The notes under the pieces: generated by a model
Told to the model about the DNA's origin: nothing
Seen by the model: only the letters and a program-made list of their open reading frames with translations
The model's database searches: none
In this document: one piece after another, positions 1-64,000 of the stretch
Position numbering within the stretch: position 1 is the stretch's first letter
How the letters are laid out: every line of letters begins with the position of its first letter
Assembly: GCA_016176525.1 (NCBI GenBank)
Contig: JACOWZ010000003.1
Location: 537,925-601,924 of the forward strand
Direction of reading: 5' to 3'
DNA length: 64,000 nt
DNA from: Candidatus Colwellbacteria bacterium
GTDB taxonomy: Bacteria; Patescibacteriota; Minisyncoccia; UBA6257; Colwellbacteraceae
Translations under genes and position numbers: made by a program

Positions 1-1121
1 TCTTTGGCTTGTTTTTCCAAGATTTCAATGCGGTGTTCCCTTTGAGCAAGTGTTGTAACTTCCAGTCCTTTATAAATAAGGTCGGCGCGTTTTGATCTAT
101 CTTTATCATCTTCGTGTCTCATATGGTAGAAAGCGCTTTTAGATTTGTGATAATCGGTAATAAATACAAAATCGTGATTATGTTCTCGGCTAACATATTC
201 AGATATTTTTTTCTCTTCTTCAGGAGACAAATCGTGCTCCTCTCCCGATGGCATATTCTCCTTAGCAAGAATTTTCTTTGCATCAACCATTGCAATTCTT
301 GGAAACGGTTTGGCAGGTATTCCAAGATTTAATTCCGGGAATTCTTTTGCAACAGCCTTAAACCCTTCTATTATCATACCTTCTTCGGCATCCATAAGGT
401 CGTGGTGCGAATCTATGTAGGCCATCTCAAAATCCCAACCGGTAAATTCTGTCATATGCCTGGTGGTAAAAGACGGTTCTGCGCGGAATACAGGCCCAAT
501 CATAAAAACTCTTTCAAGGCCTGCTGCCATAGCCATTTGCTTATAGAACTGCGGCGATTGGGCAAGATATGCCTTGCGGTCAAAATACTTTACTTCAAAA
601 ACTTCGGCCCCGCTTTCGCTTGCGGTGTTCATTAAAGACGGCGTATATATTTGAATAAAATTGTTTTTTAAAAAATAATCTCTTATGCCCTTCTCAAATT
701 CTGTCCAAACCCTAAAGATTTTTGCCTTTTCCGGCTTACGAAGATCTAACCAGCGATAGTCAAGCCTTTTGGGCGCTTCTGCCTCTTCTTGCTTACCCTT
801 CTCTATTATCGGGATAGGCAATTCGGCGTTTGATAAAGAAAGTATCTTTATCTTCTCGGCTGATACCTCAAATCCGCCCGGCGCTTGCTTTTCTTCTTTC
901 GCCAGGCCCTCTATTTCAACAACTGACTCGTGTGTAAGCCCATCGGCAACCGCCATAGCCTCCTTATTCTTTTTGTGGACTACAATCTGGATAATTCCAG
1001 TTATATCGCGAAGAACAATAAATTTAATATTACCCTGGTCGCGGATAATCTGGGCAAAACCGTCTACTTTTACCTTTTTCCCAATATAGTCTTTTATATC
1101 TGAAACATAAACTCGCCGCAT
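1..1121 (-). CDS. aspS: Aspartate--tRNA ligase, archaeal/eukaryotic type 2 (AspRS or non-discriminating Asp/AsnRS). Partial: the 3' end lies beyond the left edge of the window.
   Basis: Minus-strand translation by eye from the ATG at 1119-1121 gives MRRVYVSDIKDYIGKKVKVDGF...QSPQFYKQMAMAAGLERVFMIGPVFRAEPSFTTRHMTEFTGWDFEMAY. This shows an OB-fold N-terminus and class II aaRS motif 2 (FRAE). The QSPQxYKQ and TTRH signatures fit archaeal-type AspRS. It is absent from the ORF track, probably because no stop codon falls inside the window. Confidence 0.6.
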   Translation of the reverse strand, partial: MRRVYVSDIKDYIGKKVKVDGFAQIIRDQGNIKFIVLRDITGIIQIVVHKKNKEAMAVADGLTHESVVEIEGLAKEEKQAPGGFEVSAEKIKILSLSNAELPIPIIEKGKQEEAEAPKRLDYRWLDLRKPEKAKIFRVWTEFEKGIRDYFLKNNFIQIYTPSLMNTASESGAEVFEVKYFDRKAYLAQSPQFYKQMAMAAGLERVFMIGPVFRAEPSFTTRHMTEFTGWDFEMAYIDSHHDLMDAEEGMIIEGFKAVAKEFPELNLGIPAKPFPRIAMVDAKKILAKENMPSGEEHDLSPEEEKKISEYVSREHNHDFVFITDYHKSKSAFYHMRHEDDKDRSKRADLIYKGLEVTTLAQREHRIEILEKQAK

Positions 1122-1174
1122 AATTGGTAATAATATACGAGTTTATGATAAACGTAAAATAAAAACCGCGGTCG

Positions 1175-1528
1175 TTATAACTGCGGCTCCTTAAGAATAC
1201 TGATTCGTACAATCTGGTGTGTTTCTGGATAATACCAGAAAAGCATACTCCCCTGCGGCATGATTTTTTTGTAAAGGTCCTGCAGATTCTCTTCTGGGTT
1301 AGCGAGAATCGTGTAGTTGCCGACACCGTTTTGTTTTGTGTCGAGTTTAAGGTAGATGCTATCGTCGGGAGTGCCTTCTGTGAAATCATTGCCCTTATCG
1401 TAAGTTCTGCTAACGATAATGGCGGCATCTTGTTCGTAATTCGTTCCTTCGTTGACGAAGGTTACAAACCCAACAAGTGTTACAGTAACTGCGACAAAAA
1501 TCGCTCCAAATAGTTCTCTGCCAAACAC
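1175..1528 (-). CDS. Small membrane-anchored hypothetical protein with one N-terminal TM helix
   Basis: 117-aa ORF. It has a hydrophobic N-terminal stretch AIFVAVTVTLVGFVTFV. I recognise no other motif. Confidence 0.3.
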   Translation of the reverse strand: MFGRELFGAIFVAVTVTLVGFVTFVNEGTNYEQDAAIIVSRTYDKGNDFTEGTPDDSIYLKLDTKQNGVGNYTILANPEENLQDLYKKIMPQGSMLFWYYPETHQIVRISILKEPQL

Positions 1529-1576
1529 TTAGCCACCTCTGCAGAAAATTATAGGCTATTTAAGCACTCTTATCAA

Positions 1577-2641
1577 CTAAATAATTATGCCACCGCCAAG
1601 AAGCTCACCGTTTTTACTGTAGAAAACTGCAGACTGGCCAGGAGCAATGAATTTGATAGGTTTATCAAATTCTAGTTTATAGTTTGTAGTTGGTAGTTTG
1701 TAGATTGTTGCTTTGACAACCGGCTGGCGATAGCGAACGCGTGCAAGAACAGATATTGGAGATTTGAGATTTGATACTGGAGATACGAGATTCACATTTG
1801 TTAATTCAACTTCTTTGCGATACAAAGCTTCGTTATTTTCACCTTCGGCAATGACTATAGTGTTTGCTTTAACATCGCGCTCTGCTACATATGTTGGGCT
1901 TTTAAATCCACCTATACCCAAACCATGTCTTTGGCCAATGGTGTAGAAATATGCGCCGTCGTGGCGGCCAATAGAAACGCCCTCGGTGTTCAACACCGTT
2001 CCTTCATGTTTTGGTAAATATTCACCCAAAAAGTCTTTTAAGGTCACTTGGCCTATAAAGCAGATGCCTTGTGAATCTTTCTTATCAAAATTAGGTAGAC
2101 CTACTTTCTTAGCGATTGCGCGAACCTGTTTCTTTGTATAGTCGCCTATCGGGAAGAGAGAATGTTTTAGCTGATCTTGCATAAGAGTCCATAAGAAATA
2201 AGATTGATCTTTCTGCGTGTCTCGCGCAGAAAGCAATTTTAAATTTGAAATTTTAAATTTTAAATTCCGCTGCAAGCGGACGTAATGTCCAGTTGCTACA
2301 TAATCTGCTCCTAACTCCAGTGCTTTTTTTAAAAATATCCCGAATTTTATTTCTTTATTGCACATAACATCCGGGTTTGGGGTAATACCCTTCTTGTATC
2401 CGTCTATCATATAGTCAACAACAGCTTTCTTATATTCTTTCTCCAAATTCAGTACATAAAAAGGAATATCTAAGTGCTCTGCCGCGCGGCGGGCCATTTC
2501 TGCCTCTTTTTCGTCACATCCGTTTACATTCCAGCAACGCAAATGCACGCCCACGACATCGTAGTTTTGTTTCTTCAATAAATATGCGGCCACGGAAGAA
2601 TCCACTCCTCCCGAGAGCCCTACAAACACTTTCTTCTTCAT
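1577..2641 (-). CDS. mnmA: tRNA-specific 2-thiouridylase MnmA
   Basis: PP-loop motif SGGVDSS near the N-terminus. It has the conserved Cys residues and a C-terminal domain typical of MnmA/TrmU. The length of 354 aa fits. Confidence 0.9.
   Translation of the reverse strand: MKKKVFVGLSGGVDSSVAAYLLKKQNYDVVGVHLRCWNVNGCDEKEAEMARRAAEHLDIPFYVLNLEKEYKKAVVDYMIDGYKKGITPNPDVMCNKEIKFGIFLKKALELGADYVATGHYVRLQRNLKFKISNLKLLSARDTQKDQSYFLWTLMQDQLKHSLFPIGDYTKKQVRAIAKKVGLPNFDKKDSQGICFIGQVTLKDFLGEYLPKHEGTVLNTEGVSIGRHDGAYFYTIGQRHGLGIGGFKSPTYVAERDVKANTIVIAEGENNEALYRKEVELTNVNLVSPVSNLKSPISVLARVRYRQPVVKATIYKLPTTNYKLEFDKPIKFIAPGQSAVFYSKNGELLGGGIII
1672..1707. repeat. TAGTTT(T/G)TAGTT repeat family, copy A (CTAGTTTATAGTTTGTAGTTGGTAGTTTGTAGATTG). 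It lies inside mnmA.
   Basis: 29 of 31 positions are identical to copy C at 62175-62205. On the minus strand it encodes IYKLPTTNYKLEF. Confidence 0.65.
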
Positions 2642-2657
2642 AGCGCTATCCTAATAT

Positions 2658-3176
2658 TTAGCGCACCCATTTGCAACCTGTTCTATTTTGTTTTGCTTGC
2701 TGTTCTGCTAGGGCAATTTCTTGCCTATATTTTGTGTTTGGTTGGTAGAATAGGGCTATAGCCATGCCTTCCTCGACAAGTTTTAGGTTAATATTCGCAT
2801 CCCCCACAAAAATGTAGCGCAAAAACCTGCCATATTGGTCGCTGTCTTCAATATCGCTTTCCAAGTGCACTTGCTTCATTAAAACCAATTCTTCTAGTCT
2901 AGTTTTTGCCGCATCGTAGCATATATGCCCGCGCTCGTCTGCATCAATGCCAAGCAGGCGCACCGAGTTGCCACTCTCTATAACAACAGTGTCGCCGTCT
3001 ATAACTTTGGTCACAACCGCTTCACTACTGATTTCGTTTATTGCTTCTTTATCAGTCTCACCGCCAAGGTAAATTTGTAAATTAGCATTGCCGGAGATAA
3101 CAATAGCCACACTGATTAAGAGCCCTACAATAACAATGCCGATTAATATTTGATACCTCTCAAAAAAGCTTTTCAC
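2658..3176 (-). CDS. Membrane-anchored thermonuclease (SNase-like) family protein
   Basis: N-terminal TM helix followed by an SNc-type motif LLGIDADERG (compare RLxGIDAPE). The length of 172 aa fits staphylococcal-nuclease-like proteins. Confidence 0.6.
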   Translation of the reverse strand: MKSFFERYQILIGIVIVGLLISVAIVISGNANLQIYLGGETDKEAINEISSEAVVTKVIDGDTVVIESGNSVRLLGIDADERGHICYDAAKTRLEELVLMKQVHLESDIEDSDQYGRFLRYIFVGDANINLKLVEEGMAIALFYQPNTKYRQEIALAEQQAKQNRTGCKWVR

Positions 3177-4204
3177 TCGTCGTCCTCGTCGTCGTCACTT
3201 TCTTCCTCATTTTCATCTTCGTCATCCTCATCCTCATCGTCCTTATCTTCATCATCCTTATCTTCGTCGTCTTCATCTTCTGCTTCGTCAATAATATTCT
3301 TAACCTTCTCGAACGAATCATCTGCTTCTTTTGCCAAACGTTCGGCTTCTTCAAAATCGCCGGCATTAAAGGCAGTTTTGGCCTGGGCTATTAAACTATC
3401 GAATTCCATAAATGAATCTGCTGCAAGCTCAACGCCTTCGGCTTTTGCTTCTTCAATCAACTCCTGCTTTTCATCTTGAGCCTCGCTAATCTCTTCTTCT
3501 GCGTCACTCCTTGCGTCTTCCTCGTCCATCTCCATGTCTTCTTCTAAATCATCATCATCAAGATCATCCTCCAGCTTATCTTTTTCGGCTTCAAGCGCAT
3601 CTATTGTTTTATCTTTTAACTCTTCGGCGGCATCTTTTTCTGCTTCAATTGCTTCTAATTCTGCTTTAAGTGTTTCTATAAGTTCGGCATCTCCTGCCTC
3701 TTTCGCGGCTTTAATTTGCTCTTTTAACTCGTCTTTTTGGATGTGGAACTCATCAAGTGCGGTTTCAAATACAGCCTTTGCTTCTTCTCTTTTTTGGTGA
3801 AACTCTTGGTTAATCTCATTTGCAAACTCGCTAACATCTTTGCCTTTTTGCTTCTCTTTTTCAACAATATCTGCAGCGCGCTTTAGGTGAACTTCGAAGC
3901 GCTCTTTTGCTTGGTCTAACCCTTTGGCATTTGCACCCTTGGTCTCTATCATCAGCTTTACCTCGGCCACGCGTTCGGCAGCAAACTTAATTTGCAGCTT
4001 TGCCTTGCCTTCGGCGCCGAATGTAAAAAACTCTCTAACTGATTCGGCCCACTTATCTAAGAAATAAAACAGGCTCTCCGGTGTTAGCCCAGCAGCCGGC
4101 AATTCTAAGTCGGCTTCTTGTGCGTAAACCGCAGATGCGCCCCCGACCAGGGCCAAACCGACCAAAACCGAAATAAGTATTTTTTTCATGTTTATATTAT
4201 ACAC
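3173..4204 (-). CDS. Secreted coiled-coil protein with a poly-acidic (D/E-rich) C-terminal tail
   Basis: Signal-peptide-like N-terminus MKKILISVLVGLALVGGASAVYAQ. The body is a long K/E-rich heptad-like region. The C-terminus is DEDDEDKDDEDKDDEDEDDEDENEEESDDDEDDE. The antisense poly-Ser ORF at 3150-3479 is an artefact of this repeat. Confidence 0.5.
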   Translation of the reverse strand: MYNINMKKILISVLVGLALVGGASAVYAQEADLELPAAGLTPESLFYFLDKWAESVREFFTFGAEGKAKLQIKFAAERVAEVKLMIETKGANAKGLDQAKERFEVHLKRAADIVEKEKQKGKDVSEFANEINQEFHQKREEAKAVFETALDEFHIQKDELKEQIKAAKEAGDAELIETLKAELEAIEAEKDAAEELKDKTIDALEAEKDKLEDDLDDDDLEEDMEMDEEDARSDAEEEISEAQDEKQELIEEAKAEGVELAADSFMEFDSLIAQAKTAFNAGDFEEAERLAKEADDSFEKVKNIIDEAEDEDDEDKDDEDKDDEDEDDEDENEEESDDDEDDE

Positions 4205-4269
4205 TATTTCGAAAGGCCGTATTGATTTTCTGCTATGTTTGGGCTAACTTGTAGCCAGGAGAGTTCCTA

Positions 4270-4866
4270 ATGAAAACAGCGCTAATCTCCGTATACCATA
4301 AAGACGGCATTGTGGAGTTTGCAAGACGCCTCTTGAAAATTGGCGACTGGGAAATCCTTGCCTCTGGAGGCACAGCAAAGCACCTTGAAAACGCAGGAAT
4401 ACCAGTAGAAGATGTAGCAACACTAGTTGGCAAGCCGATACTCGGCCACCGCGTTGTCACTCTATCGCGAGAGATTCATGCGGCGCTTCTTGCGCGAGAT
4501 ACCCCAGAAGATCAGGCAGAACTTGACCGAATAGGCGTGCCGCGCATTGACCTAGTTTGCGTTGATCTCTATCCGCTAGAGGCCGCGATCAAAGAAGGCA
4601 AATCTGCCGAAGAAGTGCAAGAATTGACTGACATCGGCGGACCAACCCTTCTGCGCTCTGCCGCAAAAGGCAGGCGGCTCGTAATAGCAGAACCGCATGT
4701 ACGAGAAACTGTTCTGCAATGGCTCAAAAACGGGCGTCCTCACAATCATAAGGAATTCTGCCGAGCCCTCGCGGCAAAAGCCGAAGCTACTGTAGCGCAT
4801 TACTGCCTAACTTCGGCAGCGTACTTGGAAAAGAAGGTAGTAACTCTGCAACGATACAATACCTGA
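4270..4866 (+). CDS. Standalone PurH N-terminal-like domain (MGS-like / IMP cyclohydrolase domain). It lacks the AICAR transformylase domain.
   Basis: ALISVYHKDGIVEFARRLLKIGDWEILASGGTAKHLENAGIPVEDV...VVTLSREIHAALLAR...IDLVCVDLYPLEA aligns well with the PurH N-terminus (LLSVSDKAGIVEFA...LLSTGGTA...VVVNLYPF). The protein is only 198 aa. Its GC content is higher than that of its neighbours. Confidence 0.6.
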   Translation: MKTALISVYHKDGIVEFARRLLKIGDWEILASGGTAKHLENAGIPVEDVATLVGKPILGHRVVTLSREIHAALLARDTPEDQAELDRIGVPRIDLVCVDLYPLEAAIKEGKSAEEVQELTDIGGPTLLRSAAKGRRLVIAEPHVRETVLQWLKNGRPHNHKEFCRALAAKAEATVAHYCLTSAAYLEKKVVTLQRYNT

Positions 4867-5411
4867 CCGCACCCTAGCGGTCTTTTTTTATTCTCTTTTT
4901 CTAACTTTTCTAAAATAGTTTTCAAATTGCCAGATATAAAAACAAGATTGTCAGGTTCTTTAAATCCCAGCTTCTTGTACCAATTTAGTGAATAAGAATC
5001 CTTAAAGGTTGTTGCTTCGAAATATTTTGCATCATATTTATCTATAGCCTCTTGATATAGCGTCTTGGATAACTGCACTCCTACTCCCTTACCCTGATAA
5101 TCAGGCGCTACAAATATTTCGCCATCGTACAGACAATTACCGTTCCACCACGGTTTTACTGCTGTAAAAAATGCTCCAACTATTTTGCCATCATCTTCAG
5201 CTAGAAAATCTAATTTATTCTTTCTATCAAACCAGTATTTTAATAATTTGTGTGCTGATTTTTCAGTCCACTTCTCGCCAACATCATGTCTTTTTGGGTC
5301 ATAGACCTCACAATATAACTTTGCTAACAAATTTAAGTCACCTTCTTTTACGCGTCTTATTGATACTTTATTATTCTTCATGCGGACTTTTTTGCTATTT
5401 CTTCTCGCCAC
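4800..5411 (-). CDS. GNAT-family N-acetyltransferase
   Basis: Motif A-like QGKGVGVQLSKTLYQEA and the general layout of a GNAT fold. 203 aa. Confidence 0.55.
   Translation of the reverse strand: MARRNSKKVRMKNNKVSIRRVKEGDLNLLAKLYCEVYDPKRHDVGEKWTEKSAHKLLKYWFDRKNKLDFLAEDDGKIVGAFFTAVKPWWNGNCLYDGEIFVAPDYQGKGVGVQLSKTLYQEAIDKYDAKYFEATTFKDSYSLNWYKKLGFKEPDNLVFISGNLKTILEKLEKENKKRPLGCGQVLYRCRVTTFFSKYAAEVRQ
4865..4890 (+). terminator. Rho-independent terminator. Hairpin GACCGCACCCTAGCGGTC followed by a T7 run.
   Basis: Perfect 6-bp GC-rich stem and a T-run immediately after the stop of the 4270-4866 ORF. Confidence 0.55.
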
Positions 5412-5935
5412 TTGATTAATTTGTATTGATCAACAAGTTCAATCGGCTTATCTTCTGAAAACCTTTCTGCCTCTAGAGTGAATTTGTTAGTAGTAATAAA
5501 GTATCCTTTTCCGTTTGTAATCTTACCAGCAATCGCGCCATAAAAATCTCTCATGGCTCCAACCCCAACCTCTTGAATAATAAATTTCTTGCACTGTATA
5601 TAGTGCTTAATCCCGTCTTTTTCTGCTATAACATCTATTCCTCCATCATAAGGGCCTCCGACTGATTCGGTTCTAAATCCCATTTCTCTAAACATCCAAG
5701 CAATATAATCTTCAAATTCCTTAGGTGAGTATCTACGGATCTTATTGATATAGTCCTTACCTGAAAGCCATTTCTCGTTTTTCGCAAATCTTCCTTGCTT
5801 TAATAAATTAGGCAAAACACTGTATATAAAGATGCGGGAGGCAATTACAATTAATAAAATTATCCAAATCGGCCAAAGTTTCCATAATAACACTAATACA
5901 TCTTTCAATATCTGTAACCAAAAATTATCTAGCAT
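5378..5935 (-). CDS. Membrane-anchored Mrr-cat restriction endonuclease-like protein
   Basis: N-terminal TM segment. Then DGGIDVIAEK...IQCKKF, which matches the Mrr_cat (PD-(D/E)xK) catalytic signature D-x-D...QCK. Confidence 0.55.
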   Translation of the reverse strand: MLDNFWLQILKDVLVLLWKLWPIWIILLIVIASRIFIYSVLPNLLKQGRFAKNEKWLSGKDYINKIRRYSPKEFEDYIAWMFREMGFRTESVGGPYDGGIDVIAEKDGIKHYIQCKKFIIQEVGVGAMRDFYGAIAGKITNGKGYFITTNKFTLEAERFSEDKPIELVDQYKLIKWREEIAKKSA

Positions 5936-6038
5936 AAATTTATTATATCACCCTATACAAAAACGCGCTTTTTCAAGCGCGTTTCGAGACTGTTTAGTAG
6001 ATTTAAAAAATCTTCCTGGTTGCATATATGTAATGATA

Positions 6039-6755
6039 TTAAATGTTTTTAATATAATGAATGATTACTGATATAAACCTAGATAATTTTGATGCTGAAT
6101 CAAAGAATAATGTTATCAAAGAAATAAAAACAATAATGACAATGTTTAATAATTGACTTGGTTGTAGACCAAAAACAGCAGTCACCATAAAATAGGACGC
6201 TAAAACAAAAAGAAACAGTGAAATTTCTCCTGAATAATCCATAGCTTTCTTAAACCTTGATTTTCTTTCTTCGGATAATTTCTTGTTTTCTTCCCTCAAC
6301 TTATCAGTGCTAGCTAAGTTACTTAGTCGTTGGAAGTATTCTTTTGTAGCCTCATAAGAGTTATCAAATTTCTCTCCTCTTCCTATTCTTCCAAAATATT
6401 CGTCCAAAAGATTCAGTCTTTCTTCTAGGGCTAAATTGTATTCATCTTGCATTTTTTGTAGGTTGTTAGATTCGTTATCTAACTTCTCTCTTACAATTAG
6501 CAAATTAAAAATTATTACTATAATATTCAAAACTAACCCTATGAAAAAATAATTATTGTTTGGAATATCAATAATCGACGATAACCCCAGCACTGCTCCA
6601 GAAAGTATCGTTACATGCTTGAAAAATCCCCATTTTTGCTCAGCTATTTTAATCTGAGTATCCTTAAAATCTTTATTCAAATCATTACGTAACCGAATAG
6701 CATCTTTTCTTTCTTTCGCTATTAGATCTATAAAGCGTTGCTGTTCTAAATTCAT
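6039..6755 (-). CDS. Hypothetical protein with a coiled-coil N-terminal half and a C-terminal multi-TM region
   Basis: 238 aa. Residues 1-150 are K/E/L-rich. The C-terminal 80 aa are hydrophobic. I recognise no catalytic motif. Confidence 0.35.
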   Translation of the reverse strand: MNLEQQRFIDLIAKERKDAIRLRNDLNKDFKDTQIKIAEQKWGFFKHVTILSGAVLGLSSIIDIPNNNYFFIGLVLNIIVIIFNLLIVREKLDNESNNLQKMQDEYNLALEERLNLLDEYFGRIGRGEKFDNSYEATKEYFQRLSNLASTDKLREENKKLSEERKSRFKKAMDYSGEISLFLFVLASYFMVTAVFGLQPSQLLNIVIIVFISLITLFFDSASKLSRFISVIIHYIKNI

Positions 6756-6818
6756 AAATTTATTCTCCTAATTTTTTTTTATTGGGTAGTTATTTTATTT
6801 TCTGTTTGCCTTACTATG

Positions 6819-9512
6819 TTATTTTTTATCAAAAACCCTCACGATTTCGTCAAAGTTTCTCAGTTTATCCCTTTCCCATTCCTCTTGCTTTATATAAAGG
6901 GCTTTATAGACAACTCGACTTTGCCGATCGTTTACATCCTCACACCACTTTTGTAATCTTTCAAACTTTAATTTATCGTCATCTTCTTCTCGTCCTTTTG
7001 TTTCAATAATGTAAACGGTTTTCTCATTTTTCTTCACAAAGAAATCAGGGTAGTAGGTGGCTATAAATCCCTCTGAATTTTTATACTCAATTCTAAGCGC
7101 GTTTGCTTCTTTGTTTTGGAAATTCTTTGCAAAAGAAATAACATCATCACAATTTTCAAGAAAATCAGAAAATACCAGCTCAAAATCACTGTCGCCGACA
7201 ATCTTATTGAAGACTGATTTTTTCGGTATTAAGTATGATTTGTCATTCACGACAAAGGGACGCGCCTCGCTGATTTTTATATAATTCTTTATCTCCGTAT
7301 CTCCCTTGTCTTCAACTGTAAGCTCGTTAATAGCTTTCTTGAAAGAATCTTTTATGAGCCTAATATACTCAACCTCTGACAAGTTTCTTAAAACATTGAG
7401 GTCTGACAAATTCACAGGGCTGTCAAACATATTATTCTGCACAAACTCTCTTACCTTGCCGAACAAAATGTCGTAGCAACCGAACAGACGCAGCTCCCGC
7501 ATTATTGCTTGCGCAAAAAATCCGACAACGCTTTGATAATCTGGCTCAATCTCACCGGAAAGTATTGTCGTGTGATGCGTTTTCTCATCCACCACATCTT
7601 TAAAAACAATTTCTCTCTTTTCTTCTTCAGAGAAAGTCTTTACTTTGACTTTTTTATTTCCAAATTTTGAAACATCTAACTCGGCAAGGTTTTTATACTC
7701 TCTCTGAATCCTCGGAGACATCACCGGAATCTCAATATCAAGTTTCTCAATATCTTTTTTCGGATTATCTTTATCAACCTCAATAACCATCGGGGCTATT
7801 GGCTTCGCACCTGTCCCCATCGCTTTCTTCTCAAGAATAACGCCCTCGCCTTTGATTGACTCAACAAAGTCCATAAAAGCGGGTGTTCCCACAACACTTA
7901 CATACTCCTCAACATCATCTCTGCCGAAAAACATTCTGCGTAGTCCTCGCCCAAGGGTTTGTTCTGGGAGAATTTTTGAATCGGCGGCATAAGGTCGTAA
8001 GCCAACGATAGTCGTTACATTTTTTACATCCCAACCCTCTTTCAACATCATCACGGAAATGATCACCTTGAACGGACTTTCCCAACTATCAATTTCATTT
8101 GCTTGCTTTCTAAGTAAATCTAATTCTTCTTTGCTTTTTCCAGAAACGCTTTCAGAAATTTCACCACTCTTATTTGTGTGAATGGTCAAAACCGCGCCTT
8201 TCAAACTTTTAAAACTCGTCTCAATGTATTCCGCCACTTCATCGCAGTTTTTTGTATCATCCGTCATTATGAAAAGAATGGACTTTTTACCCATCGGCTT
8301 TAATACATCGTATGTTTTCTGCCATTCCTCAATACCAAGATTTATATAATCTCTGTATTTTTCGCTGAATAGCGTACTCTGATTTTCTTTCAATTTTCCT
8401 CGGCTCGCCGCGTCCGGCGCAACAGGATTTTTTACAACTCTTTGATGTATCGCTTCAACAAGCGGATAATCAGAAATCGTCTGCACAAAAATAGAACCGT
8501 CATTCTTTTTTGGGGTAGCAGTAAGGTCAATCTGCAAAGATAATCCAGTCCCTTTCTGTTTCAGTCGATTGTCTATGTCGGTAATTGATTTAACCCAAGC
8601 AGACTTATCATCGTGCAAGTGATGGGCTTCGTCATTGAGCACGATAAGCTCGTCTATGTCTCTTACAATCACTCCGAGATCAACCTTAGAATCGCTCGTT
8701 TTAGTAACCGGCTTATCGCCTAAGAAATAGCGGGAAGTATCCTCATCATCCGCGCTTGCGTCTCTTATATCACTTTCAAAAACTCTATGGATATTGGTCA
8801 AAAATATATTTCCTGTGTCGGAAACATTGCGTAAATCATCCTGCAAATGCAAAGTCATTTGAAAATCGTCCTGCCAGTTTTGCCCATGATATCCGTTGTC
8901 AGGCAAAACAGGATCGCTAAAGAAGATTTTTAACCCCTCAAAATCATTCTTGATTCTTTCAAAAACAATGACATTCGGAGTTATCAAAAGAAAGTTCTTT
9001 GCCAAACTTGAATCTTCTTCATATTTTTTATGAAAATATGCCCATGCGATTACCAAACTCATCACTTTAGTCTTGCCCGCGCCTGTCGCCATCTTAATAA
9101 CAAAGCGAAGCCATTCCTCGGTAAACATCTGCGGACTTAACACGCCAGTCGTGTTGTAACGAATAAGATCGTATTTATCTTTTACTTTTGCCACCTCGTA
9201 AAGCCACACGACTGTTTCTAGCGCCTCCCTCTGTGCGAAATAGTATTTGAATTGAGTTGATGCTCCATGCTGGTCATATAAAATATGTTTTTCCCTAAAC
9301 CACCAATTCAAAAGCGACTTAGAAGTATCACTTGCTCCCTCATAATTTTTATCTCGCCATTCTTTTACTTTTTCACGGAGTCCTGCAACAAGAGGCGGTA
9401 GGAGTTTTTGAATAGCTCCTTTTTCCCGCAAATCCTCGTCAGCAGGAAACCATCTGATTTGAGGGTCAAGTATCGCATATGGGTCTTTGGGAAAATCCTT
9501 GTGTAGGGCCAT
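6819..9512 (-). CDS. res: Type III restriction enzyme, Res subunit (SF2 helicase plus C-terminal PD-(D/E)xK nuclease)
   Basis: Walker A MATGAGKTKVMSLVIAWAY. DEAH box LVLNDEAHHL. Helicase motif VI-like QTLGRGLRR. C-terminal nuclease motif YYPDFFV...VYIIETKG. 897 aa. Confidence 0.8.
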   Translation of the reverse strand: MALHKDFPKDPYAILDPQIRWFPADEDLREKGAIQKLLPPLVAGLREKVKEWRDKNYEGASDTSKSLLNWWFREKHILYDQHGASTQFKYYFAQREALETVVWLYEVAKVKDKYDLIRYNTTGVLSPQMFTEEWLRFVIKMATGAGKTKVMSLVIAWAYFHKKYEEDSSLAKNFLLITPNVIVFERIKNDFEGLKIFFSDPVLPDNGYHGQNWQDDFQMTLHLQDDLRNVSDTGNIFLTNIHRVFESDIRDASADDEDTSRYFLGDKPVTKTSDSKVDLGVIVRDIDELIVLNDEAHHLHDDKSAWVKSITDIDNRLKQKGTGLSLQIDLTATPKKNDGSIFVQTISDYPLVEAIHQRVVKNPVAPDAASRGKLKENQSTLFSEKYRDYINLGIEEWQKTYDVLKPMGKKSILFIMTDDTKNCDEVAEYIETSFKSLKGAVLTIHTNKSGEISESVSGKSKEELDLLRKQANEIDSWESPFKVIISVMMLKEGWDVKNVTTIVGLRPYAADSKILPEQTLGRGLRRMFFGRDDVEEYVSVVGTPAFMDFVESIKGEGVILEKKAMGTGAKPIAPMVIEVDKDNPKKDIEKLDIEIPVMSPRIQREYKNLAELDVSKFGNKKVKVKTFSEEEKREIVFKDVVDEKTHHTTILSGEIEPDYQSVVGFFAQAIMRELRLFGCYDILFGKVREFVQNNMFDSPVNLSDLNVLRNLSEVEYIRLIKDSFKKAINELTVEDKGDTEIKNYIKISEARPFVVNDKSYLIPKKSVFNKIVGDSDFELVFSDFLENCDDVISFAKNFQNKEANALRIEYKNSEGFIATYYPDFFVKKNEKTVYIIETKGREEDDDKLKFERLQKWCEDVNDRQSRVVYKALYIKQEEWERDKLRNFDEIVRVFDKK

Positions 9513-9517
9513 AAAAT

Positions 9518-10138
9518 TTATATTTCAGAACTCTTTTGCGGTTGAGAATTTGGTTGTTGCAATTTTGACTGCACTGGATTATTTATTAATAAAATATCTA
9601 AATCTTTTGTATCTTTTAAATAAGCTCCATCAATAATATCTGTGACCAATCCGAATTTCTCAGCTTCCTCAGAAGATAGTACAGCTCCACCATGCACTTC
9701 TTTATTTACGATACTTTTCTTCTTTCCCGTTACTTTTGAAATTACCTCGGAATAATCATCAGTAATCCTTTGAATCAATTTTGCCATTTCGCTTAGTTTA
9801 GTCGGGTTAAATTGTCCATTAAGTGTTGCAATTGCTTCATGAAGTACAAAACGACAACTTGGTGCCGCAATTCTTCTTTGACCGGCGCAGAACATCATTA
9901 CAGCGGCGCTATCAACGTTCCCCATTCCAATTGTCGTTTTTGAGATATTGATTTGCCTAAGAAAATTGTATGCTAAAAGACCGTGATCAGATGATCCACC
10001 CGAACTTGATATCTGGAGAATTATCTCATTTATAGGTTTTTCTGGATTTTGTTGAGCAAGCTTAATAGTAATAAATTTTATTAGATCATTTACTGAACCC
10101 TCGGAAACATTTGCATAAAAATTAATTAATAATTTCAT
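9518..10138 (-). CDS. ClpP-like (S14/S49 clan SK) serine protease family protein
   Basis: ISSSGGSSDHGLLAYNFL resembles the ClpP NSPGG region. NVDSAAVMMFCAG resembles the ClpP active-site Ser context AASMGAFLL. RFVLHEA resembles the ClpP His region. A C-terminal Asp region SSEEAEKFGLVTDII is present. 206 aa, with no TM helix. Confidence 0.55.
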   Translation of the reverse strand: MKLLINFYANVSEGSVNDLIKFITIKLAQQNPEKPINEIILQISSSGGSSDHGLLAYNFLRQINISKTTIGMGNVDSAAVMMFCAGQRRIAAPSCRFVLHEAIATLNGQFNPTKLSEMAKLIQRITDDYSEVISKVTGKKKSIVNKEVHGGAVLSSEEAEKFGLVTDIIDGAYLKDTKDLDILLINNPVQSKLQQPNSQPQKSSEI

Positions 10139-10487
10139 AATTTTCTTCTAAAAGTTTTTTTATTATTTCTAATTGTTCCTTGTTTTGTTCTGATAACTCT
10201 TGAACTTGCCTAAGAAATTCCTCATTTATTTTTTGTGTTGTTTCAACAGATTCTATTTTCCCAGAATATTCGCTGTATGCGGCATTGTTATATCTCATTT
10301 GATCAAGGAACAAGCCAATCACCGAAATAATAACTGCAACCAGAGAAACAAGAACCGATGCCACCACCGCAATAAGAATGTTGTCAATTTTATCAAATCG
10401 ACTCTTTACTTCCGGAGGCATCCCAGTTACAGGAGCATCTCTTTCTGGAATTGTAATTAAGGGTTTTTCCATATCAATATATTCCAA
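10122..10487 (-). CDS. Small single-pass membrane protein with a C-terminal coiled coil
   Basis: The central hydrophobic helix is ILIAVVASVLVSLVAVIISVIGLFL. The C-terminus is Q/E/L-rich. It overlaps the next gene by 17 bp and the previous gene by 14 bp, so it is tightly coupled to both. Confidence 0.35.
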   Translation of the reverse strand: MEYIDMEKPLITIPERDAPVTGMPPEVKSRFDKIDNILIAVVASVLVSLVAVIISVIGLFLDQMRYNNAAYSEYSGKIESVETTQKINEEFLRQVQELSEQNKEQLEIIKKLLEENYEIIN

Positions 10488-10686
10488 TTATTACGTGGAC
10501 ATTATTTTCCTCTCGTATCTCTAAATCTCTACCAATATATTTGGATAAATCTATACCGCCGAAAGAAACATTTTTGAATCTAGCTCCAGGTCCGAACTGA
10601 ACACCACCGATTCTTATAATCTTTTCCTTCGATTCGATACTACCATCAGCATTTACATTGAAAACCTCGTGAAAATTGATGCGCAT
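10474..10686 (-). CDS. Small hypothetical protein of 70 aa
   Basis: ORF packed with a 4-bp gap after the mod stop and a 14-bp overlap with the next gene. I recognise no motif. Confidence 0.3.
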   Translation of the reverse strand: MRINFHEVFNVNADGSIESKEKIIRIGGVQFGPGARFKNVSFGGIDLSKYIGRDLEIREENNVHVIIGIY

Positions 10687-10690
10687 ATTT

Positions 10691-12853
10691 TTATATTTTG
10701 ACCTCTATCACCCTAGTGGTGTCATTCCCGAAAATATCGACGACTTTTACGGCAATTTTGTGTTTGCCTTTTGTAGCAACTTTTGGAGAAGTAACGAGGT
10801 CAAGATTTCTGTTCTTTTTGGTACGGAAACTCTGCCACTCGTTGTCAAAAATATAATCGCCCGTCCATACTTCTTTTTCCTCGCCACCTTCCACAACCTT
10901 GATGATTTCTTTTCTGCTTGCAAAATCAAAATCAACTGCCCAATAGTCAATCCAGTCGCTCCATTTTTTAGTCAAAATTTCTTTTGAAATTTCTTCAGTT
11001 TTCTTATCTTTTGAGATTTTTACCACCTGACCATCTTCTACCACAACTTTAGATCTACCGGGGCGCAATGCCTCGGCAATTTCGCCTGAATTGTCCTGAT
11101 TGTAGAAAACAGAAAAATTTATCAGTTCAATAGAAATTTCTTTGTCATTCCCTCGTCCTTTCACAATCGGTTTCACTTCAATAAACGCGACATCATAGAA
11201 CTTCACTTGACCCTTTTCTACCACCTTTCTGTCAAAAACTTCTCGCGGAATTATCCTAAAGGCGATATCAATGCCTTGATCTTTGTACTCTGTAAAATCA
11301 AGTCCCATTTCATAATCAAACCCAAGAACATCAACTTTAGTGATTCCTTTTTCTTTACACTCTTTTACGATGTCCTGCACGAATTTAGAAGAAACGGGAG
11401 TATTGATGGGTCCCACCGCCACAAGGCGATCTCTTTTCTTGCCGATAACATTCACGAAAGACTCTACTGGCTCGGCTTTGTATGCAGAGAGAATAAGTTT
11501 TACAAATTCCTTTTCTTTCCTTTCGGCTTGTCTGGCTTTTTCTTCCGCTCGCAAATCATCATTTGTCGCGAGGAAATTTTCTCTTTCATATCTTCCAACA
11601 TTCAAAATCTCAAAAGCTCTAAAGTCCCCCCCCTCTTTTTTTAGTTCTCTTTGCACGTCAATCATTCTTTTTCGTGAAGTATGTATGCCGAATTTACCCA
11701 AATCTGACCCAATCCATCTTCTCTGTAGTTTCTCTGCTACCTCTAATGTAGTCCCGGAGCCACAGAAAAAATCTGCTACTAAGTCATTTGGTTCGGTTGA
11801 AGTCTCAATTATTCTCCTTAACAATCCGAATGGTTTTTGTGTTGGGTAACCAAGATACTCGGATGAACCACTAATGAGCGGTTTCGTATCGTCTGCGTCC
11901 CATACATCTCTTACATAGACTTCGGCGTAGTGCTGATTAAATAGTTTATCTTTCAATCTATCCGGAAGTGCTTTTCTACTTGCAATACACTCTTCTATTA
12001 TTTTAATGTCTTTTTCTGTAAGATCGTTAATTTTTGCTTCATTTAATTTTGTGTCAATGAATGGTTTCTCGTATTTAATTTTTTCTTTCGTAGCTTTGAA
12101 AATATAGCCGTCTTTATTTTTTGCATAGTAGAAGATCGTATCGTGTTTTCGTGCATAGAATTTTTTACCAACTCCTTGAATACGATAACCCCACGTGATT
12201 TCATTTAATAGATTATCTTTACCAAAAATTTCATCTAGTACCAATCTCATATACGCATTAACTCTATAATCACAATGCACATAGATACTTCCATTGTCAG
12301 CAAGGAGTCCGTGCATTAGTCTTAGTCGTTCATAAATCATCGTGACAAAACTATCAGCACCCTTACCCCAAGTGTCGCGGTAGGCGATTTCTTCTATAAC
12401 TGACGGCTTTTTTGTAAAACTTTCTTCGTCCTCGCCATCTCCGATTTTAATGTCCATTGAAAAATCCGCGCCGACATCGAAGGGCGGGTCAATATAAATC
12501 AATTTCAAACCGCCCTGCGCCTCTATTTCTTTGCGAAGCGGACCGTTCTTAAGAGAGGAAAGAATCAGCTTATTGTCTCCCCAAATCAATTTATTCGTCC
12601 AGCCGGTAATTTGCCTTCCCGTTGTATCCCAAAGAGTGCCGGAATCTCCAAATTCTCCTTGTCGTGGTTCATCTATTTGTTCAATAACTTGAAAAGGCAA
12701 GACAACATTCGTTACCTCATTTGTCTTTCCGTTCCAAAGAAGCTCAACCTCTCTGTCATCGTCAAACAACAAAAACCGATATTTCTCCGGAAGCGGTTTA
12801 CCCACTTCCAAGTATTTCACAATATCTCGTTTTTCGTTATCTGTTAATTTCAT
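10691..12853 (-). CDS. mod: Beta-class N6-adenine/N4-cytosine DNA methyltransferase (Type III Mod-like) with a roughly 300-aa C-terminal extension
   Basis: Motif IV DPPF (LIYIDPPFDVG) precedes motif I FFCGSGTT, which is the beta-class order. The N-terminal LIWGDNKLILSSLKNG is typical of Type III Mod. The ORF track extends to a GTG at 13045 inside a perfect palindrome. The ATG at 12851-12853 (MKLTDNEKRDI...) is the more plausible start. Confidence 0.75.
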   Translation of the reverse strand: MKLTDNEKRDIVKYLEVGKPLPEKYRFLLFDDDREVELLWNGKTNEVTNVVLPFQVIEQIDEPRQGEFGDSGTLWDTTGRQITGWTNKLIWGDNKLILSSLKNGPLRKEIEAQGGLKLIYIDPPFDVGADFSMDIKIGDGEDEESFTKKPSVIEEIAYRDTWGKGADSFVTMIYERLRLMHGLLADNGSIYVHCDYRVNAYMRLVLDEIFGKDNLLNEITWGYRIQGVGKKFYARKHDTIFYYAKNKDGYIFKATKEKIKYEKPFIDTKLNEAKINDLTEKDIKIIEECIASRKALPDRLKDKLFNQHYAEVYVRDVWDADDTKPLISGSSEYLGYPTQKPFGLLRRIIETSTEPNDLVADFFCGSGTTLEVAEKLQRRWIGSDLGKFGIHTSRKRMIDVQRELKKEGGDFRAFEILNVGRYERENFLATNDDLRAEEKARQAERKEKEFVKLILSAYKAEPVESFVNVIGKKRDRLVAVGPINTPVSSKFVQDIVKECKEKGITKVDVLGFDYEMGLDFTEYKDQGIDIAFRIIPREVFDRKVVEKGQVKFYDVAFIEVKPIVKGRGNDKEISIELINFSVFYNQDNSGEIAEALRPGRSKVVVEDGQVVKISKDKKTEEISKEILTKKWSDWIDYWAVDFDFASRKEIIKVVEGGEEKEVWTGDYIFDNEWQSFRTKKNRNLDLVTSPKVATKGKHKIAVKVVDIFGNDTTRVIEVKI

Positions 12854-13010
12854 CTGTTTTTTATAAGAATCAGACTTATTATACACTCTTTTCTGTGATA
12901 AAATATACTTAAGAAGTATGCGAATATTCCCTAATAAATCATTTATACTAATACTCTCTGTTGCGATATTACTTGTGCAAATTTCGATTCTGGGGTTGAC
13001 AATGAAAGAT

Positions 13011-13048
13011 GGAGTGGCTAAAATCTCTGTAGAGATTTTAGCCACTCC
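13011..13048. promoter_or_regulatory. Perfect 38-bp palindrome GGAGTGGCTAAAATCTCTGTAGAGATTTTAGCCACTCC upstream of mod
   Basis: 18-bp arms around a 2-bp centre, seen directly in the sequence. It lies about 160 bp upstream of the preferred mod ATG. No T-run follows on either strand, so it is more operator-like than terminator-like. Confidence 0.4.
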
Positions 13049-13257
13049 ATCTAACTAACGCGTATCTTATTTCTCCCAATCTTTGATTATTAGCGATTTG
13101 CCGCGTTTGGTGACCACCACTTTCTGCCGCTCTTGCCATTTTAGATTCTTAACATGCTCAATTGGGAGGGTAACGTAATATGTGTGCTGGTTTTTCTGGA
13201 TATTTCGCACATTTTTATTTTTTAGTTGCCTTCTTACCATATGCAAATTCTAACACA

Positions 13258-13297
13258 AGAAAACACGTTTTAAAACTAGTTTTAAAACGTGTTTTCT
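13258..13297 (-). terminator. 40-bp perfect palindrome (20-bp arms) immediately downstream of the trhO stop
   Basis: AGAAAACACGTTTTAAAACT/AGTTTTAAAACGTGTTTTCT. It sits 3 bp after the trhO stop on the transcribed strand. It is U-rich, so a terminator is likely, though it is unusually long. Confidence 0.4.
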
Positions 13298-13299
13298 GC

Positions 13300-14184
13300 T
13301 TAACTCGCCAATCTACTTACAAATCTGCATTTGAGATTGCAAAAACCGCCGGATTTTTTATAACACTCCTCGCATATAATATAGTGTCTGTGGCACACGT
13401 CATATGCACAATTTACATAATTTTCTGACTTTACTCCGCATCTCTCACAACTTGAAACAACCTCGTGTCTAGAATCTTCTGTGTTAAAACCTATTAAAAT
13501 CCTCTTATCAAAAACATACAGCTTGCCCTTAAAGTCTTCGTTTGGATATTTCTCCATATATGAGTGTATTCCGCCTTCAAGCTGATAAACATTTTCAAAT
13601 CCGTTTTGCATTAAATACCCCGAGGCCTTTTCGCACCTAACTCCACCCGTGCAAACTGTTAAAATCTCTTTGTCTTTTAGGTGTTTTATTTTGGGCAGAA
13701 ATTTTGGAATATCTCTAAAATTCGGTACATTGGACAAGATTGATCCTTCAAAATATCCACTTTTTTGTTCGTAGTCGTTCCGCATATCAACAATATAAAA
13801 TTCTTTTCCGCTCTCTATCCATTTTTTCAATTCTTCGGGCTTTAGATACTTTCCTGTTATGCGGTTTTCTGCATTTTCTTCGGTTCCCAGTCCGCTTGTT
13901 ACAATCTCTTCTCTTGCTTTGATGCTCAACTTAAGGAAAGAAGCGCCAGTTCCATCGCTATATTTAAAGTGAATTCCAGAAAACAACTCGTCGGAATTCA
14001 TTGCTTCAACATATTTTGCGATATTGTCTTTAGTGCCTTCAAGCGTGCCATTAATCCCCTCTTTGGAAATCAAAATTCTGCCCTTTAAGCCGAGACGCAG
14101 GCAAAGTTCGCGCTGATCTTGAACCGCTTTTATTGGATCAGCAACAAGCACATATTTATAATAGAGTATTACCTTAAAACTCAT
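13300..14184 (-). CDS. trhO: Rhodanese-domain tRNA uridine(34) hydroxylase TrhO (YceA/UPF0176 family)
   Basis: ILYYKYV...ADP...GRILISKEGINGTLEG matches the YceA N-terminus (ISFYKYF..ADP...GRVYLAHEGINAQI). A rhodanese Cys loop and a C-terminal CxxC...C cluster are present. The start was chosen at MSFKVILYYKYV. Confidence 0.7.
   Translation of the reverse strand: MSFKVILYYKYVLVADPIKAVQDQRELCLRLGLKGRILISKEGINGTLEGTKDNIAKYVEAMNSDELFSGIHFKYSDGTGASFLKLSIKAREEIVTSGLGTEENAENRITGKYLKPEELKKWIESGKEFYIVDMRNDYEQKSGYFEGSILSNVPNFRDIPKFLPKIKHLKDKEILTVCTGGVRCEKASGYLMQNGFENVYQLEGGIHSYMEKYPNEDFKGKLYVFDKRILIGFNTEDSRHEVVSSCERCGVKSENYVNCAYDVCHRHYIICEECYKKSGGFCNLKCRFVSRLAS
14045..14113. repeat. 69-bp direct repeat, copy A. 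It lies inside trhO, where it codes for ...GRILISKEGINGTLE...
   Basis: It matches 16342-16410 with 4 mismatches in 69 bp. Confidence 0.7.
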
Positions 14185-14223
14185 TACACGAATTCTAACA
14201 ATTATTGACACCTAGGTCTAGGT

Positions 14224-14637
14224 ATGTTACCTTGCATTAACCCAGTAAGAACTGGGATGTACCCTAAAAACAAGGAGTGGAAACAAATGCAAGTGAGTAT
14301 TTTGGTAGAAAAGGCTCTAGCCTACGAGAACCAAAACATGGTTAGCCGCTATACCGAACGGTATGGCGTAAGTATGGAAACTGCTAAGGTTCTCTTTGAG
14401 GAATGCAAGAAATTCCTCGTGGCATGCGCAAAGACGAAGGATCCCATCTCGCCACCCAACAAGGATGTTGACGAGATGTGGCACTTCTTCATACTACACA
14501 CGAAGGACTACGCAGCCTTTTGCGAGACCTACTTCGGCAAGTTCATCCACCACGTCCCGACGGACAAGGTGGAGGGCGTAAACTGCAACGACTGCTCGCA
14601 GAGCCCGCCGGATTGCACCTCGCCGGCACAGCCCTAG
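14224..14637 (+). CDS. Hypothetical protein in a GC-rich patch. The likely start is the internal Met at 14287, MQVSILVEK...
   Basis: ORF with a higher GC content than its neighbours. Overlapping alternate-frame ORFs at 14396-14581 and 14478-14672 are typical of a GC-rich insert. I recognise no motif. Confidence 0.35.
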   Translation: MLPCINPVRTGMYPKNKEWKQMQVSILVEKALAYENQNMVSRYTERYGVSMETAKVLFEECKKFLVACAKTKDPISPPNKDVDEMWHFFILHTKDYAAFCETYFGKFIHHVPTDKVEGVNCNDCSQSPPDCTSPAQP

Positions 14638-14658
14638 ATCAACTCCAAGACAACAACC

Positions 14659-14691
14659 GAGTCCAGTTATAAAAACTGGACTCTTTTATTT
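14659..14691 (+). terminator. Rho-independent terminator. Hairpin GAGTCCAGTT/AACTGGACTC followed by a TTTTATTTT run.
   Basis: 10-bp stem and a T-run 20 bp after the stop of the 14224-14637 ORF. Confidence 0.5.
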
Positions 14692-14713
14692 TCGTATTTT
14701 TCTCCTATTCTCT

Positions 14714-14741
14714 CCGGCTTATCACAACTGTGATAAGCCGG
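14714..14741. repeat. Palindrome CCGGCTTATCACAACTGTGATAAGCCGG. It is copy 1 of a pair flanking the HNH-like gene.
   Basis: Seen directly in the sequence. Arms of 13 bp. Confidence 0.6.
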
Positions 14742-14795
14742 ACAGGTTGTAAACCGGGAGTGGTATAATGTTTTGAGAATAACCGTAAGAAAACC

Positions 14796-15134
14796 GTGAT
14801 TAATCTTTGTAAACGGCATGGCCGAACCAAACACTATAAGCGCGCCGACGGTCCCCCTCGTTGCGGCAAATGCGCATATGCATATGTAGCGACAAATAGA
14901 GTCAGAAAAATAGATCGCCTCGCAGAGAAATTTAATACATGCAAAAGGTGCGGATACAAAGGGAGTATTGGAACCCTTAATTTTTATTATCCAAAAAGAC
15001 CCTACAAAAAGGCAAATTTGTTAGACCCAAGAAATTTGAGCCGTGCTTGGAACAAGATAGAGAATGAAGCCAAGAATTGTATTTTGTTATGCAGAAACTG
15101 TTATATAAAGTCTAGTGGCAAAGCCATCTATTAA
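14796..15134 (+). CDS. HNH-like zinc-finger nuclease-family small protein. The active-site His may be degenerate.
   Basis: CxxC pairs are present (CGKCAYAYV, CKRCGYKG, LLCRNCY). The C-terminal NLSRAWNKIENEAKNCILLCRNCY resembles the HNH xxLxxLCxxCN tail. It is flanked on both sides by related palindromes. Confidence 0.4.
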   Translation: MINLCKRHGRTKHYKRADGPPRCGKCAYAYVATNRVRKIDRLAEKFNTCKRCGYKGSIGTLNFYYPKRPYKKANLLDPRNLSRAWNKIENEAKNCILLCRNCYIKSSGKAIY

Positions 15135-15155
15135 CTTCGACTTATCACAGCTGTG
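15130..15155. repeat. Palindrome CGACTTATCACAGCTGTGATAAGCCG. It is copy 2 and starts right after the HNH-like stop.
   Basis: Seen directly in the sequence. It shares the core CTTATCACA(A/G)CTGTGATAAG with the copy at 14714. Confidence 0.6.
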
Positions 15156-15194
15156 ATAAGCCGAGGTTGGGTCGGAGTTAAGTTTTGTAGATTT

Positions 15195-15233
15195 GAAAAA
15201 TAAAAAAGCCGACGAGCAGAATGCTTCGTCGGC
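15195..15233 (-). terminator. Rho-independent terminator for the SPFH gene. Hairpin GCCGACGA(loop)TCGTCGGC with a U-run on the minus strand.
   Basis: 8-bp GC-rich stem followed, in minus-strand sense, by a T-run (A-run 15195-15207 on plus). It lies about 20 bp after the SPFH stop. Confidence 0.5.
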
Positions 15234-15252
15234 TAGAGGTGCCCTAGATCTA

Positions 15253-16176
15253 CTAGGTTGTGTTCCCCGAGTTTGACCACGGCACCGGAATGGCGAAGGG
15301 GGTCTCGTCTCCCACAAGGGTTGTGGGGACTTGGGATCCGCCAGCGATCCATGCCTCCAGCCACTTCAAGAAGAGATAGGCTTGTCCTTTCTCTCCGCTA
15401 GTAGCGGCAGCAAGCCTCTCGATGGCATAGCCTTGACCGTCGGCCTCAACCCTGGTTTGGTTCGCGATAATCTCCTTCTGCTTTAAGACAGCCAGCTCCT
15501 TCTGAACATCTCGTTCAGCGATAGCCGCCTTTTCAACAGCAAGATTGTATTCGCCTGTGAAGTCAAAATCCGTGAGACTTACCTTGTCCACCACGAGATT
15601 TTGCCTTTCCACATCCGCCGTAATACGCCTGATGATATCTTGCTTCACCAGCTCGCGGTTTTCGCCGCGCAGATCTTCAACTGCGAAGAAGTTCACTGCG
15701 CTTTTCACGCTGTCTTGTACCGCCGGAACCACCACCTTTCCCTCGTAGTTTATCCCGAGGGTTTGGTGGATAGTTTGGATCTTGGTCTCGTTCGGATGGT
15801 AGAGAACTGTTACCTCCGTGAAGACAGCTTGTTGGTCTAGCGCGATGCCTTCAGCCGTTACGGTGTAGGCTACCGAGCGAACGTCGTATTTTGTCACCGT
15901 ATTGAAGATGGGGGTGACCCACTGGAACCGGCCAGGTTCCTTAATCTCTAGATCGCCGTTGGCGTGGAAGACCACTGCTCGTTCTGTAGCATCCACGTGA
16001 AGTAGGCCAGAGGTGACGAAAATGAGGACGAAGAGCCCCACTAGCGCCATTCCGCCCCAGAGTAAGATCCCGGGCAAGTTGGGTACTCGTCCGTAACTTC
16101 CCGGCTTCGTCAGCGCGAAACGGCTAGGTCGTGGTTCATGCTCATCGTTTTCGTTTTCACGCGTGTTGCGTTGCAT
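15253..16176 (-). CDS. SPFH/band-7 (stomatin/prohibitin/HflC-like) membrane protein
   Basis: N-terminal TM helix, then an SPFH-like core (VVFHANGDLEIKEPGRFQWVTPIFNTVTKYDVRS...) and a C-terminal coiled-coil-like region. GC-rich. Confidence 0.65.
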   Translation of the reverse strand: MQRNTRENENDEHEPRPSRFALTKPGSYGRVPNLPGILLWGGMALVGLFVLIFVTSGLLHVDATERAVVFHANGDLEIKEPGRFQWVTPIFNTVTKYDVRSVAYTVTAEGIALDQQAVFTEVTVLYHPNETKIQTIHQTLGINYEGKVVVPAVQDSVKSAVNFFAVEDLRGENRELVKQDIIRRITADVERQNLVVDKVSLTDFDFTGEYNLAVEKAAIAERDVQKELAVLKQKEIIANQTRVEADGQGYAIERLAAATSGEKGQAYLFLKWLEAWIAGGSQVPTTLVGDETPFAIPVPWSNSGNTT

Positions 16177-16210
16177 TCTTGGTTTCTCCTTCTGTGTTCT
16201 TCGCCTATAT

Positions 16211-16258
16211 AAGGCGAGTATTCAAGAGATTTATAATAATCTCCTCAATACTCGCCTT
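16211..16258 (-). promoter_or_regulatory. Hairpin in the 5' leader of the SPFH gene (AAGGCGAGTATT ... AATACTCGCCTT)
   Basis: 12-bp inverted repeat located 25-75 bp upstream of the SPFH start codon on the minus strand. A Shine-Dalgarno-like aaggagaaacc follows it. Confidence 0.3.
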
Positions 16259-16341
16259 ATTATTTTTTATACTAAAAATAATTGTTAATGAACGAAGCTC
16301 AATATAAACTATATTGACTCAAATGTCAATAGAATGTTATT

Positions 16342-16410
16342 GTGCCATTAATCTCCTCTTTGGAAATCAAAATTCTGCCCTTTAAGCCGAGGGGCAGGCA
16401 AAGCTCGCGC
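16342..16410. repeat. 69-bp direct repeat, copy B. It lies in the intergenic region upstream of the response regulator gene.
   Basis: It matches 14045-14113. The ORF-track start at 16342 (MPLISSLEIKILPFKPRG...) is an artefact of reading through this duplicated fragment. Confidence 0.7.
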
Positions 16411-16430
16411 GGGTTTGATATAATTTATCT

Positions 16431-17103
16431 AATGCGGCTTCTTGTTATTGAAGATGAGGAAGAGACTAGAGAGTTTCTTAAAGTTGCCTTAGAAGAGCAA
16501 TCTTTCGCGGTAGACACCGCATGTGACGGCGACAAAGGCGCTTATTTAGCGCGCTTAAACGACTACGATTTAATTATTCTTGACCACATTCTGCCCCTAA
16601 AAGACGGATTTGAAGTTTGCAACGATATAAGAAGCAGCGGGAAACACACGCCGATACTAATGCTTTCTGTAAAATCAGAGATAGACCACAAAATTAATCT
16701 TTTTGAACAGGGAATTGACGATTATGTAACAAAGCCGTTTTCTATGAGCGAGCTTCTTGCAAGGGTTAGAGCAATTTTAAGAAGGCCGAAAATTCTTCAA
16801 GAAGATGAAATAACAATTGACGACCTTGTGTTGAACGTTCAAAAACAATCCGTATCTCGCGGAGACAAGAAAATATATTTAACCAGAAAGGAATTCAGCT
16901 TGCTGGAGTATCTTATGCGCAATGCCGGGACCGTTGTTTCAAGGGGTATGATAATGGAACACGTGTGGGATTCAGAAAGCGATCCGTTTTCAAACACTAT
17001 AGAAACACATATTTTAAACTTAAGAAAGAAAATAGAGCTCCCTAAAAAGAGAAAGATAATCCACTCCGTACCGGGTAGGGGTTATAAAATAGACTTGTTA
17101 TAA
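16431..17103 (+). CDS. OmpR-family two-component response regulator (receiver plus winged-helix)
   Basis: MRLLVIEDEEETREFL...DLIILDHILP (receiver Asp). C-terminal winged-helix motifs YLTRKEFSLLEYLMRN and GYKIDL. The start was moved to MRLLVIED. Confidence 0.8.
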
Positions 17104-18998
17104 ACACTCATAAACTTAATAGTCTCTTTTCGCTCTTTAAGGGCTTTGTCTGCAGAGGCCTCTATCGCGCGCAAAAGTTTTTCGAATATTGCCGGATACT
17201 TAAGGATTTTATTTTTTTTAAGATTGTATCTCGCGGCATAGGTGTGCCTTTTTATTTCTTCGCACACCCCCGGCACTGTCTTTTCCCAGAATAACTTTCG
17301 CAAGTTTTTAGGCTCCGTGGATTTACTTAACCTAAGCAGTCTTGCGCCAACGGCATTTATATATCCCCTCTTTAAATCATCTTCCCAATCATGGGCATCG
17401 TCATTTAACTGGCGGGCAATTATATAGTTTTTAAAAAATCTTATTGTGTTTTGGACCTCGGGCGACTTTTCGCGGTAACCCAAGGCAAATAAAATGCCTA
17501 TCGGCCCCAATGCATGCCCAAACGATTTTTCTGCAAGCTGTAGATAATTGCCGAATTTCGGCAAAGTTATCCGGCTTCTGCAGTTTTTAACCTCCCAGGT
17601 ATTGGCGCTATCTATTGCATCAAATGTAGCGCGAGAAAACTCCATAAACCCGCTCGCTTCCGGCAAGATTGAGTCCAATATTGAAGAAGATTCCCGCAAA
17701 GAAATATTTGCGACACTTAGCGTCTCGGGGTCGCCTTCGCCGTCTAAAAAGTCGTCGTAAATTGTGTAAGCTATCCACCCAAACAGATTGGCCGCGCCGA
17801 ACCGAACTAACATATCGTCTGAAATGCCTTCGGCTGTTTTTCCCAGCGCTACCTTAAATAAATATGGCAAGAGTACGATTTGCCTGTCTTTATCGTTTTT
17901 CAGGGTTTTACGTATAATTTTTTCTGCCTGATTTTGCAAATCCGGGCCAGAGAACGCAAACCTGCGCCTTACTCTACGCACAATTTTGGCATATATTTTA
18001 CTTTCGTTCATTCTACTATTTATCACTGCGCTCTTAACTTTGGTTTCTTTTGGCTCGTTTAAAAATTTATTTATTGCCTCCAAACACAAAGCAGTTGTTG
18101 TAGAAGCCGAGCCTGCATAAAGCGTTTTCTTTTTTGTCTTCATCTGAAAATAAAAAGAAAATGGCCTCCAACCGCCGTTTTTACCCTGGGTTTTAAGAAG
18201 ATAACCAATGCCTTTGGTAAGATTTTCTCTATGTTTAAGCCCCGTTAGATTTATTAACGTTGAGATTGCAAGCGCAGTGCGCAGCGGGTTTTCCCAACCG
18301 CCGCTTGGCTCTTGTTTAGACAAAATAAGCTTTACAATTTGATCGGTCTTTTCCCCTTTATAGAACCTAGAAATAAAATATGCAGCTGGGTAAATTTTGT
18401 TATATGGAAATTCGTAATCCTCTTCGTCAATAGATTTTTTAATAAAAGCGATGACCTTGGGCAAAAATATATCTTGAAGGGAAAGAAAATAGGCAATATT
18501 CGCGTTTACAACCAAATCTGTGTCATTCCAAACGTTTCTTCCCTCTTCGGGGACAAGCCACATATCGTACGGGCCGCCCTCGCTTTTTTCGGCCGAGGTG
18601 AGCATTGTTACAATTTTTGCCATAACATCGCCGCTGAACAAACGCGGGTGATATTCATAAAGCGCGGCAAGCGCGCAAAACGTGTCGTCTAGGTCGTCTG
18701 GATACGGCTCTTTTTTGTACCAATGTGACTTTCTAAACCAATAATTAAATGACCAATATTCACTCTTTTCTTTCAACAGAAAATCAGCAGACTTCTTTTT
18801 AATTTTTTTTGATCTATCTCCACCGATATTGATAAGTGAAGAAAGTACTATGTTTGTCGGCACTATTGCCGGAACAGTTTTAGCGCGCGAATAGTCGTCT
18901 AATTTCTTGGATACCAAACACAAAAAACTGCCGTTCTTTTCTTGGTCTTTGGCTAAAAAGCCTAACCCTTTGCCAATTGCTGATTGAAGATTATTCAT
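17082..18998 (-). CDS. Two-domain isoprenoid-synthase-like protein. The N-terminal domain is an alpha/alpha-toroid (squalene-hopene cyclase or prenyltransferase type) with a DxDDT motif. The C-terminal domain carries two DDxxD motifs.
   Basis: N-domain: QW-type repeats KGLGFLAKDQEKNGSF, LILSKQEPSGGW and KGIGYLLKTQGKNGGW, plus PDDLDDTFCALAAL (compare the class II DxDDTA motif). C-domain: IYDDFLDGEGD, and about 118 aa further on, QLNDDAHDWEDD. This spacing resembles FARM/SARM or DDxxD/NSE spacing. 638 aa. Confidence 0.45.
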   Translation of the reverse strand: MNNLQSAIGKGLGFLAKDQEKNGSFLCLVSKKLDDYSRAKTVPAIVPTNIVLSSLINIGGDRSKKIKKKSADFLLKEKSEYWSFNYWFRKSHWYKKEPYPDDLDDTFCALAALYEYHPRLFSGDVMAKIVTMLTSAEKSEGGPYDMWLVPEEGRNVWNDTDLVVNANIAYFLSLQDIFLPKVIAFIKKSIDEEDYEFPYNKIYPAAYFISRFYKGEKTDQIVKLILSKQEPSGGWENPLRTALAISTLINLTGLKHRENLTKGIGYLLKTQGKNGGWRPFSFYFQMKTKKKTLYAGSASTTTALCLEAINKFLNEPKETKVKSAVINSRMNESKIYAKIVRRVRRRFAFSGPDLQNQAEKIIRKTLKNDKDRQIVLLPYLFKVALGKTAEGISDDMLVRFGAANLFGWIAYTIYDDFLDGEGDPETLSVANISLRESSSILDSILPEASGFMEFSRATFDAIDSANTWEVKNCRSRITLPKFGNYLQLAEKSFGHALGPIGILFALGYREKSPEVQNTIRFFKNYIIARQLNDDAHDWEDDLKRGYINAVGARLLRLSKSTEPKNLRKLFWEKTVPGVCEEIKRHTYAARYNLKKNKILKYPAIFEKLLRAIEASADKALKERKETIKFMSVYNKSIL

Positions 18999-20361
18999 TT
19001 GAAACCGGGAATTCCACTATAAATGTTGCTCCAGCGTTAACTTTGCTAGAAACACTAATGCTGCCGCCGAAATCTTTCTCAATAATACTTTTAGTCATTG
19101 AAAGGCCTATGCCTATTCCCTCTTCATTTGTTTTGGTGGTAAAAAATGGCTCAAAAATCTTAGTTAAGTTCTCTGCGGGTATTCCCGCGCCATAATCTAC
19201 AACTTTAAGAACGAGTTTTCCGTCTTCTTTGTATAAATACACGGCGATTTCTCTTCTTGCATTACTACCGGAATGTGAATATGAATCAATGGCGTTGGCA
19301 ATTAAATTTAGAACAACTTGGTTTAACCGCACCGCATCCCCAAAAATACTAATTTCGTCTTGTGCCGAAAAATGCACCTTAATCTTTGCTTTTGACGCTT
19401 TATATGAAAGGATGCTGATAATATCTTTAATTTCTTTGTTTACAGAAAAGACTTTCTTATTTGCTTGCCTTGCCAGTTGTTTACGCACCGCAATCACCAA
19501 ATCCTGCAGTTTGCGAGCTGCTCCTGTTGCTCTCTCTACATATTTGTTGTTTGTCGTGTTTTTTAGTTTTTCGGTATTTAACGAAACAGAATTTAGGGGA
19601 TTCATAAGGTCGTGAAATATGCCTGCGCTTAGGCGGCCGAACTCTGCAAATCTGTAAAGTTGGCTTATCTTTTCCACTTGTGCTTCTTTTAACTCTTTGG
19701 TTCTTTCTTCCACCGTTATCTCCAGCGAATCGCGTTCTTGCTTAAGCTCCGCTTCGGATTTTCTTGCCCTTTTTAAAGATTTCTCTATCTCGCGGTTAGA
19801 GAGCCAAGAAACAACGGCGATAATTAATAAAACAACTGCTATAAAAATTGCATTTGCCATATTTAACAATTCCAATCTCCAGTAAGAGTCTGGTGGCAAA
19901 ATTGAGTTAATCTGTAAATAAGCAACAATTACTATAAAAAACGCAGTAAACCCAGCCGTAAAAAAAGCGAACCTAGTATTAACCAAAATTCCAGACATAA
20001 CTATTATTAGAGCGTACACGAGCAAGCCATCGGAAATGTCTACACCGTACTTAATAGCCGTATACGAATTTAAAAGAAAGAAAACTCCAAGGAAAACTGT
20101 AGATGTTAGCGTTGAAAACCCCTTTCGCGACAACGTATACAGGACAACAAAAAAAGAAAAGACAATAAAAACAACTCCGGCTGACATTGCGTTGTACAAA
20201 CCCATAATCCACTTAATCAGATTCATTAAAAAAGCGACAAGTGATAAGCTGATTATGGACAGCAATAAAACATTGAGTATAAACTCACGCCTAGCTTTAT
20301 CCTCGTTTTTTGAAACGGGCAAAACAAGTCTCCTAAAAAGAGTTATAAAACGTTTTACCAT
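18991..20361 (-). CDS. Sensor histidine kinase with a multi-TM N-terminus (about 6 TM helices), HisKA and HATPase_c domains
   Basis: H-box FHDLMNPLNS. HATPase motifs VLNLIANAIDS (N-box) and DYGAGIP / GIGIGLS (G-boxes). Its stop overlaps the start of the 17082-18998 gene by 8 bp. Confidence 0.75.
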   Translation of the reverse strand: MVKRFITLFRRLVLPVSKNEDKARREFILNVLLLSIISLSLVAFLMNLIKWIMGLYNAMSAGVVFIVFSFFVVLYTLSRKGFSTLTSTVFLGVFFLLNSYTAIKYGVDISDGLLVYALIIVMSGILVNTRFAFFTAGFTAFFIVIVAYLQINSILPPDSYWRLELLNMANAIFIAVVLLIIAVVSWLSNREIEKSLKRARKSEAELKQERDSLEITVEERTKELKEAQVEKISQLYRFAEFGRLSAGIFHDLMNPLNSVSLNTEKLKNTTNNKYVERATGAARKLQDLVIAVRKQLARQANKKVFSVNKEIKDIISILSYKASKAKIKVHFSAQDEISIFGDAVRLNQVVLNLIANAIDSYSHSGSNARREIAVYLYKEDGKLVLKVVDYGAGIPAENLTKIFEPFFTTKTNEEGIGIGLSMTKSIIEKDFGGSISVSSKVNAGATFIVEFPVSNE

Positions 20362-20582
20362 ACATAGACATTATACAATGTCCACAGTAACTGCTCTATT
20401 TTAAGACCAAGGAGATCCGACACTCACTGTTGTTAGGGCAAACGCGCTTAATGCTGCTGCGTTTCTAACTTTTTTGCTCTCAAGTATCTTCTTAATGAGT
20501 TTTTTCATTTGTTTATTTATATTTTTTTTCGACCTTTGTAAAAAGCATAATTCGGTTGAAATAAATATTATTTAAAGATTCT

Positions 20583-22604
20583 CTAAAGATTAACAACAGG
20601 TAACGCTATGAAAAACGTTGTCTCGCTCGGCTTAGAGGTAAACCAAACTTTACCGCCCATTAATTTTAAGTACCCCATTGCAATATAAAGCCCCAAGCCC
20701 GCACCGGGAATTTTAGTTGTGTCAAAATTATGTCCTCGGAAAAACTTTGTAAACACAAGTGCTTGCTCCTCTTCTAAAATACCGATGCCGCTGTCTCTAA
20801 TTTGGACAATACATTCCTCATTGTTTTTGTCTGCAGTCACCTCTACACTGCTGCCTTCGCGCCCATATTTTACGGCGTTGTCTAAAATCTCAAATAAAGC
20901 CTGTGATAAAAGCTTTTCGTCGGCTTGTATTTTAATATCTTCTCCTATACTAGTTGTAATATCCGGAAGCTCTCCACTGAATTCCTTGTTAATTTTGGCA
21001 ATTACGCCCTTAGTAAGCTCTCCTAAATTTATGGTTTTTTTCTCAACAATTATGCGGCTTTGGTCAATTCTAGTAATAGAGAGCAGCTGATCGGACATTT
21101 TTTGAACACTGCGCGCCGAAAAAATCGCTGTTTTAATTAAATCATTGCGCTTTTTATCATCTTTTGTTTCAAGTGCCAGCTCTAAACTCCACATTCCTTT
21201 ACTAACAGGAGTTCTAAACTGATGCGCGGCATAAGTAAAATCTGACCGCAGCTGCATAGTCTCGCGCTCTTTTGAAACATCGCGAAACACCACAATTACA
21301 CCCTGAACTTTTCCATTTACATCAAAAATAGGCGAGGCGCTGTCGCCTACGGGAATTTCGCTTTTATCTTTTTTAATAAGGATTGTTTTATTAGACATCT
21401 GGGCCGGTTTTCCGCTGAAGAATACATCATTAATAAAACCCACAGCTTCAGAGCGATCTTTCTCGCGCACAAATCTAATATATTCGCGAAACGACTTGCC
21501 TATAAGCTCTTCTTCTTTCCAACCAGTTAAAGTTTCTGCCGCTTTATTTAAAAATATTATGTCCCAATTGCGGTTCATTGCCACTACTCCGTCACCAATG
21601 CTACGCAGTAATTGTCTTTCTCTTTCTCTGGAGATATAAGTTCTTGAAAAAGCTTCTATTACGAGATAAGTAAATCCGGCTATAAAAAACCAAAGCGCCG
21701 CAAGCACAAACACCTCGCCGCGCAACTGCCTGTTGGATTCATTAAAAAATATCTGTGAATTTTCTTCAACCGCTGCCACCCAACCATAGTTTTTTACCGG
21801 CGCCGTTGCAATAACATTTTCTATACCAGATTTATCGCGATACAAACCAACTGCACCTTTTCCGCTAAGGGTCTGGCTTATATAATCTAGCTCTGACAAA
21901 TTAACAATGTCACCCTGACTGGGAATCTTTGGGTGCGCGGCCACTTGGCCCTCACGGTCTGTAAAAATTAAGTATCCGGAGCCAGTAATCTGTACTGTTT
22001 TTGCCCATTCAAAAATAGTATCTAAATTTATTTGCAAAACCAAAACTCCAATATTCTCTCCGCCGCTGGATTTAATTAAAGAGGACACTGCAACGACATT
22101 ATGCCTGGGTTCGGCTGTTCTTTTGTATATGCGCGAAATATATGGTCCGTCGGTTTTTGTTGTTCCCACAAACCAGTCGCGAAACGAAAAATCCATTCCC
22201 CGAACTCCCGGAAGAGCTGGAGTGTCGGCAGTAAGCATACCTGCCATATCCGTTAAGAAAACCCGTTCAATAAATGGGAAATCCCGCGGAACATTTTGCA
22301 TAATTTCAACCGCCTCTTGCCACTTTTTTTCACTCACTAGTTTGCTAAACTGCACACGCGTTGAAAGCGATTTTGTAATATCAACTAGCCGGTTAAACCG
22401 TTCTTCTAGATTTGAGGCTGCAAGTTGCGCAACTGTTTCGCGTCTCTCAAGAGTAATTTCTGTGTATTTGCTTCGGTTTTCAAAGTGATAAAACGCCATC
22501 ACCGCTGCAGCAGTTATTAGAATAACTGCAAAAATACCAAGTTTTGCAAGCCATATTTTCTTCCGATGAAATAAAAATTTAACAAAACGCTCAAAGTAAT
22601 CCAC
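20583..22604 (-). CDS. Sensor histidine kinase with an extracytoplasmic (Cache-like) domain, a PAS domain, HisKA and HATPase_c
   Basis: An N-terminal TM helix and a roughly 250-aa periplasmic region, then a second TM helix. PAS region SIGDGVVAMNRNWDIIFLNKAAETLTGW. H-box AHQFRTPVS. HATPase N/G boxes ILDNAVKY and GAGLGLYIA. Confidence 0.75.
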   Translation of the reverse strand: MDYFERFVKFLFHRKKIWLAKLGIFAVILITAAAVMAFYHFENRSKYTEITLERRETVAQLAASNLEERFNRLVDITKSLSTRVQFSKLVSEKKWQEAVEIMQNVPRDFPFIERVFLTDMAGMLTADTPALPGVRGMDFSFRDWFVGTTKTDGPYISRIYKRTAEPRHNVVAVSSLIKSSGGENIGVLVLQINLDTIFEWAKTVQITGSGYLIFTDREGQVAAHPKIPSQGDIVNLSELDYISQTLSGKGAVGLYRDKSGIENVIATAPVKNYGWVAAVEENSQIFFNESNRQLRGEVFVLAALWFFIAGFTYLVIEAFSRTYISRERERQLLRSIGDGVVAMNRNWDIIFLNKAAETLTGWKEEELIGKSFREYIRFVREKDRSEAVGFINDVFFSGKPAQMSNKTILIKKDKSEIPVGDSASPIFDVNGKVQGVIVVFRDVSKERETMQLRSDFTYAAHQFRTPVSKGMWSLELALETKDDKKRNDLIKTAIFSARSVQKMSDQLLSITRIDQSRIIVEKKTINLGELTKGVIAKINKEFSGELPDITTSIGEDIKIQADEKLLSQALFEILDNAVKYGREGSSVEVTADKNNEECIVQIRDSGIGILEEEQALVFTKFFRGHNFDTTKIPGAGLGLYIAMGYLKLMGGKVWFTSKPSETTFFIALPVVNL

Positions 22605-22658
22605 AGTATAGATTTATAAAAATCTATATAAAGTAATTATAAAGAAACTGGGGATAGG

Positions 22659-24506
22659 CTATTCTACAGTCACAGACTTAGCCAAGTTTCTCGGACGGTC
22701 AACATCACGCCCACGGAGGACGCCAGAATGGTAGGCAAAAAGCTGCAAAGGCACAATTGTAAGGAGTGGTGTTAGCATCTCTAAAGTCTTTGGAATATAA
22801 ATAACATCTTCTGTAATGTACTTAATATCCTCATCGCCTTCTGTGGCAATTGCAATTATCGGGCCGCTGCGGGCTTTTATTTCTTGCAAGTTTGAAAAAT
22901 TCTTTTCGTACACGCTGTCTTTTGGGATTATTGCAACCGTGGGGAAGTTTTCGTCTATCATTGCAATGGGGCCGTGCTTCATCTCTGCAGAGCTATACCC
23001 TTCTGCGTGCGCGTAAGAGACTTCTTTCATTTTAAGCGCGCCTTCGTATGCTATTGGGTAGTTGTATTTGCGCCCGATGTACAAAAAGTTGTTAAAATCT
23101 TTATATTTTTGCGCAATTTCCTTTACTTTATCGGATTGTTTTAAAACTTGGCGCATTAGTTGCGGAATATTTTTTAACTCTTCTGCAATGCGTTTGCCCA
23201 TTGTCATAGACATTTGTCTTTGCCTGCCCAAAAGCATTGCGTATAGCACAAGGGCTGTAAGCTGGGCGGTAAAAGCTTTGTAAGATGCAACAGAAATCTC
23301 CGGGCCAGCGTGCGTGTAAACCCCAGCGTGGGTTTCGCGCGCTATTGAAGACCCTACAACATTTACAATGCCAAGTGTAAGAGCGCCTTTTTCTTTAGAC
23401 TCTCGTAGAGCCGCTATTGTGTCTGCTGTTTCTCCGGATTGCGAAATAAATATAACTGCTGTTTCGGGGTCAAGAATCGGCTTTCTATACCTAAACTCAG
23501 ATGCAAGCTCAACCTCAACAGGCACGCCGCCGTATTCCTCAAACATATATTCCCCCACCTCTGCGGCAAAGCCAGCCGTACCACAGGCGGTTATAACAAA
23601 TCTTTTTATTCCGCGGAGTTTCTCTCGCACAGTCTCCAAGCCACCGAGTTTTGCCATGCCTTCTTCGGGTATTAGCCTGCCGCGGAGCACGTTTTCTATA
23701 ACATCCGGCTGTTCAAATATCTCTTTCGCCGAAAAGTGCGCGTGCCCGCCTCTTTGTGCCTCTTCTATATCCCAGTCAATTTGTGCAATATCTTTTTTAA
23801 GCGAATTGTGCTTAAAATCAACAAACTCGTAGCCTTTTGGAGAAATAATCGCCATATCGCCATCGTTCATATAAATAATCTGCCGCGTGTGCCTGGCAAT
23901 CGGCGTGGGGTCGGAGGCTACAATATATTCATCGTCGTTGCCGTTTATTCCCAAAACCAACGGACTAAAGTTGCGTACGGCAAATAATTTTTCTGGCTCG
24001 CTTTTTACCATAATTAAAAGCGCAAATGCGCCCTGTAATTTATTGATAGAATTTAATATGGAGCGCTTTGCGGAATAGAGAGGATTATTTTTTATTTCTT
24101 CTTCTATAAGGTGAGAGATAACCTCTGTATCTGTTTCGGAATAAAACTTGTGGCCCGCTTTTTGCAGCTCTTCTTTTAAGGTTTTGTAATTTTCTACAAT
24201 GCCGTTGTGCACCAGAAAAATATTGCCTGTGCAGTCGGAGTGCGGATGTGCATTTAAGTCGTTTGGCGCGCCGTGAGTTGCCCACCGCGTGTGGCCTATT
24301 GCTGCATATCCGGGTTTGTCTTCTATACCTTGCAGAGCAGAAACTAAATTATTTAATCTGCCTGCGCGTTTTACGGTTTTTATAGATGGATTGCTCCAAA
24401 ATGCAACACCTGCCGAGTCGTAGCCGCGGTATTCCAACGCCCTTAACCCATCAACAAGTATATTTATTGGTTTCTTTTTGCCTGTGTATCCTACAATTCC
24501 ACACAT
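22659..24506 (-). CDS. glmS: Glutamine--fructose-6-phosphate aminotransferase (isomerising)
   Basis: N-terminal MCGIVGY (Ntn amidotransferase Cys1). Two SIS domains. C-terminal ...LAKSVTVE. 615 aa. Confidence 0.9.
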   Translation of the reverse strand: MCGIVGYTGKKKPINILVDGLRALEYRGYDSAGVAFWSNPSIKTVKRAGRLNNLVSALQGIEDKPGYAAIGHTRWATHGAPNDLNAHPHSDCTGNIFLVHNGIVENYKTLKEELQKAGHKFYSETDTEVISHLIEEEIKNNPLYSAKRSILNSINKLQGAFALLIMVKSEPEKLFAVRNFSPLVLGINGNDDEYIVASDPTPIARHTRQIIYMNDGDMAIISPKGYEFVDFKHNSLKKDIAQIDWDIEEAQRGGHAHFSAKEIFEQPDVIENVLRGRLIPEEGMAKLGGLETVREKLRGIKRFVITACGTAGFAAEVGEYMFEEYGGVPVEVELASEFRYRKPILDPETAVIFISQSGETADTIAALRESKEKGALTLGIVNVVGSSIARETHAGVYTHAGPEISVASYKAFTAQLTALVLYAMLLGRQRQMSMTMGKRIAEELKNIPQLMRQVLKQSDKVKEIAQKYKDFNNFLYIGRKYNYPIAYEGALKMKEVSYAHAEGYSSAEMKHGPIAMIDENFPTVAIIPKDSVYEKNFSNLQEIKARSGPIIAIATEGDEDIKYITEDVIYIPKTLEMLTPLLTIVPLQLFAYHSGVLRGRDVDRPRNLAKSVTVE

Positions 24507-24507
24507 G

Positions 24508-25068
24508 TTAGACTCTTTCTACATACTCACCCGTTTCGATGTTTACCCGCAAAATATCGCCCTCGTTAATAAATAGCGGAGTTTGAATTTTGGCGCCGCC
24601 TTCTATTGTTACTAATTTTGTGCCGCCCTGCGCAGTGTTGCCCTTTACCGCCGGCGGAGCTTCTATAACTTTGTATTCTGCTTTAATTGGCAATTGTATA
24701 CCTAGAATTTTATCTTCAAACTTAAGGGCCGTAACTTCCATATTTGGTCTAAGAAATATTTTCTTTTCGCCAATAAACTCGTCTTTAAAAGAAAATCTTT
24801 TAGATGGATTATTAATTTCTGTAAACCAGTTTTCTTCCCTGTGGCTGTAAATATACTTAATAGGGTCTTTTACAAGCTCGGCTTCTTCTAGCTTGTCGCT
24901 TTGGTGGAATGTCTGTTCTTTAATCTTGCCTGTAGAGAGATTCTTTAATTTGGTGCGCGAAACGGGCTTTCTCTGCTGCATTCGCAAAAACTCAAAATCA
25001 AGAATTTCCCACGGCTCGCCGTCTAAGACTATAAACTTGCCGGGTTTTAGTTCGTTGTATGCCAACAT
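24508..25068 (-). CDS. efp: Elongation factor P
   Basis: 186 aa. KOW-like N-terminus GKFIVLDGEPWEILDFEF and OB domains. Typical EF-P length. It sits 1 bp from the glmS start. Confidence 0.8.
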   Translation of the reverse strand: MLAYNELKPGKFIVLDGEPWEILDFEFLRMQQRKPVSRTKLKNLSTGKIKEQTFHQSDKLEEAELVKDPIKYIYSHREENWFTEINNPSKRFSFKDEFIGEKKIFLRPNMEVTALKFEDKILGIQLPIKAEYKVIEAPPAVKGNTAQGGTKLVTIEGGAKIQTPLFINEGDILRVNIETGEYVERV

Positions 25069-25134
25069 ATATACTTAAAGCATATAGCACATATGCTATA
25101 TTGCAATATGTGGAAAAAGCCCACAATAAAGAAG

Positions 25135-25437
25135 TTATTGTGTCAAAGTGCTTTTAATTCGCGCCGCTTCGGCCTCTACAACCTCGCCCTCATATTCTCC
25201 ACCGTGGGCGCTTGTGCCTGCATAAATTGGCCGCTTTTGGTCTAAGTGCAGGTTAAATAAAAGAGCTTTCTCTAATTCTTTTACATATAGGTGAAATCTT
25301 GGATACCCTCCCCTCTCTAGGGGGCGTATTAAGCTAACTTCGTTTGGGCCTGCCGCCCGCTGGGGCGTATAGCCGATTTTCCGTGCAATACTTACCACAC
25401 CCTCACGCGGCTTATTAATTTCAAATCTCATATCCAT
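25135..25437 (-). CDS. Hypothetical protein of 100 aa
   Basis: ORF only. I recognise no motif. Confidence 0.3.
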   Translation of the reverse strand: MDMRFEINKPREGVVSIARKIGYTPQRAAGPNEVSLIRPLERGGYPRFHLYVKELEKALLFNLHLDQKRPIYAGTSAHGGEYEGEVVEAEAARIKSTLTQ

Positions 25438-25456
25438 AGTATATAATAAATTTGCT

Positions 25457-26977
25457 ATGGCTGATATTAAATTAGGTAAAGAGAAAGACGTAGTCTACTT
25501 TGGCAAAACCAGTTTTCGCAACGAACAGCGCGTTTTTGGCATAAAGCGCAAAGACCGCCGCCAGCATATGTATGTAATAGGCAAAACCGGCACGGGTAAG
25601 TCTGTGCTTTTGCAAAACTTAGCGTTGCAAGATATTGCAAACGGCGACGGGGTTTGTATTGTTGATCCCCACGGAGAATTTGTAGAAACCATTTTAGAAA
25701 AAGTGCCAAACGAGCGCATAAAAGACGTTATATATGTAAACCCCGCAGACTCGGATTTTCACGTTGGGTTTAACCCGCTGGAGCTGCCAGACCCAAAATA
25801 TAAGCATCTGATTGCATCCGGCTTGATGGGAATATTCACTAAAATATGGGCAAACGTCTGGTCTGCCAGAATGGAATATATTTTAAATAACATTATTCTT
25901 GCGCTATTAGACACACCGGGCTCAACCTTGCTTGGCATACCAAGAATTTTAGTTGATAAAACCTATAGGCAAAAAATTGTAGATAATATTAAAGACCCGG
26001 TTGTAAAAGCCTTTTGGGTGCATGAATACGAAAGCTGGCAAGAAAAATTCCGCAGCGAGGCAATAGCGCCGATTCAGAACAAAGTGGGCCAATTTTTATC
26101 CACATCTATAATTCGCAACATTGTAGGCCAGCAAAAAAGCACTTTTGACATATACAACCTTATGAACGCGAGAAAAATACTTTTAGTTAACGTTTCTAAA
26201 GGCAGAATCGGCGAAGACAACTCAAAGTTATTGGGAGCAATGTTTATTACAAAAATACAGCTTTCTGCCATGGAGCGCGTGCGTATACCCGAAGAAGAGC
26301 GCAAAGACTTCTTTTTGTATGTAGACGAGTTCCAAAACTTTGCAACAGACTCTTTTGCAGACATTCTATCAGAGGCCCGCAAATATAGGCTAGATCTTGT
26401 GCTTGCACACCAATACATAGGCCAGCTTGTAACAGATGTTTCCACAAAAGTACGCGATGCCGTATTCGGCAACGTTGGCACAATGGTAATATTCCACGCC
26501 GGGGCAGAAGACGCGGAGTTTTTAGAGAAGGAACTTACACCTGAATTTAGCGCAGATGACCTTGTAAAACTGCCAAACTATACCGTATATGTTAAGTTAA
26601 TGCTAAATGGCGTAACTACCCGGCCTTTCTCAGCACACACACTGCCGCCGATAGAGGTTGAAGAGAAAGAGAAAACCAAAGAAGAAATAATAAAAACCTC
26701 AAGAAAACTTTATTGCAGACCAAATAAACAAATTGAAGCAGAAATTAATGAGTGGAGCGGCATGATTATGGGGCCAGAAGCCGTACGCCGCCAGCTTAAA
26801 CAAACTCCAACACGGTATAGTAGGCCACAAGCAGGTAGAACTAAAAACCCGCATACAATTTCTCTTAGAGAGTTAGTAAAACCAGAAGAAACTCCAAAAC
26901 AACCTAAGCCCGAGAAGGTTGATAAATCTGCACTACGCGAGGTATTAAGCGAGGCCCTTAAGGATAAAGACAAGTAG
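25457..26977 (+). CDS. VirD4/TraG/TraD-like (type IV secretion coupling protein family) P-loop ATPase
   Basis: Walker A GKTGTGKS followed by CIVDPHGEF. Walker B-like FLYVDEFQNF. The all-alpha insertion and C-terminal LAHQYIGQL region are typical of TrwB/VirD4-like ATPases. It has no N-terminal TM helix. Confidence 0.5.
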   Translation: MADIKLGKEKDVVYFGKTSFRNEQRVFGIKRKDRRQHMYVIGKTGTGKSVLLQNLALQDIANGDGVCIVDPHGEFVETILEKVPNERIKDVIYVNPADSDFHVGFNPLELPDPKYKHLIASGLMGIFTKIWANVWSARMEYILNNIILALLDTPGSTLLGIPRILVDKTYRQKIVDNIKDPVVKAFWVHEYESWQEKFRSEAIAPIQNKVGQFLSTSIIRNIVGQQKSTFDIYNLMNARKILLVNVSKGRIGEDNSKLLGAMFITKIQLSAMERVRIPEEERKDFFLYVDEFQNFATDSFADILSEARKYRLDLVLAHQYIGQLVTDVSTKVRDAVFGNVGTMVIFHAGAEDAEFLEKELTPEFSADDLVKLPNYTVYVKLMLNGVTTRPFSAHTLPPIEVEEKEKTKEEIIKTSRKLYCRPNKQIEAEINEWSGMIMGPEAVRRQLKQTPTRYSRPQAGRTKNPHTISLRELVKPEETPKQPKPEKVDKSALREVLSEALKDKDK

Positions 26978-26978
26978 G

Positions 26979-28436
26979 TTATTCTTCCAATATAGGCAAA
27001 TCTACCGGTGCTTTTCCCTTGCGCGCCTCTTGGTATTCTATCTTTGTCGCGCCAACGCCAATAACAGGCGGGTGAAAGAGCGTTGCAAGCTCGTCAATAC
27101 CTAAAATAAAAGTTTCTACTTGCAGAGCCCCAAAAGGAACATTTCTGCCAAGTAATGAACCAAGACGCCTATATTTGCCTGTCACTTTAGGATTGGACTT
27201 TTGATTGAACATAGGGCTTAGGGTGTAGAGATATTGAGGAATATATCTTTCTTTTGCGGCGCGAAACATTAGCCTGCGCCTGCGCTCCAGCCTTTCTTTA
27301 CGGAAGAAATAATCACCCAGAATAAATTTTACAAAAACATTTTTAGAATCCGAGCCAACCTTATTTTTCTTTATAAAAGTTTTCATATTCGGCTTGAACG
27401 AGTTTAAGTCTCTGGTTGCATACTGCGCAATTCCAGCAAACCCAGCAGTAATATTAGAACCTGTAAAAGCGTTGCGCGAATCAATGTATGTAAACCTTAA
27501 TGCGCACTCAAAGGCAACTTTACTCATTTTTCTGTCAATTCGCTCCGCCGCCTCTTGTTCGCCTGGAGTTGCAAATTTAAACATAAGTTTTTCTTCTTTC
27601 TTGGCTGTTTCTGCGCCACCCTTTCCTCCCGCTACTGTGCTTATTAAATCAACTATAAAGTCTAAAAACGCTATAATTGGGTTTTTCTCGGGCTTCTTAG
27701 ATGGCCTACCGTAGAGCTTATCTACAATCTCTTTGCCTTTGTCTTTCCACTCTTTGCCATACTCATCAAAATGCGGGCGGATAATAAGCTGCAAGATAAG
27801 CATTTCGTCTTCTTTAAGGTTAGACATTACCTCGCCGAAGGTAGAAATTGGGTCAAGCCGTTTTTCTTCTGCCGCCTCCTCAAAAAAGTCGTAGGTCTTG
27901 AGCGGGTAAGCGTTATCTCTTGCAAGCATAAAGTCTGTAGAGAATGTACTGAATGTTTCGTTTGGCAGGTTTTCCGGCAATGAATCAAAATAATCCGGCA
28001 CTTCTGTAATTTCTACATTCGGATATTGCGCGAAGAAAGAGTCCATAACAGTTTTTTTGAAACCAGCCGGAACTCGGATATAAAAACCCATTTTGCCGGC
28101 ATGGCCCACAATTTCTAAAGACATCCACCGCTCAACCTCTCCTTCGACCCAAACCTGATACCAATTGTAGCCATATGAATACCAAGCATGAAAACCGGCA
28201 AAAACCTGCTCCATTGCTTTTGGAGATTTTTCGTTGTCTTTAGGAAAAATAACCTGCAAGACAACCCACTTTATCTTTTTAATCGTTGCGTCTTGCTTCC
28301 TTATAAGATAATTTTTAATTGCAATCTTAAAAACCCATCTTATAAACAAAAAGGTCAGTCCAAGAACAAGTAAAACCGCCCAATTCTCTAATAGGAATTG
28401 CCATATAAGCGAAGCGTAACTGATTATCAGATCCAT
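26979..28436 (-). CDS. Membrane-anchored hypothetical protein (2 N-terminal TM helices, large soluble domain). Convergent with the VirD4-like ATPase.
   Basis: 485 aa, with an N-terminal hydrophobic pair. I recognise no catalytic motif. Confidence 0.35.
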   Translation of the reverse strand: MDLIISYASLIWQFLLENWAVLLVLGLTFLFIRWVFKIAIKNYLIRKQDATIKKIKWVVLQVIFPKDNEKSPKAMEQVFAGFHAWYSYGYNWYQVWVEGEVERWMSLEIVGHAGKMGFYIRVPAGFKKTVMDSFFAQYPNVEITEVPDYFDSLPENLPNETFSTFSTDFMLARDNAYPLKTYDFFEEAAEEKRLDPISTFGEVMSNLKEDEMLILQLIIRPHFDEYGKEWKDKGKEIVDKLYGRPSKKPEKNPIIAFLDFIVDLISTVAGGKGGAETAKKEEKLMFKFATPGEQEAAERIDRKMSKVAFECALRFTYIDSRNAFTGSNITAGFAGIAQYATRDLNSFKPNMKTFIKKNKVGSDSKNVFVKFILGDYFFRKERLERRRRLMFRAAKERYIPQYLYTLSPMFNQKSNPKVTGKYRRLGSLLGRNVPFGALQVETFILGIDELATLFHPPVIGVGATKIEYQEARKGKAPVDLPILEE

Positions 28437-28441
28437 ACCGT

Positions 28442-29266
28442 CTATTTTAGCGCGTATAACCCTCTGCCTACAAGCCTAAAGCGATTATCTTTTATAAGCT
28501 CGTTATGCACAGTGTCTGGGTGCGAAGGCTTAACGCCGTTTAGTTTGTTTACTCTTTCTGCTATTTCGCGGAAGTGTAAGGGTTTGCCGGCATACTTAAG
28601 CACAATATAATTTTTGTCTTTGGTTGTTTTCGGGTTTATGTGCACCCAGTGTTTTGCGCCAAGGTCTCCATACGGGCCTATGCCGAAATTCTTTGAAATA
28701 TGCAAATAGTTTATTATTTTCTCTTTAGGCAGACTAAACTTTTTGCCAGCTGATTCAATAAATCTATCAAAATTATCATCATCAAAAGAATTAAGGTGTT
28801 TTGCAACTGCTCGGGCTTTTTCGTAGGCGCGCTCGTTGTTGTGCCAAGTGCTGTGCCAATCATCATCTTCGTAGACGATATTAGGTTCGCCGACTAGTTC
28901 GGCTATAAAGTGCAAGCGGTTATTTAATATTTTTTCGTTGTCTTTAAGCTTATTGGCTTCTATAAAGTCTTTAACCAAGAGATGCGACGGCCTTACTCCG
29001 CCCTGAGAGTCAAGGTAATCGTGCACAAACTTAAGGAAACGCACAATTTCTTTGTGGCGGCCAATTTCCGACCTTATAGCAGCCATTGTGGAATTCTGTA
29101 TTTGCCTAACACGCTCTCTTGTCAGGTCGTATACCTCACCTAATTCAGCCAAAGTCTTGTAGTCTTCGGACTCTAGGCCATACCTATCCATAACAATAGT
29201 TGCCGCCCTGCGGTCGTGGTTGCTGAGTTCGTTTTGTATTAAGTTGTATAACCTTGCCAATTCCAT
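28442..29266 (-). CDS. Sigma-70 region-4-like HTH domain protein
   Basis: The N-terminal DRRAATIVMDRYGLESEDYKTLAELGEVYDLTRERVRQIQNSTMAAIR resembles sigma-70 region 4 (RIRQIEAKAL type). The remaining 180 aa are unassigned. Confidence 0.4.
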   Translation of the reverse strand: MELARLYNLIQNELSNHDRRAATIVMDRYGLESEDYKTLAELGEVYDLTRERVRQIQNSTMAAIRSEIGRHKEIVRFLKFVHDYLDSQGGVRPSHLLVKDFIEANKLKDNEKILNNRLHFIAELVGEPNIVYEDDDWHSTWHNNERAYEKARAVAKHLNSFDDDNFDRFIESAGKKFSLPKEKIINYLHISKNFGIGPYGDLGAKHWVHINPKTTKDKNYIVLKYAGKPLHFREIAERVNKLNGVKPSHPDTVHNELIKDNRFRLVGRGLYALK

Positions 29267-29300
29267 AGTTTATATATATTACAACCGACTGGCCTATGTG

Positions 29301-30188
29301 TCAACTCCGTCTAAATAGGGTTAGTATCGGGCTTGCGACGAATATAGATGAATATGTACCTACAACGGTGCCAATAAGCATTATTAGCATAAAATACCTT
29401 AAGCTAGCCGGCCCCAGAAAAAGCAGCGCCAAAAGCACCAAAACGAGCGTAAAAGAAGTGTTTATAGACCGTTTTAGAGTCTCGTTAATGCTTTTATTTA
29501 CGATTGTCCCCATCTCTATGTGCCTGGTTTTTATTATGCTTTCTCGGATTCTGTCAAAAACCACTATTGTGTCGTGTACCGAGAAACCCATTATTAAAAG
29601 GAGCGCGACAACAAAGGTTGTATCTATTGTCAGGTCCATATAATAACCGATAATAGCAAAAGCTCCGATGGGGATAACCACGTCGTGCGCAAGTGTAATA
29701 AGAGTTACAACTCCATACTTCCAAGATTTAATCGCTTTTGATGCGTGCCTAAATGCATAAGCAACAAACAGCGATATTCCTACAATTACGAAAACTATAG
29801 CTTGCATTGCCTTATCTTTTATCTCACGCGAAACAGACGGACTAATACTCCAAAAATCTTGCTCTTCCGCTTCTGGGTCTAACTTCTCTTTTATTGCAGA
29901 GAATGCTGATTGTCTTTCTGCATCCGGAATCTCGCGCAGAACCAGCGAGTAAACTCCGCTTGTTTGATCGTAAGAAAGGCTTGTTGGCGGAAGATTTATT
30001 TGAGTTTCAAAAAAATCCCTAATATCTGTTTTACTTACGATCTCGCTAAATTTAATTTGCCAGAGCGAACCGCCGGTAAAGTCCACTCCAGGTCTTAAAC
30101 CAAAAGCTAGAATGCCTACAATTGCAGCAAGCACTAAAATCGCCGATAAACTCAAAAATATTTTTTTGTATCTGACTACATCAATCAT
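29301..30188 (-). CDS. secF: Protein translocase subunit SecF
   Basis: 6-TM SecD/SecF-type topology. It lies directly downstream of secD. 295 aa. Confidence 0.8.
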   Translation of the reverse strand: MIDVVRYKKIFLSLSAILVLAAIVGILAFGLRPGVDFTGGSLWQIKFSEIVSKTDIRDFFETQINLPPTSLSYDQTSGVYSLVLREIPDAERQSAFSAIKEKLDPEAEEQDFWSISPSVSREIKDKAMQAIVFVIVGISLFVAYAFRHASKAIKSWKYGVVTLITLAHDVVIPIGAFAIIGYYMDLTIDTTFVVALLLIMGFSVHDTIVVFDRIRESIIKTRHIEMGTIVNKSINETLKRSINTSFTLVLVLLALLFLGPASLRYFMLIMLIGTVVGTYSSIFVASPILTLFRRS

Positions 30189-30190
30189 TG

Positions 30191-31468
30191 TTATTTAATA
30201 AATACTCTTAGCATAAGCCGACTTATGATTATCGCCGAAAACATGCTTACGAGCACGCCAACACCAAGGGTTAAAGCAAAACCCTTTACAAAGCTTGTTG
30301 TAAATACGTATAAAATTGCAGCGCTTAGAATGGTTGTGATATTAGAGTCTCTAATAGATGGCCACGCGCGCTTAAAGCCCTCGGTTATTGCGCTTGCCTT
30401 AGATAAACCCTTTTTAATTTCTTCTTTTGTGCGCTCAAATATAAGGATATTTGCATCAACCGCCATACCGATAGAGAGTATAAACCCTGCAATACCGGCC
30501 AAAGTCATTGTAAAGCCAGGTATAACCTTTAGCACTGTTAACGTGAAGACAGTGTAAGCAATAAGAGCAATAGAGGCTATAACACCAAACGAGCCATAGA
30601 AAATAGGCATAAAAAGCAGTACCGCAATTGCACCAATCGCTCCTGCAAAAAGCATTTTACTTAAGGCGCCTGTTGCAAGAGAAGGGCTAATTGTTCTTTG
30701 GTTAACAAGCTCAATAGGTGCCGCAAGCGCGCCGGCTTGGAACCGTTCAATTAGTGCCCGGGCGGATTGAACCGTAATACTGCCTCCAGAAATCTGCGCC
30801 CTACCGCCTGTTATCTTTTCGTTTACATTCGGGCAGCTGGCGAATGGGTCTTCCGGGAATATAAAGTTTCCGTCAACCAAAATACATAAAGGTTTTCCGG
30901 CATTACGCTCGGTAATATTTTCAAAAAGTTCTCCCCCTTCTTTATTTAGAGAAAAGTTAACTAAAGGCCTGTTTAGCTGGTCAAACCCCATTGAAGCGCC
31001 GGATATATGCCTGCCAGTAAGCTCTGTTGGCCTAAGGTCTGTTACATCTTCAGCTGCACCCGTAAACTCGGCAAATTGCAGAACAGGCGTCTCGCCTATT
31101 AAGGCAACGGCATCTTTAAGCTCGCTTATGCCAGCAAGCTCAACAAGTAGTTCGTAGGTATCTGCTTTTTTTAATATAGCAACTTTTGGTTCTGCAACTC
31201 CAAAAAGGTTAACTCTTTTTTCTATAACATCCCTTAGGCCTGCAACCGCATTCTCTTGGTCTTCTGGGCGAACTTCAGACAAATCAATTTCGTAAACAAG
31301 GGCAGTTCCGCCTGCCAAGTCTAGACCTAAACGCCAAGGCAAAAAACTTTTACCAAAATCAGTGGGCACTACAAAAAGAGCCGCAAGAACGGCGACAGAA
31401 AATATAAATATCAGAAGTAGTATGTTTTGTCTGTGGTTTTTCATAAAACGATAAATAAAATGATACAT
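30191..31468 (-). CDS. secD: Protein translocase subunit SecD
   Basis: SecD periplasmic domain and C-terminal 6-TM bundle (LTLAGIAGFILSIGMAVDANILIFER). The ORF-track start at 31528 would overlap tRNA-Lys. The start was moved to an internal Met (31468 or 31444) and is uncertain. Confidence 0.8.
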   Translation of the reverse strand: MYHFIYRFMKNHRQNILLLIFIFSVAVLAALFVVPTDFGKSFLPWRLGLDLAGGTALVYEIDLSEVRPEDQENAVAGLRDVIEKRVNLFGVAEPKVAILKKADTYELLVELAGISELKDAVALIGETPVLQFAEFTGAAEDVTDLRPTELTGRHISGASMGFDQLNRPLVNFSLNKEGGELFENITERNAGKPLCILVDGNFIFPEDPFASCPNVNEKITGGRAQISGGSITVQSARALIERFQAGALAAPIELVNQRTISPSLATGALSKMLFAGAIGAIAVLLFMPIFYGSFGVIASIALIAYTVFTLTVLKVIPGFTMTLAGIAGFILSIGMAVDANILIFERTKEEIKKGLSKASAITEGFKRAWPSIRDSNITTILSAAILYVFTTSFVKGFALTLGVGVLVSMFSAIIISRLMLRVFIK

Positions 31469-31513
31469 TTGCCTTGCAAAAAACTCAAATACGCGCAATA
31501 ATTGTGCAATAAC

Positions 31514-31584
31514 GCCCCCATAGCTCAATGGTAGAGCAGTTGCCTTTTAAGCAATTGACCAAGGTTCGATTCCTTGTGGGGGCA
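31514..31584 (+). tRNA. tRNA-Lys (anticodon UUU)
   Basis: The cloverleaf was folded by hand. Acceptor GCCCCCA/TGGGGGC. D-arm GCTC-AATGGTA-GAGC. Anticodon stem GTTGC/GCAAT with loop CTTTTAA. T-arm CAAGG-TTCGATT-CCTTG. Discriminator A. Confidence 0.85.
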
Positions 31585-31725
31585 CAAACGAAGTTTGCTC
31601 TAAATTAAGTTTTCCACAGGCGCATAACTTGACAAAGATAGGGTTTGTGCCTAAGCTAAAATCAGCACTCGGAAAAACCAGCCTGGTAGGTTGGGACCGG
31701 TGAAAATAAGGAGGGAAAAAATACC

Positions 31726-32064
31726 TTGATAGAAGTAGGTCAGGGAATGTATGTGCTGAACGGACCGGAATGCGAAGCTCTTGTTCGAGAAATCGACACA
31801 AAGGGCACGTCCGGTGAACTAGGCGCAAAAGGAGGAGCACTCGCAGCGATCGTTCGCACAATGCGGCCTAGCACACCCGATGAGCTAGCCACAGCGATTG
31901 AGAGTGTCGGACTCTTCGATGAAGATCAAATTGATCTAAAAGGAGTCTCCAAAACCATGCGCGAGCTTGCACAAACAACAGCCGTGCCGCGTAAGTTCAT
32001 CCAAGCCGTCCTTGAATCCGTTGATCACTATCAACTTTCAAGGATTCTGGGAAATCTTACATAG
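31726..32064 (+). CDS. Hypothetical GC-rich small protein of 112 aa, adjacent to tRNA-Lys
   Basis: ORF with about 52% GC against the local background. It is followed by a clean terminator. I recognise no motif. Confidence 0.4.
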   Translation: MIEVGQGMYVLNGPECEALVREIDTKGTSGELGAKGGALAAIVRTMRPSTPDELATAIESVGLFDEDQIDLKGVSKTMRELAQTTAVPRKFIQAVLESVDHYQLSRILGNLT

Positions 32065-32079
32065 ATTTCTCCACAACAA

Positions 32080-32107
32080 GCTCCACCGATGTGGAGCTAC
32101 TTTTTTA
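32080..32107 (+). terminator. Rho-independent terminator. GCTCCAC-CGAT-GTGGAGC followed by TACTTTTTT.
   Basis: 7-bp perfect stem and a T-run 13 bp after the stop of the 31726-32064 ORF. Confidence 0.55.
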
Positions 32108-32114
32108 CCTTTAA

Positions 32115-33173
32115 TTACAGTTCCTGATCTAAATCTTCCAAAAGCTTTTTGGCTTTAACGCTTAAATGCTTTGGTGCGCTTGCGTCAAGCTTTATAACTA
32201 AATCTCCGCGCTCTGTAAGCCCTTCGCCTTTAATGCGCAATTCTTCTCCAACTGTAAAGCCAGAAGGTATCTTAAATTTAACCTGTTTACCGTCAATATT
32301 ATTAATGCTTAAGTCTCTTTTTAGGAGAATATCAACTAAACTAACCTGCATTTTTGTGTAAAGGTCGATGCCGTGGCGAGTGAATGTTGAGTGGGGTTTT
32401 ACGTGAACTCTTATATACAAATCTCCAGATTCTGTTTTGTGCTCTCCGGCCTCACCGAGCTTAGAAATTTTTATTATCTGGCCATCTTCAACGCCAGGGC
32501 GCACTTCAAATTCAACATTTCTAACTCCTTTTGTTCTTCCGGAACCGCCGCAACGCAAACATTCTTCGTTCGGAATTTCTCCCGAGCCCCGGCATGCAGC
32601 GCAGACCGCAACTTGCGCAAACTTGCCAAAAAATGTCGAACGCTCTTCTTTTACCTCACCCTTACCTGCACACCGAGCACATTTAGCAAATCCTTTATCT
32701 GGGTTATGCCCTATTCCACTGCACTTTTCACATGCAGTAAAAGTATTAAAAGTGGTTTTTACCTTCTTTCCGCTTTTAACTTCTTCTAACGTTAGCGTAA
32801 TGTTTAACTCTAAATCCCCGCCGCGCCTGTATGTGCGCCTGCGAGCGCCGGCGCCGCCAAAACCCTCAAAAAACATATCAAATATATCCTTAAGGTCGCC
32901 TATATCTTCAGCTCTACCGAAATTCATATCGCCCCAATTAAAAGGACCGCCTCCGCCTGCAAATTGGTCTGCACCTACGCGGCCAAACGCATCGTATTGC
33001 TTCCTTTTTTCAGTATTTGAGAGCACCTGATATGCCTCGTTAACCTCTTTAAATTTCTTTTCGTCTCCCCCACTTTTGTCTGGGTGGTATTTATGCGCAA
33101 GCTTGTGATATGCTTTTTTTATTTCTTCTTGAGTAGCGCTTTTTTCTACTCCTAATATTTTGTAGTAATCCAT
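32115..33173 (-). CDS. dnaJ: Chaperone DnaJ
   Basis: J-domain MDYYKILGV...HPD. G/F-rich region. Four CxxCxGxG zinc-finger repeats ([32 protein letters not shown]). Confidence 0.9.
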
Positions 33174-34084
33174 TATTTTAATACTATTCTTTCTACACTC
33201 CTTGACTCAAACTTTATAACTAAAAAGTTAGAAACAATTAAAACTTCATATATTAGAAATACTATAAGCGAAAGCGGTATGTAGAACAAATATCCTATTC
33301 CTCGAAATACCAACCATAAAACCAAAAGTATTAGAATAAAACCCAATGTTTTGCCCGCAAGTTCAAACGCTTCAAACCACGAAGACATCCGCTCTACAAT
33401 CACTTCCCATATCGGCATATCCAAATTGAACTCTCCAAAATAACCTTCTAGGTTTTCTTTCACCTGTGAAACCGCAGAGTTTATATCAAAACCTGCACGC
33501 TCTTCCTCCGGTATATTTTTTATAATTGCGCCTTCTATTATATTGCGCGGAGTAACATCTGTGCCAAGACCTGTTAAAAGCGGTGCAGCTTCGCCAATCT
33601 TTCCTGCAGCAAAATATGTAACGGAGAGAAATATTAGGGTGCCGGCAACTGCGTTTATAACAATCCCCTTAATAACACGCCTGAAAGGAATCTTGACCGA
33701 ACCTTCCAATACTTTCCAAGACCGGAATATTGTATAAGTTAAGAATGCCAGAAACACTGCCCAGGCAGCGAATAAGTACAAAGACAAAAATTCTCTAAAA
33801 ACAAGTGCAATCGGCAATGCCATAAAAAATGCATCGGCAAATACAGCGATTAAAGCAACTCGGAGATCTCTTAATGCTAAAACTTGAATCGTAAAGAGAG
33901 ACCAAAAAATAAAAAGAGCAATTAAAGTTTGAAAAAACGTGCCTTGAATAACGAAAACGCCTGCTATAGAGGCGGAAGCAGCGACTAGGATTACAATTAA
34001 ACCAGGCTTAATCCACTCATTACGGCGTTCTTTAGGTTCAGAAACCCTAAACGTTTGGTTTTCCATTTTTATACATCGCCTCAC
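33173..34084 (-). CDS. Polytopic membrane protein of unknown function, inserted between dnaK and dnaJ
   Basis: 303 aa with at least 6 hydrophobic helices. Its start overlaps the dnaK 3' end. A shorter start at MENQTFRV would still overlap. Confidence 0.4.
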
Positions 34085-35906
34085 CTATCTTCTGCACGGT
34101 TTTAGTAAGGTCTTCTGCAGCAGATTCTATCGCCCCTGCGTTATTATGAGACAAAGCATCCCTTAAAGCTTTGATTTTGCCGCTTATTTCTTCTCTAATA
34201 TTTGCCGGCGCTTTGTCCCCAGCATCTTTTAGCGCCTTCTCTGAAGAGTATATAAGGTTTTCCGCTTTATTCCTAACTTCAATAAGTTCTCTTTTCTTTT
34301 TGTCCTCTGCTGCGTGCTCTGCAGCCTCGCGCTTAAGTTTCTCCACTTCTTCTTTGCTTATTGAAGTAGATGCCTCTATGCGCACAGATTGCTCTTTATT
34401 TGTAGCCTTATCAATAGCTTTTACGTTTAATATGCCGTTTGCGTCTATATCAAACTCTACCTCTACTTGCGGCAGGCCGCGCGGAGCAGGCGGAATTCCG
34501 TCTAATATAAACTTTGCAAGAGTTTTATTGTCTACCGCCATTTCGCGCTCGCCCTGCAAAACATGAATTTCTACAGAGGTCTGGCTGTCCGCCGCAGTTG
34601 AAAACACTTGTTTCTTGGAGGTTGGGATTGTCGTATTTTTGTCTATCAGCCGTGTAAACACTCCACCTAAGGTTTCTATGCCAAACGAGAGCGGTGTGAC
34701 GTCCAGCAACAGCATATCTTTAACCTCACCCTCCGGACGCCTACCTTCCTCTTTTGCAGCTAGTATTTCTGCTTGTATTGCCGCCCCAACTGCCACAACC
34801 TCGTCCGGGTTTATGCCTTTGTGCGGCTCTTTGCCAAAAAGCTTTTTAACGGCTTCTTGAATAGCAGGCATCCTTGTTTGACCTCCAACAAGCACTATTT
34901 CATCAATATCCGATAATTTTAGGCCTGCGCCTTTTGGCTGTTTGGCCGTAACAGTCTCCAGCACAAGTTCAATAGATTTTTGTATGTAATCTTCAACTAA
35001 ACTTTCCAGCTTTGCGCGGGTGAGCTTTATAAGCAAGTGTTTGGGACCTTCTGCTGTTGAAGTTATGTAGGGCAAATTAACCTCTGCTTCAACGGAAGCC
35101 GAAAGTTCATGCTTTACTCTTTCTGCAGCTTCTTTTAAGCGCTGTACGGCAAGCGGGTCTTTAGATATATCTATTCCTTCGCTCTTTTTATACTCTTGAA
35201 TTAAGTATTCAATAATTCTTTTATCAAAATCGTCTCCGCCCAAGTGCGTGTCCCCTCCTGTGGCTTTCACTTCTATTGTATCCCCGCTCTTTTCTAAAAC
35301 CGAAATATCAAAAGTGCCCCCGCCGAAGTCGTAAACAACTATTTGTTCGTCTTTTTGTTTCTCCAAACCATAGGCCAACGCCGCAGCAGTAGGCTCGTTA
35401 ATAATTCTGCGTACATTAAAGCCGGCAATTTCGCCAGCGTTTTTTGTTGCCTGCCTTTGCGAGTCGTCAAAATATGCCGGCACTGTTATAACCGCATCCT
35501 GAATTTTCTCTCCGAGCCTGGACTCTGTATCGCTCTTTAGTTTTGCAAGTACCATCGCGGATATTTGCTCCGGCTTATAAGATTTGTCACCCATTTTAAT
35601 CTCCACGCCGCCGTCTTTAGACTCTAATATTTCGTAAGATAGAAGAGATTTATCTTTTTGAGTTGCTGGGTCGGAAAACTTGCGGCCTATAAGGCGCTTA
35701 ACAGAGAAAATAGTGTTTTTAGGGTTTGTAACGGCTTGCCGCTTTGCAAGCACGCCAACGAGGCGTTCGCCGCCTTTAGATAAAGAAACTACAGAAGGCG
35801 TTGTTCTTTGCCCCTCCGAATTTTCTAATATTTTGGGCGTGCCTTTGTCTACCACGGCAACGGCAGAATAAGTTGTACCCAAATCTATTCCTATAATTTT
35901 TGGCAT
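34047..35906 (-). CDS. dnaK: Chaperone DnaK (Hsp70)
   Basis: [40 protein letters not shown]. 619 aa. Confidence 0.95.
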
Positions 35907-35907
35907 A

Positions 35908-36384
35908 TTATTTAACTACTTTTACTTTAGACGCTTTAACTACCCTGCTGTGCATGGTATACCCCGGTTCAAGCACTTCTGCTATTGTGCCTGATTTTAA
36001 TTTTTCTGTGGCCTCTACTACTGCAACAGCTTCATGTATTTCCGGGTTAAACTCTTCTCCCAATACAACGCTTATTTTAGCAATTCCACGTTTGGCGATC
36101 AAGTCTTCCATGCGCTTTTTAAGCATTAAAAGCCCTTCGCTCGGTTCCTTGCCGGCTTCTTTCGCAGTTTTAATACCGAGCTCAATGCCATGCAAGATTC
36201 CTAGCACTTCCAACACAATATCAAGTGCGCCAAACTTAGCCACTTGCTCAAGCCGCGCGGCTTCTTCTTTTTGGTAATTTATAAGGTCGGCTTTTGCGCG
36301 TTTCCAGCCGTTTAAATACTCGTCACGCTCGGCCTTAATTTTTTCTAAAGTGTCGTCTTTCTTATTTTCAACGTTTTCTGACAT
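35908..36384 (-). CDS. grpE: Nucleotide exchange factor GrpE
   Basis: It sits immediately upstream of dnaK. It has a coiled-coil N-terminus and GrpE-like C-terminal beta domain motifs ([18 protein letters not shown]). The start was moved to [11 protein letters not shown]. Confidence 0.8.
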
Positions 36385-36585
36385 CAATACGAATAGAATA
36401 ATGAAGCAGCTCCAGCATGTCAAATTATGTAACTTCACAATGGGTTTGGTTAGTGAAAAGTTAATGAGCCACCCAGCCATGCTCGTAAAGTCATCTTCGG
36501 AGCGCGACGGCGCGAGAAAAAGGCGAATCCGCCAGCCGGCGGATTACGCCGGTGACTTGTAGAGTATGGGTGGGTGGCGAAGTAA

Positions 36586-37191
36586 CTATGTTCTTCGCTC
36601 TAGTGCTTGGCCGAGAGTTTCTTGGTCTGCAAATTCTATCTCGCCGCCGGATGGTATGCCAATGCCAATGCGCGAGATTTTCTCTGTATAGGGCTTTAAC
36701 ATATCGGCCGCTTGGGCGGCGTTTAAGCTAGCAACCGAGTTTGGGTTAACTGCTATTATTATTTCGCTCAATTTGCCACCCTCCTTTTTTATCCGGCTTA
36801 TAAAATTCTCTAATCTTGCTTTTTGGAATGCTTCTAGCCCAGATTTCTTGCGCAAATCCCCTAATATAAAATATTTGCCTTTAAATTTTTGGGATTCCTC
36901 CAATGTTATAAGGTCTGTTTCTTTTTCTATTAAGGCCACGGTTTTGGCATCTCTTTTTTTGTCGGAGCATATTTCGCAAATGCCGGAATCGCTCTCCGTT
37001 ACAAAAAAACAATTTTTGCAGGTTTTCGCACGCGAGAGCCCCTCAACCGCAGTTGCAGCTTCTTTGATAACTCCTTCTCCACGCGAGGCAAGGTAAAATG
37101 CAAGCCTTATCGCTTGGCGCGGGCCTATGCCGGGCAGAGTTGCAAAAACTTCTGCAAATTTTTTAAGAGACTCCGGCGTATTGTTCTTCAT
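36586..37191 (-). CDS. recR: Recombination protein RecR
   Basis: HhH motif LPGIGPRQAIRLAFYL. C4 zinc finger CKNCFFVTESDSGICEIC. Toprim domain. 201 aa. Confidence 0.9.
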   Translation of the reverse strand: MKNNTPESLKKFAEVFATLPGIGPRQAIRLAFYLASRGEGVIKEAATAVEGLSRAKTCKNCFFVTESDSGICEICSDKKRDAKTVALIEKETDLITLEESQKFKGKYFILGDLRKKSGLEAFQKARLENFISRIKKEGGKLSEIIIAVNPNSVASLNAAQAADMLKPYTEKISRIGIGIPSGGEIEFADQETLGQALERRT

Positions 37192-38533
37192 GGACTGTAT
37201 CTACTTCTTGGAAACTTACTTTCTCTTTGTTGAAACGCAGTTTTACAACCCCGAGCGGGCCGTTTCTGTGCTTTGCAACTATAATATCGACAATATCCTG
37301 CTCTTCGGCCGATACATCAGATCTGTCGCGATTCTTAGGGTGAATAAATATAACAACATCTGCATCCTGCTCTATAGAGCCAGACTCGCGAAGGTCGGAG
37401 AGCCGAGGCAGTTTATTGTCTCTTTGCTCAACACCACGCGATAACTGCGAAATTGCAATAAGTGGCACATCTAGTTCGCGTGCCAAACCCTTTAACCCGC
37501 GCGAAATTTCTGTAATCTGCTGAACCGTGCTGTCAAAATTGCCGCGTGGCTGGATAAGCTGCAAGTAATCCACTACAAGCAAGTCCAACCTACCTTGCTC
37601 TGCCTGCAGGCGCCTTGCCATAGAGCGCATTTGCACAATATTTGGAGACGGCGTGTCGTCTATAAAAATCTTAGCCTCGCTTAGCTTGTTTAAGGCCTCT
37701 TGTATCATGCCAAACTCATTTTCGTTTCTTAACCTGCCTGTGCGGAGTTTCCAAAGGTCAACTTTCGCCTCGGCGGCAATAAACCTGTCTATAACCTGTT
37801 CGCCAGACATCTCCAAAGAAAAAATTCCAACAACAGCCCCATTTTTTATTGCAACATTGCGCGCAATGTCGAGCGCAAAAGTTGTTTTGCCGTAAGATGG
37901 CCGAGCGCCAATAATTATAAGATCTGACCTTTGGAAACCGGACAAGATATTGTCTAACTGCGTAAAATTGGTTGAAAGGCCGCGCAACCTTTCGCCCTCG
38001 CCTTGATGCAGTTTTTCTATGCGAGCGTAGGCATCTTTTAACTCTTCGCGAAGTGGAATAAAATTTTTGGCTATTGACCTTTGCGAAATTGCAAAAATTC
38101 TTTTTTCAACAGAGTCCAATATGTTTTCTAAGTCTTCTTCGGAAAAAGCGTGGTCTGTAACTTCCGCTGAGGCTCTAATAAGCTCGCGCAAAATTCTTTT
38201 TTCTTTTACAACTTTTGCATAGTGCGAAACATGGGATGCGGTTGGCACAGAGTTAATAGTTTCTGTTAGATAACTAGAACCGCCTGCTTCGGTTAGTTTG
38301 TTCATCTTCTTTAGCTCCGATGTAACGCTTAAAACATCAATCGGCTCGTGCCTATTCCAAAGGCGCTGAATGCTTTCGTATATTATTTCGTTTGATCTTT
38401 TATAAAAGTCATCCGACTGCAACAGGTCGCCCACCGCGTAGATAGCGTCTTTATCTATCATCAATGCACCAAGCACCGACTGCTCGGCTTCTAGATCGTG
38501 CGGGGGTGTTTTTACGTCTTTTTGTTTAGCCAT
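37163..38533 (-). CDS. dnaB: Replicative DNA helicase DnaB
   Basis: N-terminal DnaB domain (PPHDLEAEQSVLGALM). Walker A GARPSYGKTTFAL. RecA-like C-terminal domain. 456 aa. Confidence 0.9.
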   Translation of the reverse strand: MAKQKDVKTPPHDLEAEQSVLGALMIDKDAIYAVGDLLQSDDFYKRSNEIIYESIQRLWNRHEPIDVLSVTSELKKMNKLTEAGGSSYLTETINSVPTASHVSHYAKVVKEKRILRELIRASAEVTDHAFSEEDLENILDSVEKRIFAISQRSIAKNFIPLREELKDAYARIEKLHQGEGERLRGLSTNFTQLDNILSGFQRSDLIIIGARPSYGKTTFALDIARNVAIKNGAVVGIFSLEMSGEQVIDRFIAAEAKVDLWKLRTGRLRNENEFGMIQEALNKLSEAKIFIDDTPSPNIVQMRSMARRLQAEQGRLDLLVVDYLQLIQPRGNFDSTVQQITEISRGLKGLARELDVPLIAISQLSRGVEQRDNKLPRLSDLRESGSIEQDADVVIFIHPKNRDRSDVSAEEQDIVDIIVAKHRNGPLGVVKLRFNKEKVSFQEVDTVHEEQYAGVS

Positions 38534-39900
38534 GTGCCTAGTGGAGTATCTTCTACCATATATCCTAACCCTTCTATTTGCTTCCGCAAAGCGTCGGCCT
38601 GAATAAACTGTTTATTATCCCTTAGCTTATCTCTCTGCAGTGCCATTTTTGCAGCTTTTGAACTAATTTTTCTAAATCCCAGACCCTCTATGCCATAGAG
38701 TTCTAGCTTGTTTTCTATAAATTTAGCCGCGCGTTTTGCATCTTTTTTGGAAATCTGCCAAATTACGTTTTGTAAGCCGGCTACAAATGAGAAAAGCGCA
38801 CTAACAGCGCCAGGAGTGTTAAAATCATCTTCCATTGCGCTTATAAAATCGCTTTCTGCTTTCTCCAATAACACCCTAAACTCGGCGCTAGAAGCACTCG
38901 CCTTGTTTTTTTCTGCCACAAACCGCGCCTTGCGTACAAACTCGCGGAGAGTTTCTAGGCCCGCACTAGATTGGGCAATAAGCGCATCCGTAAAATCAAT
39001 CGGTTGGCGATAGTGCGCGCCCAAAAAGAGCCACCTCAAAACTTCTGGCGGATATTTAGATAAAAACTCTGTAATAGAAATAAAATTACCCAAACTTTTA
39101 GACATCTTCTTGCTATTGATATTTAGCAGGCCAGAATGCATCCAAACTTTTACAAATGGCTTTTTGTCGCTTGCGGCTTCCGCTTGGGCGATTTCTGCCT
39201 CGTGGTGCGGGAATTTTAAGTCTAGTCCCCCGCCGTGCAAATCGTATTGAGGGCCAAAAACCTTATTTGTTATCGCAGTGTCTTCTATGTGCCACCCGGG
39301 GCGGCCTTCGCCTAGCTCTGTTTTCCAAGACGGTTCGCCTTCTTTAGAAAATTTCCATAATGCGAAGTCGCCCTTGTTGTGTTTGTTTACACTCTCATCA
39401 ATGCGCGAAACAGAATCTTCTGCCTGTTCCGCGGTTCTACCAGAAAGCTTGCCGTAGTCTTTAAACTTGGCGATATCAAAATAATAGCCATCTTTAGCTT
39501 TGTACGCATAGCCTTTTTTAATAAGGGTTTTAACTTGTTTTACAATAGCCGAAATATATTTTGTAGCCGGAGCGTATTTATCAACCTCTATTACACCTAG
39601 TTTTTGCATAGCAGACAAATACTCTCTGGTATATTTTTGCGCTAACTTTTGCGGCTGCACACCAAGCTCCGAGGCACGCTTTATTATTTTGTCGTCAATG
39701 TCTGTTATGTTCTGTAAATAATAAAGCTTGTACCCCTTAGAGCGAAGATATCGGGCTATAACATCAAACGTAATATACACACGCGCATGGCCTATGTGCG
39801 GGCTGTCGTAGACCGTGGGTCCGCAAACAAATAGCTTTAAGGTTTTTCTAGTCTTTTTTAGCTCTTCTTTTTTCCGAGAGAGAGTGTTGTAGATATACAT
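38512..39900 (-). CDS. cysS: Cysteine--tRNA ligase
   Basis: HIGH motif (CGPTVYDSPHIGHAR) and KMSKS motif (KMSKSLGN). 462 aa. Confidence 0.9.
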   Translation of the reverse strand: MYIYNTLSRKKEELKKTRKTLKLFVCGPTVYDSPHIGHARVYITFDVIARYLRSKGYKLYYLQNITDIDDKIIKRASELGVQPQKLAQKYTREYLSAMQKLGVIEVDKYAPATKYISAIVKQVKTLIKKGYAYKAKDGYYFDIAKFKDYGKLSGRTAEQAEDSVSRIDESVNKHNKGDFALWKFSKEGEPSWKTELGEGRPGWHIEDTAITNKVFGPQYDLHGGGLDLKFPHHEAEIAQAEAASDKKPFVKVWMHSGLLNINSKKMSKSLGNFISITEFLSKYPPEVLRWLFLGAHYRQPIDFTDALIAQSSAGLETLREFVRKARFVAEKNKASASSAEFRVLLEKAESDFISAMEDDFNTPGAVSALFSFVAGLQNVIWQISKKDAKRAAKFIENKLELYGIEGLGFRKISSKAAKMALQRDKLRDNKQFIQADALRKQIEGLGYMVEDTPLGTWLNKKT

Positions 39901-39983
39901 GGTAATTGTAAGTATACCCTAGCACTAAATTCTACTCCAAATTCTACCCCACTAATTTCCTTGCTATAGAATTAAGAATTAGT

Positions 39984-40011
39984 CAGGTGTTATGATCAAT
40001 CATAACACCTG
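39984..40011. repeat. Palindromic repeat family P24, copy 1 (CAGGTGTTATGATCAATCATAACACCTG). Intergenic between cysS and rplU.
   Basis: Seen directly in the sequence. One central mismatch relative to the other three copies. Confidence 0.75.
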
Positions 40012-40080
40012 TGGTTAATAATAACTTGTAGAAAATAAAAAGCCTCGCGCCGATTCTGGTCGGAGGGCAAAATCTCCGCG

Positions 40081-40389
40081 TTAGGCGGAGATTTTTGTGA
40101 TTTCTACTTCTGTAAATGCTTGGCGGTGGCCTTTCTTTTTGCGATAGCGGGTTTTGGAGTGGTATTTAAAAACTATAACCTTTCTGGATCTCCCCTGCCG
40201 CAAAATTTTACCCTCCACTTTAACGCCATCCAAATACGGCATACCTAATTTAGGTTTGCCTTCGTCTGGCGCAACAAGTAAAACTTTATCAAACTTAATA
40301 GCGCCCTCACCGGCTAGTTTTTCAACTTTTATTTTATCCCCGGGAGAAACCAAATATTGCTTGCTCCCAGATTCAATTACTGCAAACAT
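40081..40389 (-). CDS. rplU: 50S ribosomal protein L21
   Basis: MFAVIESGSKQYLVSPGDKIKVEKL is the canonical bL21 N-terminus. 102 aa. Confidence 0.9.
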   Translation of the reverse strand: MFAVIESGSKQYLVSPGDKIKVEKLAGEGAIKFDKVLLVAPDEGKPKLGMPYLDGVKVEGKILRQGRSRKVIVFKYHSKTRYRKKKGHRQAFTEVEITKISA

Positions 40390-40399
40390 GGGCTAAATA

Positions 40400-41821
40400 C
40401 TACTCTATCACCTTTGCCTCGTCAAGAATGTCGGCCGAATCTGGCTTGTAAAACTTAAGTGGCACCGCGTTTGCCTCCCAAGCGGCTATTATTGGGTCAA
40501 TAAACCTCCACATAGCCCGCACTTCTTCTGTTGAAGTAAAAAGAGTTTGGTCTCCATAAATGCAATCTAAAAGCAGTTTTTCGTATTCACTGACGGTGCC
40601 GTTGCCGTTTTCGCGCAAAGCAAGCTTAATACTCTTATCTTCTAGCTCAAATTTATAGCCAATTTTCTTTATACCCATATGTATATTTATTTCTTCTTTG
40701 GGGGCAAGAGAAAATACAATGCTATTTCTATGCGGGGCTCTGCCTGCACACAAACATTCGCTAGGATGCTTAAAATTAACCGTTATGTCTTTAGTGTCTT
40801 TGCCGAGCCGCTTGCCCGACTCTAAATAAAACGGCACACCTTTAAACTTAGGAGATTTAATATAGGTTTTTATCTTAAAATATGTTTCTCTTGTAGAGTC
40901 CGGCCGCACGCCGAGGATTTGCTTATACCCTTCGTACTGCGCCCTAAAAGTATTTTTGCGAATATATTCGGCATCCGGCGCTACTATAGAGCTTAATATC
41001 TTGCGTCTATTGTTGCGTATTGCGCGCGCATCCATTTTTTGCGGATGTTCCATAGCAACAAGAGCAAGCATTTGCAGCAAATGATTTTGGCCAAAATCTC
41101 TTAAGGCGCCTGTGTCGTCATAAAACCCGCCTCGCTTTTCTACACCAACATCCTCCAATGCCCTTATGTAGACAGACTCGATATGGTTTCTGTTCCAATT
41201 TGACTCAAATATGCTGTTTGAGAACCTAAAGCTCAACACACTTTGAACCATTTCTTTCGCCAGATAGTGGTCTATTCTGTATATTTGCTCATCTGAAAAA
41301 AGCCGCGCAAGAAGCCGGTCTAATTTCCTGGATGTTTTAAGGTTTCTGCCAAATGGCTTTTCTACCAATATCTTTGTCTTTGCCGAGCCTTTGTGTGTTC
41401 TTAAATGCGTGTAAGAAGACGACAAATTTAAAAGAATATCTTCGTAGTGCAATGGGGGCACAGCCAAATAAAAAAGCTTGTTTGAATCTTCCTGAAATCC
41501 TTTATCTATTTCTTTGAGTACAGAAATTAAGGCTTTATAATCTTTTTTATTTTCAAAATTGCCTTTTTGGTAAGAAAAAAGCCTTATAAACGAAGGCCAT
41601 TTATCGCTTATCATAAGCGAGGAGCTGTGCTCTTCGTGCATCTTAGCTACGTGGTTTCTAAACTGTTCCAAATCCATATCGGTTCTTGAAAAACCGACTA
41701 CCCTAAACTTATCTGGCAAAAGCTCCCTGTCGTAAAGCTCAAAAAGGGCCGGGAGTATTTTTCTCGCTACCAAATTGCCGGTTGCGCCGAAAAGCACTAA
41801 AGTTGTTGGGATGTTTTTCAT
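40400..41821 (-). CDS. zwf: Glucose-6-phosphate 1-dehydrogenase
   Basis: LVLFGATGNLVARKILPAL (NADP-binding). RIDHYLAKE (G6PD signature RIDHYLGKE). 473 aa. Confidence 0.85.
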   Translation of the reverse strand: MKNIPTTLVLFGATGNLVARKILPALFELYDRELLPDKFRVVGFSRTDMDLEQFRNHVAKMHEEHSSSLMISDKWPSFIRLFSYQKGNFENKKDYKALISVLKEIDKGFQEDSNKLFYLAVPPLHYEDILLNLSSSYTHLRTHKGSAKTKILVEKPFGRNLKTSRKLDRLLARLFSDEQIYRIDHYLAKEMVQSVLSFRFSNSIFESNWNRNHIESVYIRALEDVGVEKRGGFYDDTGALRDFGQNHLLQMLALVAMEHPQKMDARAIRNNRRKILSSIVAPDAEYIRKNTFRAQYEGYKQILGVRPDSTRETYFKIKTYIKSPKFKGVPFYLESGKRLGKDTKDITVNFKHPSECLCAGRAPHRNSIVFSLAPKEEINIHMGIKKIGYKFELEDKSIKLALRENGNGTVSEYEKLLLDCIYGDQTLFTSTEEVRAMWRFIDPIIAAWEANAVPLKFYKPDSADILDEAKVIE

Positions 41822-41825
41822 CGCT

Positions 41826-42530
41826 TCATTGCGGAATATCAGTAAACACCTTTACATTTTTCATCTCGCGCATAATCCTAGCGGGCGCTTCGTTTAAGGA
41901 ACCTTCTGAAATTAGTTTATTAAGCGCATCTTTCTTGGTGGCCCCGCGCACATAGACTACCCCTCCATCTATTTTATCGCGCATAAAAGTAGCACTAACC
42001 GTCGCCCTTTGTGGATAAACATTTTTTTCGCCCGCATCGTAACCAACCACCCAACTTTTGGAGAGAAGGGCCTCCGAGTACGGCATTATACCCGCCGTAT
42101 GAGCATCTGGGCCAACACCTATAACTGCAATAATTTTGCCAGCCGGATGCAGTTTTACCCAAGACTTAAGCTCGGAATCAAGGCGCGTAGAAAAACCCTG
42201 CAGGGTTTCGCTCTCTTTCGGCACTGTACTTATAAACTTTGTGCCGCGCGCAATAGCTACCTTGCAAAACATAGTTTCTGAAAATTGTGCGAAGTTGTTG
42301 ACGTCCAGTTCCCTAGAAAATCTGTCGTCAAGCATTGTTATTGTAGTATTTTTACCAATATACTCTAGGCTAATGTCGTCTAAGAGTTCCATAGCTGAGC
42401 CGCCGGAAAGCATAAGCAAAACCGGGATATCTTTACTTTCTTTTAAAAATTGAGAAAGAGCGGCAGTCGCTCTTTCCCGTAATTTTTCTAGGTTATCAAT
42501 TCTTACAATCTCCGGTACGTGGCCAGGCAT
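41826..42530 (-). CDS. pgl: 6-phosphogluconolactonase / glucosamine-6-phosphate isomerase family protein
   Basis: NagB/DevB-fold signatures (LMLSGGSAMELL, IAVIGVGPDAHTAGI). It sits immediately downstream of zwf. Confidence 0.6.
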   Translation of the reverse strand: MPGHVPEIVRIDNLEKLRERATAALSQFLKESKDIPVLLMLSGGSAMELLDDISLEYIGKNTTITMLDDRFSRELDVNNFAQFSETMFCKVAIARGTKFISTVPKESETLQGFSTRLDSELKSWVKLHPAGKIIAVIGVGPDAHTAGIMPYSEALLSKSWVVGYDAGEKNVYPQRATVSATFMRDKIDGGVVYVRGATKKDALNKLISEGSLNEAPARIMREMKNVKVFTDIPQ

Positions 42531-42865
42531 TAGTTTAAATATAAAACCATAGACATTGAAATTGCAACAATTAATGCTAATAGAACCGTAAAGAATGCAA
42601 TTGCATAAGACAAAAATTTCTTCCTATAAAAAAACTCGTAAGTTAAAACAAGATTAATAAAAATAATCGCCGATGTTATCCACAGAACAGACTTTATTGC
42701 ATAGATGCTATGAGTTACAGGCAAGCCCTCGGAAGTGTAATTTATTATAAAGTCTCCGCCACGAGCTGTTAGGCCTCCAAGGCCTATAAAAAGAGCTATA
42801 AGCCAAAAGGCAATGCTTACAAGCGCCGCAGAAACAATAACCGGATCCTTTATGATAGGCATCAC
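42530..42865 (-). CDS. Small polytopic membrane protein (about 3 TM helices), hypothetical
   Basis: 111 aa and hydrophobic throughout. It overlaps the pgl start by 1 bp. Confidence 0.3.
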   Translation of the reverse strand: MMPIIKDPVIVSAALVSIAFWLIALFIGLGGLTARGGDFIINYTSEGLPVTHSIYAIKSVLWITSAIIFINLVLTYEFFYRKKFLSYAIAFFTVLLALIVAISMSMVLYLN

Positions 42866-42906
42866 AACTTGAATAATATCAAAGCTGGCAATAAAATAAA
42901 ACTTCT

Positions 42907-42979
42907 AGCTCCTATCGTCTAGAGGCCTAGGACGCTGCCCTCTCACGGCAGAAACTCGGGTTCAAATCCCGATGGGAGC
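42907..42979 (+). tRNA. tRNA-Glu (anticodon CUC)
   Basis: Folded by hand. Acceptor GCTCCTA/TGGGAGC with one G-U pair. D-arm TCGTCTAGAGGCCTAGGAC is typical of tRNA-Glu. Anticodon stem CTGCC/GGCAG with loop CTCTCAC. T-arm TCGGG-TTCAAAT-CCCGA. Confidence 0.8.
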
Positions 42980-42980
42980 G

Positions 42981-44549
42981 CTAATTATCTATTCTATCTG
43001 GCGGCACGTTGTAGTAGTTTAGTATAAATTGCGCGAGGTCGCGGAATGCGGGCACAACGCTTAATCCTGCAAGCGGCGCTCCAGCTGGCTTATCTAGTTT
43101 TATAAGGATAGTAAAACGCGGGTCGTAAGCCGGCGCAAAACCAACAAAGCTGTTTATAACATCATCTGAATATCCGCCTTTGCCTGGAATTTGCGCGGTG
43201 CCAGTTTTGCCTGCAACAGTGTAGCCAGAAATTTTGGCAACCTGCGCGCCGTCAACGGCTTTAACCATCATATCTGCGACTTTAAGGCTTGTTTGTAAAG
43301 ATATGACTCTCTCCACGCGCTCTGGTTTTAAGTCTGTATTAACATATGGCTTCATCATTACTCCTTTATTTGCTATTGCAGATACGGCAGTGATTAAAGA
43401 TATGGGCGTAACCGATATGCCCTGCCCGAAAGATGCGGTTGCAAAGTTTATGTCTCTAGTATTTGATTCTAAATTTCTTATACTGCCTGCAACCTCGCCC
43501 GGCAAGTCTATACCAGTTTCTTTGTTAAAACGGAATTTAGTGAGATATTCATAAAAAATTTCATGCCCCATAGTGCGCTCCGCAAACGCGGTGCCTGTGT
43601 TTAGAGATTTGCCTAGAACTTCTATCATAGTAACCCTGTCGTGGGCTTTATTGTCCCAGTTTTTTATCGTCCGTCCGTTTAATGTTAATTCACCCGTATC
43701 AACAAAGGCAGTCTCTGGTGTAATTTTTCCGGAATCAATGCCAGCAGCCATAGTTATAACCTTAAAAGCGGAGCCTGGCTCGTAAACCGACTGAACGGCA
43801 GGGTTTAAAAAGTTTTTTAATGGATACTCGCCATATTTGTTCGGGTTAAAGCCGGGTGCGCTTGCAAGCGCAAGAATCGCACCGGTCTTAGGGTCTTGCA
43901 CTATTACCGTGCCTCCCTCTGCGCTAAATTTTTGAATTAAACCGCCCAAAACAGCTTCTGCTTGGGCTTGTATGTCTTTATCTACAGTAAGCCTAATATT
44001 ATCGCCCGTTAGCGTTTCGTTATAGCGCGCTTCTACTCCATACGCTCCGCCGGGGTTCTCATTATCAATAGAAACAAAGCCAAGCAGGTGCGAAGCAGAG
44101 GTTCCAAATGGATAAAATCTATATGTTTCGTAAGCTACGCTTATTCCTTTTAATTCTTGTAAAGAAAGAGCTGATAATTGGTCCTCATTAACTCTTTTTA
44201 ATATAGGTTCAAATGGGTCGCTTGAATCCTTAAGTTTTTCTCCTAAGTCTTCTGCAGAAATCCCGGTAATTAAAGACAAAGCTGTAGCGGTTTCTTTTAC
44301 ATCATCAATTTTTCGATTATCAGAATAAATAAGCGGATAATCTCTGTTCATTGCCGCTGGCAGGTAATTGCCGTTTTTATCCGCAAGGTAAATTATGCCA
44401 CGGGGCGGCAAAATATTTTCAGGCGAGAGAGATGCGGCGCGCGCGCCGTAATAGTCCCCCTCTTTAATTTGAAGTTTATAAACATTAATACCCAAAGCCG
44501 CGAAGGCAACGCTAAAAACAGCAATCAGCGCTCCGATGCGAAAACCCAT
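42981..44549 (-). CDS. Penicillin-binding protein 2 / FtsI-type transpeptidase
   Basis: N-terminal TM helix and PBP dimerisation domain. Transpeptidase SxxK (SAFK), SxN (SLN) and KTG (KTGTA) motifs. 522 aa. Confidence 0.8.
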   Translation of the reverse strand: MGFRIGALIAVFSVAFAALGINVYKLQIKEGDYYGARAASLSPENILPPRGIIYLADKNGNYLPAAMNRDYPLIYSDNRKIDDVKETATALSLITGISAEDLGEKLKDSSDPFEPILKRVNEDQLSALSLQELKGISVAYETYRFYPFGTSASHLLGFVSIDNENPGGAYGVEARYNETLTGDNIRLTVDKDIQAQAEAVLGGLIQKFSAEGGTVIVQDPKTGAILALASAPGFNPNKYGEYPLKNFLNPAVQSVYEPGSAFKVITMAAGIDSGKITPETAFVDTGELTLNGRTIKNWDNKAHDRVTMIEVLGKSLNTGTAFAERTMGHEIFYEYLTKFRFNKETGIDLPGEVAGSIRNLESNTRDINFATASFGQGISVTPISLITAVSAIANKGVMMKPYVNTDLKPERVERVISLQTSLKVADMMVKAVDGAQVAKISGYTVAGKTGTAQIPGKGGYSDDVINSFVGFAPAYDPRFTILIKLDKPAGAPLAGLSVVPAFRDLAQFILNYYNVPPDRIDN

Positions 44550-44821
44550 GTTGGATTCTTATCTTTTATAAAACCGTTATCTATTGCAAGGCGTTCCATA
44601 TTTTCTTGGCTTAATATATATGATAGCGCATTTTGCGCTTCGGCAATATCTAATTTCGCTTCTTCTATCTCTTCGCCTTGCATAGCTATCTCATGCGCCA
44701 AACTTGTGGTTTCTGAATAAACCCAAATTTCGGCGACTAAAAATCCTACAAATATCAAAGCAAACAGGTATAGTATCCCTTTTAGGCTATTTTTATTTTT
44801 ATTTGGTTGTATAACTGTCAT
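44525..44821 (-). CDS. FtsL/DivIC-like small bitopic cell-division protein
   Basis: 98 aa, with one TM helix and a short coiled coil. Its position between rsmH and the PBP gene matches the mraZ-rsmH-ftsL-ftsI order. Confidence 0.45.
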   Translation of the reverse strand: MTVIQPNKNKNSLKGILYLFALIFVGFLVAEIWVYSETTSLAHEIAMQGEEIEEAKLDIAEAQNALSYILSQENMERLAIDNGFIKDKNPTWVFASER

Positions 44822-44829
44822 GTTTTAGT

Positions 44830-45711
44830 TTAGATAATTTTGATGGCGCGTAGCTTCGCAGAACGACTGCGTAGGTTTGCCGTAATTTCTTTTTCTTCTG
44901 GAATAACTGGTTTTTTGGTAAGTAGCTTAGCTTTGGCGTTCTCTTCCATCTCTATAAATGCATCCTTTACCAACCTGTCTTCTAGAGAATGGAACGTTAT
45001 AATCACAACTCTTCCGCCAACGGCCATAATTTTCTCCAAGTTCGTGAGAATCCGCTCTAAATTATCCAGTTCGCTGTTTACATATATGCGAAGCGCCTGG
45101 AAAACTCTTGCCACAACACCTGCCTCCCCTTTTTTAAAAAATTTAGGTATTGCCCCTTTAATCACTTCTTTCAGTTGGCCAGCAGTAAGTATTCTTTCTT
45201 TCTTACGCTCCCTTACAATTTCGGCTGCAATTTGTCGCGAGAATCTCTCTTCGCCTAAATTCCATAAGATATCGGCAAGCTCATCCTCGCGCAGGCTGTT
45301 TATAATTTCTGCAGCGGTTTTAATTCCTTCGGTTTTGGAATATCTCATATCAAGCGGTTCCGCGTCGTTTTTATAGCTAAAACCTCTGCCCGCCTCAAGC
45401 TGCCCCGAAGAAAACCCTAGATCTAGCAGTAACCCGTCTGCCTTACCTAACTTTTCTCTTTCCAAGATTTCTGGTAAATCTGCGTAATTTCCGTGGGCGA
45501 AAATAGTTTGTAGTTTATAGTTTTTAGTTTTTAGTTTTGTGATCATGCTTTCATCCCAATCAATTCCTAGAAACTTTCCACTACTCCCTATTTTTTCAAG
45601 AATCGCCTCTGCGTGGCCACCACCGTTAACAGTGGCGTCTATCATAAATTCTCCCGGCTTCGGCACAAGACATTTCAAAACCTCATTTAAAAGAACAGGA
45701 ATATGCATCAA
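44830..45711 (-). CDS. rsmH: 16S rRNA (cytosine1402-N4)-methyltransferase RsmH
   Basis: MMHIPVLLNEVL. SAM motif IDATVNGGGHA. DLGFSSGQL. 293 aa. Confidence 0.9.
   Translation of the reverse strand: MMHIPVLLNEVLKCLVPKPGEFMIDATVNGGGHAEAILEKIGSSGKFLGIDWDESMITKLKTKNYKLQTIFAHGNYADLPEILEREKLGKADGLLLDLGFSSGQLEAGRGFSYKNDAEPLDMRYSKTEGIKTAAEIINSLREDELADILWNLGEERFSRQIAAEIVRERKKERILTAGQLKEVIKGAIPKFFKKGEAGVVARVFQALRIYVNSELDNLERILTNLEKIMAVGGRVVIITFHSLEDRLVKDAFIEMEENAKAKLLTKKPVIPEEKEITANLRSRSAKLRAIKII
45504..45538. repeat. TAGTTT(T/G)TAGTT repeat family, copy B (TAGTTTGTAGTTTATAGTTTTTAGTTTTTAGTTTTG). It lies inside rsmH.
   Basis: Seen directly in the sequence. It encodes ITKLKTKNYKLQT. Confidence 0.6.
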
Positions 45712-46142
45712 ATTCCGAGTTCTCCAAGCTTCTCTGCTATTTCTTCCGAACTGCCTTCAGATTTTGACTTGTAGCGCTCCCATTCTTCTGCATCCCAAAT
45801 TTCCATTCTGTTGTAAACGCCGGTAATTTTTGTGTTTTTCTTTAGCCCTGAATATTTGCGCAAATAATCCGGAATTAAAATTCTCCCCTGCGAGTCCAGC
45901 TCCACATCTGCCGCGCCAGAGAGCATAAGCCGCACAAATGCGCGTGAATTTGCTTGCGACAAAGGCAAGGCAACAAGCTTTTGCGCAAGTGCCTCCCAAT
46001 CTTTGCTTGTAAAAACAAAGAGGCAATGGTCTATGCCTCTTGTAATAATTGCTCCGCCCACGAGCTTACCCCTAAATTTGGCGGGTATCGCTACTCGTCC
46101 TTTCTGGTCTATATTGTGTTGGTATTCGCCTAGAAAGCTCAT
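45708..46142 (-). CDS. mraZ: Transcriptional regulator MraZ
   Basis: MSFLGEYQHNIDQKGRVAIPAKFR is the canonical MraZ N-terminus. The start was moved from 46214 to the ATG at 46140-46142. Confidence 0.85.
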   Translation of the reverse strand: MSFLGEYQHNIDQKGRVAIPAKFRGKLVGGAIITRGIDHCLFVFTSKDWEALAQKLVALPLSQANSRAFVRLMLSGAADVELDSQGRILIPDYLRKYSGLKKNTKITGVYNRMEIWDAEEWERYKSKSEGSSEEIAEKLGELGI

Positions 46143-46347
46143 AGTTATTATAGTTATCCACAGAAAAGAGGGGTTTTCCACATACTTATCCACAATTCCC
46201 CACTTTTCATACATTATAACGTTAAATCACCCACAAAAGCAACATATAGACTATGTGTACAAGTAGAGCTCTCCAAACCCAGAGAGTTGACAATAGTGTT
46301 GCTTTATTATATAAAGCTGGTACCTCGCGAAGCGAGGCGGTGCAGAA

Positions 46348-47778
46348 ATGCAACACGGACAGAACCTTGAAAACCAGAACGCAGAAACAAAACAGCTCTA
46401 CGGAGCTGCAGTGCTATTTGGCCTAGGCCAGCAAGGCAAGCGAGTAGTACAAAAGCTCGTGAACCTTCGAGAAGACGGCCACAAAGTGGATCTAACCGCA
46501 GTGTTTGATCCCAACCCCGCTAAGTTTGAGGAAGAAATCGTGCCGGGCAAAAGGCTCGCAGACATCTTCCCAGACACAAAGCGCATCGTCGGCACAATTA
46601 GAGATGCTCCTTTTGATATGAAAGGCATCACGGTTGTGTTTGACTGTTCAAACACCGTAAGTGACGGCGTGGAAAACCACACAGCAAACATGGAGGCGGT
46701 AGTGCAAAACGGCTTCCGCGGCACTTCGTGGAGCGGCAGAGACTGGTTCCGGACATATGCGGTTGAAAAACCGACATCTCTGGATGGCGAACGGCTAAAA
46801 AGACTTGTTATGGTTATGCGCAAGCGAAAGATCGCGCTAACCACTGACTACGTTGAGTCGTTTACTCCAGCAAAGAGCGCAACGATTAAGGACATTGCGC
46901 AGCACTCGCGAAAAGTTACGAGCATCAAGACATTCCGCCTGTCTTCCACACAAGAAAAGAGCGTAAAGACAAAACGCTTGGTTATCCGCCACAACAGCGG
47001 AGCTTGGGCAGACAAGGCGCATGACCCGATGCACGCAGCAATGGTTATTGCCGCGTCGCACGGAGACATAAGATACGCGCGCGTAGTTAAAGCAGATTTC
47101 CAAATGTTGGAGATCATCTCGCCGAACGGCATAAAATCGTACATCGCCAAAGACGGGCGGTTTGTGCCAGGCGAAGGTGAAGCAAAAAATCTGCAAGGTT
47201 TTAACGACGCGCATGCTAACGTAGCATGGAGTGCAAGCGGAGTAACCGTGCGCCATGTTTCTTCGCATCTTGGCGCAAAGCCCGAAGACCTGCGCGAAAT
47301 TGAGGGTTGGTTTACGCCAAACCTTAAGCACGCAGTTGCAGAGGCATCCACAAAGCGCGGAGAACCGCGCACACCGGCATCTGTTACTGCCGCATACGGC
47401 GCGAATTTCCAAAACTTGGAGGCTCGCGTCGCGAAGATTGAGTGCTCCGATGGTACTGCGTATGTTGAACAAACTTACGGCGCACCCGGAGGGCACTTCT
47501 CCGCTCGCATCAACCCTGACGGCACGGTAGACATTCTTTTTGAAGGTCCTCCGCCTGACGGAATGATGAAATGGGTATGGAATGCGTTCGCCGCGTCCGT
47601 GGGAGTTGAAAAACCGGCGTTCACAATGGCCGAAATCCTTAAGGACAACGAAATTATCCAACTCGCATCGTGGGCAGCAAACCGCGATACGACCTGGACT
47701 CTGGATTTAGGCGATCCCCAACAAGAGGCATTTGCCAAGTTCTTGGAAAAGCCCCTGCGAGAAGCAAACTGCTGGTAA
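46348..47778 (+). CDS. Gfo/Idh/MocA-like NAD(P)-binding oxidoreductase-family protein. GC-rich and probably horizontally acquired.
   Basis: N-terminal Rossmann-like VLFGLGQQGKRVVQKL...LTAVFDPNP and an EKP motif (YAVEKPTSL). GC content is clearly above the window background. Five overlapping alternate-frame ORFs are a GC-rich artefact. Confidence 0.45.
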   Translation: MQHGQNLENQNAETKQLYGAAVLFGLGQQGKRVVQKLVNLREDGHKVDLTAVFDPNPAKFEEEIVPGKRLADIFPDTKRIVGTIRDAPFDMKGITVVFDCSNTVSDGVENHTANMEAVVQNGFRGTSWSGRDWFRTYAVEKPTSLDGERLKRLVMVMRKRKIALTTDYVESFTPAKSATIKDIAQHSRKVTSIKTFRLSSTQEKSVKTKRLVIRHNSGAWADKAHDPMHAAMVIAASHGDIRYARVVKADFQMLEIISPNGIKSYIAKDGRFVPGEGEAKNLQGFNDAHANVAWSASGVTVRHVSSHLGAKPEDLREIEGWFTPNLKHAVAEASTKRGEPRTPASVTAAYGANFQNLEARVAKIECSDGTAYVEQTYGAPGGHFSARINPDGTVDILFEGPPPDGMMKWVWNAFAASVGVEKPAFTMAEILKDNEIIQLASWAANRDTTWTLDLGDPQQEAFAKFLEKPLREANCW

Positions 47779-47839
47779 AAAACCGGCAACCCCGCTAGAA
47801 TAAAGTCTAAGCGGGGTTTTTATTGTTATAAATGAAGAT

Positions 47840-48607
47840 ATGAAAGTTGATTATCATTTTCACCCGAATCTTCCGAAGAGCGACAAACGCGCGCGGCGTA
47901 AAGTTGCTAAAATATATTCTAAACTCCAAGATGCGGGTATTCGTTGCGTTATTATAACCGAACACGTTTACAAAAACTACCGGCGCGCGTGGCAGATGAT
48001 GTTGGAGCAAAAACCTGCAAACATTTCTATATTCCCCGGGCTAGAATATGTAACAAAAGAAAATATTGATATATGCATATTTGCAGAAACCGAAAAGATA
48101 TATCAACACGAATTTGTGCCATTTAAGTGGACTTATGAAGAAGTGCTCGCATACCTTAAGCAAAATACAGATATATTCGGTTATGTAACACACCCCCTTA
48201 CCTTAGGACAAACAAGTATTGTAGATAAAAAAGGAGCGGACTTTGCAAAACTTGCTATAAGCCAACTTGGAGCAGTTGAGGCGTCTTACACAGCTCTATC
48301 CAAGCTAAAAAATATTATAATTAGTAAGAAAACCTTAAATAGAATAAAAGACAACGAAAACCTACCGCAGGAATTCTATCCCAAGAATATAAAATTCCTA
48401 ACCACCGGAAGTGATGCGCATCATCCGTGGGATATAGGAATGTGCACAGAGGTTGAAGAAAAAAGCAGCGTGTTTGATTCAATAATAAGCAATAAAAGCA
48501 TGAAAGTAGTAGGCAAAAGAGATGCAACCGTAATACAAACTATAAGAAGTATATTAACGGTTATACACGAATGGTGGTTAAAAATCTGGTATAGGTTATG
48601 GAAATAG
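47840..48607 (+). CDS. PHP-domain (polymerase/histidinol-phosphatase-like) metal-dependent phosphoesterase
   Basis: MKVDYHFHPN (HxH). ...ITEHVY... ...TGSDAHHPWDIG, a PHP motif order with the terminal DAH. Confidence 0.55.
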   Translation: MKVDYHFHPNLPKSDKRARRKVAKIYSKLQDAGIRCVIITEHVYKNYRRAWQMMLEQKPANISIFPGLEYVTKENIDICIFAETEKIYQHEFVPFKWTYEEVLAYLKQNTDIFGYVTHPLTLGQTSIVDKKGADFAKLAISQLGAVEASYTALSKLKNIIISKKTLNRIKDNENLPQEFYPKNIKFLTTGSDAHHPWDIGMCTEVEEKSSVFDSIISNKSMKVVGKRDATVIQTIRSILTVIHEWWLKIWYRLWK

Positions 48608-49131
48608 TAATACAAGTAATTTGGCTTTTATTGCCGGCGGCTGTCGCAAATATTTGCCCCGTAATTTTCCGCTTTTTGCCTATATTAAATTACCCGGTTG
48701 ATTTTGGTAAAACCTTTAACGGTAAGCCAATCTTAGGGCGCCACAAAACTTACAGGGGTTTCCTAGTAGGGATCTTGGGCGGAATATTAACAGCACAAGC
48801 GCAAAAAGCTCTTTACCCAATAATGGAAGCTTATTCAATAGTAGATTACTCGCAGATAAATATATTTATATTCGGTTTTGCGCTTTCTGCCTCTGCTCTT
48901 CTGGGAGATACCGCAAAGAGTTTTTTAAAAAGAAGGTTGAACATCGCACCGGGCAAACCATGGATTCCATTTGACCAAATTGACTGGATTGTAGGGTCAC
49001 TTATCGCGGCGAGTTTTTGGGTTACATTAAACCTCTCCATAATAGTGGTAGGCATTTTTGTGCTAGGCACGTTGCACTTTATACTCAACTTGATTGGGTA
49101 TGCAACCGGCCTAAGAGAAGAAAATCTATAA
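48598..49131 (+). CDS. CarS-like (DUF46, CDP-archaeol synthase family) integral membrane cytidylyltransferase
   Basis: 177 aa with 5 TM helices. LLPAAVANICPVI and FGKTFNGKPILGRHKTYRGF resemble the CarS PAYxANxxPV and GxxKTxxG cytoplasmic-loop motifs. This is from memory of the family, not from a database search. Confidence 0.5.
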   Translation: MEIVIQVIWLLLPAAVANICPVIFRFLPILNYPVDFGKTFNGKPILGRHKTYRGFLVGILGGILTAQAQKALYPIMEAYSIVDYSQINIFIFGFALSASALLGDTAKSFLKRRLNIAPGKPWIPFDQIDWIVGSLIAASFWVTLNLSIIVVGIFVLGTLHFILNLIGYATGLREENL

Positions 49132-49699
49132 GAGCTTTAGTTGCTAAAAAAGCGGCAAAAAGCATAGATGTTATGTTTAGGTAATCCGCACCTGTAAAAA
49201 CATAAACCGTAAAAATCGCATAAGAAAGGTATGCCAAAACATTGGGGAATGCGCCTGCCATAGGGCGGATAAGCCAATCACTGACACGCCCCAGATTCTT
49301 GCGCACTACCATAAGAACCCTTGCAAGCAGCATAAAATAAACATAGGCTGCCCCGGCGGCTCCAGAGACTAAAGAGACGGCCGTAAGACCGATAATAAAC
49401 AAAGTAAAATTCAAGTTATCTACTAAAACGTCTGTAAACTTACCTTTATCTGAATCTACTTTTAAATATCTCGCCAACCCACCATCAAACGCATCCATTG
49501 CAAGGGCAGCAAGTAAAAAATAAAAAGACATAAGCGGATTTGTGCCAACAAAATATATAAACCCAAGCATCAAAAAAACGCCCGCAAAACTCAATGCTGA
49601 TGGGTGAACCCTAAAAAATGCCAAGACTTTAACTATAGGCCTAATTAGGGGCTCACGGATATCGCGTAGCCAATAATACATTTTCTCTTCGCCGTTCAT
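49085..49699 (-). CDS. CDP-alcohol phosphatidyltransferase family protein
   Basis: DAFDGGLARYLKVDSDKGKFTDVLVD fits the D-G-x2-A-R-x8-G-x3-D-x3-D signature. 204 aa, polytopic. Confidence 0.7.
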   Translation of the reverse strand: MNGEEKMYYWLRDIREPLIRPIVKVLAFFRVHPSALSFAGVFLMLGFIYFVGTNPLMSFYFLLAALAMDAFDGGLARYLKVDSDKGKFTDVLVDNLNFTLFIIGLTAVSLVSGAAGAAYVYFMLLARVLMVVRKNLGRVSDWLIRPMAGAFPNVLAYLSYAIFTVYVFTGADYLNITSMLFAAFLATKALIDFLLLGRLHTQSS

Positions 49700-49711
49700 A
49701 TAGAAATTATA

Positions 49712-49740
49712 ACAAAACCCCGCATTGCGGGGCTTTTTGT
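49712..49740 (-). terminator. Rho-independent terminator after rplL. Hairpin CCCCGC-ATT-GCGGGG with flanking T/A runs, so it looks bidirectional.
   Basis: GC-rich 6-bp stem directly after the rplL stop. U-runs are present in both orientations. Confidence 0.55.
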
Positions 49741-50102
49741 TATTGTAGTTCTACTGTCGCACCGACAGTTTCTAGTTTTTTCTTTAGCTCTTCTGCCTCT
49801 TCTTTCTTTAAGCCTTCTTTAACCATCTTAGGCGCGCCGTCTACAATGCCCTTAGATTCTGCTAAACCCAAACCAGTGGCTTCTTTGACCGCTTTGATGA
49901 CGTTAATCTTTTGGTCGCCTACTGCTTTAAGAAGCACATTAAACGACGTTTTCTCTTCGGCTTCTGCAGCGCCTGCGGCCCCTCCACCTGCGGCGGGCAT
50001 TGCGGCGGAGATTCCCCACTTCTCTTCCATCGCTTTAACTAATTCGGAAATCTCTACAACTGTTAATTTTTCTACTTCTTCTATTAATTTTGTTTTGTCC
50101 AT
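49740..50102 (-). CDS. rplL: 50S ribosomal protein L7/L12
   Basis: 120 aa. The Ala/Gly-rich hinge and C-terminal [26 protein letters not shown] are typical of bL12. Confidence 0.9.
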
Positions 50103-50108
50103 ATGGTT

Positions 50109-50615
50109 CTAAGTCGTTGCGACCTTTTTACTCCTCTCTTGAAGTACATACATAAGTTTTCTAACAGGTCCGGTAATCGCTCCCAAAAGCTGCCCGAGTA
50201 GAATTGGTCTCGGTGGCAATTTGCCTATCGCTATCACTTCTTCGCCAGAGATAACTTTTTTGCCTGCAACATCCAACCCACCCAAAAGCTTAAAAGTATC
50301 TTTACCTTTGCCAAATCTGTATGCAATGCCAGCGGCGTTTGATATATCGCTTTTAGAAAATATAGTGCCAACTTGGGCGCCATATTCTTTTTTAACGTCG
50401 TGCGGAACACCAAGACTTTTTAACATAAGAGTCAGAAGTCTCTTTTTTACAACCGTATATTTGCCTTCTGCTTCGTTTCTTACTGTGCGCCTAAATGCAT
50501 TTAAGTCTTTTGTTGGAACACCTGTAAAATCAGTAAAAATAAGGAATTTAGACTCTTTTGCAAGAGTCTCTGCCTCTTTTAACGCTTCTGCTTTTTGTGC
50601 TCTAGTTTTTGCCAT
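50109..50615 (-). CDS. rplJ: 50S ribosomal protein L10
   Basis: 168 aa, directly upstream of rplL. It has uL10-like N-terminal motifs. Confidence 0.85.
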   Translation of the reverse strand: MAKTRAQKAEALKEAETLAKESKFLIFTDFTGVPTKDLNAFRRTVRNEAEGKYTVVKKRLLTLMLKSLGVPHDVKKEYGAQVGTIFSKSDISNAAGIAYRFGKGKDTFKLLGGLDVAGKKVISGEEVIAIGKLPPRPILLGQLLGAITGPVRKLMYVLQERSKKVATT

Positions 50616-50745
50616 AAAAAATACTGCGTTTTCGCAGCGATAATGGTTCGACTAAACTCACCATCCTCGTTGGGGCTTATTGGTTGCCCAATTTCTGCGG
50701 AATTAAGGTAAGTATACTAAACCAGGAATTATTGTCAATACAAGA
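50616..50745 (-). promoter_or_regulatory. Putative rplJ (L10) leader / 5' UTR
   Basis: A non-coding gap of about 130 nt between the RRM-gene terminator and the rplJ start. L10 leaders are a known autoregulatory site in many bacteria. Its structure was not evaluated here. Confidence 0.3.
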
Positions 50746-50779
50746 AAACACCCCCGCTGAAGCGGGGGTGTTTTTGTGT
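50740..50779 (-). terminator. Rho-independent terminator (looks bidirectional). Hairpin CACCCCCGC-TGAA-GCGGGGGTG with T-runs on both sides.
   Basis: 9-bp GC-rich stem about 10 bp after the RRM-protein stop. Confidence 0.6.
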
Positions 50780-50786
50780 ACAAACC

Positions 50787-51092
50787 TTACTGCATGGGTC
50801 TGCGTGGGCGGCCAAAGCCACCGTTGCCTCTCGGCGCACGCTCTTCCATTGGTTTGGCAATGTTGACGGTTAAATTTCTGCCTTCAAAATCCTTTCCGTT
50901 CCACATATCAATCGCCTTTTGAGCTTCTTCGTCTGTAGACATTTCTACAAAACCGAAACCCTTGCTCCTACCAGACATCCTGTCAATAATTATGTTTACT
51001 GTCTCAACAGTGCCGGCTTGGGCAAAAGCGCTCTTTAAAGCATCATCTGTGGTGGAATATGGCAAACCGCCAATATACAATCTCTTAGCCAA
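50787..51092 (-). CDS. RRM-domain RNA-binding protein
   Basis: RNP2 LYIGGL and RNP1 KGFGFVEM motifs. A C-terminal RG-rich tail. 101 aa. Confidence 0.75.
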   Translation of the reverse strand: MAKRLYIGGLPYSTTDDALKSAFAQAGTVETVNIIIDRMSGRSKGFGFVEMSTDEEAQKAIDMWNGKDFEGRNLTVNIAKPMEERAPRGNGGFGRPRRPMQ

Positions 51093-51206
51093 GTTAATGT
51101 TTAATTTACTCTGTAGGACGACTTTACTTCTGCGAGTGTAACGAACTTATGTCGTCCTAACCTCGAGAACTACCTACTTACAGTGTATATACTACACCAA
51201 ACTACC

Positions 51207-54200
51207 TTAGAAGTCAATTGTGATATTTGATACCCTAAGCTGATAATCGCCATTCTGGAAATCAAACCGTATTGTATTGCTCACAGTTGAAAATACGTTA
51301 AATGTGCGGGTGGCATAAGTTCCGGTGTTACTCTCGGTGCACGTGCCGGCGCCTGTGTATGGAGTTGTAAAAGAGAACGTGTCCACCAAAGAGCCGTCAA
51401 AATAAGTTCTGATGTATGCTGTAGACCCATTACTATTGGCGTAATAACAATATTTGTAAGAAATTGCTACCGGGGAAGAGGTATCGCTAACACCATGGAA
51501 GGTTGCTAGTGTACCTGTGGTGCCATTAGCGCCTGTGGAATTAAGTTTACGGGCGTGGCGGCTAATTCCAGATTCATTTTCAAACTCCAAAGATGACGCC
51601 CAGTCATTGATGCCAAAGCTTGGAAAATCAGGATAAGTTCCATCTTCAAAAACATGCACAGAACCGCCATAATCTATATCTTGATACAAAGCCACTCTAT
51701 ATGTTGTACCTACCTTTGCCGATGAAGCGAAATCACCCCAGCCATAACTGTGCAAATTTGAGATAGCTGAACAGCAACTAAATCCTGTGGTGCTGCCTCC
51801 ATACCACGAATCTTGATACAGCGCTATAGGATAGTTATATACTACTGTTGCTGTGCGGCTGGAGTTTACGGTAAGTTTACACCTAACCCAATCAAGAGTT
51901 GTGCTCGTAGGAGTTCCGCTGTAACTCCACACCTGGTCATCACAGCCTGTAAAATCTTCTATAATCTTACCACTCAGTTCTCCTGTAGATGTAAGTTCAA
52001 TGTAGGTGCCGCCACTTATGCTTGGTTTTGAATAGTTTGTAGTGCCTCCATATGTCGATGGGCTGCCGGTAATAGAGACGCCAGATAATCCACTTGAGTT
52101 AACATTAAGTGTATATGACGCATAGGATCCCTGCGCATAGTAGTAGCCTTGATAGTAGCCTTGGTAATAGCCTTGATAGTAGCCTTGGCCGTAGTAATAT
52201 CCTTGATAATAGCCTTGATAGTATCCTTGACCGTAGTAATATCCTTGGCCGTAGTAATAACTTTGGTAATATCCTTGATAATATCCTTGGCCGTAGTAGT
52301 AGCCTTCTGAGTAGTAAGCTCCTTGGCTGTAGTAGTATCCTTCTGCGTAAGGTGTGACGCTAAAAGCAAACTCCGCTGGTGTTGTATCTTCATTTAACAC
52401 CGCGTCTCTGGCTTTAACCTCAAATGTATGGCTTCCGACTGACTGAGTCGGTAAAGTAACCGAAGTTGGAGTTGACCACGATGACCAACTACTACTGCCG
52501 CCCGTGAATGAATATTGCTTCCCTGATCCGCCGTTATATAGCTCTGAGATCTCTGCAGCAGATAAAGTACGGTTCCAAATTGCAAGTTCGTCAATTTTAC
52601 CGTCGGAGTCTCCGTAAAACGGAGCGTTCGTGCAGGTAGATTGATACATAAACCTATAAAGACCAATGTTAATCGGACAGCCGGATGTAAAAATTGGAGT
52701 TGTAGTAGGTGGGCTAAATGTAGCGCTTAACGCACCATTAATATAAGTCTTAAATGTGGTTCCAGACTTAGTGGTAGCGATATGATACCACTGGCCTGCA
52801 GAAAGCGCGCCGGTATCCCCCAGACTTGTCCACGATTCTTGTACTAGTGTTCTTACATTGCCGCTAGAGCTCAATACATAACTTCTGAAAGCCGTTGATT
52901 CACTTGATGTGGGTATATCAATAATTGTGAAGGACTCTCCTCCAACCCAACCATCTATAAATATCCAAGCGGCATAACTAAAGTCGCCTGATGGGAAGGT
53001 AGGGCTGCTCACTCGCGCATAATCATCGGCGCCATCAAAGCTTAACGCAGAGCCTATTTTGCCCGTTGCCCATGTAGTGTTATTAAATAAAGATCCATTG
53101 CTCGTGCCATGGCTATCAGAAAATGATGTGCCAGAGCCCTCATCAAATTTCCAGTAAGATATAAGACTATCTGTTAAAGTGGAAGATCCTCCCCCACCTC
53201 CTCCACCGCCCGGTACAAATTCAACATCCGCCTGGCCGTACATATAGTTTGTAACAGTATTCGTAGGCATACTATTACTTTGATACAAATACCCAGAATT
53301 TTTTATATTCACGCTACCGGAAGTTACAGGGGTGGTAAATGTTGTATAGCAGTAACCCCCGTCCCTTACAGCCACAAAATAATCAGTGTTTGCTGTAATA
53401 GAAACCGGAGTTATGTTTGTATAGACCCAATTAGTTGTACCTGTTGTGTTTACTGTTGCGCTCGCAAGTAATGCGCTGTCGCTTACTCTATAAAGTCTAA
53501 CGGTTCTTGTGGCTGAAGCACATCTAGACCCTAATTTAGTTATCTGGCCGTCAATAGACGCAGAAAATTTATAGCCCATATTATAGTCGCCAGTAGTTGA
53601 ACTTGGTGTTGCTATGCCGGTTGCCTGAAGCGGTGTTTCTGGTGTTCCGGAGTCTTGGCTAACCTGCCAGCTAAATGTGCATGGCGAGTTTGCGCCACCG
53701 CAATCAGACCCAGACCCACCATAACCGAATGTGGGAGTGGAATCTGATGTGCTGGCTCCGGGATTGCTTGTAATTACTGTGTTAGGCGCTGTGGTATCAA
53801 TAGTAAAGCTATATGAGGCTGGTGTAAGGTCTTCGTTTGGTACGTTCGTTACTGCATCCCTCGCTTTTACATAAAATGTATGCCCGCCATCAAGTAGGGC
53901 ACCTGTAGTCACCGATGCGGTAGTTGACCATGCGGAGTATGTGCCACTGTCAATTTTCCAGCTATATTGGCATGGGGTATGCGCATCTGTACAGCTATAT
54001 GCAAAGCTGGGTGTAGTGTCGGTTGAAACTGTGAGCGGGTTTGAAGTAATAGATGTTGCCGGACCCGTTGCATCAACCGTAAAGCTAAAGCTAGCCGGCG
54101 TTGTATCTTCTGTGCCAGCGCTATCTCGCGCTTTTACATAAAATGTGTGTGCACCATCAGATAAGGCTCCAGTAGTTGCTGAAAGCAAGGCTGACCATGC

Positions 54201-54740
54201 GGAATATACTCCGCCGTCAACTTGCCAAGCGAATTCACAGGTAGTTGTGTCGCAACCATATCCAAAAGTTGGGGTTGAATCATTAATTAATGTGCCAGGA
54301 GTAGAAAGAATCGCCGTAATCGGTATGCTATTTATCGTATTTAAAGTGTACCTCCTAAACCAACCGACACCCGGGCTTGTGTCTGATGCAACCTGCACAT
54401 CATTGTCCGGCCTGCCGTTGCCATCTGCATCTTGCATCCAAAGGTATGTTTTACGCAGTTGCGCATCTCCAATAAGCACTATTGAACCCTGAATATTAAT
54501 TGAATAGCCCGAGTTCCAAACGATTGTTTGCCCTGTGTTAACAGTAAGAGTAGTTCCCGAACTGACAGTTAAGTTGCCTTGCTCAATACCATCGGTGCCG
54601 CTGGGGAACTGACACGATGAAGACACAGTGGTGTTGCCCGAGGCATCCCTGGAACAATCAGCAGCAAAGGCGGGCTCGCCGTTTAAAAGCACAAAGAAAA
54701 ATGCGATAAAAGCTAATATGCTGATAGTTTTTTTAATCAT
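51207..54740 (-). CDS. Giant secreted surface protein (1177 aa) with Ig-like repeats, a poly-Gly linker, a LamG/concanavalin-like domain and a Y/G/Q-rich tandem repeat
   Basis: Signal peptide MIKKTISILAFIAFFFVLLNGEPAFA. Three repeats of about 85 aa (TPTFGYGCDTT...GAHTFYVKARDSAGTEDTTPASFSFTVD). GGGGGGGG. LamG-like ...DELAIWNRTLSAAEISELYNGG. (GYYQ/GYYYGQ)n block. Confidence 0.6.
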   Translation of the reverse strand: MIKKTISILAFIAFFFVLLNGEPAFAADCSRDASGNTTVSSSCQFPSGTDGIEQGNLTVSSGTTLTVNTGQTIVWNSGYSINIQGSIVLIGDAQLRKTYLWMQDADGNGRPDNDVQVASDTSPGVGWFRRYTLNTINSIPITAILSTPGTLINDSTPTFGYGCDTTTCEFAWQVDGGVYSAWSALLSATTGALSDGAHTFYVKARDSAGTEDTTPASFSFTVDATGPATSITSNPLTVSTDTTPSFAYSCTDAHTPCQYSWKIDSGTYSAWSTTASVTTGALLDGGHTFYVKARDAVTNVPNEDLTPASYSFTIDTTAPNTVITSNPGASTSDSTPTFGYGGSGSDCGGANSPCTFSWQVSQDSGTPETPLQATGIATPSSTTGDYNMGYKFSASIDGQITKLGSRCASATRTVRLYRVSDSALLASATVNTTGTTNWVYTNITPVSITANTDYFVAVRDGGYCYTTFTTPVTSGSVNIKNSGYLYQSNSMPTNTVTNYMYGQADVEFVPGGGGGGGGSSTLTDSLISYWKFDEGSGTSFSDSHGTSNGSLFNNTTWATGKIGSALSFDGADDYARVSSPTFPSGDFSYAAWIFIDGWVGGESFTIIDIPTSSESTAFRSYVLSSSGNVRTLVQESWTSLGDTGALSAGQWYHIATTKSGTTFKTYINGALSATFSPPTTTPIFTSGCPINIGLYRFMYQSTCTNAPFYGDSDGKIDELAIWNRTLSAAEISELYNGGSGKQYSFTGGSSSWSSWSTPTSVTLPTQSVGSHTFEVKARDAVLNEDTTPAEFAFSVTPYAEGYYYSQGAYYSEGYYYGQGYYQGYYQSYYYGQGYYYGQGYYQGYYQGYYYGQGYYQGYYQGYYQGYYYAQGSYASYTLNVNSSGLSGVSITGSPSTYGGTTNYSKPSISGGTYIELTSTGELSGKIIEDFTGCDDQVWSYSGTPTSTTLDWVRCKLTVNSSRTATVVYNYPIALYQDSWYGGSTTGFSCCSAISNLHSYGWGDFASSAKVGTTYRVALYQDIDYGGSVHVFEDGTYPDFPSFGINDWASSLEFENESGISRHARKLNSTGANGTTGTLATFHGVSDTSSPVAISYKYCYYANSNGSTAYIRTYFDGSLVDTFSFTTPYTGAGTCTESNTGTYATRTFNVFSTVSNTIRFDFQNGDYQLRVSNITIDF
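52110..52340 (-). repeat. In-frame tandem short repeat encoding (G-Y-Y-Q / G-Y-Y-Y-G-Q)n inside the giant surface protein
   Basis: 12-15-nt units (tagtagccttga / taatatccttga...) repeated about 15 times. Protein: EGYYYGQGYYQGYYQSYYYGQGYYYGQGYYQGYYQGYYYGQGYYQGYYQGYYQGYYYAQG. Confidence 0.7.
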
Positions 54741-55201
54741 AATGTTAGCTCTATTATTGAATCGCTCGTGGCATCATATGCCGAGATAACCGCGTTGTAG
54801 CCTGTAACACTATCATAATTTGCAGCCCACTTGCCCTGCCAAAAGCCATCTCTGCTTCTGCCGTTTAAGAGCTCTAGTTGATACGGATATTCCTGTGTTT
54901 CGGTTTTTATAGTCACTGTGACCGATTTTACGGGCCTAAAATTTGTAACATGCACGCTAAACATCTGCTCCTCGCCGCGCTTAATATCAAACGGGTCAAT
55001 AAAGCCGCTTACTATTCTTGGACCCCTCTCGCCGCTAGAAACAGTAAACACCTCGCCCCTTTCCGACGGGCTCGGCACAAATTTATCACTATTCACTACC
55101 TGCTCTTCGCTAAAAGGAAATAAAGTTATAAATACAAAAAATATGGCAATTGCAAGCGCAAAGAGAGCTAGATAATCTTGTTGACTGCCTTTTTTAGCCA
55201 T
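54737..55201 (-). CDS. Small secreted/membrane-anchored hypothetical protein of 154 aa
   Basis: N-terminal hydrophobic helix. It overlaps the giant protein start by 4 bp. Confidence 0.35.
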   Translation of the reverse strand: MAKKGSQQDYLALFALAIAIFFVFITLFPFSEEQVVNSDKFVPSPSERGEVFTVSSGERGPRIVSGFIDPFDIKRGEEQMFSVHVTNFRPVKSVTVTIKTETQEYPYQLELLNGRSRDGFWQGKWAANYDSVTGYNAVISAYDATSDSIIELTL

Positions 55202-55719
55202 TAATTAATTATAACATTATAAAGCACAGCGATGCTGTGGAGAATTGGCAAGGCAGATGCATCCCCAGACGGCTCTACAATTATGCGCCAGAGCATTGCC
55301 CTGCCTTTAGTATTTGGAAAAACAACTCTTTCTCCAACTTTCACACTATGCCAAGTTGCGCCGTCGTTAGAAAGTTCCAGAGTAATATCGCTATCGCCAC
55401 CGGTAAAATCCAGATTATCTATTGAGGCAGATCGCACCTCGCCACCGTAGGTGTTGAGGTTTGCAGAGACAAGCTGGCCGGGCGAGATAAAGGCCATTGC
55501 CTCGGGGTCATGCCGCATAGTTGTTTCTGCCATATTAATCCATGTCGCGCTAGAAAATATATCTGTAAAGCTTGCGTCGCGTGCGTCCTCCGGCGCCTCG
55601 CTCGTTTTACCATCCGTATAAATCCACGCTAGAAGTATGGCGCTTGCTAAAAGCAAAACAACAAGCGCGCCAAACGCTATTCGTTTACTATTAGTTTGCC
55701 CGTTACTTCGTTCCTGCAT
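55201..55719 (-). CDS. Small membrane-anchored hypothetical protein of 172 aa
   Basis: N-terminal TM helix ALVVLLLASAILLAWIY. It is contiguous with its neighbours. Confidence 0.35.
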   Translation of the reverse strand: MQERSNGQTNSKRIAFGALVVLLLASAILLAWIYTDGKTSEAPEDARDASFTDIFSSATWINMAETTMRHDPEAMAFISPGQLVSANLNTYGGEVRSASIDNLDFTGGDSDITLELSNDGATWHSVKVGERVVFPNTKGRAMLWRIIVEPSGDASALPILHSIAVLYNVIIN

Positions 55720-56243
55720 GAATTTTGGCAGTAAAATTCGTATTCGCCATGGCCAGAAACCTGGAATTGTATAGTTTCTGTTGTGCCCTCAATTATTTCT
55801 TTATAAACTCCCAGGTCCGAGAAAAAGATATCGTAGTTGCCGTCAACCGCTGTAAAATTAATCTTTACAATATCACCGGTGTTTACAACGATTGTACTCG
55901 GCACATATTTTTGATTCTCCCCGCTTATATCAAACTCGCGGCGCTCAACTGTGCCGACTTGTGTAACTTTTGTTGGTACAGCAACATCTTGATTGGCTGA
56001 ACTCCCCACTTCGGGGGTAGCTACTGTCTCTGTTATTTCTTTTCTTGTACCGCCCTCTACGGTTTCTAATGCATCTGGGTCGTTTGGTCTGAATCTGTCT
56101 TCACCCAAAACTACCACGCCTTCATCGGTTAACAATTGCGGTTCTTGTGTAGGCGCAGGTTTAAGTTGTAAAAATAAAATAATAATAACAGCAACTGCGG
56201 CAACCAGTGCCATACCCCATATTAACTGTGCCTTAACACTCAT
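55677..56243 (-). CDS. Small secreted hypothetical protein of 188 aa, possibly with an Ig-like beta domain
   Basis: N-terminal TM/signal segment, a Pro/Thr/Glu-rich linker, then a beta-rich C-terminal domain. I recognise no catalytic motif. Confidence 0.35.
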   Translation of the reverse strand: MSVKAQLIWGMALVAAVAVIIILFLQLKPAPTQEPQLLTDEGVVVLGEDRFRPNDPDALETVEGGTRKEITETVATPEVGSSANQDVAVPTKVTQVGTVERREFDISGENQKYVPSTIVVNTGDIVKINFTAVDGNYDIFFSDLGVYKEIIEGTTETIQFQVSGHGEYEFYCQNSCRNEVTGKLIVNE

Positions 56244-56259
56244 AGTTTTATTATATCAC

Positions 56260-59200
56260 TTATAATTTTTCGTTTATGTTAATCGCGCCTTCTTTTATGT
56301 GCTCTCCAACTTCATCATCTGTTATTGCTCTATCCGCTACCAACCTGTAGCTTACCTCTCCTTCGCCGCTGCCGTGGATTGTAAGGGTATTTGCGATTGT
56401 GTCTTTGGTGTACCAAACGCGGCCATCAAACCCCGGGGTTAAAAACACCTGCAGACCCTCCATATCCGCACCAAAGTTTGTTATTTGGTAGAAAACCCAA
56501 AGATTACTGCCTCGCTTAAGGTTATCAAAATCAATAATATATTCATTCCCGGCTAGGTGCGCAGTGTCTACCACTTCTTCTTTTGTGGAACCCGCCATAA
56601 ATGGCGCATAGGTTGCGTAGTCTTCGCCGCCAATGTTGTACACCGGGTCGATCGTGGCAACTGTAATTTTGTTTACGCCAAGAATGTTGTTGTTATTCAT
56701 GTTTAAGTTGCCGTCAAAACGCCCTTCGCCTGCAACATGAAGTTTTACGGCAGGACTCGCCGTTCCGATGCCAACATTCCCGCTGCCTGGCATTAGCCGA
56801 ATATGATCACCCACTCCCCCGGCAGAATATAAAGAAAGATGGTTACCATTTTCCGCTTTTATACAAAATTCGTCTGTAACGTTTGTACAACTAGTCCATG
56901 CCCCGTCATACAACATAATACCCTGGCGTGTTGCTCCAGAATAAAACCCTAGCCACTCGTAAGTGGTGTCGTCTGCTCGCGCGCTATGGAATCCGATTTT
57001 ATCGTTTGTGCTGTTGATATCGGTGCCGATAGTCAGATTACCGGAGAATGTTCCCGATCCTCCATTCACTATATTTCTTGATGAATCTATAAATTGTGTG
57101 GTGCCGACTTTAAGGTCTCTCACCCTAAGGGTCTCGTATCCGGTTCCTGGGTTGTCTATAACCGCGAGATCCCCGCTGTTGTCGCCATCCACATAACCGA
57201 ACTGGGACGCAACCGCGCCGGAGTAGTGGAAAGATATTCTTGGGGCGTCGCCCGCGCCGGCGTTCCAATCCTGTATAACCTCTAGGGGCGCTTGGTTGTA
57301 AGCTAGTCCTGCGGAGCCCTGCAACAGACGCATCCTTCCGCTAACATCTAATTTGGACCCTGGACTCGTAGTCCCTATGCCGACGTTACCACTGGTGTTG
57401 GCAAAAAGTACGTTAGTGCGGTAGGCAAAGTTGCCTCCGCTTGCAACACTCAAGGTAGCTCCACCCGATCCCACCTCTAATGTGCCGTCAGTGCGCATTA
57501 TTCCAGCATTGTGGTAGATATTCTTAGAGCCATAACTTCGAATCCATGTAGTGTCTGACATATACCATCCACCACCATATGTTTCAAACAATAGCGGGTT
57601 ACTGCCTATAAGGCGTAGATTACCGCTTCCACGAATGTCTCCTATAACATCAAGGGGGTAACTTGGGCTCACCGTGCCTACACCTACACGCTGATTAGTT
57701 GCGTCAACGTATAAAACCGGTGAAGTACTCGCCGCCGCGTCAAAACGATAGCTGCCTTTTGTAGTGGTAGAACCAAACGTGCCCGGCGTAATTTGCCCAG
57801 CCGCAATTGCACTTGTGGTTTCTACATTGCCCGTAATGGTGCCGGATACATCCAAATCGCCGGTGATGTTTGTGTTACCGTTTACGTTTAGTTTGTATAC
57901 ACCGGGCGTTGTGGTGGCAATACCGACACTGCCGAATGTCGGAACAAGAAGAACGTTATTAGCTACACTAATCATATCTACATTAGCACCAGTAGCGCTA
58001 GCCGAAGTTCTAAGAACTATAGCATCATTTGTGTTATCTCTTACTTGTATGACTAATCTAGAGTCCTCTGTATTCAGATTATGCTCTCCATAGATTAATC
58101 CGTCGTCTGTAGACCCAATACCCGCTGTGCCGCTGTTTGTTCCCGCGTTGAATTGAATGGCATTTATTGGAATATTAACGTTTCCAATAACCTCAAGTTT
58201 TGTTGTTGGCGAGGCCGTCCCTATTCCAACGTTGCCAGATCTTTGAATCAGAAATCTAGGTGTCGTTAAATTATTATCATCAAATACTTGAAAGGCATTT
58301 GTACTATCATTGACTATAATATTCACAGTTGCATTTCCAGCTGCTCCGTTACCAACTTTAAGTTTGGGTTGAGCATCATCACTTATTCCTCTATCTGCAA
58401 CTTCTAAATTAGCACCTGGGCTAGCCGTACCTATGCCGATATTGCCGCTTCCATCTATTCTCATTCTTTCCGATGGAGCGTCGTTTGTTGAACCTGCGTT
58501 GAATATAATATCTCCCCCTGATTGATTAGCGTTGATATTCAATTCTCCACTCTGAACACCGAAACCGTAAACGGTGGTACCAGATTCATAAAGTCGAATA
58601 TGTGCAGTGGGATTTGTACCCCCAGTATCATAGAACGTTCCAAAGGACAATTTAGATCCCGGCGCCGTCGTCCCAATACCAACGTTGCCGTTCACGGAAA
58701 GCTTGGCCGTGTGGGACGTTACTCCTGCGTCATAACCAATTCCCACCTCGTTTTCGCCTTTCGCCTTAAAAGACACTATCTGGTTGCCGTCGCCATTGCC
58801 TACCCCGAAATTCTCGCCGCCAGTACTCGACTCGCCGACTAAGTAAAGTGTGTCATAGTCAGCAGTCGGCCCGGTGACGGTCCACCGGTAATCGATGGGG
58901 TTGGTTGTTCCGGTGGGCTCAATCCTTGACATACCCTTGACCGTCAACGGGTTACCCGGAGATGTCGTCCCGATGCCGACGTTGCCGCCTGCGGCTATTG
59001 TCAGCCTGTCCAATGAGTTTGTCCTAAATCTAAAATCCCTTGAACCAGAATTGTGCCCTATTGAAAGACCTGTATTGTCCATTACGAAGTCTGTTGTGTA
59101 TCCTGATGTTGACGTTGAACCATTGAATCTGAAAGCTGTATTTACACCATCTTGTATATGCAATTTCGTTCCAGGGCTCGTCGTCCCTATACCTACCCGC

Positions 59201-60639
59201 TCATTAGCTCCGTCAATAATAGCCCAGCCAGTTGTGAGCCCAGTCTTTCTAAATGTATAGTTTACAGAAGAGCTAGGATATGCAGAGCCAAAAGTGCCTC
59301 CACTAACTTGCGCTGCGACAAGTTCACTTGTGGTTTCTACATTGCCAGTAATTGTGCCAGATACGTCTAAATTACCAGTTATGTTTGTGTTGCCTGCGAC
59401 GTTCAGCTTATAAGTTCCCGGAGTAGTAATACCGATACCAACATTACCTGTTGAATCTATAGTAACTCTGTCAACTCCATTATCCTGGATATGCAAAGCA
59501 CTTATATCTGCATCAACCGATCCGATATATACATCATTAACACCATTTATCCCAAGGATTCTTGTTGATGCTCCTGCGGAATTCTTGGCTCTGTAATACT
59601 GTGCGTTTGCGTTCAGAGTTATGTCGCCGTTAACATCGAGCTTTGAACCCGGCGTGACTGTACCTATGCCGACGTTGCCGGAGTTGAGAATTGTCATGGC
59701 CGTTGTCGCATTGGTTCCCAAATAGATGTGATGGTTCTCGCGTTGCCACAGGTAGACATCCTGGTTTGAATCCACTTGGACATCAAATCCGTCACCGGAC
59801 GCAGACCCCGTGTTAGCGTTGCTTATCTTGATCTGAGAATCGGTTCCTGCACCATTCACATGCAATTGTCTTTGAGGACTTGTCGTCCCGATGCCGACGT
59901 TGCCGCTAACAACCAAACTATTTGCTGGCGCAGCAGTGCTTGCGGAATACCCTATTGCCGCGTTGCCATTGACTTGAAGTTTTGAACCTGCTGTTGCCGT
60001 GCCAATGCCAACCCCTCCGGTTCCGGATGGTTCAAGGATGATATCTCCTCCCCCCGGCTGTTCATTTTTAATATGGAAATCAAAAGTGTTAGCATTCGGA
60101 AAACCCAATTTTGCAAGGCTAGTCCAGCCCCCAACGGTTGGTGAAAAACCATACTCTATGTATGGTATGGCGGTGGCTGCGTCGGTTGCGGCACTTCGCA
60201 AGCGGAGGTGCGGGTTTATACCTTTAATCTCTAGTTTGGCTGCCGGTTCGCGAACGTTATCAACGAAATCATCGCCAATACCGACATTTGTGTTGTTATG
60301 AAAAAGGTTTGTCGTTGACACCCAAGCGGGCGCGCCCAGTGCATTCGTGCCTCCATAAATAGTTGCGCCTTGTATTACCGATGGTAACAGACCTTCAATC
60401 TCTCTCCATTCTGCTAAACCATCAGTGTTTGTGGCAGTAAGAACTGTGCCATCCGTCGGGTTGCCGCCGCTTATCTGAATACGCCTGCCGCCGGTAATTC
60501 CCACCGTAGTGTCTGAAACCGTTATAGCCGAACCTCCACCGCCAGGCGGTTGTTGAGTTGGTTGTGCAAAAACAACAGTAGCGCCAATTATGCTCACAAA
60601 GAGAAGCACAAGCGCCCGATTTAACACTCTTATAACCAT
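56260..60639 (-). CDS. Giant secreted repeat protein (1459 aa) with at least 12 repeats of a GNVGIGTTSPGxKL module. Probably a beta-helical fibre or adhesin.
   Basis: Signal-peptide-like N-terminus. Recurrent units such as SGNVGIGTTSPQRQLHVNG, GNVGIGTVTPGSKLDVNG, GNVGIGITTPGTYKLNVAGNTNITGNLDVSGTITGNVETTS (seen twice), GNIGIGTASPGANLEV and GNVGIGTASPAVKLHVAG. Confidence 0.6.
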   Translation of the reverse strand: MVIRVLNRALVLLFVSIIGATVVFAQPTQQPPGGGGSAITVSDTTVGITGGRRIQISGGNPTDGTVLTATNTDGLAEWREIEGLLPSVIQGATIYGGTNALGAPAWVSTTNLFHNNTNVGIGDDFVDNVREPAAKLEIKGINPHLRLRSAATDAATAIPYIEYGFSPTVGGWTSLAKLGFPNANTFDFHIKNEQPGGGDIILEPSGTGGVGIGTATAGSKLQVNGNAAIGYSASTAAPANSLVVSGNVGIGTTSPQRQLHVNGAGTDSQIKISNANTGSASGDGFDVQVDSNQDVYLWQRENHHIYLGTNATTAMTILNSGNVGIGTVTPGSKLDVNGDITLNANAQYYRAKNSAGASTRILGINGVNDVYIGSVDADISALHIQDNGVDRVTIDSTGNVGIGITTPGTYKLNVAGNTNITGNLDVSGTITGNVETTSELVAAQVSGGTFGSAYPSSSVNYTFRKTGLTTGWAIIDGANERVGIGTTSPGTKLHIQDGVNTAFRFNGSTSTSGYTTDFVMDNTGLSIGHNSGSRDFRFRTNSLDRLTIAAGGNVGIGTTSPGNPLTVKGMSRIEPTGTTNPIDYRWTVTGPTADYDTLYLVGESSTGGENFGVGNGDGNQIVSFKAKGENEVGIGYDAGVTSHTAKLSVNGNVGIGTTAPGSKLSFGTFYDTGGTNPTAHIRLYESGTTVYGFGVQSGELNINANQSGGDIIFNAGSTNDAPSERMRIDGSGNIGIGTASPGANLEVADRGISDDAQPKLKVGNGAAGNATVNIIVNDSTNAFQVFDDNNLTTPRFLIQRSGNVGIGTASPTTKLEVIGNVNIPINAIQFNAGTNSGTAGIGSTDDGLIYGEHNLNTEDSRLVIQVRDNTNDAIVLRTSASATGANVDMISVANNVLLVPTFGSVGIATTTPGVYKLNVNGNTNITGDLDVSGTITGNVETTSAIAAGQITPGTFGSTTTKGSYRFDAAASTSPVLYVDATNQRVGVGTVSPSYPLDVIGDIRGSGNLRLIGSNPLLFETYGGGWYMSDTTWIRSYGSKNIYHNAGIMRTDGTLEVGSGGATLSVASGGNFAYRTNVLFANTSGNVGIGTTSPGSKLDVSGRMRLLQGSAGLAYNQAPLEVIQDWNAGAGDAPRISFHYSGAVASQFGYVDGDNSGDLAVIDNPGTGYETLRVRDLKVGTTQFIDSSRNIVNGGSGTFSGNLTIGTDINSTNDKIGFHSARADDTTYEWLGFYSGATRQGIMLYDGAWTSCTNVTDEFCIKAENGNHLSLYSAGGVGDHIRLMPGSGNVGIGTASPAVKLHVAGEGRFDGNLNMNNNNILGVNKITVATIDPVYNIGGEDYATYAPFMAGSTKEEVVDTAHLAGNEYIIDFDNLKRGSNLWVFYQITNFGADMEGLQVFLTPGFDGRVWYTKDTIANTLTIHGSGEGEVSYRLVADRAITDDEVGEHIKEGAININEKL

Positions 60640-60657
60640 TCTCGTAATTATAACATC

Positions 60658-61539
60658 TTATATAGCGGCGCAGGTGTTGAAATCTTTAACACTTTGGTTA
60701 TATGTTGCAATGTCTTCTTTAACCTCTTCAAGTAGGGCATTATATTGCTCGGCAAGCGCGTTGTATTCATCTATCTTTTGGTTATACTCCGGCCCGCTCT
60801 TGGGCCTGGTTTGTTCCAAATCAACTTTCCGCTCTTCTAGCTCCGCCGCCCAAATTTCTAGTTGCGCCTCATTTGATTCAATCTCCGCGGCCAAATACTC
60901 TGCTACAGGCGGGCAATAAGAGAGAGGCAAGCCAAATTCTTGCGCGGCAAGCCAAACACTTTGGCCATTAAACTCACCTTTTTCTGCATACACGCCAATT
61001 TCCGTAAACCTCTGGTTAAGAATATTTGCTCTGTGGCCTGGGCTATTCATCCAACCATCTACAACCATTTCGTCCCCCGCCCAGTTGCCCAGCGCCAAGT
61101 TTTCGCCTATCAAAATAAATTGATAGTTTGCGCCCGCTGCCAGATCCGCAGGACCCGTGCCATTGGGCGAAACGTGTTCAAAATATTCAAGCGCGAACAT
61201 ATCTTTAACCTTAGCGATGGCGGCATTTTTAAGTTTTAAGTTTTCAGAGAGGGGCGGTAAACCCTGTTCCGCACGATGTTTGTTTGTCCAACTTATTATG
61301 CCCGCGCTTGTAAGCTCTTTGCCGGGCAGAGATGTGCGTGATTTTAAGGGGCCGGGTGTGAGCACACGGTCTGCGCTGGGCAAAACCTCAACGCGAGAAA
61401 CAATGTCACTCAAAATTTCGTCTACTGCAGGCAGCCTTGACCATAAGCTCGCGATATCAGAACGGAACACCGTTAACACACCTACTGTAACTACCAATGC
61501 AAGAAATACTAAAATTATTTTTATTATGTGATTAAACAT
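60658..61539 (-). CDS. CAP (SCP/PR-1-like) domain protein with an N-terminal TM helix and a C-terminal coiled coil
   Basis: GWMNSPGHRANILNQRFTEIGV is a canonical CAP motif (HYTQVVW / GHxxN-type region). The N-terminal helix is IILVFLALVVTVGVLTVF. The C-terminus is E/L/A-rich. Confidence 0.65.
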   Translation of the reverse strand: MFNHIIKIILVFLALVVTVGVLTVFRSDIASLWSRLPAVDEILSDIVSRVEVLPSADRVLTPGPLKSRTSLPGKELTSAGIISWTNKHRAEQGLPPLSENLKLKNAAIAKVKDMFALEYFEHVSPNGTGPADLAAGANYQFILIGENLALGNWAGDEMVVDGWMNSPGHRANILNQRFTEIGVYAEKGEFNGQSVWLAAQEFGLPLSYCPPVAEYLAAEIESNEAQLEIWAAELEERKVDLEQTRPKSGPEYNQKIDEYNALAEQYNALLEEVKEDIATYNQSVKDFNTCAAI

Positions 61540-61550
61540 GGCTTATCCAC

Positions 61551-61574
61551 GGTGTTATGATTAATCATAACACC
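61551..61574. repeat. Palindromic repeat family P24, copy 2 (GGTGTTATGATTAATCATAACACC). Intergenic between the CAP-domain gene and the PduO-like gene.
   Basis: Seen directly in the sequence. Confidence 0.75.
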
Positions 61575-61581
61575 GCATTCT

Positions 61582-62169
61582 CTATTTATATTTGGGGTGT
61601 TTTTCTCTTTTATGTGACTTTTTGGCTTCCATGCGCCCGAGGGCAAAAAATAGACTGGAAAGGCGGTTTAAATATGCCATTATCGCTGAGTCTGGCAACA
61701 AGGTGTTATGATTAATCATAACGCCTTGTTTTTTACTTTTATAATTCTTATAAAAAACAAGTGCACTGCGTTCCGCGCGGCGCGAAACTGCCCTTACATA
61801 ATCCAAAAGTGCAGACGTTTCGTTTACGCCGGATATGATAAATCCGCGTTCGGGTTTTAACTTGCGCTCACATTCGTCAATAATACGCTCAATTTCCGTT
61901 ATTTTAGTTTTTGGGAACGCCGGCGACTTGTATTTGCCGCCTAGCATAATATTTGCAACATTTGCTTGGATTATAAACAAATTTTCTTGCACGGTGTGTA
62001 AAATCTTTTTTGTCACCGCAGACAGCTTGCGCGCTTTTGCAACGCCTATAAGCGAGTTTAGCTCGTCTAGGTCGCCGAGCGCCGCAATTTCCACACAAGT
62101 TTTGTCTATCTTCTTCTTACCAATAACGCTTTTTCCACTATCACCCTTGCCGGTATAAAAAAGTCCCAT
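61582..62169 (-). CDS. PduO-type ATP:cob(I)alamin adenosyltransferase family protein. It carries an in-frame copy of the palindromic repeat.
   Basis: N-terminal YTGKGDSGKS...GDLDELNSLIG (compare YTRTGDKGETSL...LDELNS). C-terminal YLNRLSSLFFALGR (compare YLNRLSDLLFVLAR). The repeat encodes GVMINHNT at 61702-61725. Confidence 0.7.
   Translation of the reverse strand: MGLFYTGKGDSGKSVIGKKKIDKTCVEIAALGDLDELNSLIGVAKARKLSAVTKKILHTVQENLFIIQANVANIMLGGKYKSPAFPKTKITEIERIIDECERKLKPERGFIISGVNETSALLDYVRAVSRRAERSALVFYKNYKSKKQGVMINHNTLLPDSAIMAYLNRLSSLFFALGRMEAKKSHKREKHPKYK
61697..61730. repeat. Palindromic repeat family P24, copy 3, with extended arms AACAAGG...CCTTGTT. It lies in frame inside the PduO-like CDS.
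   Basis: Seen directly in the sequence. It encodes KQGVMINHNTL. Confidence 0.75.
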
Positions 62170-62174
62170 AGTAA

Positions 62175-62205
62175 TAGTTTATAGTTTTTAGTTGGTAGTT
62201 AGTAG
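62175..62205. repeat. TAGTTT(T/G)TAGTT repeat family, copy C (TAGTTTATAGTTTTTAGTTGGTAGTTAGTAG). Intergenic between the PduO-like gene and rsmE.
   Basis: Seen directly in the sequence. Confidence 0.65.
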
Positions 62206-62238
62206 TGAACACAAAATCTACACACTACCTACTATACA

Positions 62239-62952
62239 CTAATCACTAATTGCAACGTATGTTGCAATTATTGCTGCTGTTTCGGCGCGCAAAGTTAGTT
62301 TGCCTAAACTCACAATCTTAAACCCTGCTTCTTTCGCGGCTGTGAGCTCCGATTCGTCCCAACCGCCTTCTGGGCCAACCCAGAGATTAAGTTTTAAGTT
62401 TTTAGTTTTTAGTTTTAAGTCATTTATGGGCTCGCCAGATATATCAAAAAGGGTGTTATGATTAATCATAACACCACCTGCGTTTTTTACAGCCTCATTA
62501 AAAGAGATCACTTCGTGAATCTTAGGGACAACCGCGCGGCCAGACTGCTCGGCCGCCTCTTTAGCAATGATTCGCAAGCGCTCCAGATTAAGGTTTAGTT
62601 TAACCGTGCGCTTTGCAACAATCGGAACAATTTCTTTTATGCCGACTTCTGTTGTTTTTTGCACAACTAACTCGAAATTATCTCTTTTTAAAACCGAGCA
62701 ATAAAGAGTGATATCCGCCTCCGACTCTGATTTATTTTGGGAAATTTCGAGAACTTTAAACATAATAAAACCGTTGCCAAAATCCTGAATTTCAGCTACG
62801 GCCTCGCAAGATGCGCCGTCTCCCAAAACCAGCTTATCACCTATGCGAAGGCGCAATACGTTTCGAATCTGTTTTACAACATCCTCGTCGGATACTCTTA
62901 ATAATTTTCCAGACTCGAGAGTTTCGTTAATAATAAATCTATGGAGTTTCAT
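62239..62952 (-). CDS. rsmE: 16S rRNA (uracil1498-N3)-methyltransferase RsmE. It carries both repeat families in frame just before the conserved GPEGG motif.
   Basis: MKLHRFIINE...(PUA-like N-terminus)...WVGPEGGWDESE (RsmE GPEGGF/W motif). The segment GVMINHNTLFDISGEPINDLKLKTKNLKLNL is encoded by the repeats at 62388-62475. Confidence 0.75.
   Translation of the reverse strand: MKLHRFIINETLESGKLLRVSDEDVVKQIRNVLRLRIGDKLVLGDGASCEAVAEIQDFGNGFIMFKVLEISQNKSESEADITLYCSVLKRDNFELVVQKTTEVGIKEIVPIVAKRTVKLNLNLERLRIIAKEAAEQSGRAVVPKIHEVISFNEAVKNAGGVMINHNTLFDISGEPINDLKLKTKNLKLNLWVGPEGGWDESELTAAKEAGFKIVSLGKLTLRAETAAIIATYVAISD
62388..62421. repeat. TAGTTT(T/G)TAGTT repeat family, copy D (TAAGTTTTAAGTTTTTAGTTTTTAGTTTTAAGTC). 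It lies inside rsmE, 30 bp from P24 copy 4.
   Basis: Seen directly in the sequence. It encodes DLKLKTKNLKLN. Confidence 0.6.
62452..62475. repeat. Palindromic repeat family P24, copy 4. It lies in frame inside rsmE.
   Basis: Seen directly in the sequence. It encodes GVMINHNT. Confidence 0.75.
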
Positions 62953-63704
62953 TGTGACAATTTAATGGCCTTAATCATCATAAATATTGGGAACTCCTTG
63001 CGGGCTCTGTCCTCTGCTTTGGAACGCGGGCCTGGCTCGCTTACTTTGTGCGAAATCCATTCTTCAAGCTCGGCGACCATAAAACCGGCATTCCTAATCG
63101 CCTTAAAATAAACCTGAAGCGAGCGGTGGAATGAAATCGTTGTTTCCTTCGGGCGCTCTCCCGGATGCATTTGCATTTTCACCTTACTATCCGTCATATA
63201 CTCATCAATGCGGCGATACTGAATATTATTCTCATTATCCCACCCCCACGAGCTCTTCTTTGGGATTCTGAATGCAGGATGGTTCATCACTATAAAAATG
63301 GACCCCTCCGGCCCCAAAACCCTCGCACACTCTTTCAACATACCGGCAATGTTCTCAATGTTTTGAATCGCAAGGATAATGGCAACCTTGTCTATACTTT
63401 GGTTTTTTAAGAATTTAAGATTGTCTGCCGGCGCAACATGGAATTCTATATCTTTAGATGATTTTTCCCTTGCTAGGCTAATAAGCTCGCTTGAAATATC
63501 CGCCCCAACAACCGTTGCCCCGGCCTTATTAAACTCCTGTGCAAAAAAACCTTGGCCGCAGGCCAAGTCTAGCACAACGTCGCGCTGCGCAATGCCCATA
63601 GCCCTCATCAAATTCGGCAGAATCACGGCCTTTTGATAAGTATCCTCACCGCCTAAAAGATCATCATACCAAGACGCAAATTTTCCCCAAGAAGTCTGTT
63701 TCAT
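62949..63704 (-). CDS. Class I SAM-dependent methyltransferase
   Basis: Motif I VLDLACGQGFF. Post-I acidic residue VVGADIS. Motif II region KVAIILAIQNIENI. 251 aa. Confidence 0.7.
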   Translation of the reverse strand: MKQTSWGKFASWYDDLLGGEDTYQKAVILPNLMRAMGIAQRDVVLDLACGQGFFAQEFNKAGATVVGADISSELISLAREKSSKDIEFHVAPADNLKFLKNQSIDKVAIILAIQNIENIAGMLKECARVLGPEGSIFIVMNHPAFRIPKKSSWGWDNENNIQYRRIDEYMTDSKVKMQMHPGERPKETTISFHRSLQVYFKAIRNAGFMVAELEEWISHKVSEPGPRSKAEDRARKEFPIFMMIKAIKLSQ

Positions 63705-63706
63705 TA

Positions 63707-64000
63707 TTAATTCTTGCGAATTATATGGTTTTTTACATACTCCATATCGCCGTTAACTTTCTTGCGGGGATTAAAAATATTCTGCGGGTCAAAAATCTCC
63801 TTGACTCTTTTGAAAAGTTTATAAACCTCTTCTCCATACATCTTAGGCAAGTATGATGTGCGTATTAGCCCATCGTTATGCTCCCCGGTTATTGATCCCT
63901 TGTATTGAATAATCAGCTCTGTAACTTCGTCTAAAAGCCTAAAAATAATCTCCTTTGATTTTATATCATCCATATTCATAAGCGGAATTATATGGAAATT
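63707..64000 (-). CDS. FAD-linked oxidase (GlcD/D-lactate dehydrogenase-like) C-terminal domain. Partial: the 5' end is probably beyond the right edge of the window.
   Basis: YKGSITGEHNDGLIRTSYL...LFKRVKEIFDPQNIFNPRK matches FAD-oxidase_C signatures (GGxISGEHGxG...K..FDPxxILNPGK). The Met at 63979 is probably internal. Confidence 0.55.
   Translation of the reverse strand, partial: NFHIIPLMNMDDIKSKEIIFRLLDEVTELIIQYKGSITGEHNDGLIRTSYLPKMYGEEVYKLFKRVKEIFDPQNIFNPRKKVNGDMEYVKNHIIRKN

Follow-up and report, generated by a model that had tools for sequence, protein, structure and literature searches.

How does one short repeat come to lie inside several conserved housekeeping genes of a bacterium with a tiny genome? 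The question is raised by a 64-kb stretch of DNA (hereafter the window) from the 645-kb genome of a CPR bacterium, Candidatus Colwellbacteria, in which we took a census of arrays; its RsmE protein is 100% identical to P0001, which is annotated as Candidatus Colwellbacteria. A preliminary description had placed four copies, A to D, in mnmA, rsmH, rsmE and one intergenic site. We located all four at those positions, Pfam matches upheld the three host genes, and C was indeed intergenic (Table 1). A 26-nt dispersed repeat was rejected for these copies, which are tandem heptamers instead: 4–5 tandem units of TAGTTNN on the plus strand, or CTANAAA on the coding strand, at each of the four loci, with CTACAAA, CTAAAAA, CTATAAA and TTAAAAC among the sense-strand units. 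TRF reported a period of 7 at all four loci, with 2.9–5.1 copies and 86–92% matches. The 21-nt core that had been quoted for both B and D held for 20 nucleotides (AGTTTTTAGTTTTTAGTTTT) and failed at the first, where D opens with A rather than T. Exactly one frame was open on the minus strand through A, B and D, as had been stated, giving IYKLPTTNYKL, KLKTKNYKLQT and DLKLKTKNLKL, and the plus strand was closed in every frame through these arrays. We also observed a short fifth member (61227–61244) and two further heptamer arrays in mnmA (2233–2269 and 1752–1792), all absent from the preliminary description.

Table 1. Heptamer arrays and the genes that carry or adjoin them in the window.
Feature	Position	Strand	Details
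mnmA (tRNA 2-thiouridylase)	1577..2641	-	Pfam PF03054, PF20259, PF20258; PDB matches at 1e-85; hosts array A and two further arrays
Array A, in frame in mnmA	1669..1710	-	About 5 sense units, CTACAAA CTACCAA CTACAAA CTATAAA CTA; encodes IYKLPTTNYKLE
Weaker period-7/21 repeat in mnmA	1752..1792	-	GAGATTT-like on the + strand; in frame; encodes SPVSNLKSPIS
Other-unit heptamer array in mnmA (loop 2)	2233..2269	-	Sense AATTTAA AATTTAA AATTTCA AATTTAA AATTG; in frame; encodes NLKFKISNLKL
rsmH/mraW (16S rRNA m4C1402 methyltransferase)	44830..45711	-	Pfam PF01795 at 1e-91; PDB matches; hosts array B
Array B, in frame in rsmH	45502..45543	-	5 sense units, CAAAACT AAAAACT AAAAACT ATAAACT ACAAACT; encodes ITKLKTKNYKLQTI
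Short fifth member, CAP/SCP-domain protein gene	61227..61244	-	2.6 sense units, AAAACTT AAAACTT AAAA; in frame; encodes ENLKLKN
PduO-type cob(I)alamin adenosyltransferase gene	61582..62169	-	Pfam PF01923; array C directly upstream of start codon
Array C, intergenic	62172..62206	-	Sense CTAACTACCAACTAAAAACTATAAACTATTACT, then directly ATG
rsmE (16S rRNA m3U1498 methyltransferase)	62239..62952	-	Pfam PF04452, PF20260; hosts array D and one P24 palindrome
Array D, in frame in rsmE	62384..62424	-	5 sense units, TTAAAAC TAAAAAC TAAAAAC TTAAAAC TTAAT; encodes NDLKLKTKNLKLN

The check that had been proposed for the motif, enrichment over a shuffled background, was run on the window and returned a strong excess. 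A search for TAGTTNNTAGTTNNTAGTT that allowed at most 2 mismatches gave 12 overlapping matches, which fell exactly on loci A–D and on the plus strand only, compared with 0.16 expected and a maximum of 2 in dinucleotide shuffles. Exact period-7 runs with at least 10 matches numbered 4, compared with 0.1 expected. Among short periods, only 7 was represented by more than one array in the window (6 rows at 5 loci); periods 4, 5 and 8–11 yielded no arrays there, and the shuffles yielded zero under stricter criteria. The dispersed sets of the CTANAAA-type unit, four loci and a short fifth within 64 kb, are thus beyond chance. Among bacterial simple sequence repeats, those with heptamer units are known to be over-represented (Rehm et al. 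2015, PMC4692102). Unrelated rsmH neighbourhoods totalling 900 kb likewise had more arrays of period 7 than of any other (33, compared with at most 15 for each of the remaining periods in the range 4–12), and (TAGTTNN)n arrays occurred at more than 120 loci in many bacterial phyla, mostly outside ORFs.

We found that the arrays add next to nothing to their host proteins, contrary to the earlier reading of lineage-specific insertions. The length excess at A, B and D was only 0 to +1 amino acid relative to PDB structures and 17–29 Parcubacteria homologues per protein, and MnmA, RsmH and RsmE matched solved structures and 50–70%-identical relatives in length at the array sites. The array A peptide forms a β-hairpin of the MnmA C-terminal barrel (AlphaFold: strand 309–315, turn, strand 321–330, pLDDT about 90), where an alignment of PDB homologues gave the length of the E. 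coli and S. pneumoniae enzymes. The array B peptide occupies a helix-to-strand stretch of RsmH, with no gap at this site relative to the RsmH structures of Thermus, Thermotoga and E. coli, and the window protein was among the shortest there in the alignment of Parcubacteria homologues (A3). The array D peptide is a loop in RsmE whose length agrees with 17 homologues, and the mnmA array at 2233–2269 encodes a loop between two strands. The arrays occupy tolerant parts of these proteins and leave protein length unchanged. An RsmH protein identical throughout, array included, was present in independent assemblies of the same organism, and the arrays are therefore not an assembly artefact.

These observations bear on a scarcely credible reading, in which a small mobile element of the MITE or RPE type, possibly a composite with the P24 palindrome, inserted in frame in this lineage. 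In-frame insertion of small hairpin elements does occur in these lineages, as a 45-nt nested hairpin element inside the rsmE array of the relative L001 and hairpin-rich inserts of 120–135 nt in MnmA loop 2 of L203, L208 and L209 attest. We also confirmed that P24 lies 30 bp from the end of D. The 31-residue RsmE insertion that P24 and D had been said to form was, by contrast, at most 1–3 amino acids longer over the whole stretch than in relatives. P24 is a bare 24-nt palindrome without conserved flanks; only one of its four copies (39986, 61551, 61702 and 62452), the last, is near a heptamer array, the flanks are unrelated, and the L001 array has no P24. The palindrome is independent of the heptamer arrays, and the idea that the two form a composite element or share an insertion hotspot fell with these results. 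Folding of the arrays as RNA gave 0 kcal/mol, no better than shuffles, with no inverted repeat or hairpin, and Rfam returned no match to them. In-frame mobile insertion was rejected because the arrays lack added length, terminal inverted repeats and a hairpin. A variant of this reading, phase-variable contingency repeats, is opposed by the interruption of the arrays by variant units, by their location in the housekeeping genes mnmA, rsmH and rsmE rather than in surface or adaptive genes, and by their identity in independent assemblies. The heptamer arrays are not mobile elements that inserted here, but probably micro-repeats of long residence.

The periodicity could in principle arise as a side effect of A-rich codon usage under selection for K/L/T/N/Y-rich, positively charged hairpins and loops. 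In keeping with such protein-level selection, every gene that holds an array in the window encodes an enzyme that modifies tRNA or rRNA, the CAP-domain protein excepted; L125 carries similar arrays in two putative MiaA-like and MiaB-like ORFs, as judged by reading the translations; and a YKLxxxNYKL hairpin motif is widespread among Parcubacteria MnmA proteins. A period of 7 nt is, however, meaningless for a protein. Resampling codons according to the genome's codon usage showed that the arrays have more lag-7 matches, through their synonymous positions, than the peptides call for (arrays A and D, P = 5e-5; array B, P < 5e-5; mnmA loop-2 array, P = 7e-4), which largely refutes this reading. It is further opposed by the intergenic location of C, by same-site loops that hold arrays encoding unrelated peptides, and by concerted unit changes that alter amino acids, and we regard it as very improbable. 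The arrays repeat in tandem at the level of DNA, without regard to codon boundaries.

Distant relatives, too, proved to have arrays at these sites, a second result at odds with a lineage-specific origin; the loci of relatives had been picked as orthologues of array-bearing genes, which inflates the array density among them. The site A units were CTACAAA CTACCAA CTACAAA CTATAAA in the window, CTATAAA CTAAAAA CTAAAAA CTATAAA in L202, CCACAAA three times followed by CTACAAA in L203, and CTATAAG CTAAAAG CTAACAG CTATAAG in L209, in which position 7 is G in all four units and the peptide accordingly reads KANS rather than KTKN. Array A was 0.87 identical to that of L202 and 0.84 to that of L203, compared with 0.66 for the whole gene. 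For the rsmE array, the window and L001 were identical at 34 of 35 nucleotides in proteins that are about 60% identical. Other arrays recurred with other units: L207 has GAAAATT units in the RsmE loop that holds array D, L205 has a degenerate array at the site of array B in rsmH, L202 has a CTCATTA array in MnmA loop 2 in place of the AATTTAA-type array that the window shares with its closest relative, L204, and L209 has an AAATTAG array in the variable region matching 1752–1792, just upstream of the conserved RVRYRQP motif. In the MnmA neighbour-joining tree, hairpin peptides of the array type were dispersed throughout. Orthologous arrays, of which six were sampled, differ by substitutions common to all or most units. 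In distantly related Parcubacteria, period-7 arrays thus lie at the same sites with the unit changed in phase across the whole array.

The explanation that we consider probable is that the arrays are resident heptanucleotide microsatellites (sense CTANAAA, 4–5 units) homogenised by slippage or gene conversion. Replication slippage, short-tract gene conversion between adjoining units, or both, would preserve the periodicity through concerted evolution. Selection on the host protein would fix the number of units, since the frame is kept only by gain or loss of three units (21 nt), and would favour single-base variants that abolish the stop codons of the pure unit (AAC TAA to AAC TAT or AAC TTA). 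The in-gene copies would then most likely be tolerated passengers without a function of their own. Simple slippage expansion predicts a gain in length, and none was seen at the arrays, which counts against this explanation; the origin of the arrays, as distinct from their maintenance, would consequently need a putative compensating deletion or a putative length-neutral overwriting.

Such overwriting is the core of a less likely alternative, dispersal by copying, in which an array would replace an equally long stretch elsewhere through ectopic gene conversion or through annealing of single-stranded DNA fragments at sites of microhomology in the course of replication (SPDIR, or short-patch double illegitimate recombination). 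Consistent with this, length is unchanged at all three in-gene sites, and one unit family occupies five loci in 64 kb. A (1673–1703) and C (62175–62205) are identical at 29 of 31 nucleotides, the count that the preliminary description had given, and they share the order of their variant units; A is therefore closer to C than to its own orthologue in L202 (27 of 31), which could reflect exchange between loci. At site A, L204 has an unrelated sequence of nearly equal length (32% identity, compared with 71% gene-wide), which by its sequence looks like replacement of a patch rather than gradual decay. SPDIR is documented in bacteria as a mechanism yielding short substitutions (bioRxiv 10.1101/2023.11.22.568220). 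Against dispersal by copying, low complexity lets identical sequence arise by convergence: the rsmH array of the window and the mnmA array of L202 have 27 nt in common without a mismatch, a match imposed by the need to avoid stop codons. The arrays are, moreover, inherited per site across distant relatives, which vertical persistence fits better than frequent overwriting, and we identified no donor–recipient pair with flanking microhomology.

Array C differs from the others in its setting. It ends 4 nt before the ATG, supplies a TATAAA 8 nt before it, and is non-coding, as an in-frame TAA lies four codons upstream of the ATG. The (CTACAAA)3 array of L122 likewise ends 5 nt before the rsmH ATG, and heptamer arrays abut start codons in L206 and L207. 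A loose Shine–Dalgarno (SD) motif preceded only 10 of the 53 window genes, and many have TATAAT 6–8 nt before the ATG. As an unstructured A-rich stretch in a largely SD-less genome, copy C may hypothetically aid transcription or translation initiation. The broader proposal that the repeats as a class are functional cis-elements, A-rich and structure-free, acting either as a −10-like box or as putative sites where a Csp-like protein or ribosomal protein S1 would bind, to promote initiation without SD motifs in the way proposed for the TAACTGA repeats of Beggiatoaceae, draws on these start-codon-proximal arrays, on the predicted complete lack of structure and on the TAACTGA repeats, most of which lie a few nucleotides upstream of start codons (MacGregor 2015, PMC4679880). 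The family is, however, mostly genic in the window: four of its five members lie in frame inside genes, with no start codon downstream, and C alone adjoins one. Relatives carry different units at the same sites, which speaks against a sequence-specific binder, and a promoter scan at copy C gave no signal above background. We therefore consider a general role as cis-elements improbable.

The closest known counterparts are the TAACTGA repeats of marine Beggiatoaceae, cyanobacteria and Bacteroidetes (PMC4679880), which are likewise direct tandem 7-nt units (2–6 copies per set), with many dispersed sets of one unit per genome, no predicted RNA structure, a similar AACT core and a stop-codon content that limits their placement in ORFs. 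Copy C and the L122 array resemble them further in lying a few nucleotides upstream of the start codons of genes without SD motifs. By contrast, the unit here is CTANAAA, and most copies are in the sense ('forward') orientation in the middle of a folded domain of conserved housekeeping genes, whereas TAACTGA repeats in ORFs are reverse-oriented and at protein ends; only C fits the predominantly intergenic, start-codon-proximal pattern of heptamer repeats. Conservation at orthologous sites with concerted unit change is not reported for the TAACTGA repeats (PMC4679880).

Cyanobacterial short tandemly repeated repetitive (STRR) heptamers and the long heptameric SSRs of prokaryotes, the latter reportedly described by Mrázek et al. 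in 2007, are also alike, and (TAGTTNN)4 itself occurred in numerous cyanobacteria and Bacteroidota as well as in further phyla. Unlike the short, interrupted, in-frame arrays of fixed length described here, those repeats lie chiefly between genes and are often long, with as many as 35 units among the (TAGTTNN)n arrays that we found. Homogenisation of coding DNA regardless of codon phase recalls cryptic simplicity, for which Tautz, Trick and Dover are said in 1986 to have proposed that slippage-like processes make coding DNA locally repetitive in any codon phase and that selection then sifts the results. Coding repeats usually have periods that are multiples of 3, whereas 7 is the prevailing period here and the array keeps its site over deep divergence. 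Very short repeats tolerated in frame inside conserved genes also recall Rickettsia palindromic elements, reportedly very small mobile elements (Ogata, 2000), and the nested small dispersed repeats (SDR) of Nostoc, which Elhai is said in 2008 to have found associated with heptamer repeats. Unlike either, the arrays add no length, lack a hairpin and are non-palindromic. The resemblance is confined to P24 and the L001 insert, and the 45-nt hairpin within the L001 heptamer array parallels the SDR–heptamer association in Nostoc.

Tandem Repeats Finder resolved all four loci as arrays of 7-nt units (2.9–5.1 copies, 86–92% matches) instead of copies of a dispersed 26-nt repeat. The loci themselves were present as first reported: arrays A and C share 29 of 31 nt, and the core common to B and D held as an exact run of 20 nt. 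The window comes from a Candidatus Colwellbacteria genome (CPR/Parcubacteria), and the sequences of its RsmE, RsmH and MnmA agree with NCBI protein entries at 100% identity. Pfam bore out the names given to the three host genes. All frames of the plus strand were closed, and one minus-strand frame was open through A, B and D, yielding the peptides originally quoted; that of array A, IYKLPTTNYKLE, lies in a β-hairpin of MnmA. We also found a fifth member of the family and two mnmA arrays with other units, all of which the first reading had missed. The expectation that the motif would be enriched over a shuffled background held within the window: allowing at most two mismatches, TAGTTNNTAGTTNNTAGTT matched at 12 overlapping positions, all at loci A–D and all on the plus strand, against 0.16 matches in dinucleotide shuffles. 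Among short periods, seven alone gave several arrays in the window. A lenient scan returned six rows at period 7 and no row at periods 4, 5 or 8–11; the six rows represent five loci, since array A was listed as two intervals that overlap. A stricter scan found no such arrays in 30 shuffles. The shuffles rule out chance low complexity as the source of the arrays. An identical RsmH protein, including array B, was recovered in independent Logan assemblies, which shows that the array is not an assembly artefact. An Rfam search of the window returned two tRNAs only.

Positions of the genes, arrays and related features
Feature	Sequence	Position	Strand	Remarks
mnmA	Window	1577-2641	-	MnmA (Pfam); hosts array A and two arrays with other units
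rsmH	Window	44830-45711	-	RsmH/MraW (Pfam)
rsmE	Window	62239-62952	-	RsmE (Pfam)
Gene downstream of copy C	Window	61582-62169	-	PduO-type cobalamin adenosyltransferase (Pfam)
Period-7 array A	Window	1673-1708		Tandem Repeats Finder
Period-7 array B	Window	45504-45538		Tandem Repeats Finder
Period-7 array C	Window	62174-62193		Tandem Repeats Finder
Period-7 array D	Window	62387-62420		Tandem Repeats Finder
Fifth family member	Window	61227-61244		CAP-domain gene; 2.6 units; peptide ENLKLKN
mnmA array, unit AATTTAA	Window	2233-2269		Loop 2; peptide NLKFKISNLKL
mnmA array, other unit	Window	1752-1792
P24 copies	Window	39986-40009, 61551-61574, 61702-61725, 62452-62475
27-nt match, array B	Window	45509-45535	-	Peptide KLKTKNYKL
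27-nt match, mnmA array	L202	9819-9845		Peptide KLKTKNYKL
Nested-hairpin element	L001	537-581		In frame, in rsmE
MnmA loop 2, carrying an insert	L203	2796-2954		In frame
CTACTCA units, then (CTACAAA)3	L122	8507-8544		Upstream of rsmH
Heptamer arrays	L125	2367-2408, 2719-2755, 4825-4898, 5243-5285

The periodicity exceeds what the encoded peptides impose. When we resampled their synonymous codons under the codon usage of this genome, lag-7 identity reached the observed value in 5e-5 of runs for A and for D, in 0 of 20,000 runs for B and in 7e-4 of runs for the loop-2 array. This result rules out protein-driven periodicity. In addition, a 7-nt period is meaningless to a protein, and copy C lies outside coding sequence; the periodicity therefore arises at the DNA level. 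Selection for the peptides as such is an unlikely explanation of the arrays. The variants seen among the units are precisely the ones that abolish in-frame stops, AAC TAA becoming AAC TAT in mnmA and rsmH and AAC TTA in rsmE.

The arrays have not lengthened their hosts. The segments had been described as insertions, with 31 extra residues in RsmE; alignments to orthologues and structures revealed no added length at the arrays, and no such RsmE insertion exists, since the whole stretch spanning P24 and the array differs by a few residues from other RsmE proteins. RsmH aligned to solved structures without gaps through array B, and MnmA with 0–1 gap at site A. Compared with Parcubacteria homologues (17 RsmE, 22 RsmH and 29 MnmA; 50–71% identity), the window proteins were of equal or shorter length at the array sites. 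The MnmA stretch from RYRQP to KF(I/V)A measured 22 aa in all but one of the six genes compared as DNA; the exception had 23 aa. In the structure that AlphaFold predicted for MnmA (mean pLDDT 85.8), array A falls in a confident β-hairpin (strand 309–315, turn, strand 321–330) and the loop-2 array in the loop joining strands 121–124 and 135–138. Array B aligned to the part of solved RsmH structures bounded by the conserved motifs IDxD and GNF/GNY, a segment that we take to be a helix end and the following strand. Mobile insertion is an improbable source of segments that add no length, and phase variation is similarly unlikely.

We then compared eight orthologous loci from other organisms at the DNA level and found heptamer arrays at the same sites. 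At MnmA site A, array identity to the window was 0.87 in L202 and 0.84 in L203, compared with 0.66 for whole genes. Units within an array changed in phase: three are alike in L203, and all units of L209 carry G at position 7, giving the peptide KANS versus KTKN. Such in-phase differences appear to be the signature of concerted evolution in an array that stays at one site. The rsmE array of L001 matched that of the window at 34 of 35 nt, with proteins about 60% identical. Other units occupied the same places elsewhere: L207 has four GAAAATT units in the rsmE loop that holds array D in the window, MnmA loop 2 contains 3.5 copies of CTCATTA in L202 but AATTTAA units both in the window and in L204, the closest relative, and rsmH of L205 carries a degenerate TAAAAAC/TTAAAAC/CCAAAAC array. 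Hairpin peptides of the YKLxxxNYKL type and their derivatives were dispersed over the entire Parcubacteria MnmA neighbour-joining tree.

Sense-strand units at MnmA site A
Locus	Units
Window	CTACAAA CTACCAA CTACAAA CTATAAA CTA
L202	CTATAAA CTAAAAA CTAAAAA CTATAAA CTA
L203	CCACAAA CCACAAA CCACAAA CTACAAA CTA
L208	..CCACAAG CTACAAG CTA
L209	CTATAAG CTAAAAG CTAACAG CTATAAG CTC

A run of 27 nt, AAACTAAAAACTAAAAACTATAAACTA, is identical in array B and in the mnmA array of L202. We read this match as probable convergence forced by stop-codon avoidance; alternatively, it could point to a common source sequence. Because arrays that are non-homologous and come from different organisms can thus match exactly over 27 nt, we judged the similarity of A and C to be weak proof of copying.

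The 24-nt sequence P24, GGTGTTATGATTAATCATAACACC, is perfectly palindromic; its four copies have 0–1 mismatch and unrelated flanks. Two copies are intergenic; the other two are in frame in the genes for RsmE and the cobalamin adenosyltransferase and encode GVMINHNTL in each. P24 scores as a terminator-like hairpin. We rejected the suggestion that P24 and the arrays form one composite element on the pattern of their co-occurrence: only the rsmE copy lies near a heptamer array, and L001 has the rsmE array without P24, the window being longer by 9 nt net at that point. P24 and the arrays are independent. L001 contains a different, in-frame 45-nt nested-hairpin element, ATCCCGATTCGCAAAAGCGAATCGAGGATCCTCGATAAAGTCGGG, exactly within the rsmE heptamer array; folded together with 5 nt of flank at either end, it gave −22.6 kcal/mol and z = −5.5. 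Neither this element nor P24 had a further copy in the other fetched loci. MnmA loop 2, between TGHY and KDQSYF, carries in-frame inserts of 120–135 nt in L203, L208 and L209, which represent three or more peptide families (RYISDGTG..., LAPAAS..DQARR and TRFARPATRSL...) and include inverted repeats in L203; the loop appears to be a hotspot of small intragenic elements. The L001 element and the loop-2 inserts indicate that small hairpin elements do enter these tolerant sites. The heptamer arrays are not elements of this kind.

We infer that the arrays are probably resident heptanucleotide microsatellites. Slippage or short-tract conversion between units would maintain them, the reading frame would fix their length since only steps of three units preserve it, point variants would purge stop codons, and the in-gene copies would be tolerated passengers. 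The data themselves show periodicity in excess of peptide constraint, unchanging length, sites shared with relatives and unit changes in phase; the molecular process and the neutrality of the arrays are our interpretation. The main weakness of this explanation is array origin, because simple expansion should lengthen the host. In addition, L204 lacks array A and has unrelated sequence of almost equal length there (32% identity), which resembles patch replacement. For these two reasons we retain length-neutral copying and overwriting, by ectopic conversion or an SPDIR-like process, as a minority possibility. More speculative still is that the arrays are footprints of a dedicated, hitherto undescribed and length-neutral system in CPR. 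Templated patch substitution in a 7-nt register would repeatedly write A-rich heptamer cassettes over 5′ leaders and over those hairpins and loops of essential RNA-modification enzymes that tolerate change. If true, such overwriting would turn over protein loops locally in a new way, or would amount to a cis-code common to leaders and coding regions, in contrast to passive microsatellite drift.

Cis-regulation by the arrays, chiefly by copies in leaders, seems doubtful. Copy C ends 4 nt before the adenosyltransferase ATG, with TATAAA 8 nt before the ATG. In L122, from a distant low-GC organism (47% identity), units of the same family stop 5 nt short of the rsmH ATG, matching copy C in position, and heptamer arrays also adjoin start codons in L206 and L207. 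A loose SD motif preceded only 10 of 53 window genes, and TATAAT lies 6–8 nt before the ATG of many (for example, 56260-60639, 54737-55201, 49085-49699 and 18991-20361), which suggests leaderless or very short-leader mRNAs. A consensus promoter and terminator scan near copy C detected nothing above background except P24, and folding predictions left the arrays fully unstructured. Copy C may possibly have a role in initiation. Among described repeats, the nearest analogue is the heptamer TAACTGA, known as direct repeats in Beggiatoaceae, cyanobacteria and Bacteroidetes, which occurs in sets of 2–6 copies without predicted structure, mostly a few nt upstream of start codons that lack SD motifs, and within ORFs only in reverse orientation at protein ends (PMC4679880).

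Heptamer tandem repeats are known; what is unusual here is their in-frame location in conserved housekeeping genes, their persistence at orthologous sites and their concerted evolution. Literature searches yielded no relevant report of heptamer repeats in CPR or Parcubacteria. A scan of a genome collection for (TAGTTNN)4, informative on breadth of distribution rather than on counts, gave more than 120 loci among the matches listed, in cyanobacteria, Bacteroidota, Planctomycetota, Acidobacteriota, a few CPR and others; most of these were outside ORFs, and some reached 35 units. In 900 kb of unrelated rsmH neighbourhoods, collected by a metagenome scan with an RsmH alignment (relatives 38–47% identical among the matches listed) and used for a period census only, period 7 was commonest (33 arrays, versus at most 15 for each other period from 4 to 12). 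This agrees with the published over-representation in bacteria of heptameric repeats, which have been little studied (PMC4692102). Several of the low-GC neighbourhoods carried A-rich heptamer arrays in frame. One metagenomic contig of 35% GC, L125, has five such arrays (AAAATCA, AATTCCA and AAAATTC) in two ORFs resembling MiaB and MiaA by sequence, which extends in-frame heptamer arrays in RNA-modification genes beyond this genome.

If the microsatellite explanation is correct, frame-breaking 7-nt repeats can persist for long periods in the folded cores of conserved housekeeping proteins, even in streamlined CPR genomes, evolving in concert while reading-frame selection holds their length; this bears on how far proteins tolerate DNA-driven sequence turnover. 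Annotators should not score array segments as inserted, foreign or mobile DNA. Hundreds of Parcubacteria orthologues, compared at these sites, offer a system in which to ask why period 7 dominates bacterial tandem repeats. The arrays also tie in with the unexplained heptamers beside start codons in Beggiatoaceae and cyanobacteria.

The window also contains low-complexity repeats with other periods. A Tyr/Gly/Gln-rich repeat (YYQGYYYGQG...; 52122-52358, minus strand; DNA periods 12/18/30/42) lies in a 1177-aa ORF (51207-54740), and a highly acidic Asp/Glu repeat, DEDDEDKDDEDEDDEDENEEESDDDEDDE (3173-3301, minus strand; DNA periods 9/15/21/30), is located at the C-terminal end of ORF 3173-4204.

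Follow-up and report, generated by a model that had tools for sequence, protein, structure and literature searches.

In a genome of Candidatus Colwellbacteria (Patescibacteria), two small genes, one for a nuclease with a predicted membrane anchor and the other for a protein with four predicted transmembrane (TM) helices, lie at the promoter-distal end of a type III restriction-modification (R-M) operon, within a variable region bounded by trhO and a GNAT acetyltransferase gene. Do these genes form a module that attacks modified DNA and complements the R-M system, as proposed in a preliminary description of the locus, or are they independent genes that happen to be neighbors? Both ORFs follow res on the minus strand, in agreement with that description. 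In what follows, the window is the entire 64-kb stretch of DNA that was analyzed.

The neighboring operon (6819..13246, minus strand), delineated from the ORF list and Pfam, PADLOC and NCBIfam matches, is a type III R-M system, with the Mod methyltransferase and the Res helicase-nuclease encoded on one strand. It starts with a 59-aa ORF (13067-13246), followed by mod (10691-13045; PADLOC MTase_III, 3.3e-106), a 70-aa ORF (10474-10686), genes for a 121-aa TM protein (10122-10487) and a ClpP-like protein (9518-10138), and res (6819-9512; ResIII, 2e-17; REase_III, 1.6e-22; NCBIfam BPTD_3080-type, 5e-81), all on the minus strand. Flanking direct repeats were looked for at the edges of the island and none were found, and there was no Rfam match within 4000-14500. 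A TM-anchored SNase is also encoded in the window.

The gene at 5378..5935 (minus strand) encodes a 185-aa protein that was characterized using Pfam, PADLOC, AF2 and Foldseek. Residues 66-176 (5408..5740, the Pfam envelope) match the Mrr_cat catalytic domain, PF04471, with E=7.5e-26 and 90.9 bits (cutoff 21), across profile positions 1-114 of 115. The protein contains the motif YDGGIDVIAEKDGIKHYIQCKK; the active-site residues E75, D101 and Q114-C115-K116, along with D97, which also lies inside the domain, are invariant among 27 homologs with ~50-60% identity. The AF2 model (pLDDT 88.5) places an alpha/beta nuclease core after helices 2-19 and 21-51, and the best solved structures that Foldseek retrieved were AF1548 (1.5e-7), MspJI (6e-7), AspBHI and NucS. 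Thus, by profile, catalytic residues and fold alike, the protein is a member of the Mrr_cat PD-(D/E)xK family, and its initial identification as an Mrr_cat nuclease fused to a TM anchor, with conserved motif residues, is borne out. With the PADLOC profiles mREase_IV and PDC-S02, the match is restricted to the nuclease part (positions ~163-304 of 317-334) and does not extend over the full profile.

The anchor is the single strong hydrophobic segment of the protein, residues ~13-41 (5813..5899, minus strand; Kyte-Doolittle 2.62). Across the 27 family members, W21 and P22 within it are nearly invariant, and the family shares an invariant juxtamembrane motif, GEKW-S-DRDLL. The number of K+R residues in these proteins averages 1.4 before the TM segment versus 7.4 over the next 25 residues, and therefore the C-terminal nuclease domain is predicted to be located on the cytoplasmic side, a topology derived solely from the positive-inside rule. 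In some members of the family, the TM segment and Mrr_cat are followed by a C-terminal Topo-type Cys4 zinc ribbon; this ribbon, present in 14 of the 27 relatives and missing in the window nuclease, fits a cytoplasmic location.

In Pfam searches, the 185-aa protein matched neither Mrr_N, SRA or another reader domain nor DUF4041 or GIY-YIG, and residues 1-65 are accounted for by the anchor and a linker. Because the nuclease lacks a modification-reader domain, dependence on modification is unsupported: Mrr_cat is a catalytic module only, to which the relatives add nothing but the zinc ribbon. The earlier suggestion that the enzyme acts on modified DNA is accordingly not supported.

The 238-aa four-TM protein is encoded immediately downstream of res (6039..6755, minus strand; ORF list and AF2). 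Its hydrophobic helices span residues ~43-62, 68-88, 175-194 and 202-217, and the AF2 model (pLDDT 92.3) features long helices at 3-59 and 68-125, so that the original characterization as a coiled-coil plus multi-TM protein is a fair one. The protein belongs to an unannotated family: it had no match to any Pfam, NCBIfam, PADLOC or PHROG family, no specific fold match, and no profile or fold match to SLATT or other known membrane effector families. A word-indexed search gave 2 and then 7 proteins, and at E<=1e-3 the family includes ~110 representative clusters. A metagenome scan with patterns from a two-sequence alignment found nothing; the degenerate motif RExLDx[DE]xxxLxxxQDxY yielded 5 true loci among 24 metagenome matches and none among 13 matches in viral contigs. 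One member, P0127, is a 498-aa fusion whose extra C-terminal 260 aa matched nothing in Pfam or PHROG.

The signals around the two genes suggest how they are transcribed. The gap between the res stop and the membrane-protein gene is 63 nt, with an AGGAG ribosome-binding site (6765..6769, minus strand) and no terminator-like site listed by the scan in 6756-6818, and the gene is probably co-transcribed with res. It is followed by a predicted intrinsic terminator (5958..5985, minus strand) with an 11-bp stem, a GAAA loop and a U tract; RNA folding of 5936-6045 gives an MFE of -26.9 kcal/mol (z=-4.0), and none of 200 shuffled sequences folds as well. Next comes a putative extended -10 element of the nuclease gene, TGaTATAAT (5942..5950, minus strand), read directly from the sequence; the promoter scan reported GTGATA/GATAAT at 5951-5924. 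This element ends 6 nt before the nuclease ATG, and since a Shine-Dalgarno sequence is absent as well, the nuclease mRNA is probably leaderless. With a terminator and a separate TGnTATAAT promoter between them, the nuclease and membrane-protein genes are predicted to be separate transcription units.

The two genes do not co-occur elsewhere, either. By tblastn, none of 80 nuclease-homolog loci contains a homolog of the membrane protein, Res, the ClpP-like protein, the 121-aa TM protein or the GNAT acetyltransferase, and none of 13 loci encoding a member of the membrane-protein family yielded the nuclease when searched by HMM. Grouping the two genes together, as was done initially, is therefore not justified, and layered specificity for modified and unmodified DNA, with neither a pairing nor a reader domain behind it, is speculation. 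The GNAT gene (4800..5381, minus strand; Pfam Acetyltransf_1, 3.6e-14), whose ATG overlaps the nuclease stop codon through ATGA (5381-5378), was considered as a conserved partner of the nuclease and rejected: given that the 80 related loci have no GNAT homolog, this pairing is local.

A pattern search detected nuclease homologs in at least 246 species genomes, mostly of Patescibacteria, with no conserved synteny among the loci compared. Among the 61 loci of at least 8 kb, 29 contain a recurrent R-M or defense gene within 10 kb, an enrichment that is qualitative, and about half show none of the recurrent defense genes. The family repeatedly adjoins R-M, helicase-nuclease and recombinase genes, the immediate neighbors being ResIII (8 loci), SLFN-g3/DUF2075 helicase (6), DUF2779 (4) and SWI2/SNF2 (3), as well as HsdR, HsdS, HNH and a Dsr1-like protein. 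One Pfam-annotated example adjoins an MmeI-like type IIG enzyme, and another lies within an integrated element beside AAA_15+DUF4276. Homologs are also found in phages and on plasmids, including the same architecture on a Nitrosococcus plasmid; phrog_17577 matches residues 17-175 of the window nuclease, anchor included. The locus encoding the closest relative (88% identical protein) has only 5388-5952 (85.5% DNA identity) and trhO in common with the window: DNA homology ends at 5952, 17 nt upstream of the nuclease ATG, and neither the R-M operon nor the membrane-protein gene is present at the nuclease position. The nuclease gene is thus accessory rather than a syntenic housekeeping gene. For a defense gene, the family is unusually conserved, with 50-60% identity across classes; this conservation and the invariant juxtamembrane motif could instead reflect a conserved cellular role.

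The contexts of the membrane-protein family are similarly varied. Some members trail, on the same strand, an AAA_15 (ABC-ATPase)+HNH pair and a type I R-M/OLD/GHKL/HEPN array, whereas others are located beside a Tag glycosylase, SNase or HTH repressor gene. Only 3 of ~10 informative contexts are clearly defensive, and the short length of several contigs precludes a judgment. There is no fixed neighbor across the 13 loci, and two members that are 72% identical (L099 and L136) have different upstream genes. The window gene has a low GC3 (0.26), in which it resembles the three inserted genes that separate mod from res. Because both families consist of accessory genes that recur in R-M, defense and mobile contexts, the description of 5378-13045 as a defense-rich variable region is reasonable and plausible; of the initial reading, this placement stands, but the pairing and the action on modified DNA do not.

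The explanation that we favor, with moderate confidence, is that the locus contains two unrelated single-gene cassettes beside the R-M operon, a stand-alone membrane-confined DNase and an independent four-TM protein. A short N-terminal helix together with one TM helix (or a two-helix hairpin) would anchor the nuclease in the cell membrane, with the intact Mrr_cat PD-(D/E)xK domain presumably facing the cytoplasm; the tether would keep the enzyme off the nucleoid and near the site of foreign DNA entry, where it may cleave phage or other foreign DNA on arrival, without depending on the adjoining R-M system, by analogy with the membrane-bound nuclease SNIPE (see below). The nuclease family appears to move between genomes as a single gene, settling among R-M, helicase-nuclease and recombinase genes. 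The 238-aa protein, predicted to combine four TM segments with a cytoplasmic helical bundle, has no fixed partner and is probably co-transcribed with res; as a guess, its most likely function is that of an independent factor in defense or exclusion at the membrane. Expression of both genes, as well as any role of the membrane protein, is inferred.

Several other explanations were weighed against this one. That the anchored Mrr-like enzyme and the membrane protein jointly attack modified DNA, complementing the type III R-M system, appears highly improbable: adjacency on the same strand, the mREase_IV matches of the nuclease domain, and structural similarity to the modification-dependent MspJI and AspBHI, through the catalytic domains only, are set against the intervening terminator and promoter, the lack of co-occurrence (0/80 and 0/13 loci), the lack of a reader domain, and the 88%-identical homolog, which has neither the R-M operon nor the membrane-protein gene beside it. 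Moreover, host type III methylation would make the chromosome a self-target unless the specificity differs, and nothing indicates such a difference. It is unlikely, although to a lesser degree, that the membrane protein is an accessory of the type III system that recruits or regulates Res or provides a back-up membrane effector, with the nuclease as an unrelated neighbor. The short gap after res with its AGGAG site and no terminator, the terminator right after the gene, the trailing position of relatives behind the AAA_15+HNH pair and the type I R-M array, and the low GC3 shared with the genes between mod and res all speak for such a role; it is countered by the lack of any neighbor conserved across the 13 loci, the different upstream genes of the 72%-identical pair, the members adjoining Tag glycosylase, SNase or HTH repressor genes, and the lack of a res homolog beside any other member.

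Patescibacteria lack nucleotide synthesis and depend on scavenged nucleotides, and a membrane nuclease could process competence-imported DNA for nucleotide salvage, or else function in repair or segregation. The spread and conservation of the family in this phylum fit such a function, as does the TM-anchored SNase in the same window. We nonetheless reject it as the main explanation and consider it quite improbable, because synteny is absent and the neighbors are accessory genes, namely, those for R-M, helicase-nuclease and recombinase proteins, with no recurrent com, pil or nucleotide-metabolism genes among the top neighbor clusters; in addition, homologs reside on plasmids and in phages, and the predicted cytoplasmic orientation and dsDNA preference suit ssDNA import poorly. 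A more credible alternative, though still an unlikely one, is an abortive-infection toxin: the N-terminal helices would be holin-like or would hold the nuclease in a latent state, and upon infection the released or activated protein would kill the cell by degrading both host and phage DNA or by permeabilizing the membrane. Epona, in which Mrr_cat is fused to a holin-like two-TM domain, provides a precedent, SNIPE is toxic once untethered, the defense-island contexts are compatible with this possibility, and the strong conservation of the W-P anchor and the juxtamembrane motif suggests more than a passive tether. Nevertheless, there is no conserved sensor domain or partner gene, the protein is tiny, with no evident protease or release mechanism, and SNIPE shows that direct, non-abortive action is possible with such a layout.

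If the favored explanation holds for the nuclease, localization-based self/non-self discrimination, which to our knowledge has so far been shown only for SNIPE, would have evolved at least twice, on distinct nuclease folds. Entry nucleases would then also be a common feature of a phylum reliant on DNA uptake. We know of very few defense systems described in Patescibacteria. A more specific proposal, which we put forward only tentatively, is that the TM+Mrr_cat family is the Patescibacteria counterpart of SNIPE, a PD-(D/E)xK nuclease on the inner side of the membrane that would destroy entering DNA, and the four-TM family a new anti-phage membrane factor at the tail of nuclease-based defense operons. 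Because Patescibacteria must import DNA to live, such a nuclease would set immunity against feeding, a trade-off as yet unstudied. The four-TM family could even correspond to LdgA or DdgA, defense genes specific to Patescibacteria that came out of a metagenomic selection (PMC12366544). With ~110 clusters and a confident model, this family is a small, well-defined test candidate. For annotation, the locus calls for caution on two counts: modification dependence should not be read into an Mrr_cat match, nor, in a variable region, should a neighboring R-M operon be taken as a sign of a functional pair.

Among known proteins, WP_004164110 of Nitrosococcus pNWAT01 has the domain order of the family, with a basic stretch linking a pair of hydrophobic helices to Mrr_cat and a Cys4 ribbon at the end; the phrog_17577 profile likewise spans the anchor and the nuclease. 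These plasmid and phage "restriction endonuclease" proteins with the TM, Mrr_cat and ribbon arrangement are known from sequence alone and are 30-40% identical to the window protein in the nuclease only. The E. coli Mrr and other type IV enzymes (MspJI, AspBHI) share the Mrr_cat core and the D...(Q/E)xK motif, with the structural match confined to the core; however, these are soluble proteins in which N-terminal readers, a winged helix in Mrr and an SRA-like domain in MspJI, confer modification dependence, whereas the window nuclease carries a membrane anchor in place of the reader.

Epona, a single-gene anti-phage cassette of the Vibrio cholerae chromosomal integron with measured activity (bioRxiv 10.1101/2024.07.02.601686), resembles the window nuclease in being a small protein with a membrane-spanning N-terminal part and Mrr_cat, encoded by a one-gene cassette among defense genes. 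This likeness is one of described architecture and of the common Mrr_cat domain; Epona is described as having an N-terminal holin domain with two TM segments, whereas the window nuclease has one clear TM segment and an amphipathic or hydrophobic helix. SNIPE, an E. coli enzyme that sits in the membrane, cleaves phage DNA as it is being injected and becomes toxic once released from its tether (PMC13190303), is also a single-gene system with an N-terminal single-pass anchor and a cytoplasmic nuclease (predicted, in the case of the window protein), and its tethering protects the host chromosome. However, SNIPE has the GIY-YIG fold as opposed to PD-(D/E)xK, requires DUF4041, a domain for binding both DNA and the tape-measure protein (TMP) that is missing in the window nuclease, and has a poorly conserved N-terminus, in contrast to the conserved anchor of the window nuclease family. 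SNIPE is an analog of the window nuclease, not a homolog.

The preliminary description took a 185-aa membrane-anchored nuclease (5378-5935, reverse strand) and a 238-aa membrane protein (6039-6755, reverse strand) as a joint extension of the defence island around the R-M operon, and suggested that the nuclease acts on modified DNA. The two genes are as described, and both plausibly lie within a defence-rich variable region; the proposed two-gene unit and the specificity for modified DNA were not supported. All genes of this region are on the reverse strand, in the order trhO-like UPF0176/rhodanese gene (13300-14211), a 59-aa ORF (13067-13246; AbrB/SpoVT-like by eye, no Pfam match), mod (10691-13045), a 70-aa ORF (10474-10686), a 121-aa TM/coiled-coil protein (10122-10487; weak SLATT_6 match, E=0.006), a ClpP-like S14 protease (9518-10138; Pfam, 2.6e-23; PHROG head-maturation protease, 5.7e-13), res (6819-9512), which forms the type III pair with mod, the membrane protein, the nuclease and a GNAT acetyltransferase (4800-5381). 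The remainder of the 64-kb window consists of the usual Patescibacteria housekeeping genes.

The 63 nt between res and the membrane-protein gene contain an AGGAG site and no terminator, and judging from the sequence, the R-M transcript probably ends with the membrane-protein gene. Between its stop codon and the nuclease ATG, there is a hairpin (5958-5985) with an 11-bp stem, GAAA loop and U tract (MFE -26.9 kcal/mol, z=-4.0; none of 200 shuffles as good). Next comes TGaTATAAT (5942-5950), with its end 6 nt from the ATG, and no Shine-Dalgarno sequence precedes this ATG. Given these features, the nuclease gene looks like a separate, probably leaderless, transcription unit, with a terminator and a putative promoter of its own between the two genes once thought to form a unit. 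The nuclease TGA and the GNAT ATG overlap as ATGA (5378-5381, reverse strand), which suggests translational coupling; this pairing seems to be local because no GNAT homologue adjoins other members of the nuclease family. The cassettes are also set apart by their GC3 values, 0.35-0.39 for res and mod, 0.33 for the nuclease, 0.26 for the membrane protein and 0.23-0.30 for the three genes between mod and res.

These three abutting or overlapping low-GC3 genes (9518-10686, reverse strand) split the R-M operon; no homologues of them were found in the other loci retrieved. To our knowledge, an insert of this kind has not been described in any type III system. A perfect palindrome with 22-nt arms (13007-13052) spans the mod GTG start codon, and a second one, of 40 bp (13258-13297), lies after the trhO stop and before the 59-aa ORF; they could regulate the R-M operon, as an operator or at translation, or terminate trhO. 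Elsewhere in the window, a second membrane-anchored nuclease (2658-3176, reverse strand; 172 aa), probably an extracellular DNA-scavenging enzyme, combines an N-terminal TM helix with a staphylococcal-nuclease domain (Pfam SNase, 6.6e-18), and the next gene encodes an acidic DUF5667 protein.

A word-limited search at E<=1e-3 found at least 769 proteins of the nuclease family, most of them 50-60% identical and nearly all from Patescibacteria, and a pattern-limited scan detected homologues in at least 246 species-representative genomes. We kept 80 nuclease loci, each with up to 10 kb on either side, and none of the 80 encodes a homologue of the membrane protein, Res, the ClpP-like protease or the GNAT acetyltransferase. 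The closest homologue (88% identical) keeps the orientation seen in the window and is also downstream of trhO, at a distance of about 5.5 kb; the intervening genes differ (a laminin-G protein, EamA and unknowns), and there is no R-M system. DNA similarity between the window and this relative is confined to 5388-5952 (85.5%) and trhO (80.4%), indicating that the nuclease gene is self-contained and that the trhO-nuclease stretch is a variable slot. Thus, the nuclease is linked neither to the R-M operon nor to the membrane protein.

Clustering of all ORFs in the nuclease loci revealed no conserved synteny. The recurring neighbours are a GIY-YIG + SLFN-g3/DUF2075 helicase (11 loci, usually immediately upstream), N6/N4 methyltransferases (11 loci), serine recombinases and MazG-like proteins (8 loci each), RadC and HsdM (6 each), type IIG enzymes (5), and, in adjacent positions, DUF2779 (5), HsdR (4) and a Dsr1-like protein (3). 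Among the 142 immediate neighbours, the commonest Pfam families are ResIII (8), SLFN-g3 helicase (6), DUF2779 (4), SWI2/SNF2 (3) and PDDEXK_1 (3), with type I R and S subunits and HNH next in rank; in PADLOC, the leading families are Nhi, AbiO, PDC-S14, Cas4-like and type I REase. Recurrent R-M or defence clusters occur within 10 kb in at least 29 of the 61 loci that span 8 kb or more; labelling was restricted to recurrent clusters, which makes this a minimum, and the enrichment is a qualitative one. Of two Pfam-annotated examples, one adjoins an MmeI-like type IIG enzyme, and the other is found beside AAA_15+DUF4276 within an integrated element that also holds a serine recombinase, Rep and a T4SS pilin. 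Outside the phylum, 'restriction endonuclease' genes on 295 plasmids and in 5 phage records match the nuclease domain at 30-40% identity; a protein of Nitrosococcus pNWAT01 repeats the full arrangement (two hydrophobic helices, basic stretch, Mrr_cat, Cys4 ribbon), and one PHROG family matches over both the anchor and Mrr_cat parts. Together, the neighbours, the lack of synteny and the plasmid and phage homologues identify an accessory, horizontally mobile gene of the defence-island type, not a housekeeping protein of this lineage.

In seven species (loci L019, L041, L046, L063, L068, L069 and L070; match at about 10001 in full-length loci), a MazG-like gene, the GIY-YIG + SLFN-g3/DUF2075 helicase and the nuclease form a co-directional array in this order. 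This array may be a true multi-gene module including the nuclease, as may a DUF2779-nuclease pair found in five further species. At another locus (L112:2434-5907, forward strand), a 1157-aa protein without a Pfam match lies between an MmeI-like type IIG enzyme and the nuclease homologue, an arrangement kept on at least four long contigs.

None of Pfam, NCBIfam, PADLOC and PHROGs assigns the 238-aa protein to a family. When 1.84 billion representatives were scanned in full with HMMER, 110 clusters emerged, mostly full-length (230-260 aa), with motifs at the membrane boundaries: R89-E90-x-L-D93 after TM2, Q103-D104-x-Y-N107, and D-Y-x-G-E177...F183 before TM3. The confident AF2 model (pLDDT 92.3) has four TM helices and, on one face of the membrane, a helical bundle built from the N-terminal helix and loop 89-174. 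Among the thirteen loci recovered, no neighbour is conserved, and even in a 72%-identical pair the upstream genes differ. The gene follows the type III res in this window; in a Jorgensenbacteria locus, an AAA_15 ATPase + HNH pair precedes it by 48 nt, with a LexA-S24-methyltransferase fusion and Fic nearby; in a metagenome locus, it ends an array of HSDR_N+N6_Mtase, OLD-like ATPase-TOPRIM, Methylase_S, GHKL ATPase and a HEPN (Hypoth_Ymh) protein. In one locus it follows a LexA-like repressor, and others place it beside Tag glycosylase or SNase. A 498-aa fusion form (P0127; L131:863-2359, L132:593-2089), with an additional 260-aa C-terminal domain lacking Pfam and PHROG matches, is encoded immediately behind an HTH-XRE repressor gene; toxin or defence cassettes typically have this layout. 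In this small sample, the contexts suggest that this gene, too, is a stand-alone cassette found in variable and often defence-rich regions, and this unannotated family could merit a direct test.

Nuclease residues 66-176 cover Pfam Mrr_cat (PF04471) end to end (E=7.5e-26), and the core of a confident AF2 model (pLDDT 88.5) superposes on AF1548, the sole solved relative by sequence, the MspJI and AspBHI catalytic domains, and NucS. As an alignment of 27 homologues (48-88% identity) shows no variation at the PD-(D/E)xK residues E75, D97, D101 and Q114-C115-K116, the enzyme should be active. Specificity for modified DNA had been drawn from the Mrr_cat name; a Pfam search of the protein found nothing similar to a reader of modified bases. 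The N-terminal anchor stands: residues 1-51 contain two helices, the second of which (about 21-41) is strongly hydrophobic. Across the family, K+R averages 1.4 in the roughly 18 residues before the hydrophobic core and 7.4 in the 25 after it, so that under the positive-inside rule, the nuclease domain is predicted to face the cytoplasm, be the anchor one helix or a hairpin. The C-terminal Cys4 zinc ribbon (PF01396, topoisomerase type) present in 14 of the 27 relatives and absent from the window protein fits a cytoplasmic, DNA-binding location. Anchor residues W21-P22 and the juxtamembrane residues 52-67 (consensus KGEKWRSDRDLLxWLR) are nearly as conserved as the active site, and a passive tether does not account for W21-P22 and the GEKW-S-DRDLL motif; the linker is modelled less confidently (pLDDT about 68-71).

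On the best reading, the membrane-confined nuclease would act on incoming DNA; the main rival is an abortive-infection toxin. Action on incoming DNA has a parallel in SNIPE of E. coli, whose N-terminus is periplasmic, whose DUF4041 and GIY-YIG domains are cytoplasmic, and which has one TM helix. SNIPE cuts phage DNA as it is injected and turns toxic once its anchor is removed (PMC13190303); the predicted topology of the window nuclease resembles that of SNIPE, whose domains it lacks. The architecture of the nuclease is widespread and already annotated but uncharacterised, and the window protein adds a member to it. One relative in design has been validated experimentally: anti-phage activity was measured for Epona, a Vibrio integron cassette described as Mrr_cat joined to a two-TM holin-like domain (bioRxiv 10.1101/2024.07.02.601686). 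The resemblance of the window nuclease to Epona is one of architecture, as described, and not of demonstrated descent.

Follow-up and report, generated by a model that had tools for sequence, protein, structure and literature searches.

An exchangeable cargo slot between mod and res in a Type III restriction–modification family of Patescibacteria, occupied in one operon by a ClpP-like peptidase cassette

The junction between the mod and res genes of a Type III restriction–modification (R-M) family in Patescibacteria acts as an exchangeable cargo slot into which genes are inserted with open reading frame (ORF) precision. In the window analysed here, a 64,000-nucleotide stretch of a Candidatus Colwellbacteria contig, this slot is occupied by three genes that encode a 70-residue protein (p70), a single-pass membrane protein and a ClpP-like serine peptidase (Table 1). 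The arrangement is not unique; it is one of the states in which this general cargo slot occurs. Because the same slot in sister loci holds known anti-phage genes, we regard the cassette as a candidate new defence module that lies outside the restriction enzyme itself.

Patescibacteria represent a large share of bacterial diversity, and their immune repertoire is poorly known because most of them lack CRISPR and are not culturable. The results presented below show that one of the most abundant restriction systems of these organisms also carries swappable accessory genes, and they bring Type III R-M within the scope of 'guilt by embedding'. New defence genes can be sought in metagenomes simply by reading the mod–res interval. 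The candidates flagged here in this way, a family of ClpP-fold peptidases and a conserved pair of partner genes whose products are of unknown fold, are in no current defence database.

The Type III operon and its cargo slot

The outer genes of the operon were originally predicted to encode Type III Mod and Res proteins, and profile searches agree. Mod matches PF01555 (1.2e-40) and the PADLOC model MTase_III (3.3e-106), and its translation carries DPPF ahead of FCGSG, a feature of the beta-class methyltransferases of Type III systems. Res is encoded on the same strand downstream of mod, matches PF04851 (2e-17) and PADLOC REase_III (1.6e-22), and combines a helicase motif (NDEAHH) with a C-terminal nuclease motif (PD...ETK), as is the case for Type III restriction subunits. 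Two other models gave scores under their cutoffs, namely NF046055 (273 bits against 800) and the Pfam model RE_endonuc (18.2 bits against 23.4). By sequence, Mod and Res constitute a standard Type III R-M system. Enzymes of this type hemimethylate an asymmetric site and, in the presence of ATP, cleave DNA that carries two unmodified sites in inverse orientation. The family is very abundant among Patescibacteria, with more than 100 Res clusters at 85–95% identity, a range that holds for all of the best 120 listed.

Translation of mod most likely begins at ATG 12853, because relatives of the protein (695–728 aa) all begin to align at residue 65 of the long ORF, a 22-nt perfect hairpin lies within the upstream part of this ORF, and an extended −10 element, TGTATAAT, precedes the ATG. 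This element may function as a promoter; it is missing from the list produced by our consensus scan because there is no −35 match.

Table 1. Features of the mod–res operon, with positions numbered from the first nucleotide of the window
Feature	Position	Strand	Remarks
Extended −10 promoter-like element TGTATAAT	12878..12885	(-)	About 25 nt 5′ of the probable mod start; read from sequence
mod, Type III beta-class N6/N4 DNA methyltransferase	10691..12853	(-)	Probably 720 aa; extendable to GTG 13045
p70, conserved 70-aa all-beta protein, unknown fold	10474..10686	(-)	First cassette gene
Membrane protein, single-pass helix and C-terminal coiled-coil-like tail	10122..10472	(-)	116 aa (ATG 10472); 121 aa if TTG 10487
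ClpP-like Ser/His peptidase	9518..10138	(-)	206 aa; PF00574 match
res, Type III restriction subunit	6819..9512	(-)	897 aa; SF2 DEAH helicase and C-terminal PD-(D/E)xK motif

All five ORFs lie on the minus strand. When taken at their full limits (10691–13045 for mod, 10122–10487 for the membrane protein, and as in Table 1 for the others), they are separated in mod-to-res order by a 4-bp gap, overlaps of 14 and 17 bp, and a 5-bp gap, exactly as first described. Homologues of the membrane protein begin with MEKPL or MEEPL 1 nt past the p70 stop codon, and ATG 10472 is the most likely start of this gene, so that the 14-bp overlap, correct for the ORF limits, is probably a 1-nt gap. The spacing suggests that a single transcript extends from mod to res and that the cassette is co-transcribed with the R-M genes. 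Terminator-like matches found inside the operon by a consensus scan are weak only. The cargo has a GC content of 0.33–0.35, compared with 0.39 in mod and res, and all three cassette genes are under purifying selection, with dN/dS values of 0.02–0.14 for the peptidase.

The proposal that mod and res are normally adjacent, and that the three genes are an insert between them, is borne out by loci of the same family in which the slot is empty (L035 and L038/39); the trio is extra cargo. Res from the window is 93–96% identical, and the C-terminus of Mod 87–94% identical, to the proteins of L027, L029, L030, L032 and L035. Among these near-identical backbones the slot varies in length from 1 to 2628 nt, and its contents are unrelated. 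The cargo is always carried on the strand of mod and res, with ORF-precise insertion at one junction. On the upstream side, the mod stop codon is separated from the cargo ATG by 8 nt or less, or overlaps it by 4 nt in some loci, and on the downstream side most loci have 1–5 nt between the cargo stop codon and the res ATG, L032 being an exception with about 90 nt. Recognised defence genes are among the cargo of sister loci, namely SoFic (2e-103), PDC-S13 (3e-108) and an Old/AriA/GajA-like ATPase (2.5e-24), and further cargo consists of a DUF3800 protein and a Schlafen-type ATPase (SLFN_AlbA_2).

It is known that embedding within Type I R-M, Hma, BREX and DISARM systems predicts defence function, 96.7% of the embedded genes being oriented like their host system (Payne et al., 2024; bioRxiv 10.1101/2024.01.29.577857). 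As with PrrC in hsd and BrxU in BREX, the cargo described here is nested on the same strand within a multi-gene defence system, is variable among related systems, and includes defence genes. Whereas the published survey concerned these four kinds of system in RefSeq, the present family is Type III R-M from Patescibacteria, its insertions are ORF-precise at a single junction, and the trio has no PADLOC model. A text search of the same work (10.1101/2024.01.29.577857) found no Clp protein or peptidase among its candidates, and our literature searches yielded no report of Clp proteases encoded within R-M operons or taking part in the defence of Patescibacteria.

The peptidase and its partner genes

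The peptidase matches PF00574 with 2.6e-23 (83.3 bits against a gathering score of 20.2) and falls far under every NCBIfam ClpP cutoff, with 83.8 against 228 for the best of these models (PRK12553) and 59.1 bits against 308.6 for TIGR00493 (clpP). An AlphaFold (AF2) model of the protein (pLDDT 89) was matched by Foldseek to many solved ClpP chains (TM 0.72–0.78, E 4.6e-16 and similar), and from this model the peptidase is predicted to have the ClpP core fold. In common with ClpP (peptidase S14), it has the Ser nucleophile and the His general base in the same motifs, at only about 22–27% identity. The Ser and His of the catalytic context recognized originally are well founded, as Ser77 and His100 are invariant among 30 peptidase sequences and are the only catalytic positions kept. 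The Asp, however, was wrongly assigned to LVTDII, which aligns with LVDSIL of E. coli ClpP and whose D varies across the family. In the same alignment, the position of E. coli Asp171 is held by a nearly invariant Gly in HGGAVLS, and the Ser-His-Asp triad of ClpP is thus incomplete.

The two ends of the protein also depart from ClpP. Its alignment with the E. coli ClpP precursor pairs residue 1 with residue 38, and the model begins at strand 1, so that approximately the first 23 mature residues, which form the axial loops and helix A, are absent. At the C-terminus there is an extra strand (INNP) followed by a Q/P-rich tail. No hydrophobic segment was detected in the peptidase. ClpP itself forms a heptameric or tetradecameric chamber that cooperates with an AAA+ unfoldase, and no gene for such an unfoldase adjoins the peptidase gene at the locus. 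A tblastn search of the window with E. coli ClpP did not recover even the ClpP-like gene.

The genes for p70 and the membrane protein constitute a conserved pair, the latter always following directly after the former. The membrane protein is composed of one hydrophobic helix and a heptad-like acidic tail, and the juxtamembrane residues D57, N62, Y66 and Y69 are invariant in LDQMRYNNAAYKEYS. Its topology is ambiguous. Homologues are present in L027, L041, L047 and L048, and the family comprises 70 clusters at 50% identity. Matches to DUF6377 (19 bits against 36.7) and SLATT_6 (16 against 100) were sub-threshold and were not used, and there was no SPFH/stomatin Pfam match. A PADLOC analysis, one of the checks originally suggested, recognized Mod and Res and matched no model to any of the three cassette proteins. 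At L041–46, which represent at least 25 contigs outside R-M, the pair is accompanied by a Pol-beta nucleotidyltransferase that replaces the protease.

In the NfeD/STOPP–stomatin operons, a ClpP-fold serine peptidase is encoded beside a coiled-coil-tailed membrane protein that serves as its substrate. The cassette resembles these operons in the pairing of a ClpP-fold peptidase gene with a gene for a coiled-coil-tailed membrane protein. It differs from them in that the membrane protein has no SPFH/stomatin domain, the peptidase is not anchored in the membrane, and the catalytic residues are a Ser/His rather than a Ser/Lys dyad.

Distribution of the peptidase and the trio

The original prediction knew of no other protease with a membrane partner embedded in this way in a Type III R-M operon, but the arrangement recurs. 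Our gene-neighbourhood analysis located the ClpP-like gene in the slot at 12 of 21 informative distinct loci and elsewhere at 8, although these counts are not an unbiased frequency because L027, L028, L047 and L048 were chosen as close relatives. The slot-borne copies are associated both with the Res family of the window (the window itself, L027, L028, L004, L005, L011, L026, L047 and L048) and with a second MTase/Res family (L001, L008 and L010), for which BLAST gives no link to the first. In a neighbour-joining tree drawn without support values, they extend beyond a single shallow clade. Some of the loci outside R-M (L003, L006, L007, L013, L017, L022, L024 and L025) have housekeeping-looking neighbours, such as DnaK (L017), an ArsP permease (L003) and HAD, HD and glyoxalase proteins (L025), and the family is therefore not exclusively linked to defence.

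The full trio is found in at least two other loci confirmed at the DNA level, L047 and L048. Divergence is discordant in both, with 88% identity for Res and 64% for the protease in L047, and 72% and 84%, respectively, in L048, which indicates exchange of cassettes. Protease identities of 52–79% across distant CPR classes suggest horizontal transfer. The distribution of the protease is sporadic, with 91 clusters at 90% identity compared with at least 8000 candidates for Res. The 26 loci retrieved by protease patterns had no p70 or membrane-protein homologue, but such pattern scans miss many family members. The notion that the trio is not a conserved module was discarded, as a search with p70 recovered both the trio (L047 and L048) and the pair (L041–46). 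A membrane-protein neighbour as the fixed partner of the protease was considered and also rejected; such neighbours are present at several loci, but they are non-homologous and occur at the frequency expected by chance for small-genome CPR proteomes.

Possible functions of the cassette

On balance, the cassette is probably an autonomous accessory anti-phage module that is co-transcribed as a second layer of defence, and neither a subunit nor a regulator of the restriction enzyme. Among the three roles put forward in the original prediction, the best supported is that of a module for defence or abortive infection that is carried by the R-M system, because the slot of near-identical backbones holds SoFic, PDC-S13 and Old-like genes. 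Nothing points to a composite system in which Mod/Res and the trio are functionally fused. Regulation of Res/Mod stoichiometry is disfavoured, since Res proteins of 93–96% identity occur without the protease and since both the protease and the pair are found outside R-M.

The same observations bear on restriction alleviation, in which the peptidase would degrade Res or tune the Res:Mod ratio on unmodified self sites or upon entry into a new host. Host ClpXP degrades HsdR of Type I enzymes (PMC4231737; PMC12707154), an analogous link between a Clp-type protease and a helicase-nuclease restriction subunit, and the protease gene is directly upstream of res in all slot-borne loci other than L027, L011 and L026, where different cargo intervenes. 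ClpXP, however, is an ATP-dependent housekeeping protease of the host that is encoded elsewhere, whereas the gene in the operon is a truncated ClpP-like one, with no unfoldase nearby and without the N-terminal loops through which ClpP engages ClpX or ClpA. Moreover, the near-identical Res proteins whose slot is empty or filled with unrelated cargo imply that Res needs no dedicated protease, and they show no co-adaptation with one. With the protease at eight non-R-M loci and the pair accompanying a nucleotidyltransferase outside R-M as well, we judge this role unlikely. Slightly less likely again is that the Mod/Res complex holds the cassette inactive until a phage anti-restriction protein disables the enzyme. 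PrrC, which occurs almost exclusively inside Type I R-M loci and is set off by Stp, an inhibitor of the R-M enzyme, provides the model for such a guard (10.1101/2024.01.29.577857), and recurrence of the protease in the mod–res slot on two distinct Type III backbones would fit it. Yet the same genes exist without R-M, both at the eight protease loci and at L041–46, and the R-M proteins carry no cassette-specific changes.

We give somewhat more credence, though still have considerable doubt, to a passenger unrelated to defence, in which the peptidase, alone or together with the membrane pair, has a housekeeping or scavenging function such as proteostasis, membrane-protein processing or amino-acid salvage by an auxotrophic symbiont and resides in a permissive, well-expressed slot. 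Proximity to DnaK, permease and metabolic genes at some non-R-M loci is consistent with this explanation, and a CPR preprint has speculated that restriction enzymes and proteases aid nutrient acquisition (10.64898/2026.07.13.738296). The sporadic distribution of the protease, its apparent horizontal transfer across distant CPR classes, its presence at one specific intergenic site in 12 of the 21 informative loci and the several bona fide defence genes among its slot-mates argue against it. Highly improbable is a prophage remnant with a ClpP-type prohead (head-maturation) protease, a possibility raised with the original prediction. There are weak matches to PHROG 94 (5.7e-13) and NF045542 (44.9 bits), but the latter is far under its cutoff (120) and is outscored by cellular ClpP models. 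None of the loci has capsid, portal or terminase genes as neighbours, searches of IMG/VR viral contigs recovered no relatives of the protease, p70 or membrane protein, and this origin was rejected. The further concern that homologous Type III systems might never carry the protease is answered by those that do.

In summary, an otherwise normal Type III operon carries in its swappable slot the p70/membrane-protein pair followed by the Ser/His peptidase, and this cassette would act as an autonomous anti-phage module. A broader interpretation, which we consider possible but improbable, is that the slot is an integron-like exchange site for anti-phage genes and that the cassette provides a new form of protease-based abortive infection, functionally coupled to R-M, whose enzyme (peptidase or Pol-beta nucleotidyltransferase) is interchangeable. 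Should the cassette be validated, it would be a defence module that relies on a protease and whose enzymatic part can be exchanged. The most speculative step in explaining the cassette is that the membrane pair would be the substrate or the partner of the peptidase. Cleavage of the membrane protein or p70 by the peptidase might, for instance, switch on a membrane-directed abortive response, and in the sister cassette the Pol-beta nucleotidyltransferase would take the enzymatic role of the peptidase.

The mod-res slot as a cargo site

The main result of our comparison is the variability of the interval between the mod stop codon and the res start codon, here termed the slot, in a family of Type III restriction-modification (R-M) operons. 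The window carries five consecutive minus-strand ORFs at 6819-13045, exactly where they had been predicted, with mod first and res last. Homologues of Res are abundant in CPR bacteria, with at least 8000 candidates, and the best 120 clusters listed are all 85-95% identical. A search with the ClpP-like protease of the window gave only 91 clusters, just eight others being at least 77% identical, and most close R-M relatives must therefore lack it. The protease itself is 100% identical to a protein of a Candidatus Colwellbacteria MAG, which makes the host a member of the Patescibacteria (CPR).

To survey slot contents we sampled relatives through Res (L029-L040 of the related loci L001-L048, which come from other genomes and metagenomes). 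The slot is empty in L035, whose Res is 94.5% identical, and in L038 and L039, where the mod stop codon is followed by one nucleotide and the res ATG. Elsewhere it holds a 177-aa protein together with a Bro-N protein (L029), a 570-aa AAA_15/SMC_N ATPase (L030 and L031), a SLFN_AlbA_2/HATPase_c_4 protein (L032-L034), or an unknown protein of 451 aa (L036 and L037) or 156 aa (L040). Compared with the window, L027, L029, L030, L032 and L035 have a Res that is 93-96% identical and a Mod that is 87-94% identical over its last 150 residues, yet slot length in this set spans 1 to 2628 nt. Cargo is joined to its neighbours in an ORF-precise way: its ATG is at most 8 nt from the mod stop codon, with a 4-nt overlap in some loci, and its own stop codon is separated from the res ATG by 1-5 nt in most cases and by about 90 nt in L032. 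Throughout the junctions compared, mod, cargo and res share one strand. From PADLOC matches, several cargo genes are identified as known or candidate defence genes, including the Fic protein of L027 as SoFic (2e-103), the Bro-N protein of L029 as PDC-S13 (2.9e-108) and the ATPase of L030 as Old/AriA/GajA-like (2.5e-24). The slot is a general, previously undescribed cargo site of this abundant CPR family, and that of the window is filled by a recurrent, uncharacterised cassette of three genes encoding a 70-aa protein (p70), a membrane protein and the protease.

Protease loci were gathered with protease patterns in genomes and metagenomes and by exact-protein look-ups, which left 21 informative loci after removal of duplicates. 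Nine place the protease in the slot of the window's Res family (the window, L004, L005, L011, L026, L027, L028, L047 and L048). It is sole cargo in L004 and L028, and elsewhere is accompanied, on either side, by a DUF3800 protein (L005) or SoFic (L027), by a 424-aa protein that weakly matches HEPN_Apea (L011), or by 86-aa and three-helix membrane proteins (L026). Three further loci (L001, L008 and L010) carry the protease in the same position of a second Type III-like pair, formed by a 551-aa methyltransferase and a 777-847-aa ResIII protein. The Mod of this pair is about 29% identical to that of the window, and BLAST found no link between the two Res proteins. Some ORFs of the second pair are split: the methyltransferase into 121+443 aa (L008) and 77+443 aa (L001), and Res into 777+78 aa in L008; in L010 each is a single ORF, of 551 and 847 aa respectively. 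Such splits may reflect frameshifts, phase variation or assembly errors.

One locus of the 21 (L002/L009) is a decayed R-M system in which the protease gene survives intact, while of the Res that follows it only 25 N-terminal residues remain, 84% identical; in L009 a Bro-N protein comes next, along with a fragment of Mod. The remaining eight place the protease elsewhere. Neighbourhoods that are not R-M are mixed and include defence-looking genes (DpnI-like in L022, PD-(D/E)xK in L007, AAA_15 in L006 and Bro-N in L009) and housekeeping-looking ones (DnaK in L017, ArsP permease in L003 and HAD/HD/glyoxalase in L025). As the protease is 52-79% identical across Saccharibacteria, Peribacteria, WWE3, Wildermuthbacteria and Colwellbacteria and is sporadically distributed, its distribution points to horizontal transfer. 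A 250-aa PD-(D/E)xK protein (PDDEXK_1/Cas4-like) with a C-terminal Cys cluster lies just downstream of Res in the protease-carrying operons L005 and L026, and near the protease in L007, a locus without R-M.

A constant gene pair and a ClpP-fold peptidase

The idea that p70 and the membrane protein are one-off passengers was overturned by the p70 homologues (31 other clusters, 57-89% identity) and their contexts. The order Mod-p70-membrane protein-protease-Res recurs in L047, L048 and one further contig. In L041-L046 the two genes are followed instead by a 247-aa Pol-beta nucleotidyltransferase, and this version lies outside any R-M system, 316 nt past ftsX; it is present in at least 25 contigs, including Parcubacteria GW2011_GWA2_33_14. 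In L027 a homologue of the membrane protein precedes the protease, and an unrelated 125-aa protein takes the place of p70. Given these contexts, the constant unit is the pair of p70 and the membrane protein, separated in every case by 1 nt and followed by the ClpP-like peptidase or a nucleotidyltransferase. Relative to the window, Res is 88% and the protease 64% identical in L047, whereas the values are 72% and 84% in L048, and these discordant divergences indicate separate histories for the cassette and the R-M backbone.

The genes of the cassette are all under purifying selection, with dN/dS ratios of 0.02-0.14 (protease), 0.06-0.17 (p70) and 0.10-0.44 (membrane protein) that are rough because dS is saturated. 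The confidently predicted fold of p70 is a small all-beta domain (pLDDT 87.5), and a structural search with this model gave no significant neighbour. The membrane-protein family comprises 70 clusters at 50% identity and is marked by an invariant juxtamembrane motif, D-x4-N-x3-Y-x2-Y. No relative of the three proteins was found in IMG/VR viral contigs, nor did any match a PADLOC model.

The description that fits the protease best is a ClpP-fold peptidase that is truncated and carries a Ser/His pair. Its confident AlphaFold model (pLDDT 89) has genuine ClpP subunits as all of its top PDB matches (TM 0.72-0.78, 20-26% identity), and in NCBIfam it scores far under every ClpP cutoff and also under that of the head-maturation protease. 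Across 30 aligned family members, neither S77 (VDSAA) nor H100 (LHEA) varies, and in an alignment with the E. coli sequence the two occupy the positions of the catalytic Ser and His of ClpP. The catalytic Asp had been assigned to 'LVTDII'; this residue varies among the 30 members, and the position of E. coli Asp171 is taken by a Gly of 'HGGAVLS'. In the same alignment residue 1 pairs with residue 38 of the E. coli precursor, and the protein thus lacks the axial loops and helix A. Loss of the Asp need not mean inactivity and may instead indicate conditional activity, since Listeria ClpP1 reportedly has Asn at this position and low activity alone; the structural matches of the model include an N165D mutant of that protein. 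Pairwise BLASTP of E. coli ClpP against the protease gave E 7e-16, and tblastn of E. coli ClpP on the whole window did not report the gene at 9518-10138. In these AT-rich genomes, a negative tblastn result is no reliable guide where ClpP is divergent.

Probable role of the cassette

Defence genes embedded in other systems are known for Hma, BREX, DISARM and Type I R-M, where embedding predicts defence function and 96.7% of embedded genes are co-oriented (bioRxiv 10.1101/2024.01.29.577857). The slot behaves in a like manner, although Type III R-M lies outside the coverage of that study, in whose text a search found no Clp protease. In our other literature searches, likewise, no publication turned up that describes a Clp protease in CPR defence or within an R-M operon. 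On this likeness, the cassette is probably an autonomous accessory module that is co-transcribed with the R-M genes and has an anti-phage role. Among the three options originally proposed, a defence module riding on the R-M system is the best supported, while a singular composite system gives way to one state of a general cargo slot.

A further proposal, that the protease regulates Res/Mod stoichiometry, has a parallel in the degradation of HsdR by ClpXP during restriction alleviation (PMC4231737; PMC12707154). This model is disfavoured, however, as near-identical Res proteins occur without any protease, other cargo sometimes separates the protease from res, and both the protease and its partner pair are also found outside R-M systems; moreover, the protease is without the loops by which ClpP docks its unfoldase. 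The cassette could, with low probability, be a PrrC-like guard that senses R-M inhibition, but the same autonomy speaks against an obligatory coupling.

For the accessory module, the interchange of peptidase and nucleotidyltransferase behind a fixed pair suggests a mode of action in which the pair would act at the membrane as a shared sensor or effector, with the enzymatic switch supplied by the third gene. Proteolytic switches have precedents in the ClpP-dependent degradation of antitoxins in toxin-antitoxin-type defences and in NfeD-type ClpP-fold proteases, which cut their stomatin neighbour. Where checked, the cassette did not prove to belong to either family.

Gene starts and surroundings of the operon

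All five predicted ORFs are real, but two gene starts were revised (see table). Because homologues of the membrane protein open with MEKPL or MEEPL 1 nt past the p70 stop codon, its start is likely the ATG at 10472. For mod, the alignment with every relative begins at residue 65 of the long ORF, an extended -10 element precedes the ATG at 12853, and a perfect inverted repeat occupies the 5' extension, which argues against this extension being coding; the ATG at 12853 is the likely start.

Coordinates of features in the window and in related loci
Feature	Locus	Position	Strand	Description
mod	window	first of five ORFs; likely start 12853	minus	Type III, 720 aa from likely start; PF01555 1.2e-40; PADLOC MTase_III 3.3e-106; DPPF ahead of FCGSG
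p70	window	between mod and res	minus	70 aa
Membrane protein	window	between mod and res; likely start 10472	minus	121-aa ORF, 116 aa from likely start; one hydrophobic helix, coiled-coil-like tail
ClpP-family protein	window	9518-10138	minus	206 aa; PF00574 2.6e-23
res	window	last of five ORFs	minus	Type III; PF04851 2e-17; PADLOC REase_III 1.6e-22; NDEAHH and C-terminal PD...ETK; Pfam match of nuclease domain sub-threshold
Extended -10	window	12885-12878		TGTATAAT
Inverted repeat	window	13007-13052		22+22 nt, 2-nt loop
Small basic ORF	window	13067-13246	minus	59 aa
Palindrome	window	13258-13297		perfect, 20+20 nt, no spacer; AGAAAACACGTTTTAAAACT/AGTTTTAAAACGTGTTTTCT
Two genes directly downstream of res	window	5378-5935; 6039-6755	minus	GC 0.30-0.35
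Acidic protein gene	window	3173-4204	minus	343 aa
Split second-pair ORFs	L008	8293-9996; 10621-13187
Split second-pair ORFs	L001	1-1572
Res remnant	L002	5236-5310
PD-(D/E)xK protein	L005	13308-14060
PD-(D/E)xK protein	L026	8731-9297
PD-(D/E)xK protein	L007	8052-8801
AbiEi/AbiEii	L032	745-2320		with inserted GIY-YIG gene, upstream of mod
OLD-family ATPase-TOPRIM, PIF1-like helicase	L036	1-2229		upstream of R-M operon

The inverted repeat, which has the small upstream ORF on one side and the probable promoter and start of mod on the other, could be a terminator of the upstream gene or an operator. The small ORF, which has no family match, may encode a controller protein of the R-M operon; its position in sister operons is taken by an HTH_3 protein (L048), a DUF7695 protein (L029) or a 74-aa protein (L036). 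The palindrome lies just after a rhodanese-like gene. Directly downstream of it come a TG-extended TAGAAT and the ATG that starts the small ORF, the transcript of which would be near-leaderless.

Of the two genes downstream of res, one encodes a 238-aa membrane protein that has three helices and is coiled-coil in its middle; the other encodes a 185-aa Mrr_cat nuclease with an N-terminal hydrophobic helix (PF04471 7.5e-26; PADLOC mREase_IV 2e-13, PDC-S02). Both form a small defence island with the R-M genes and are not conserved beside Res in relatives. Sister R-M operons, too, have further defence genes on their flanks, as in L032 and L036 (see table). In the 343-aa protein of the window, a signal-like helix at the N-terminus precedes a body and tail of low complexity that are rich in D/E and extremely acidic.
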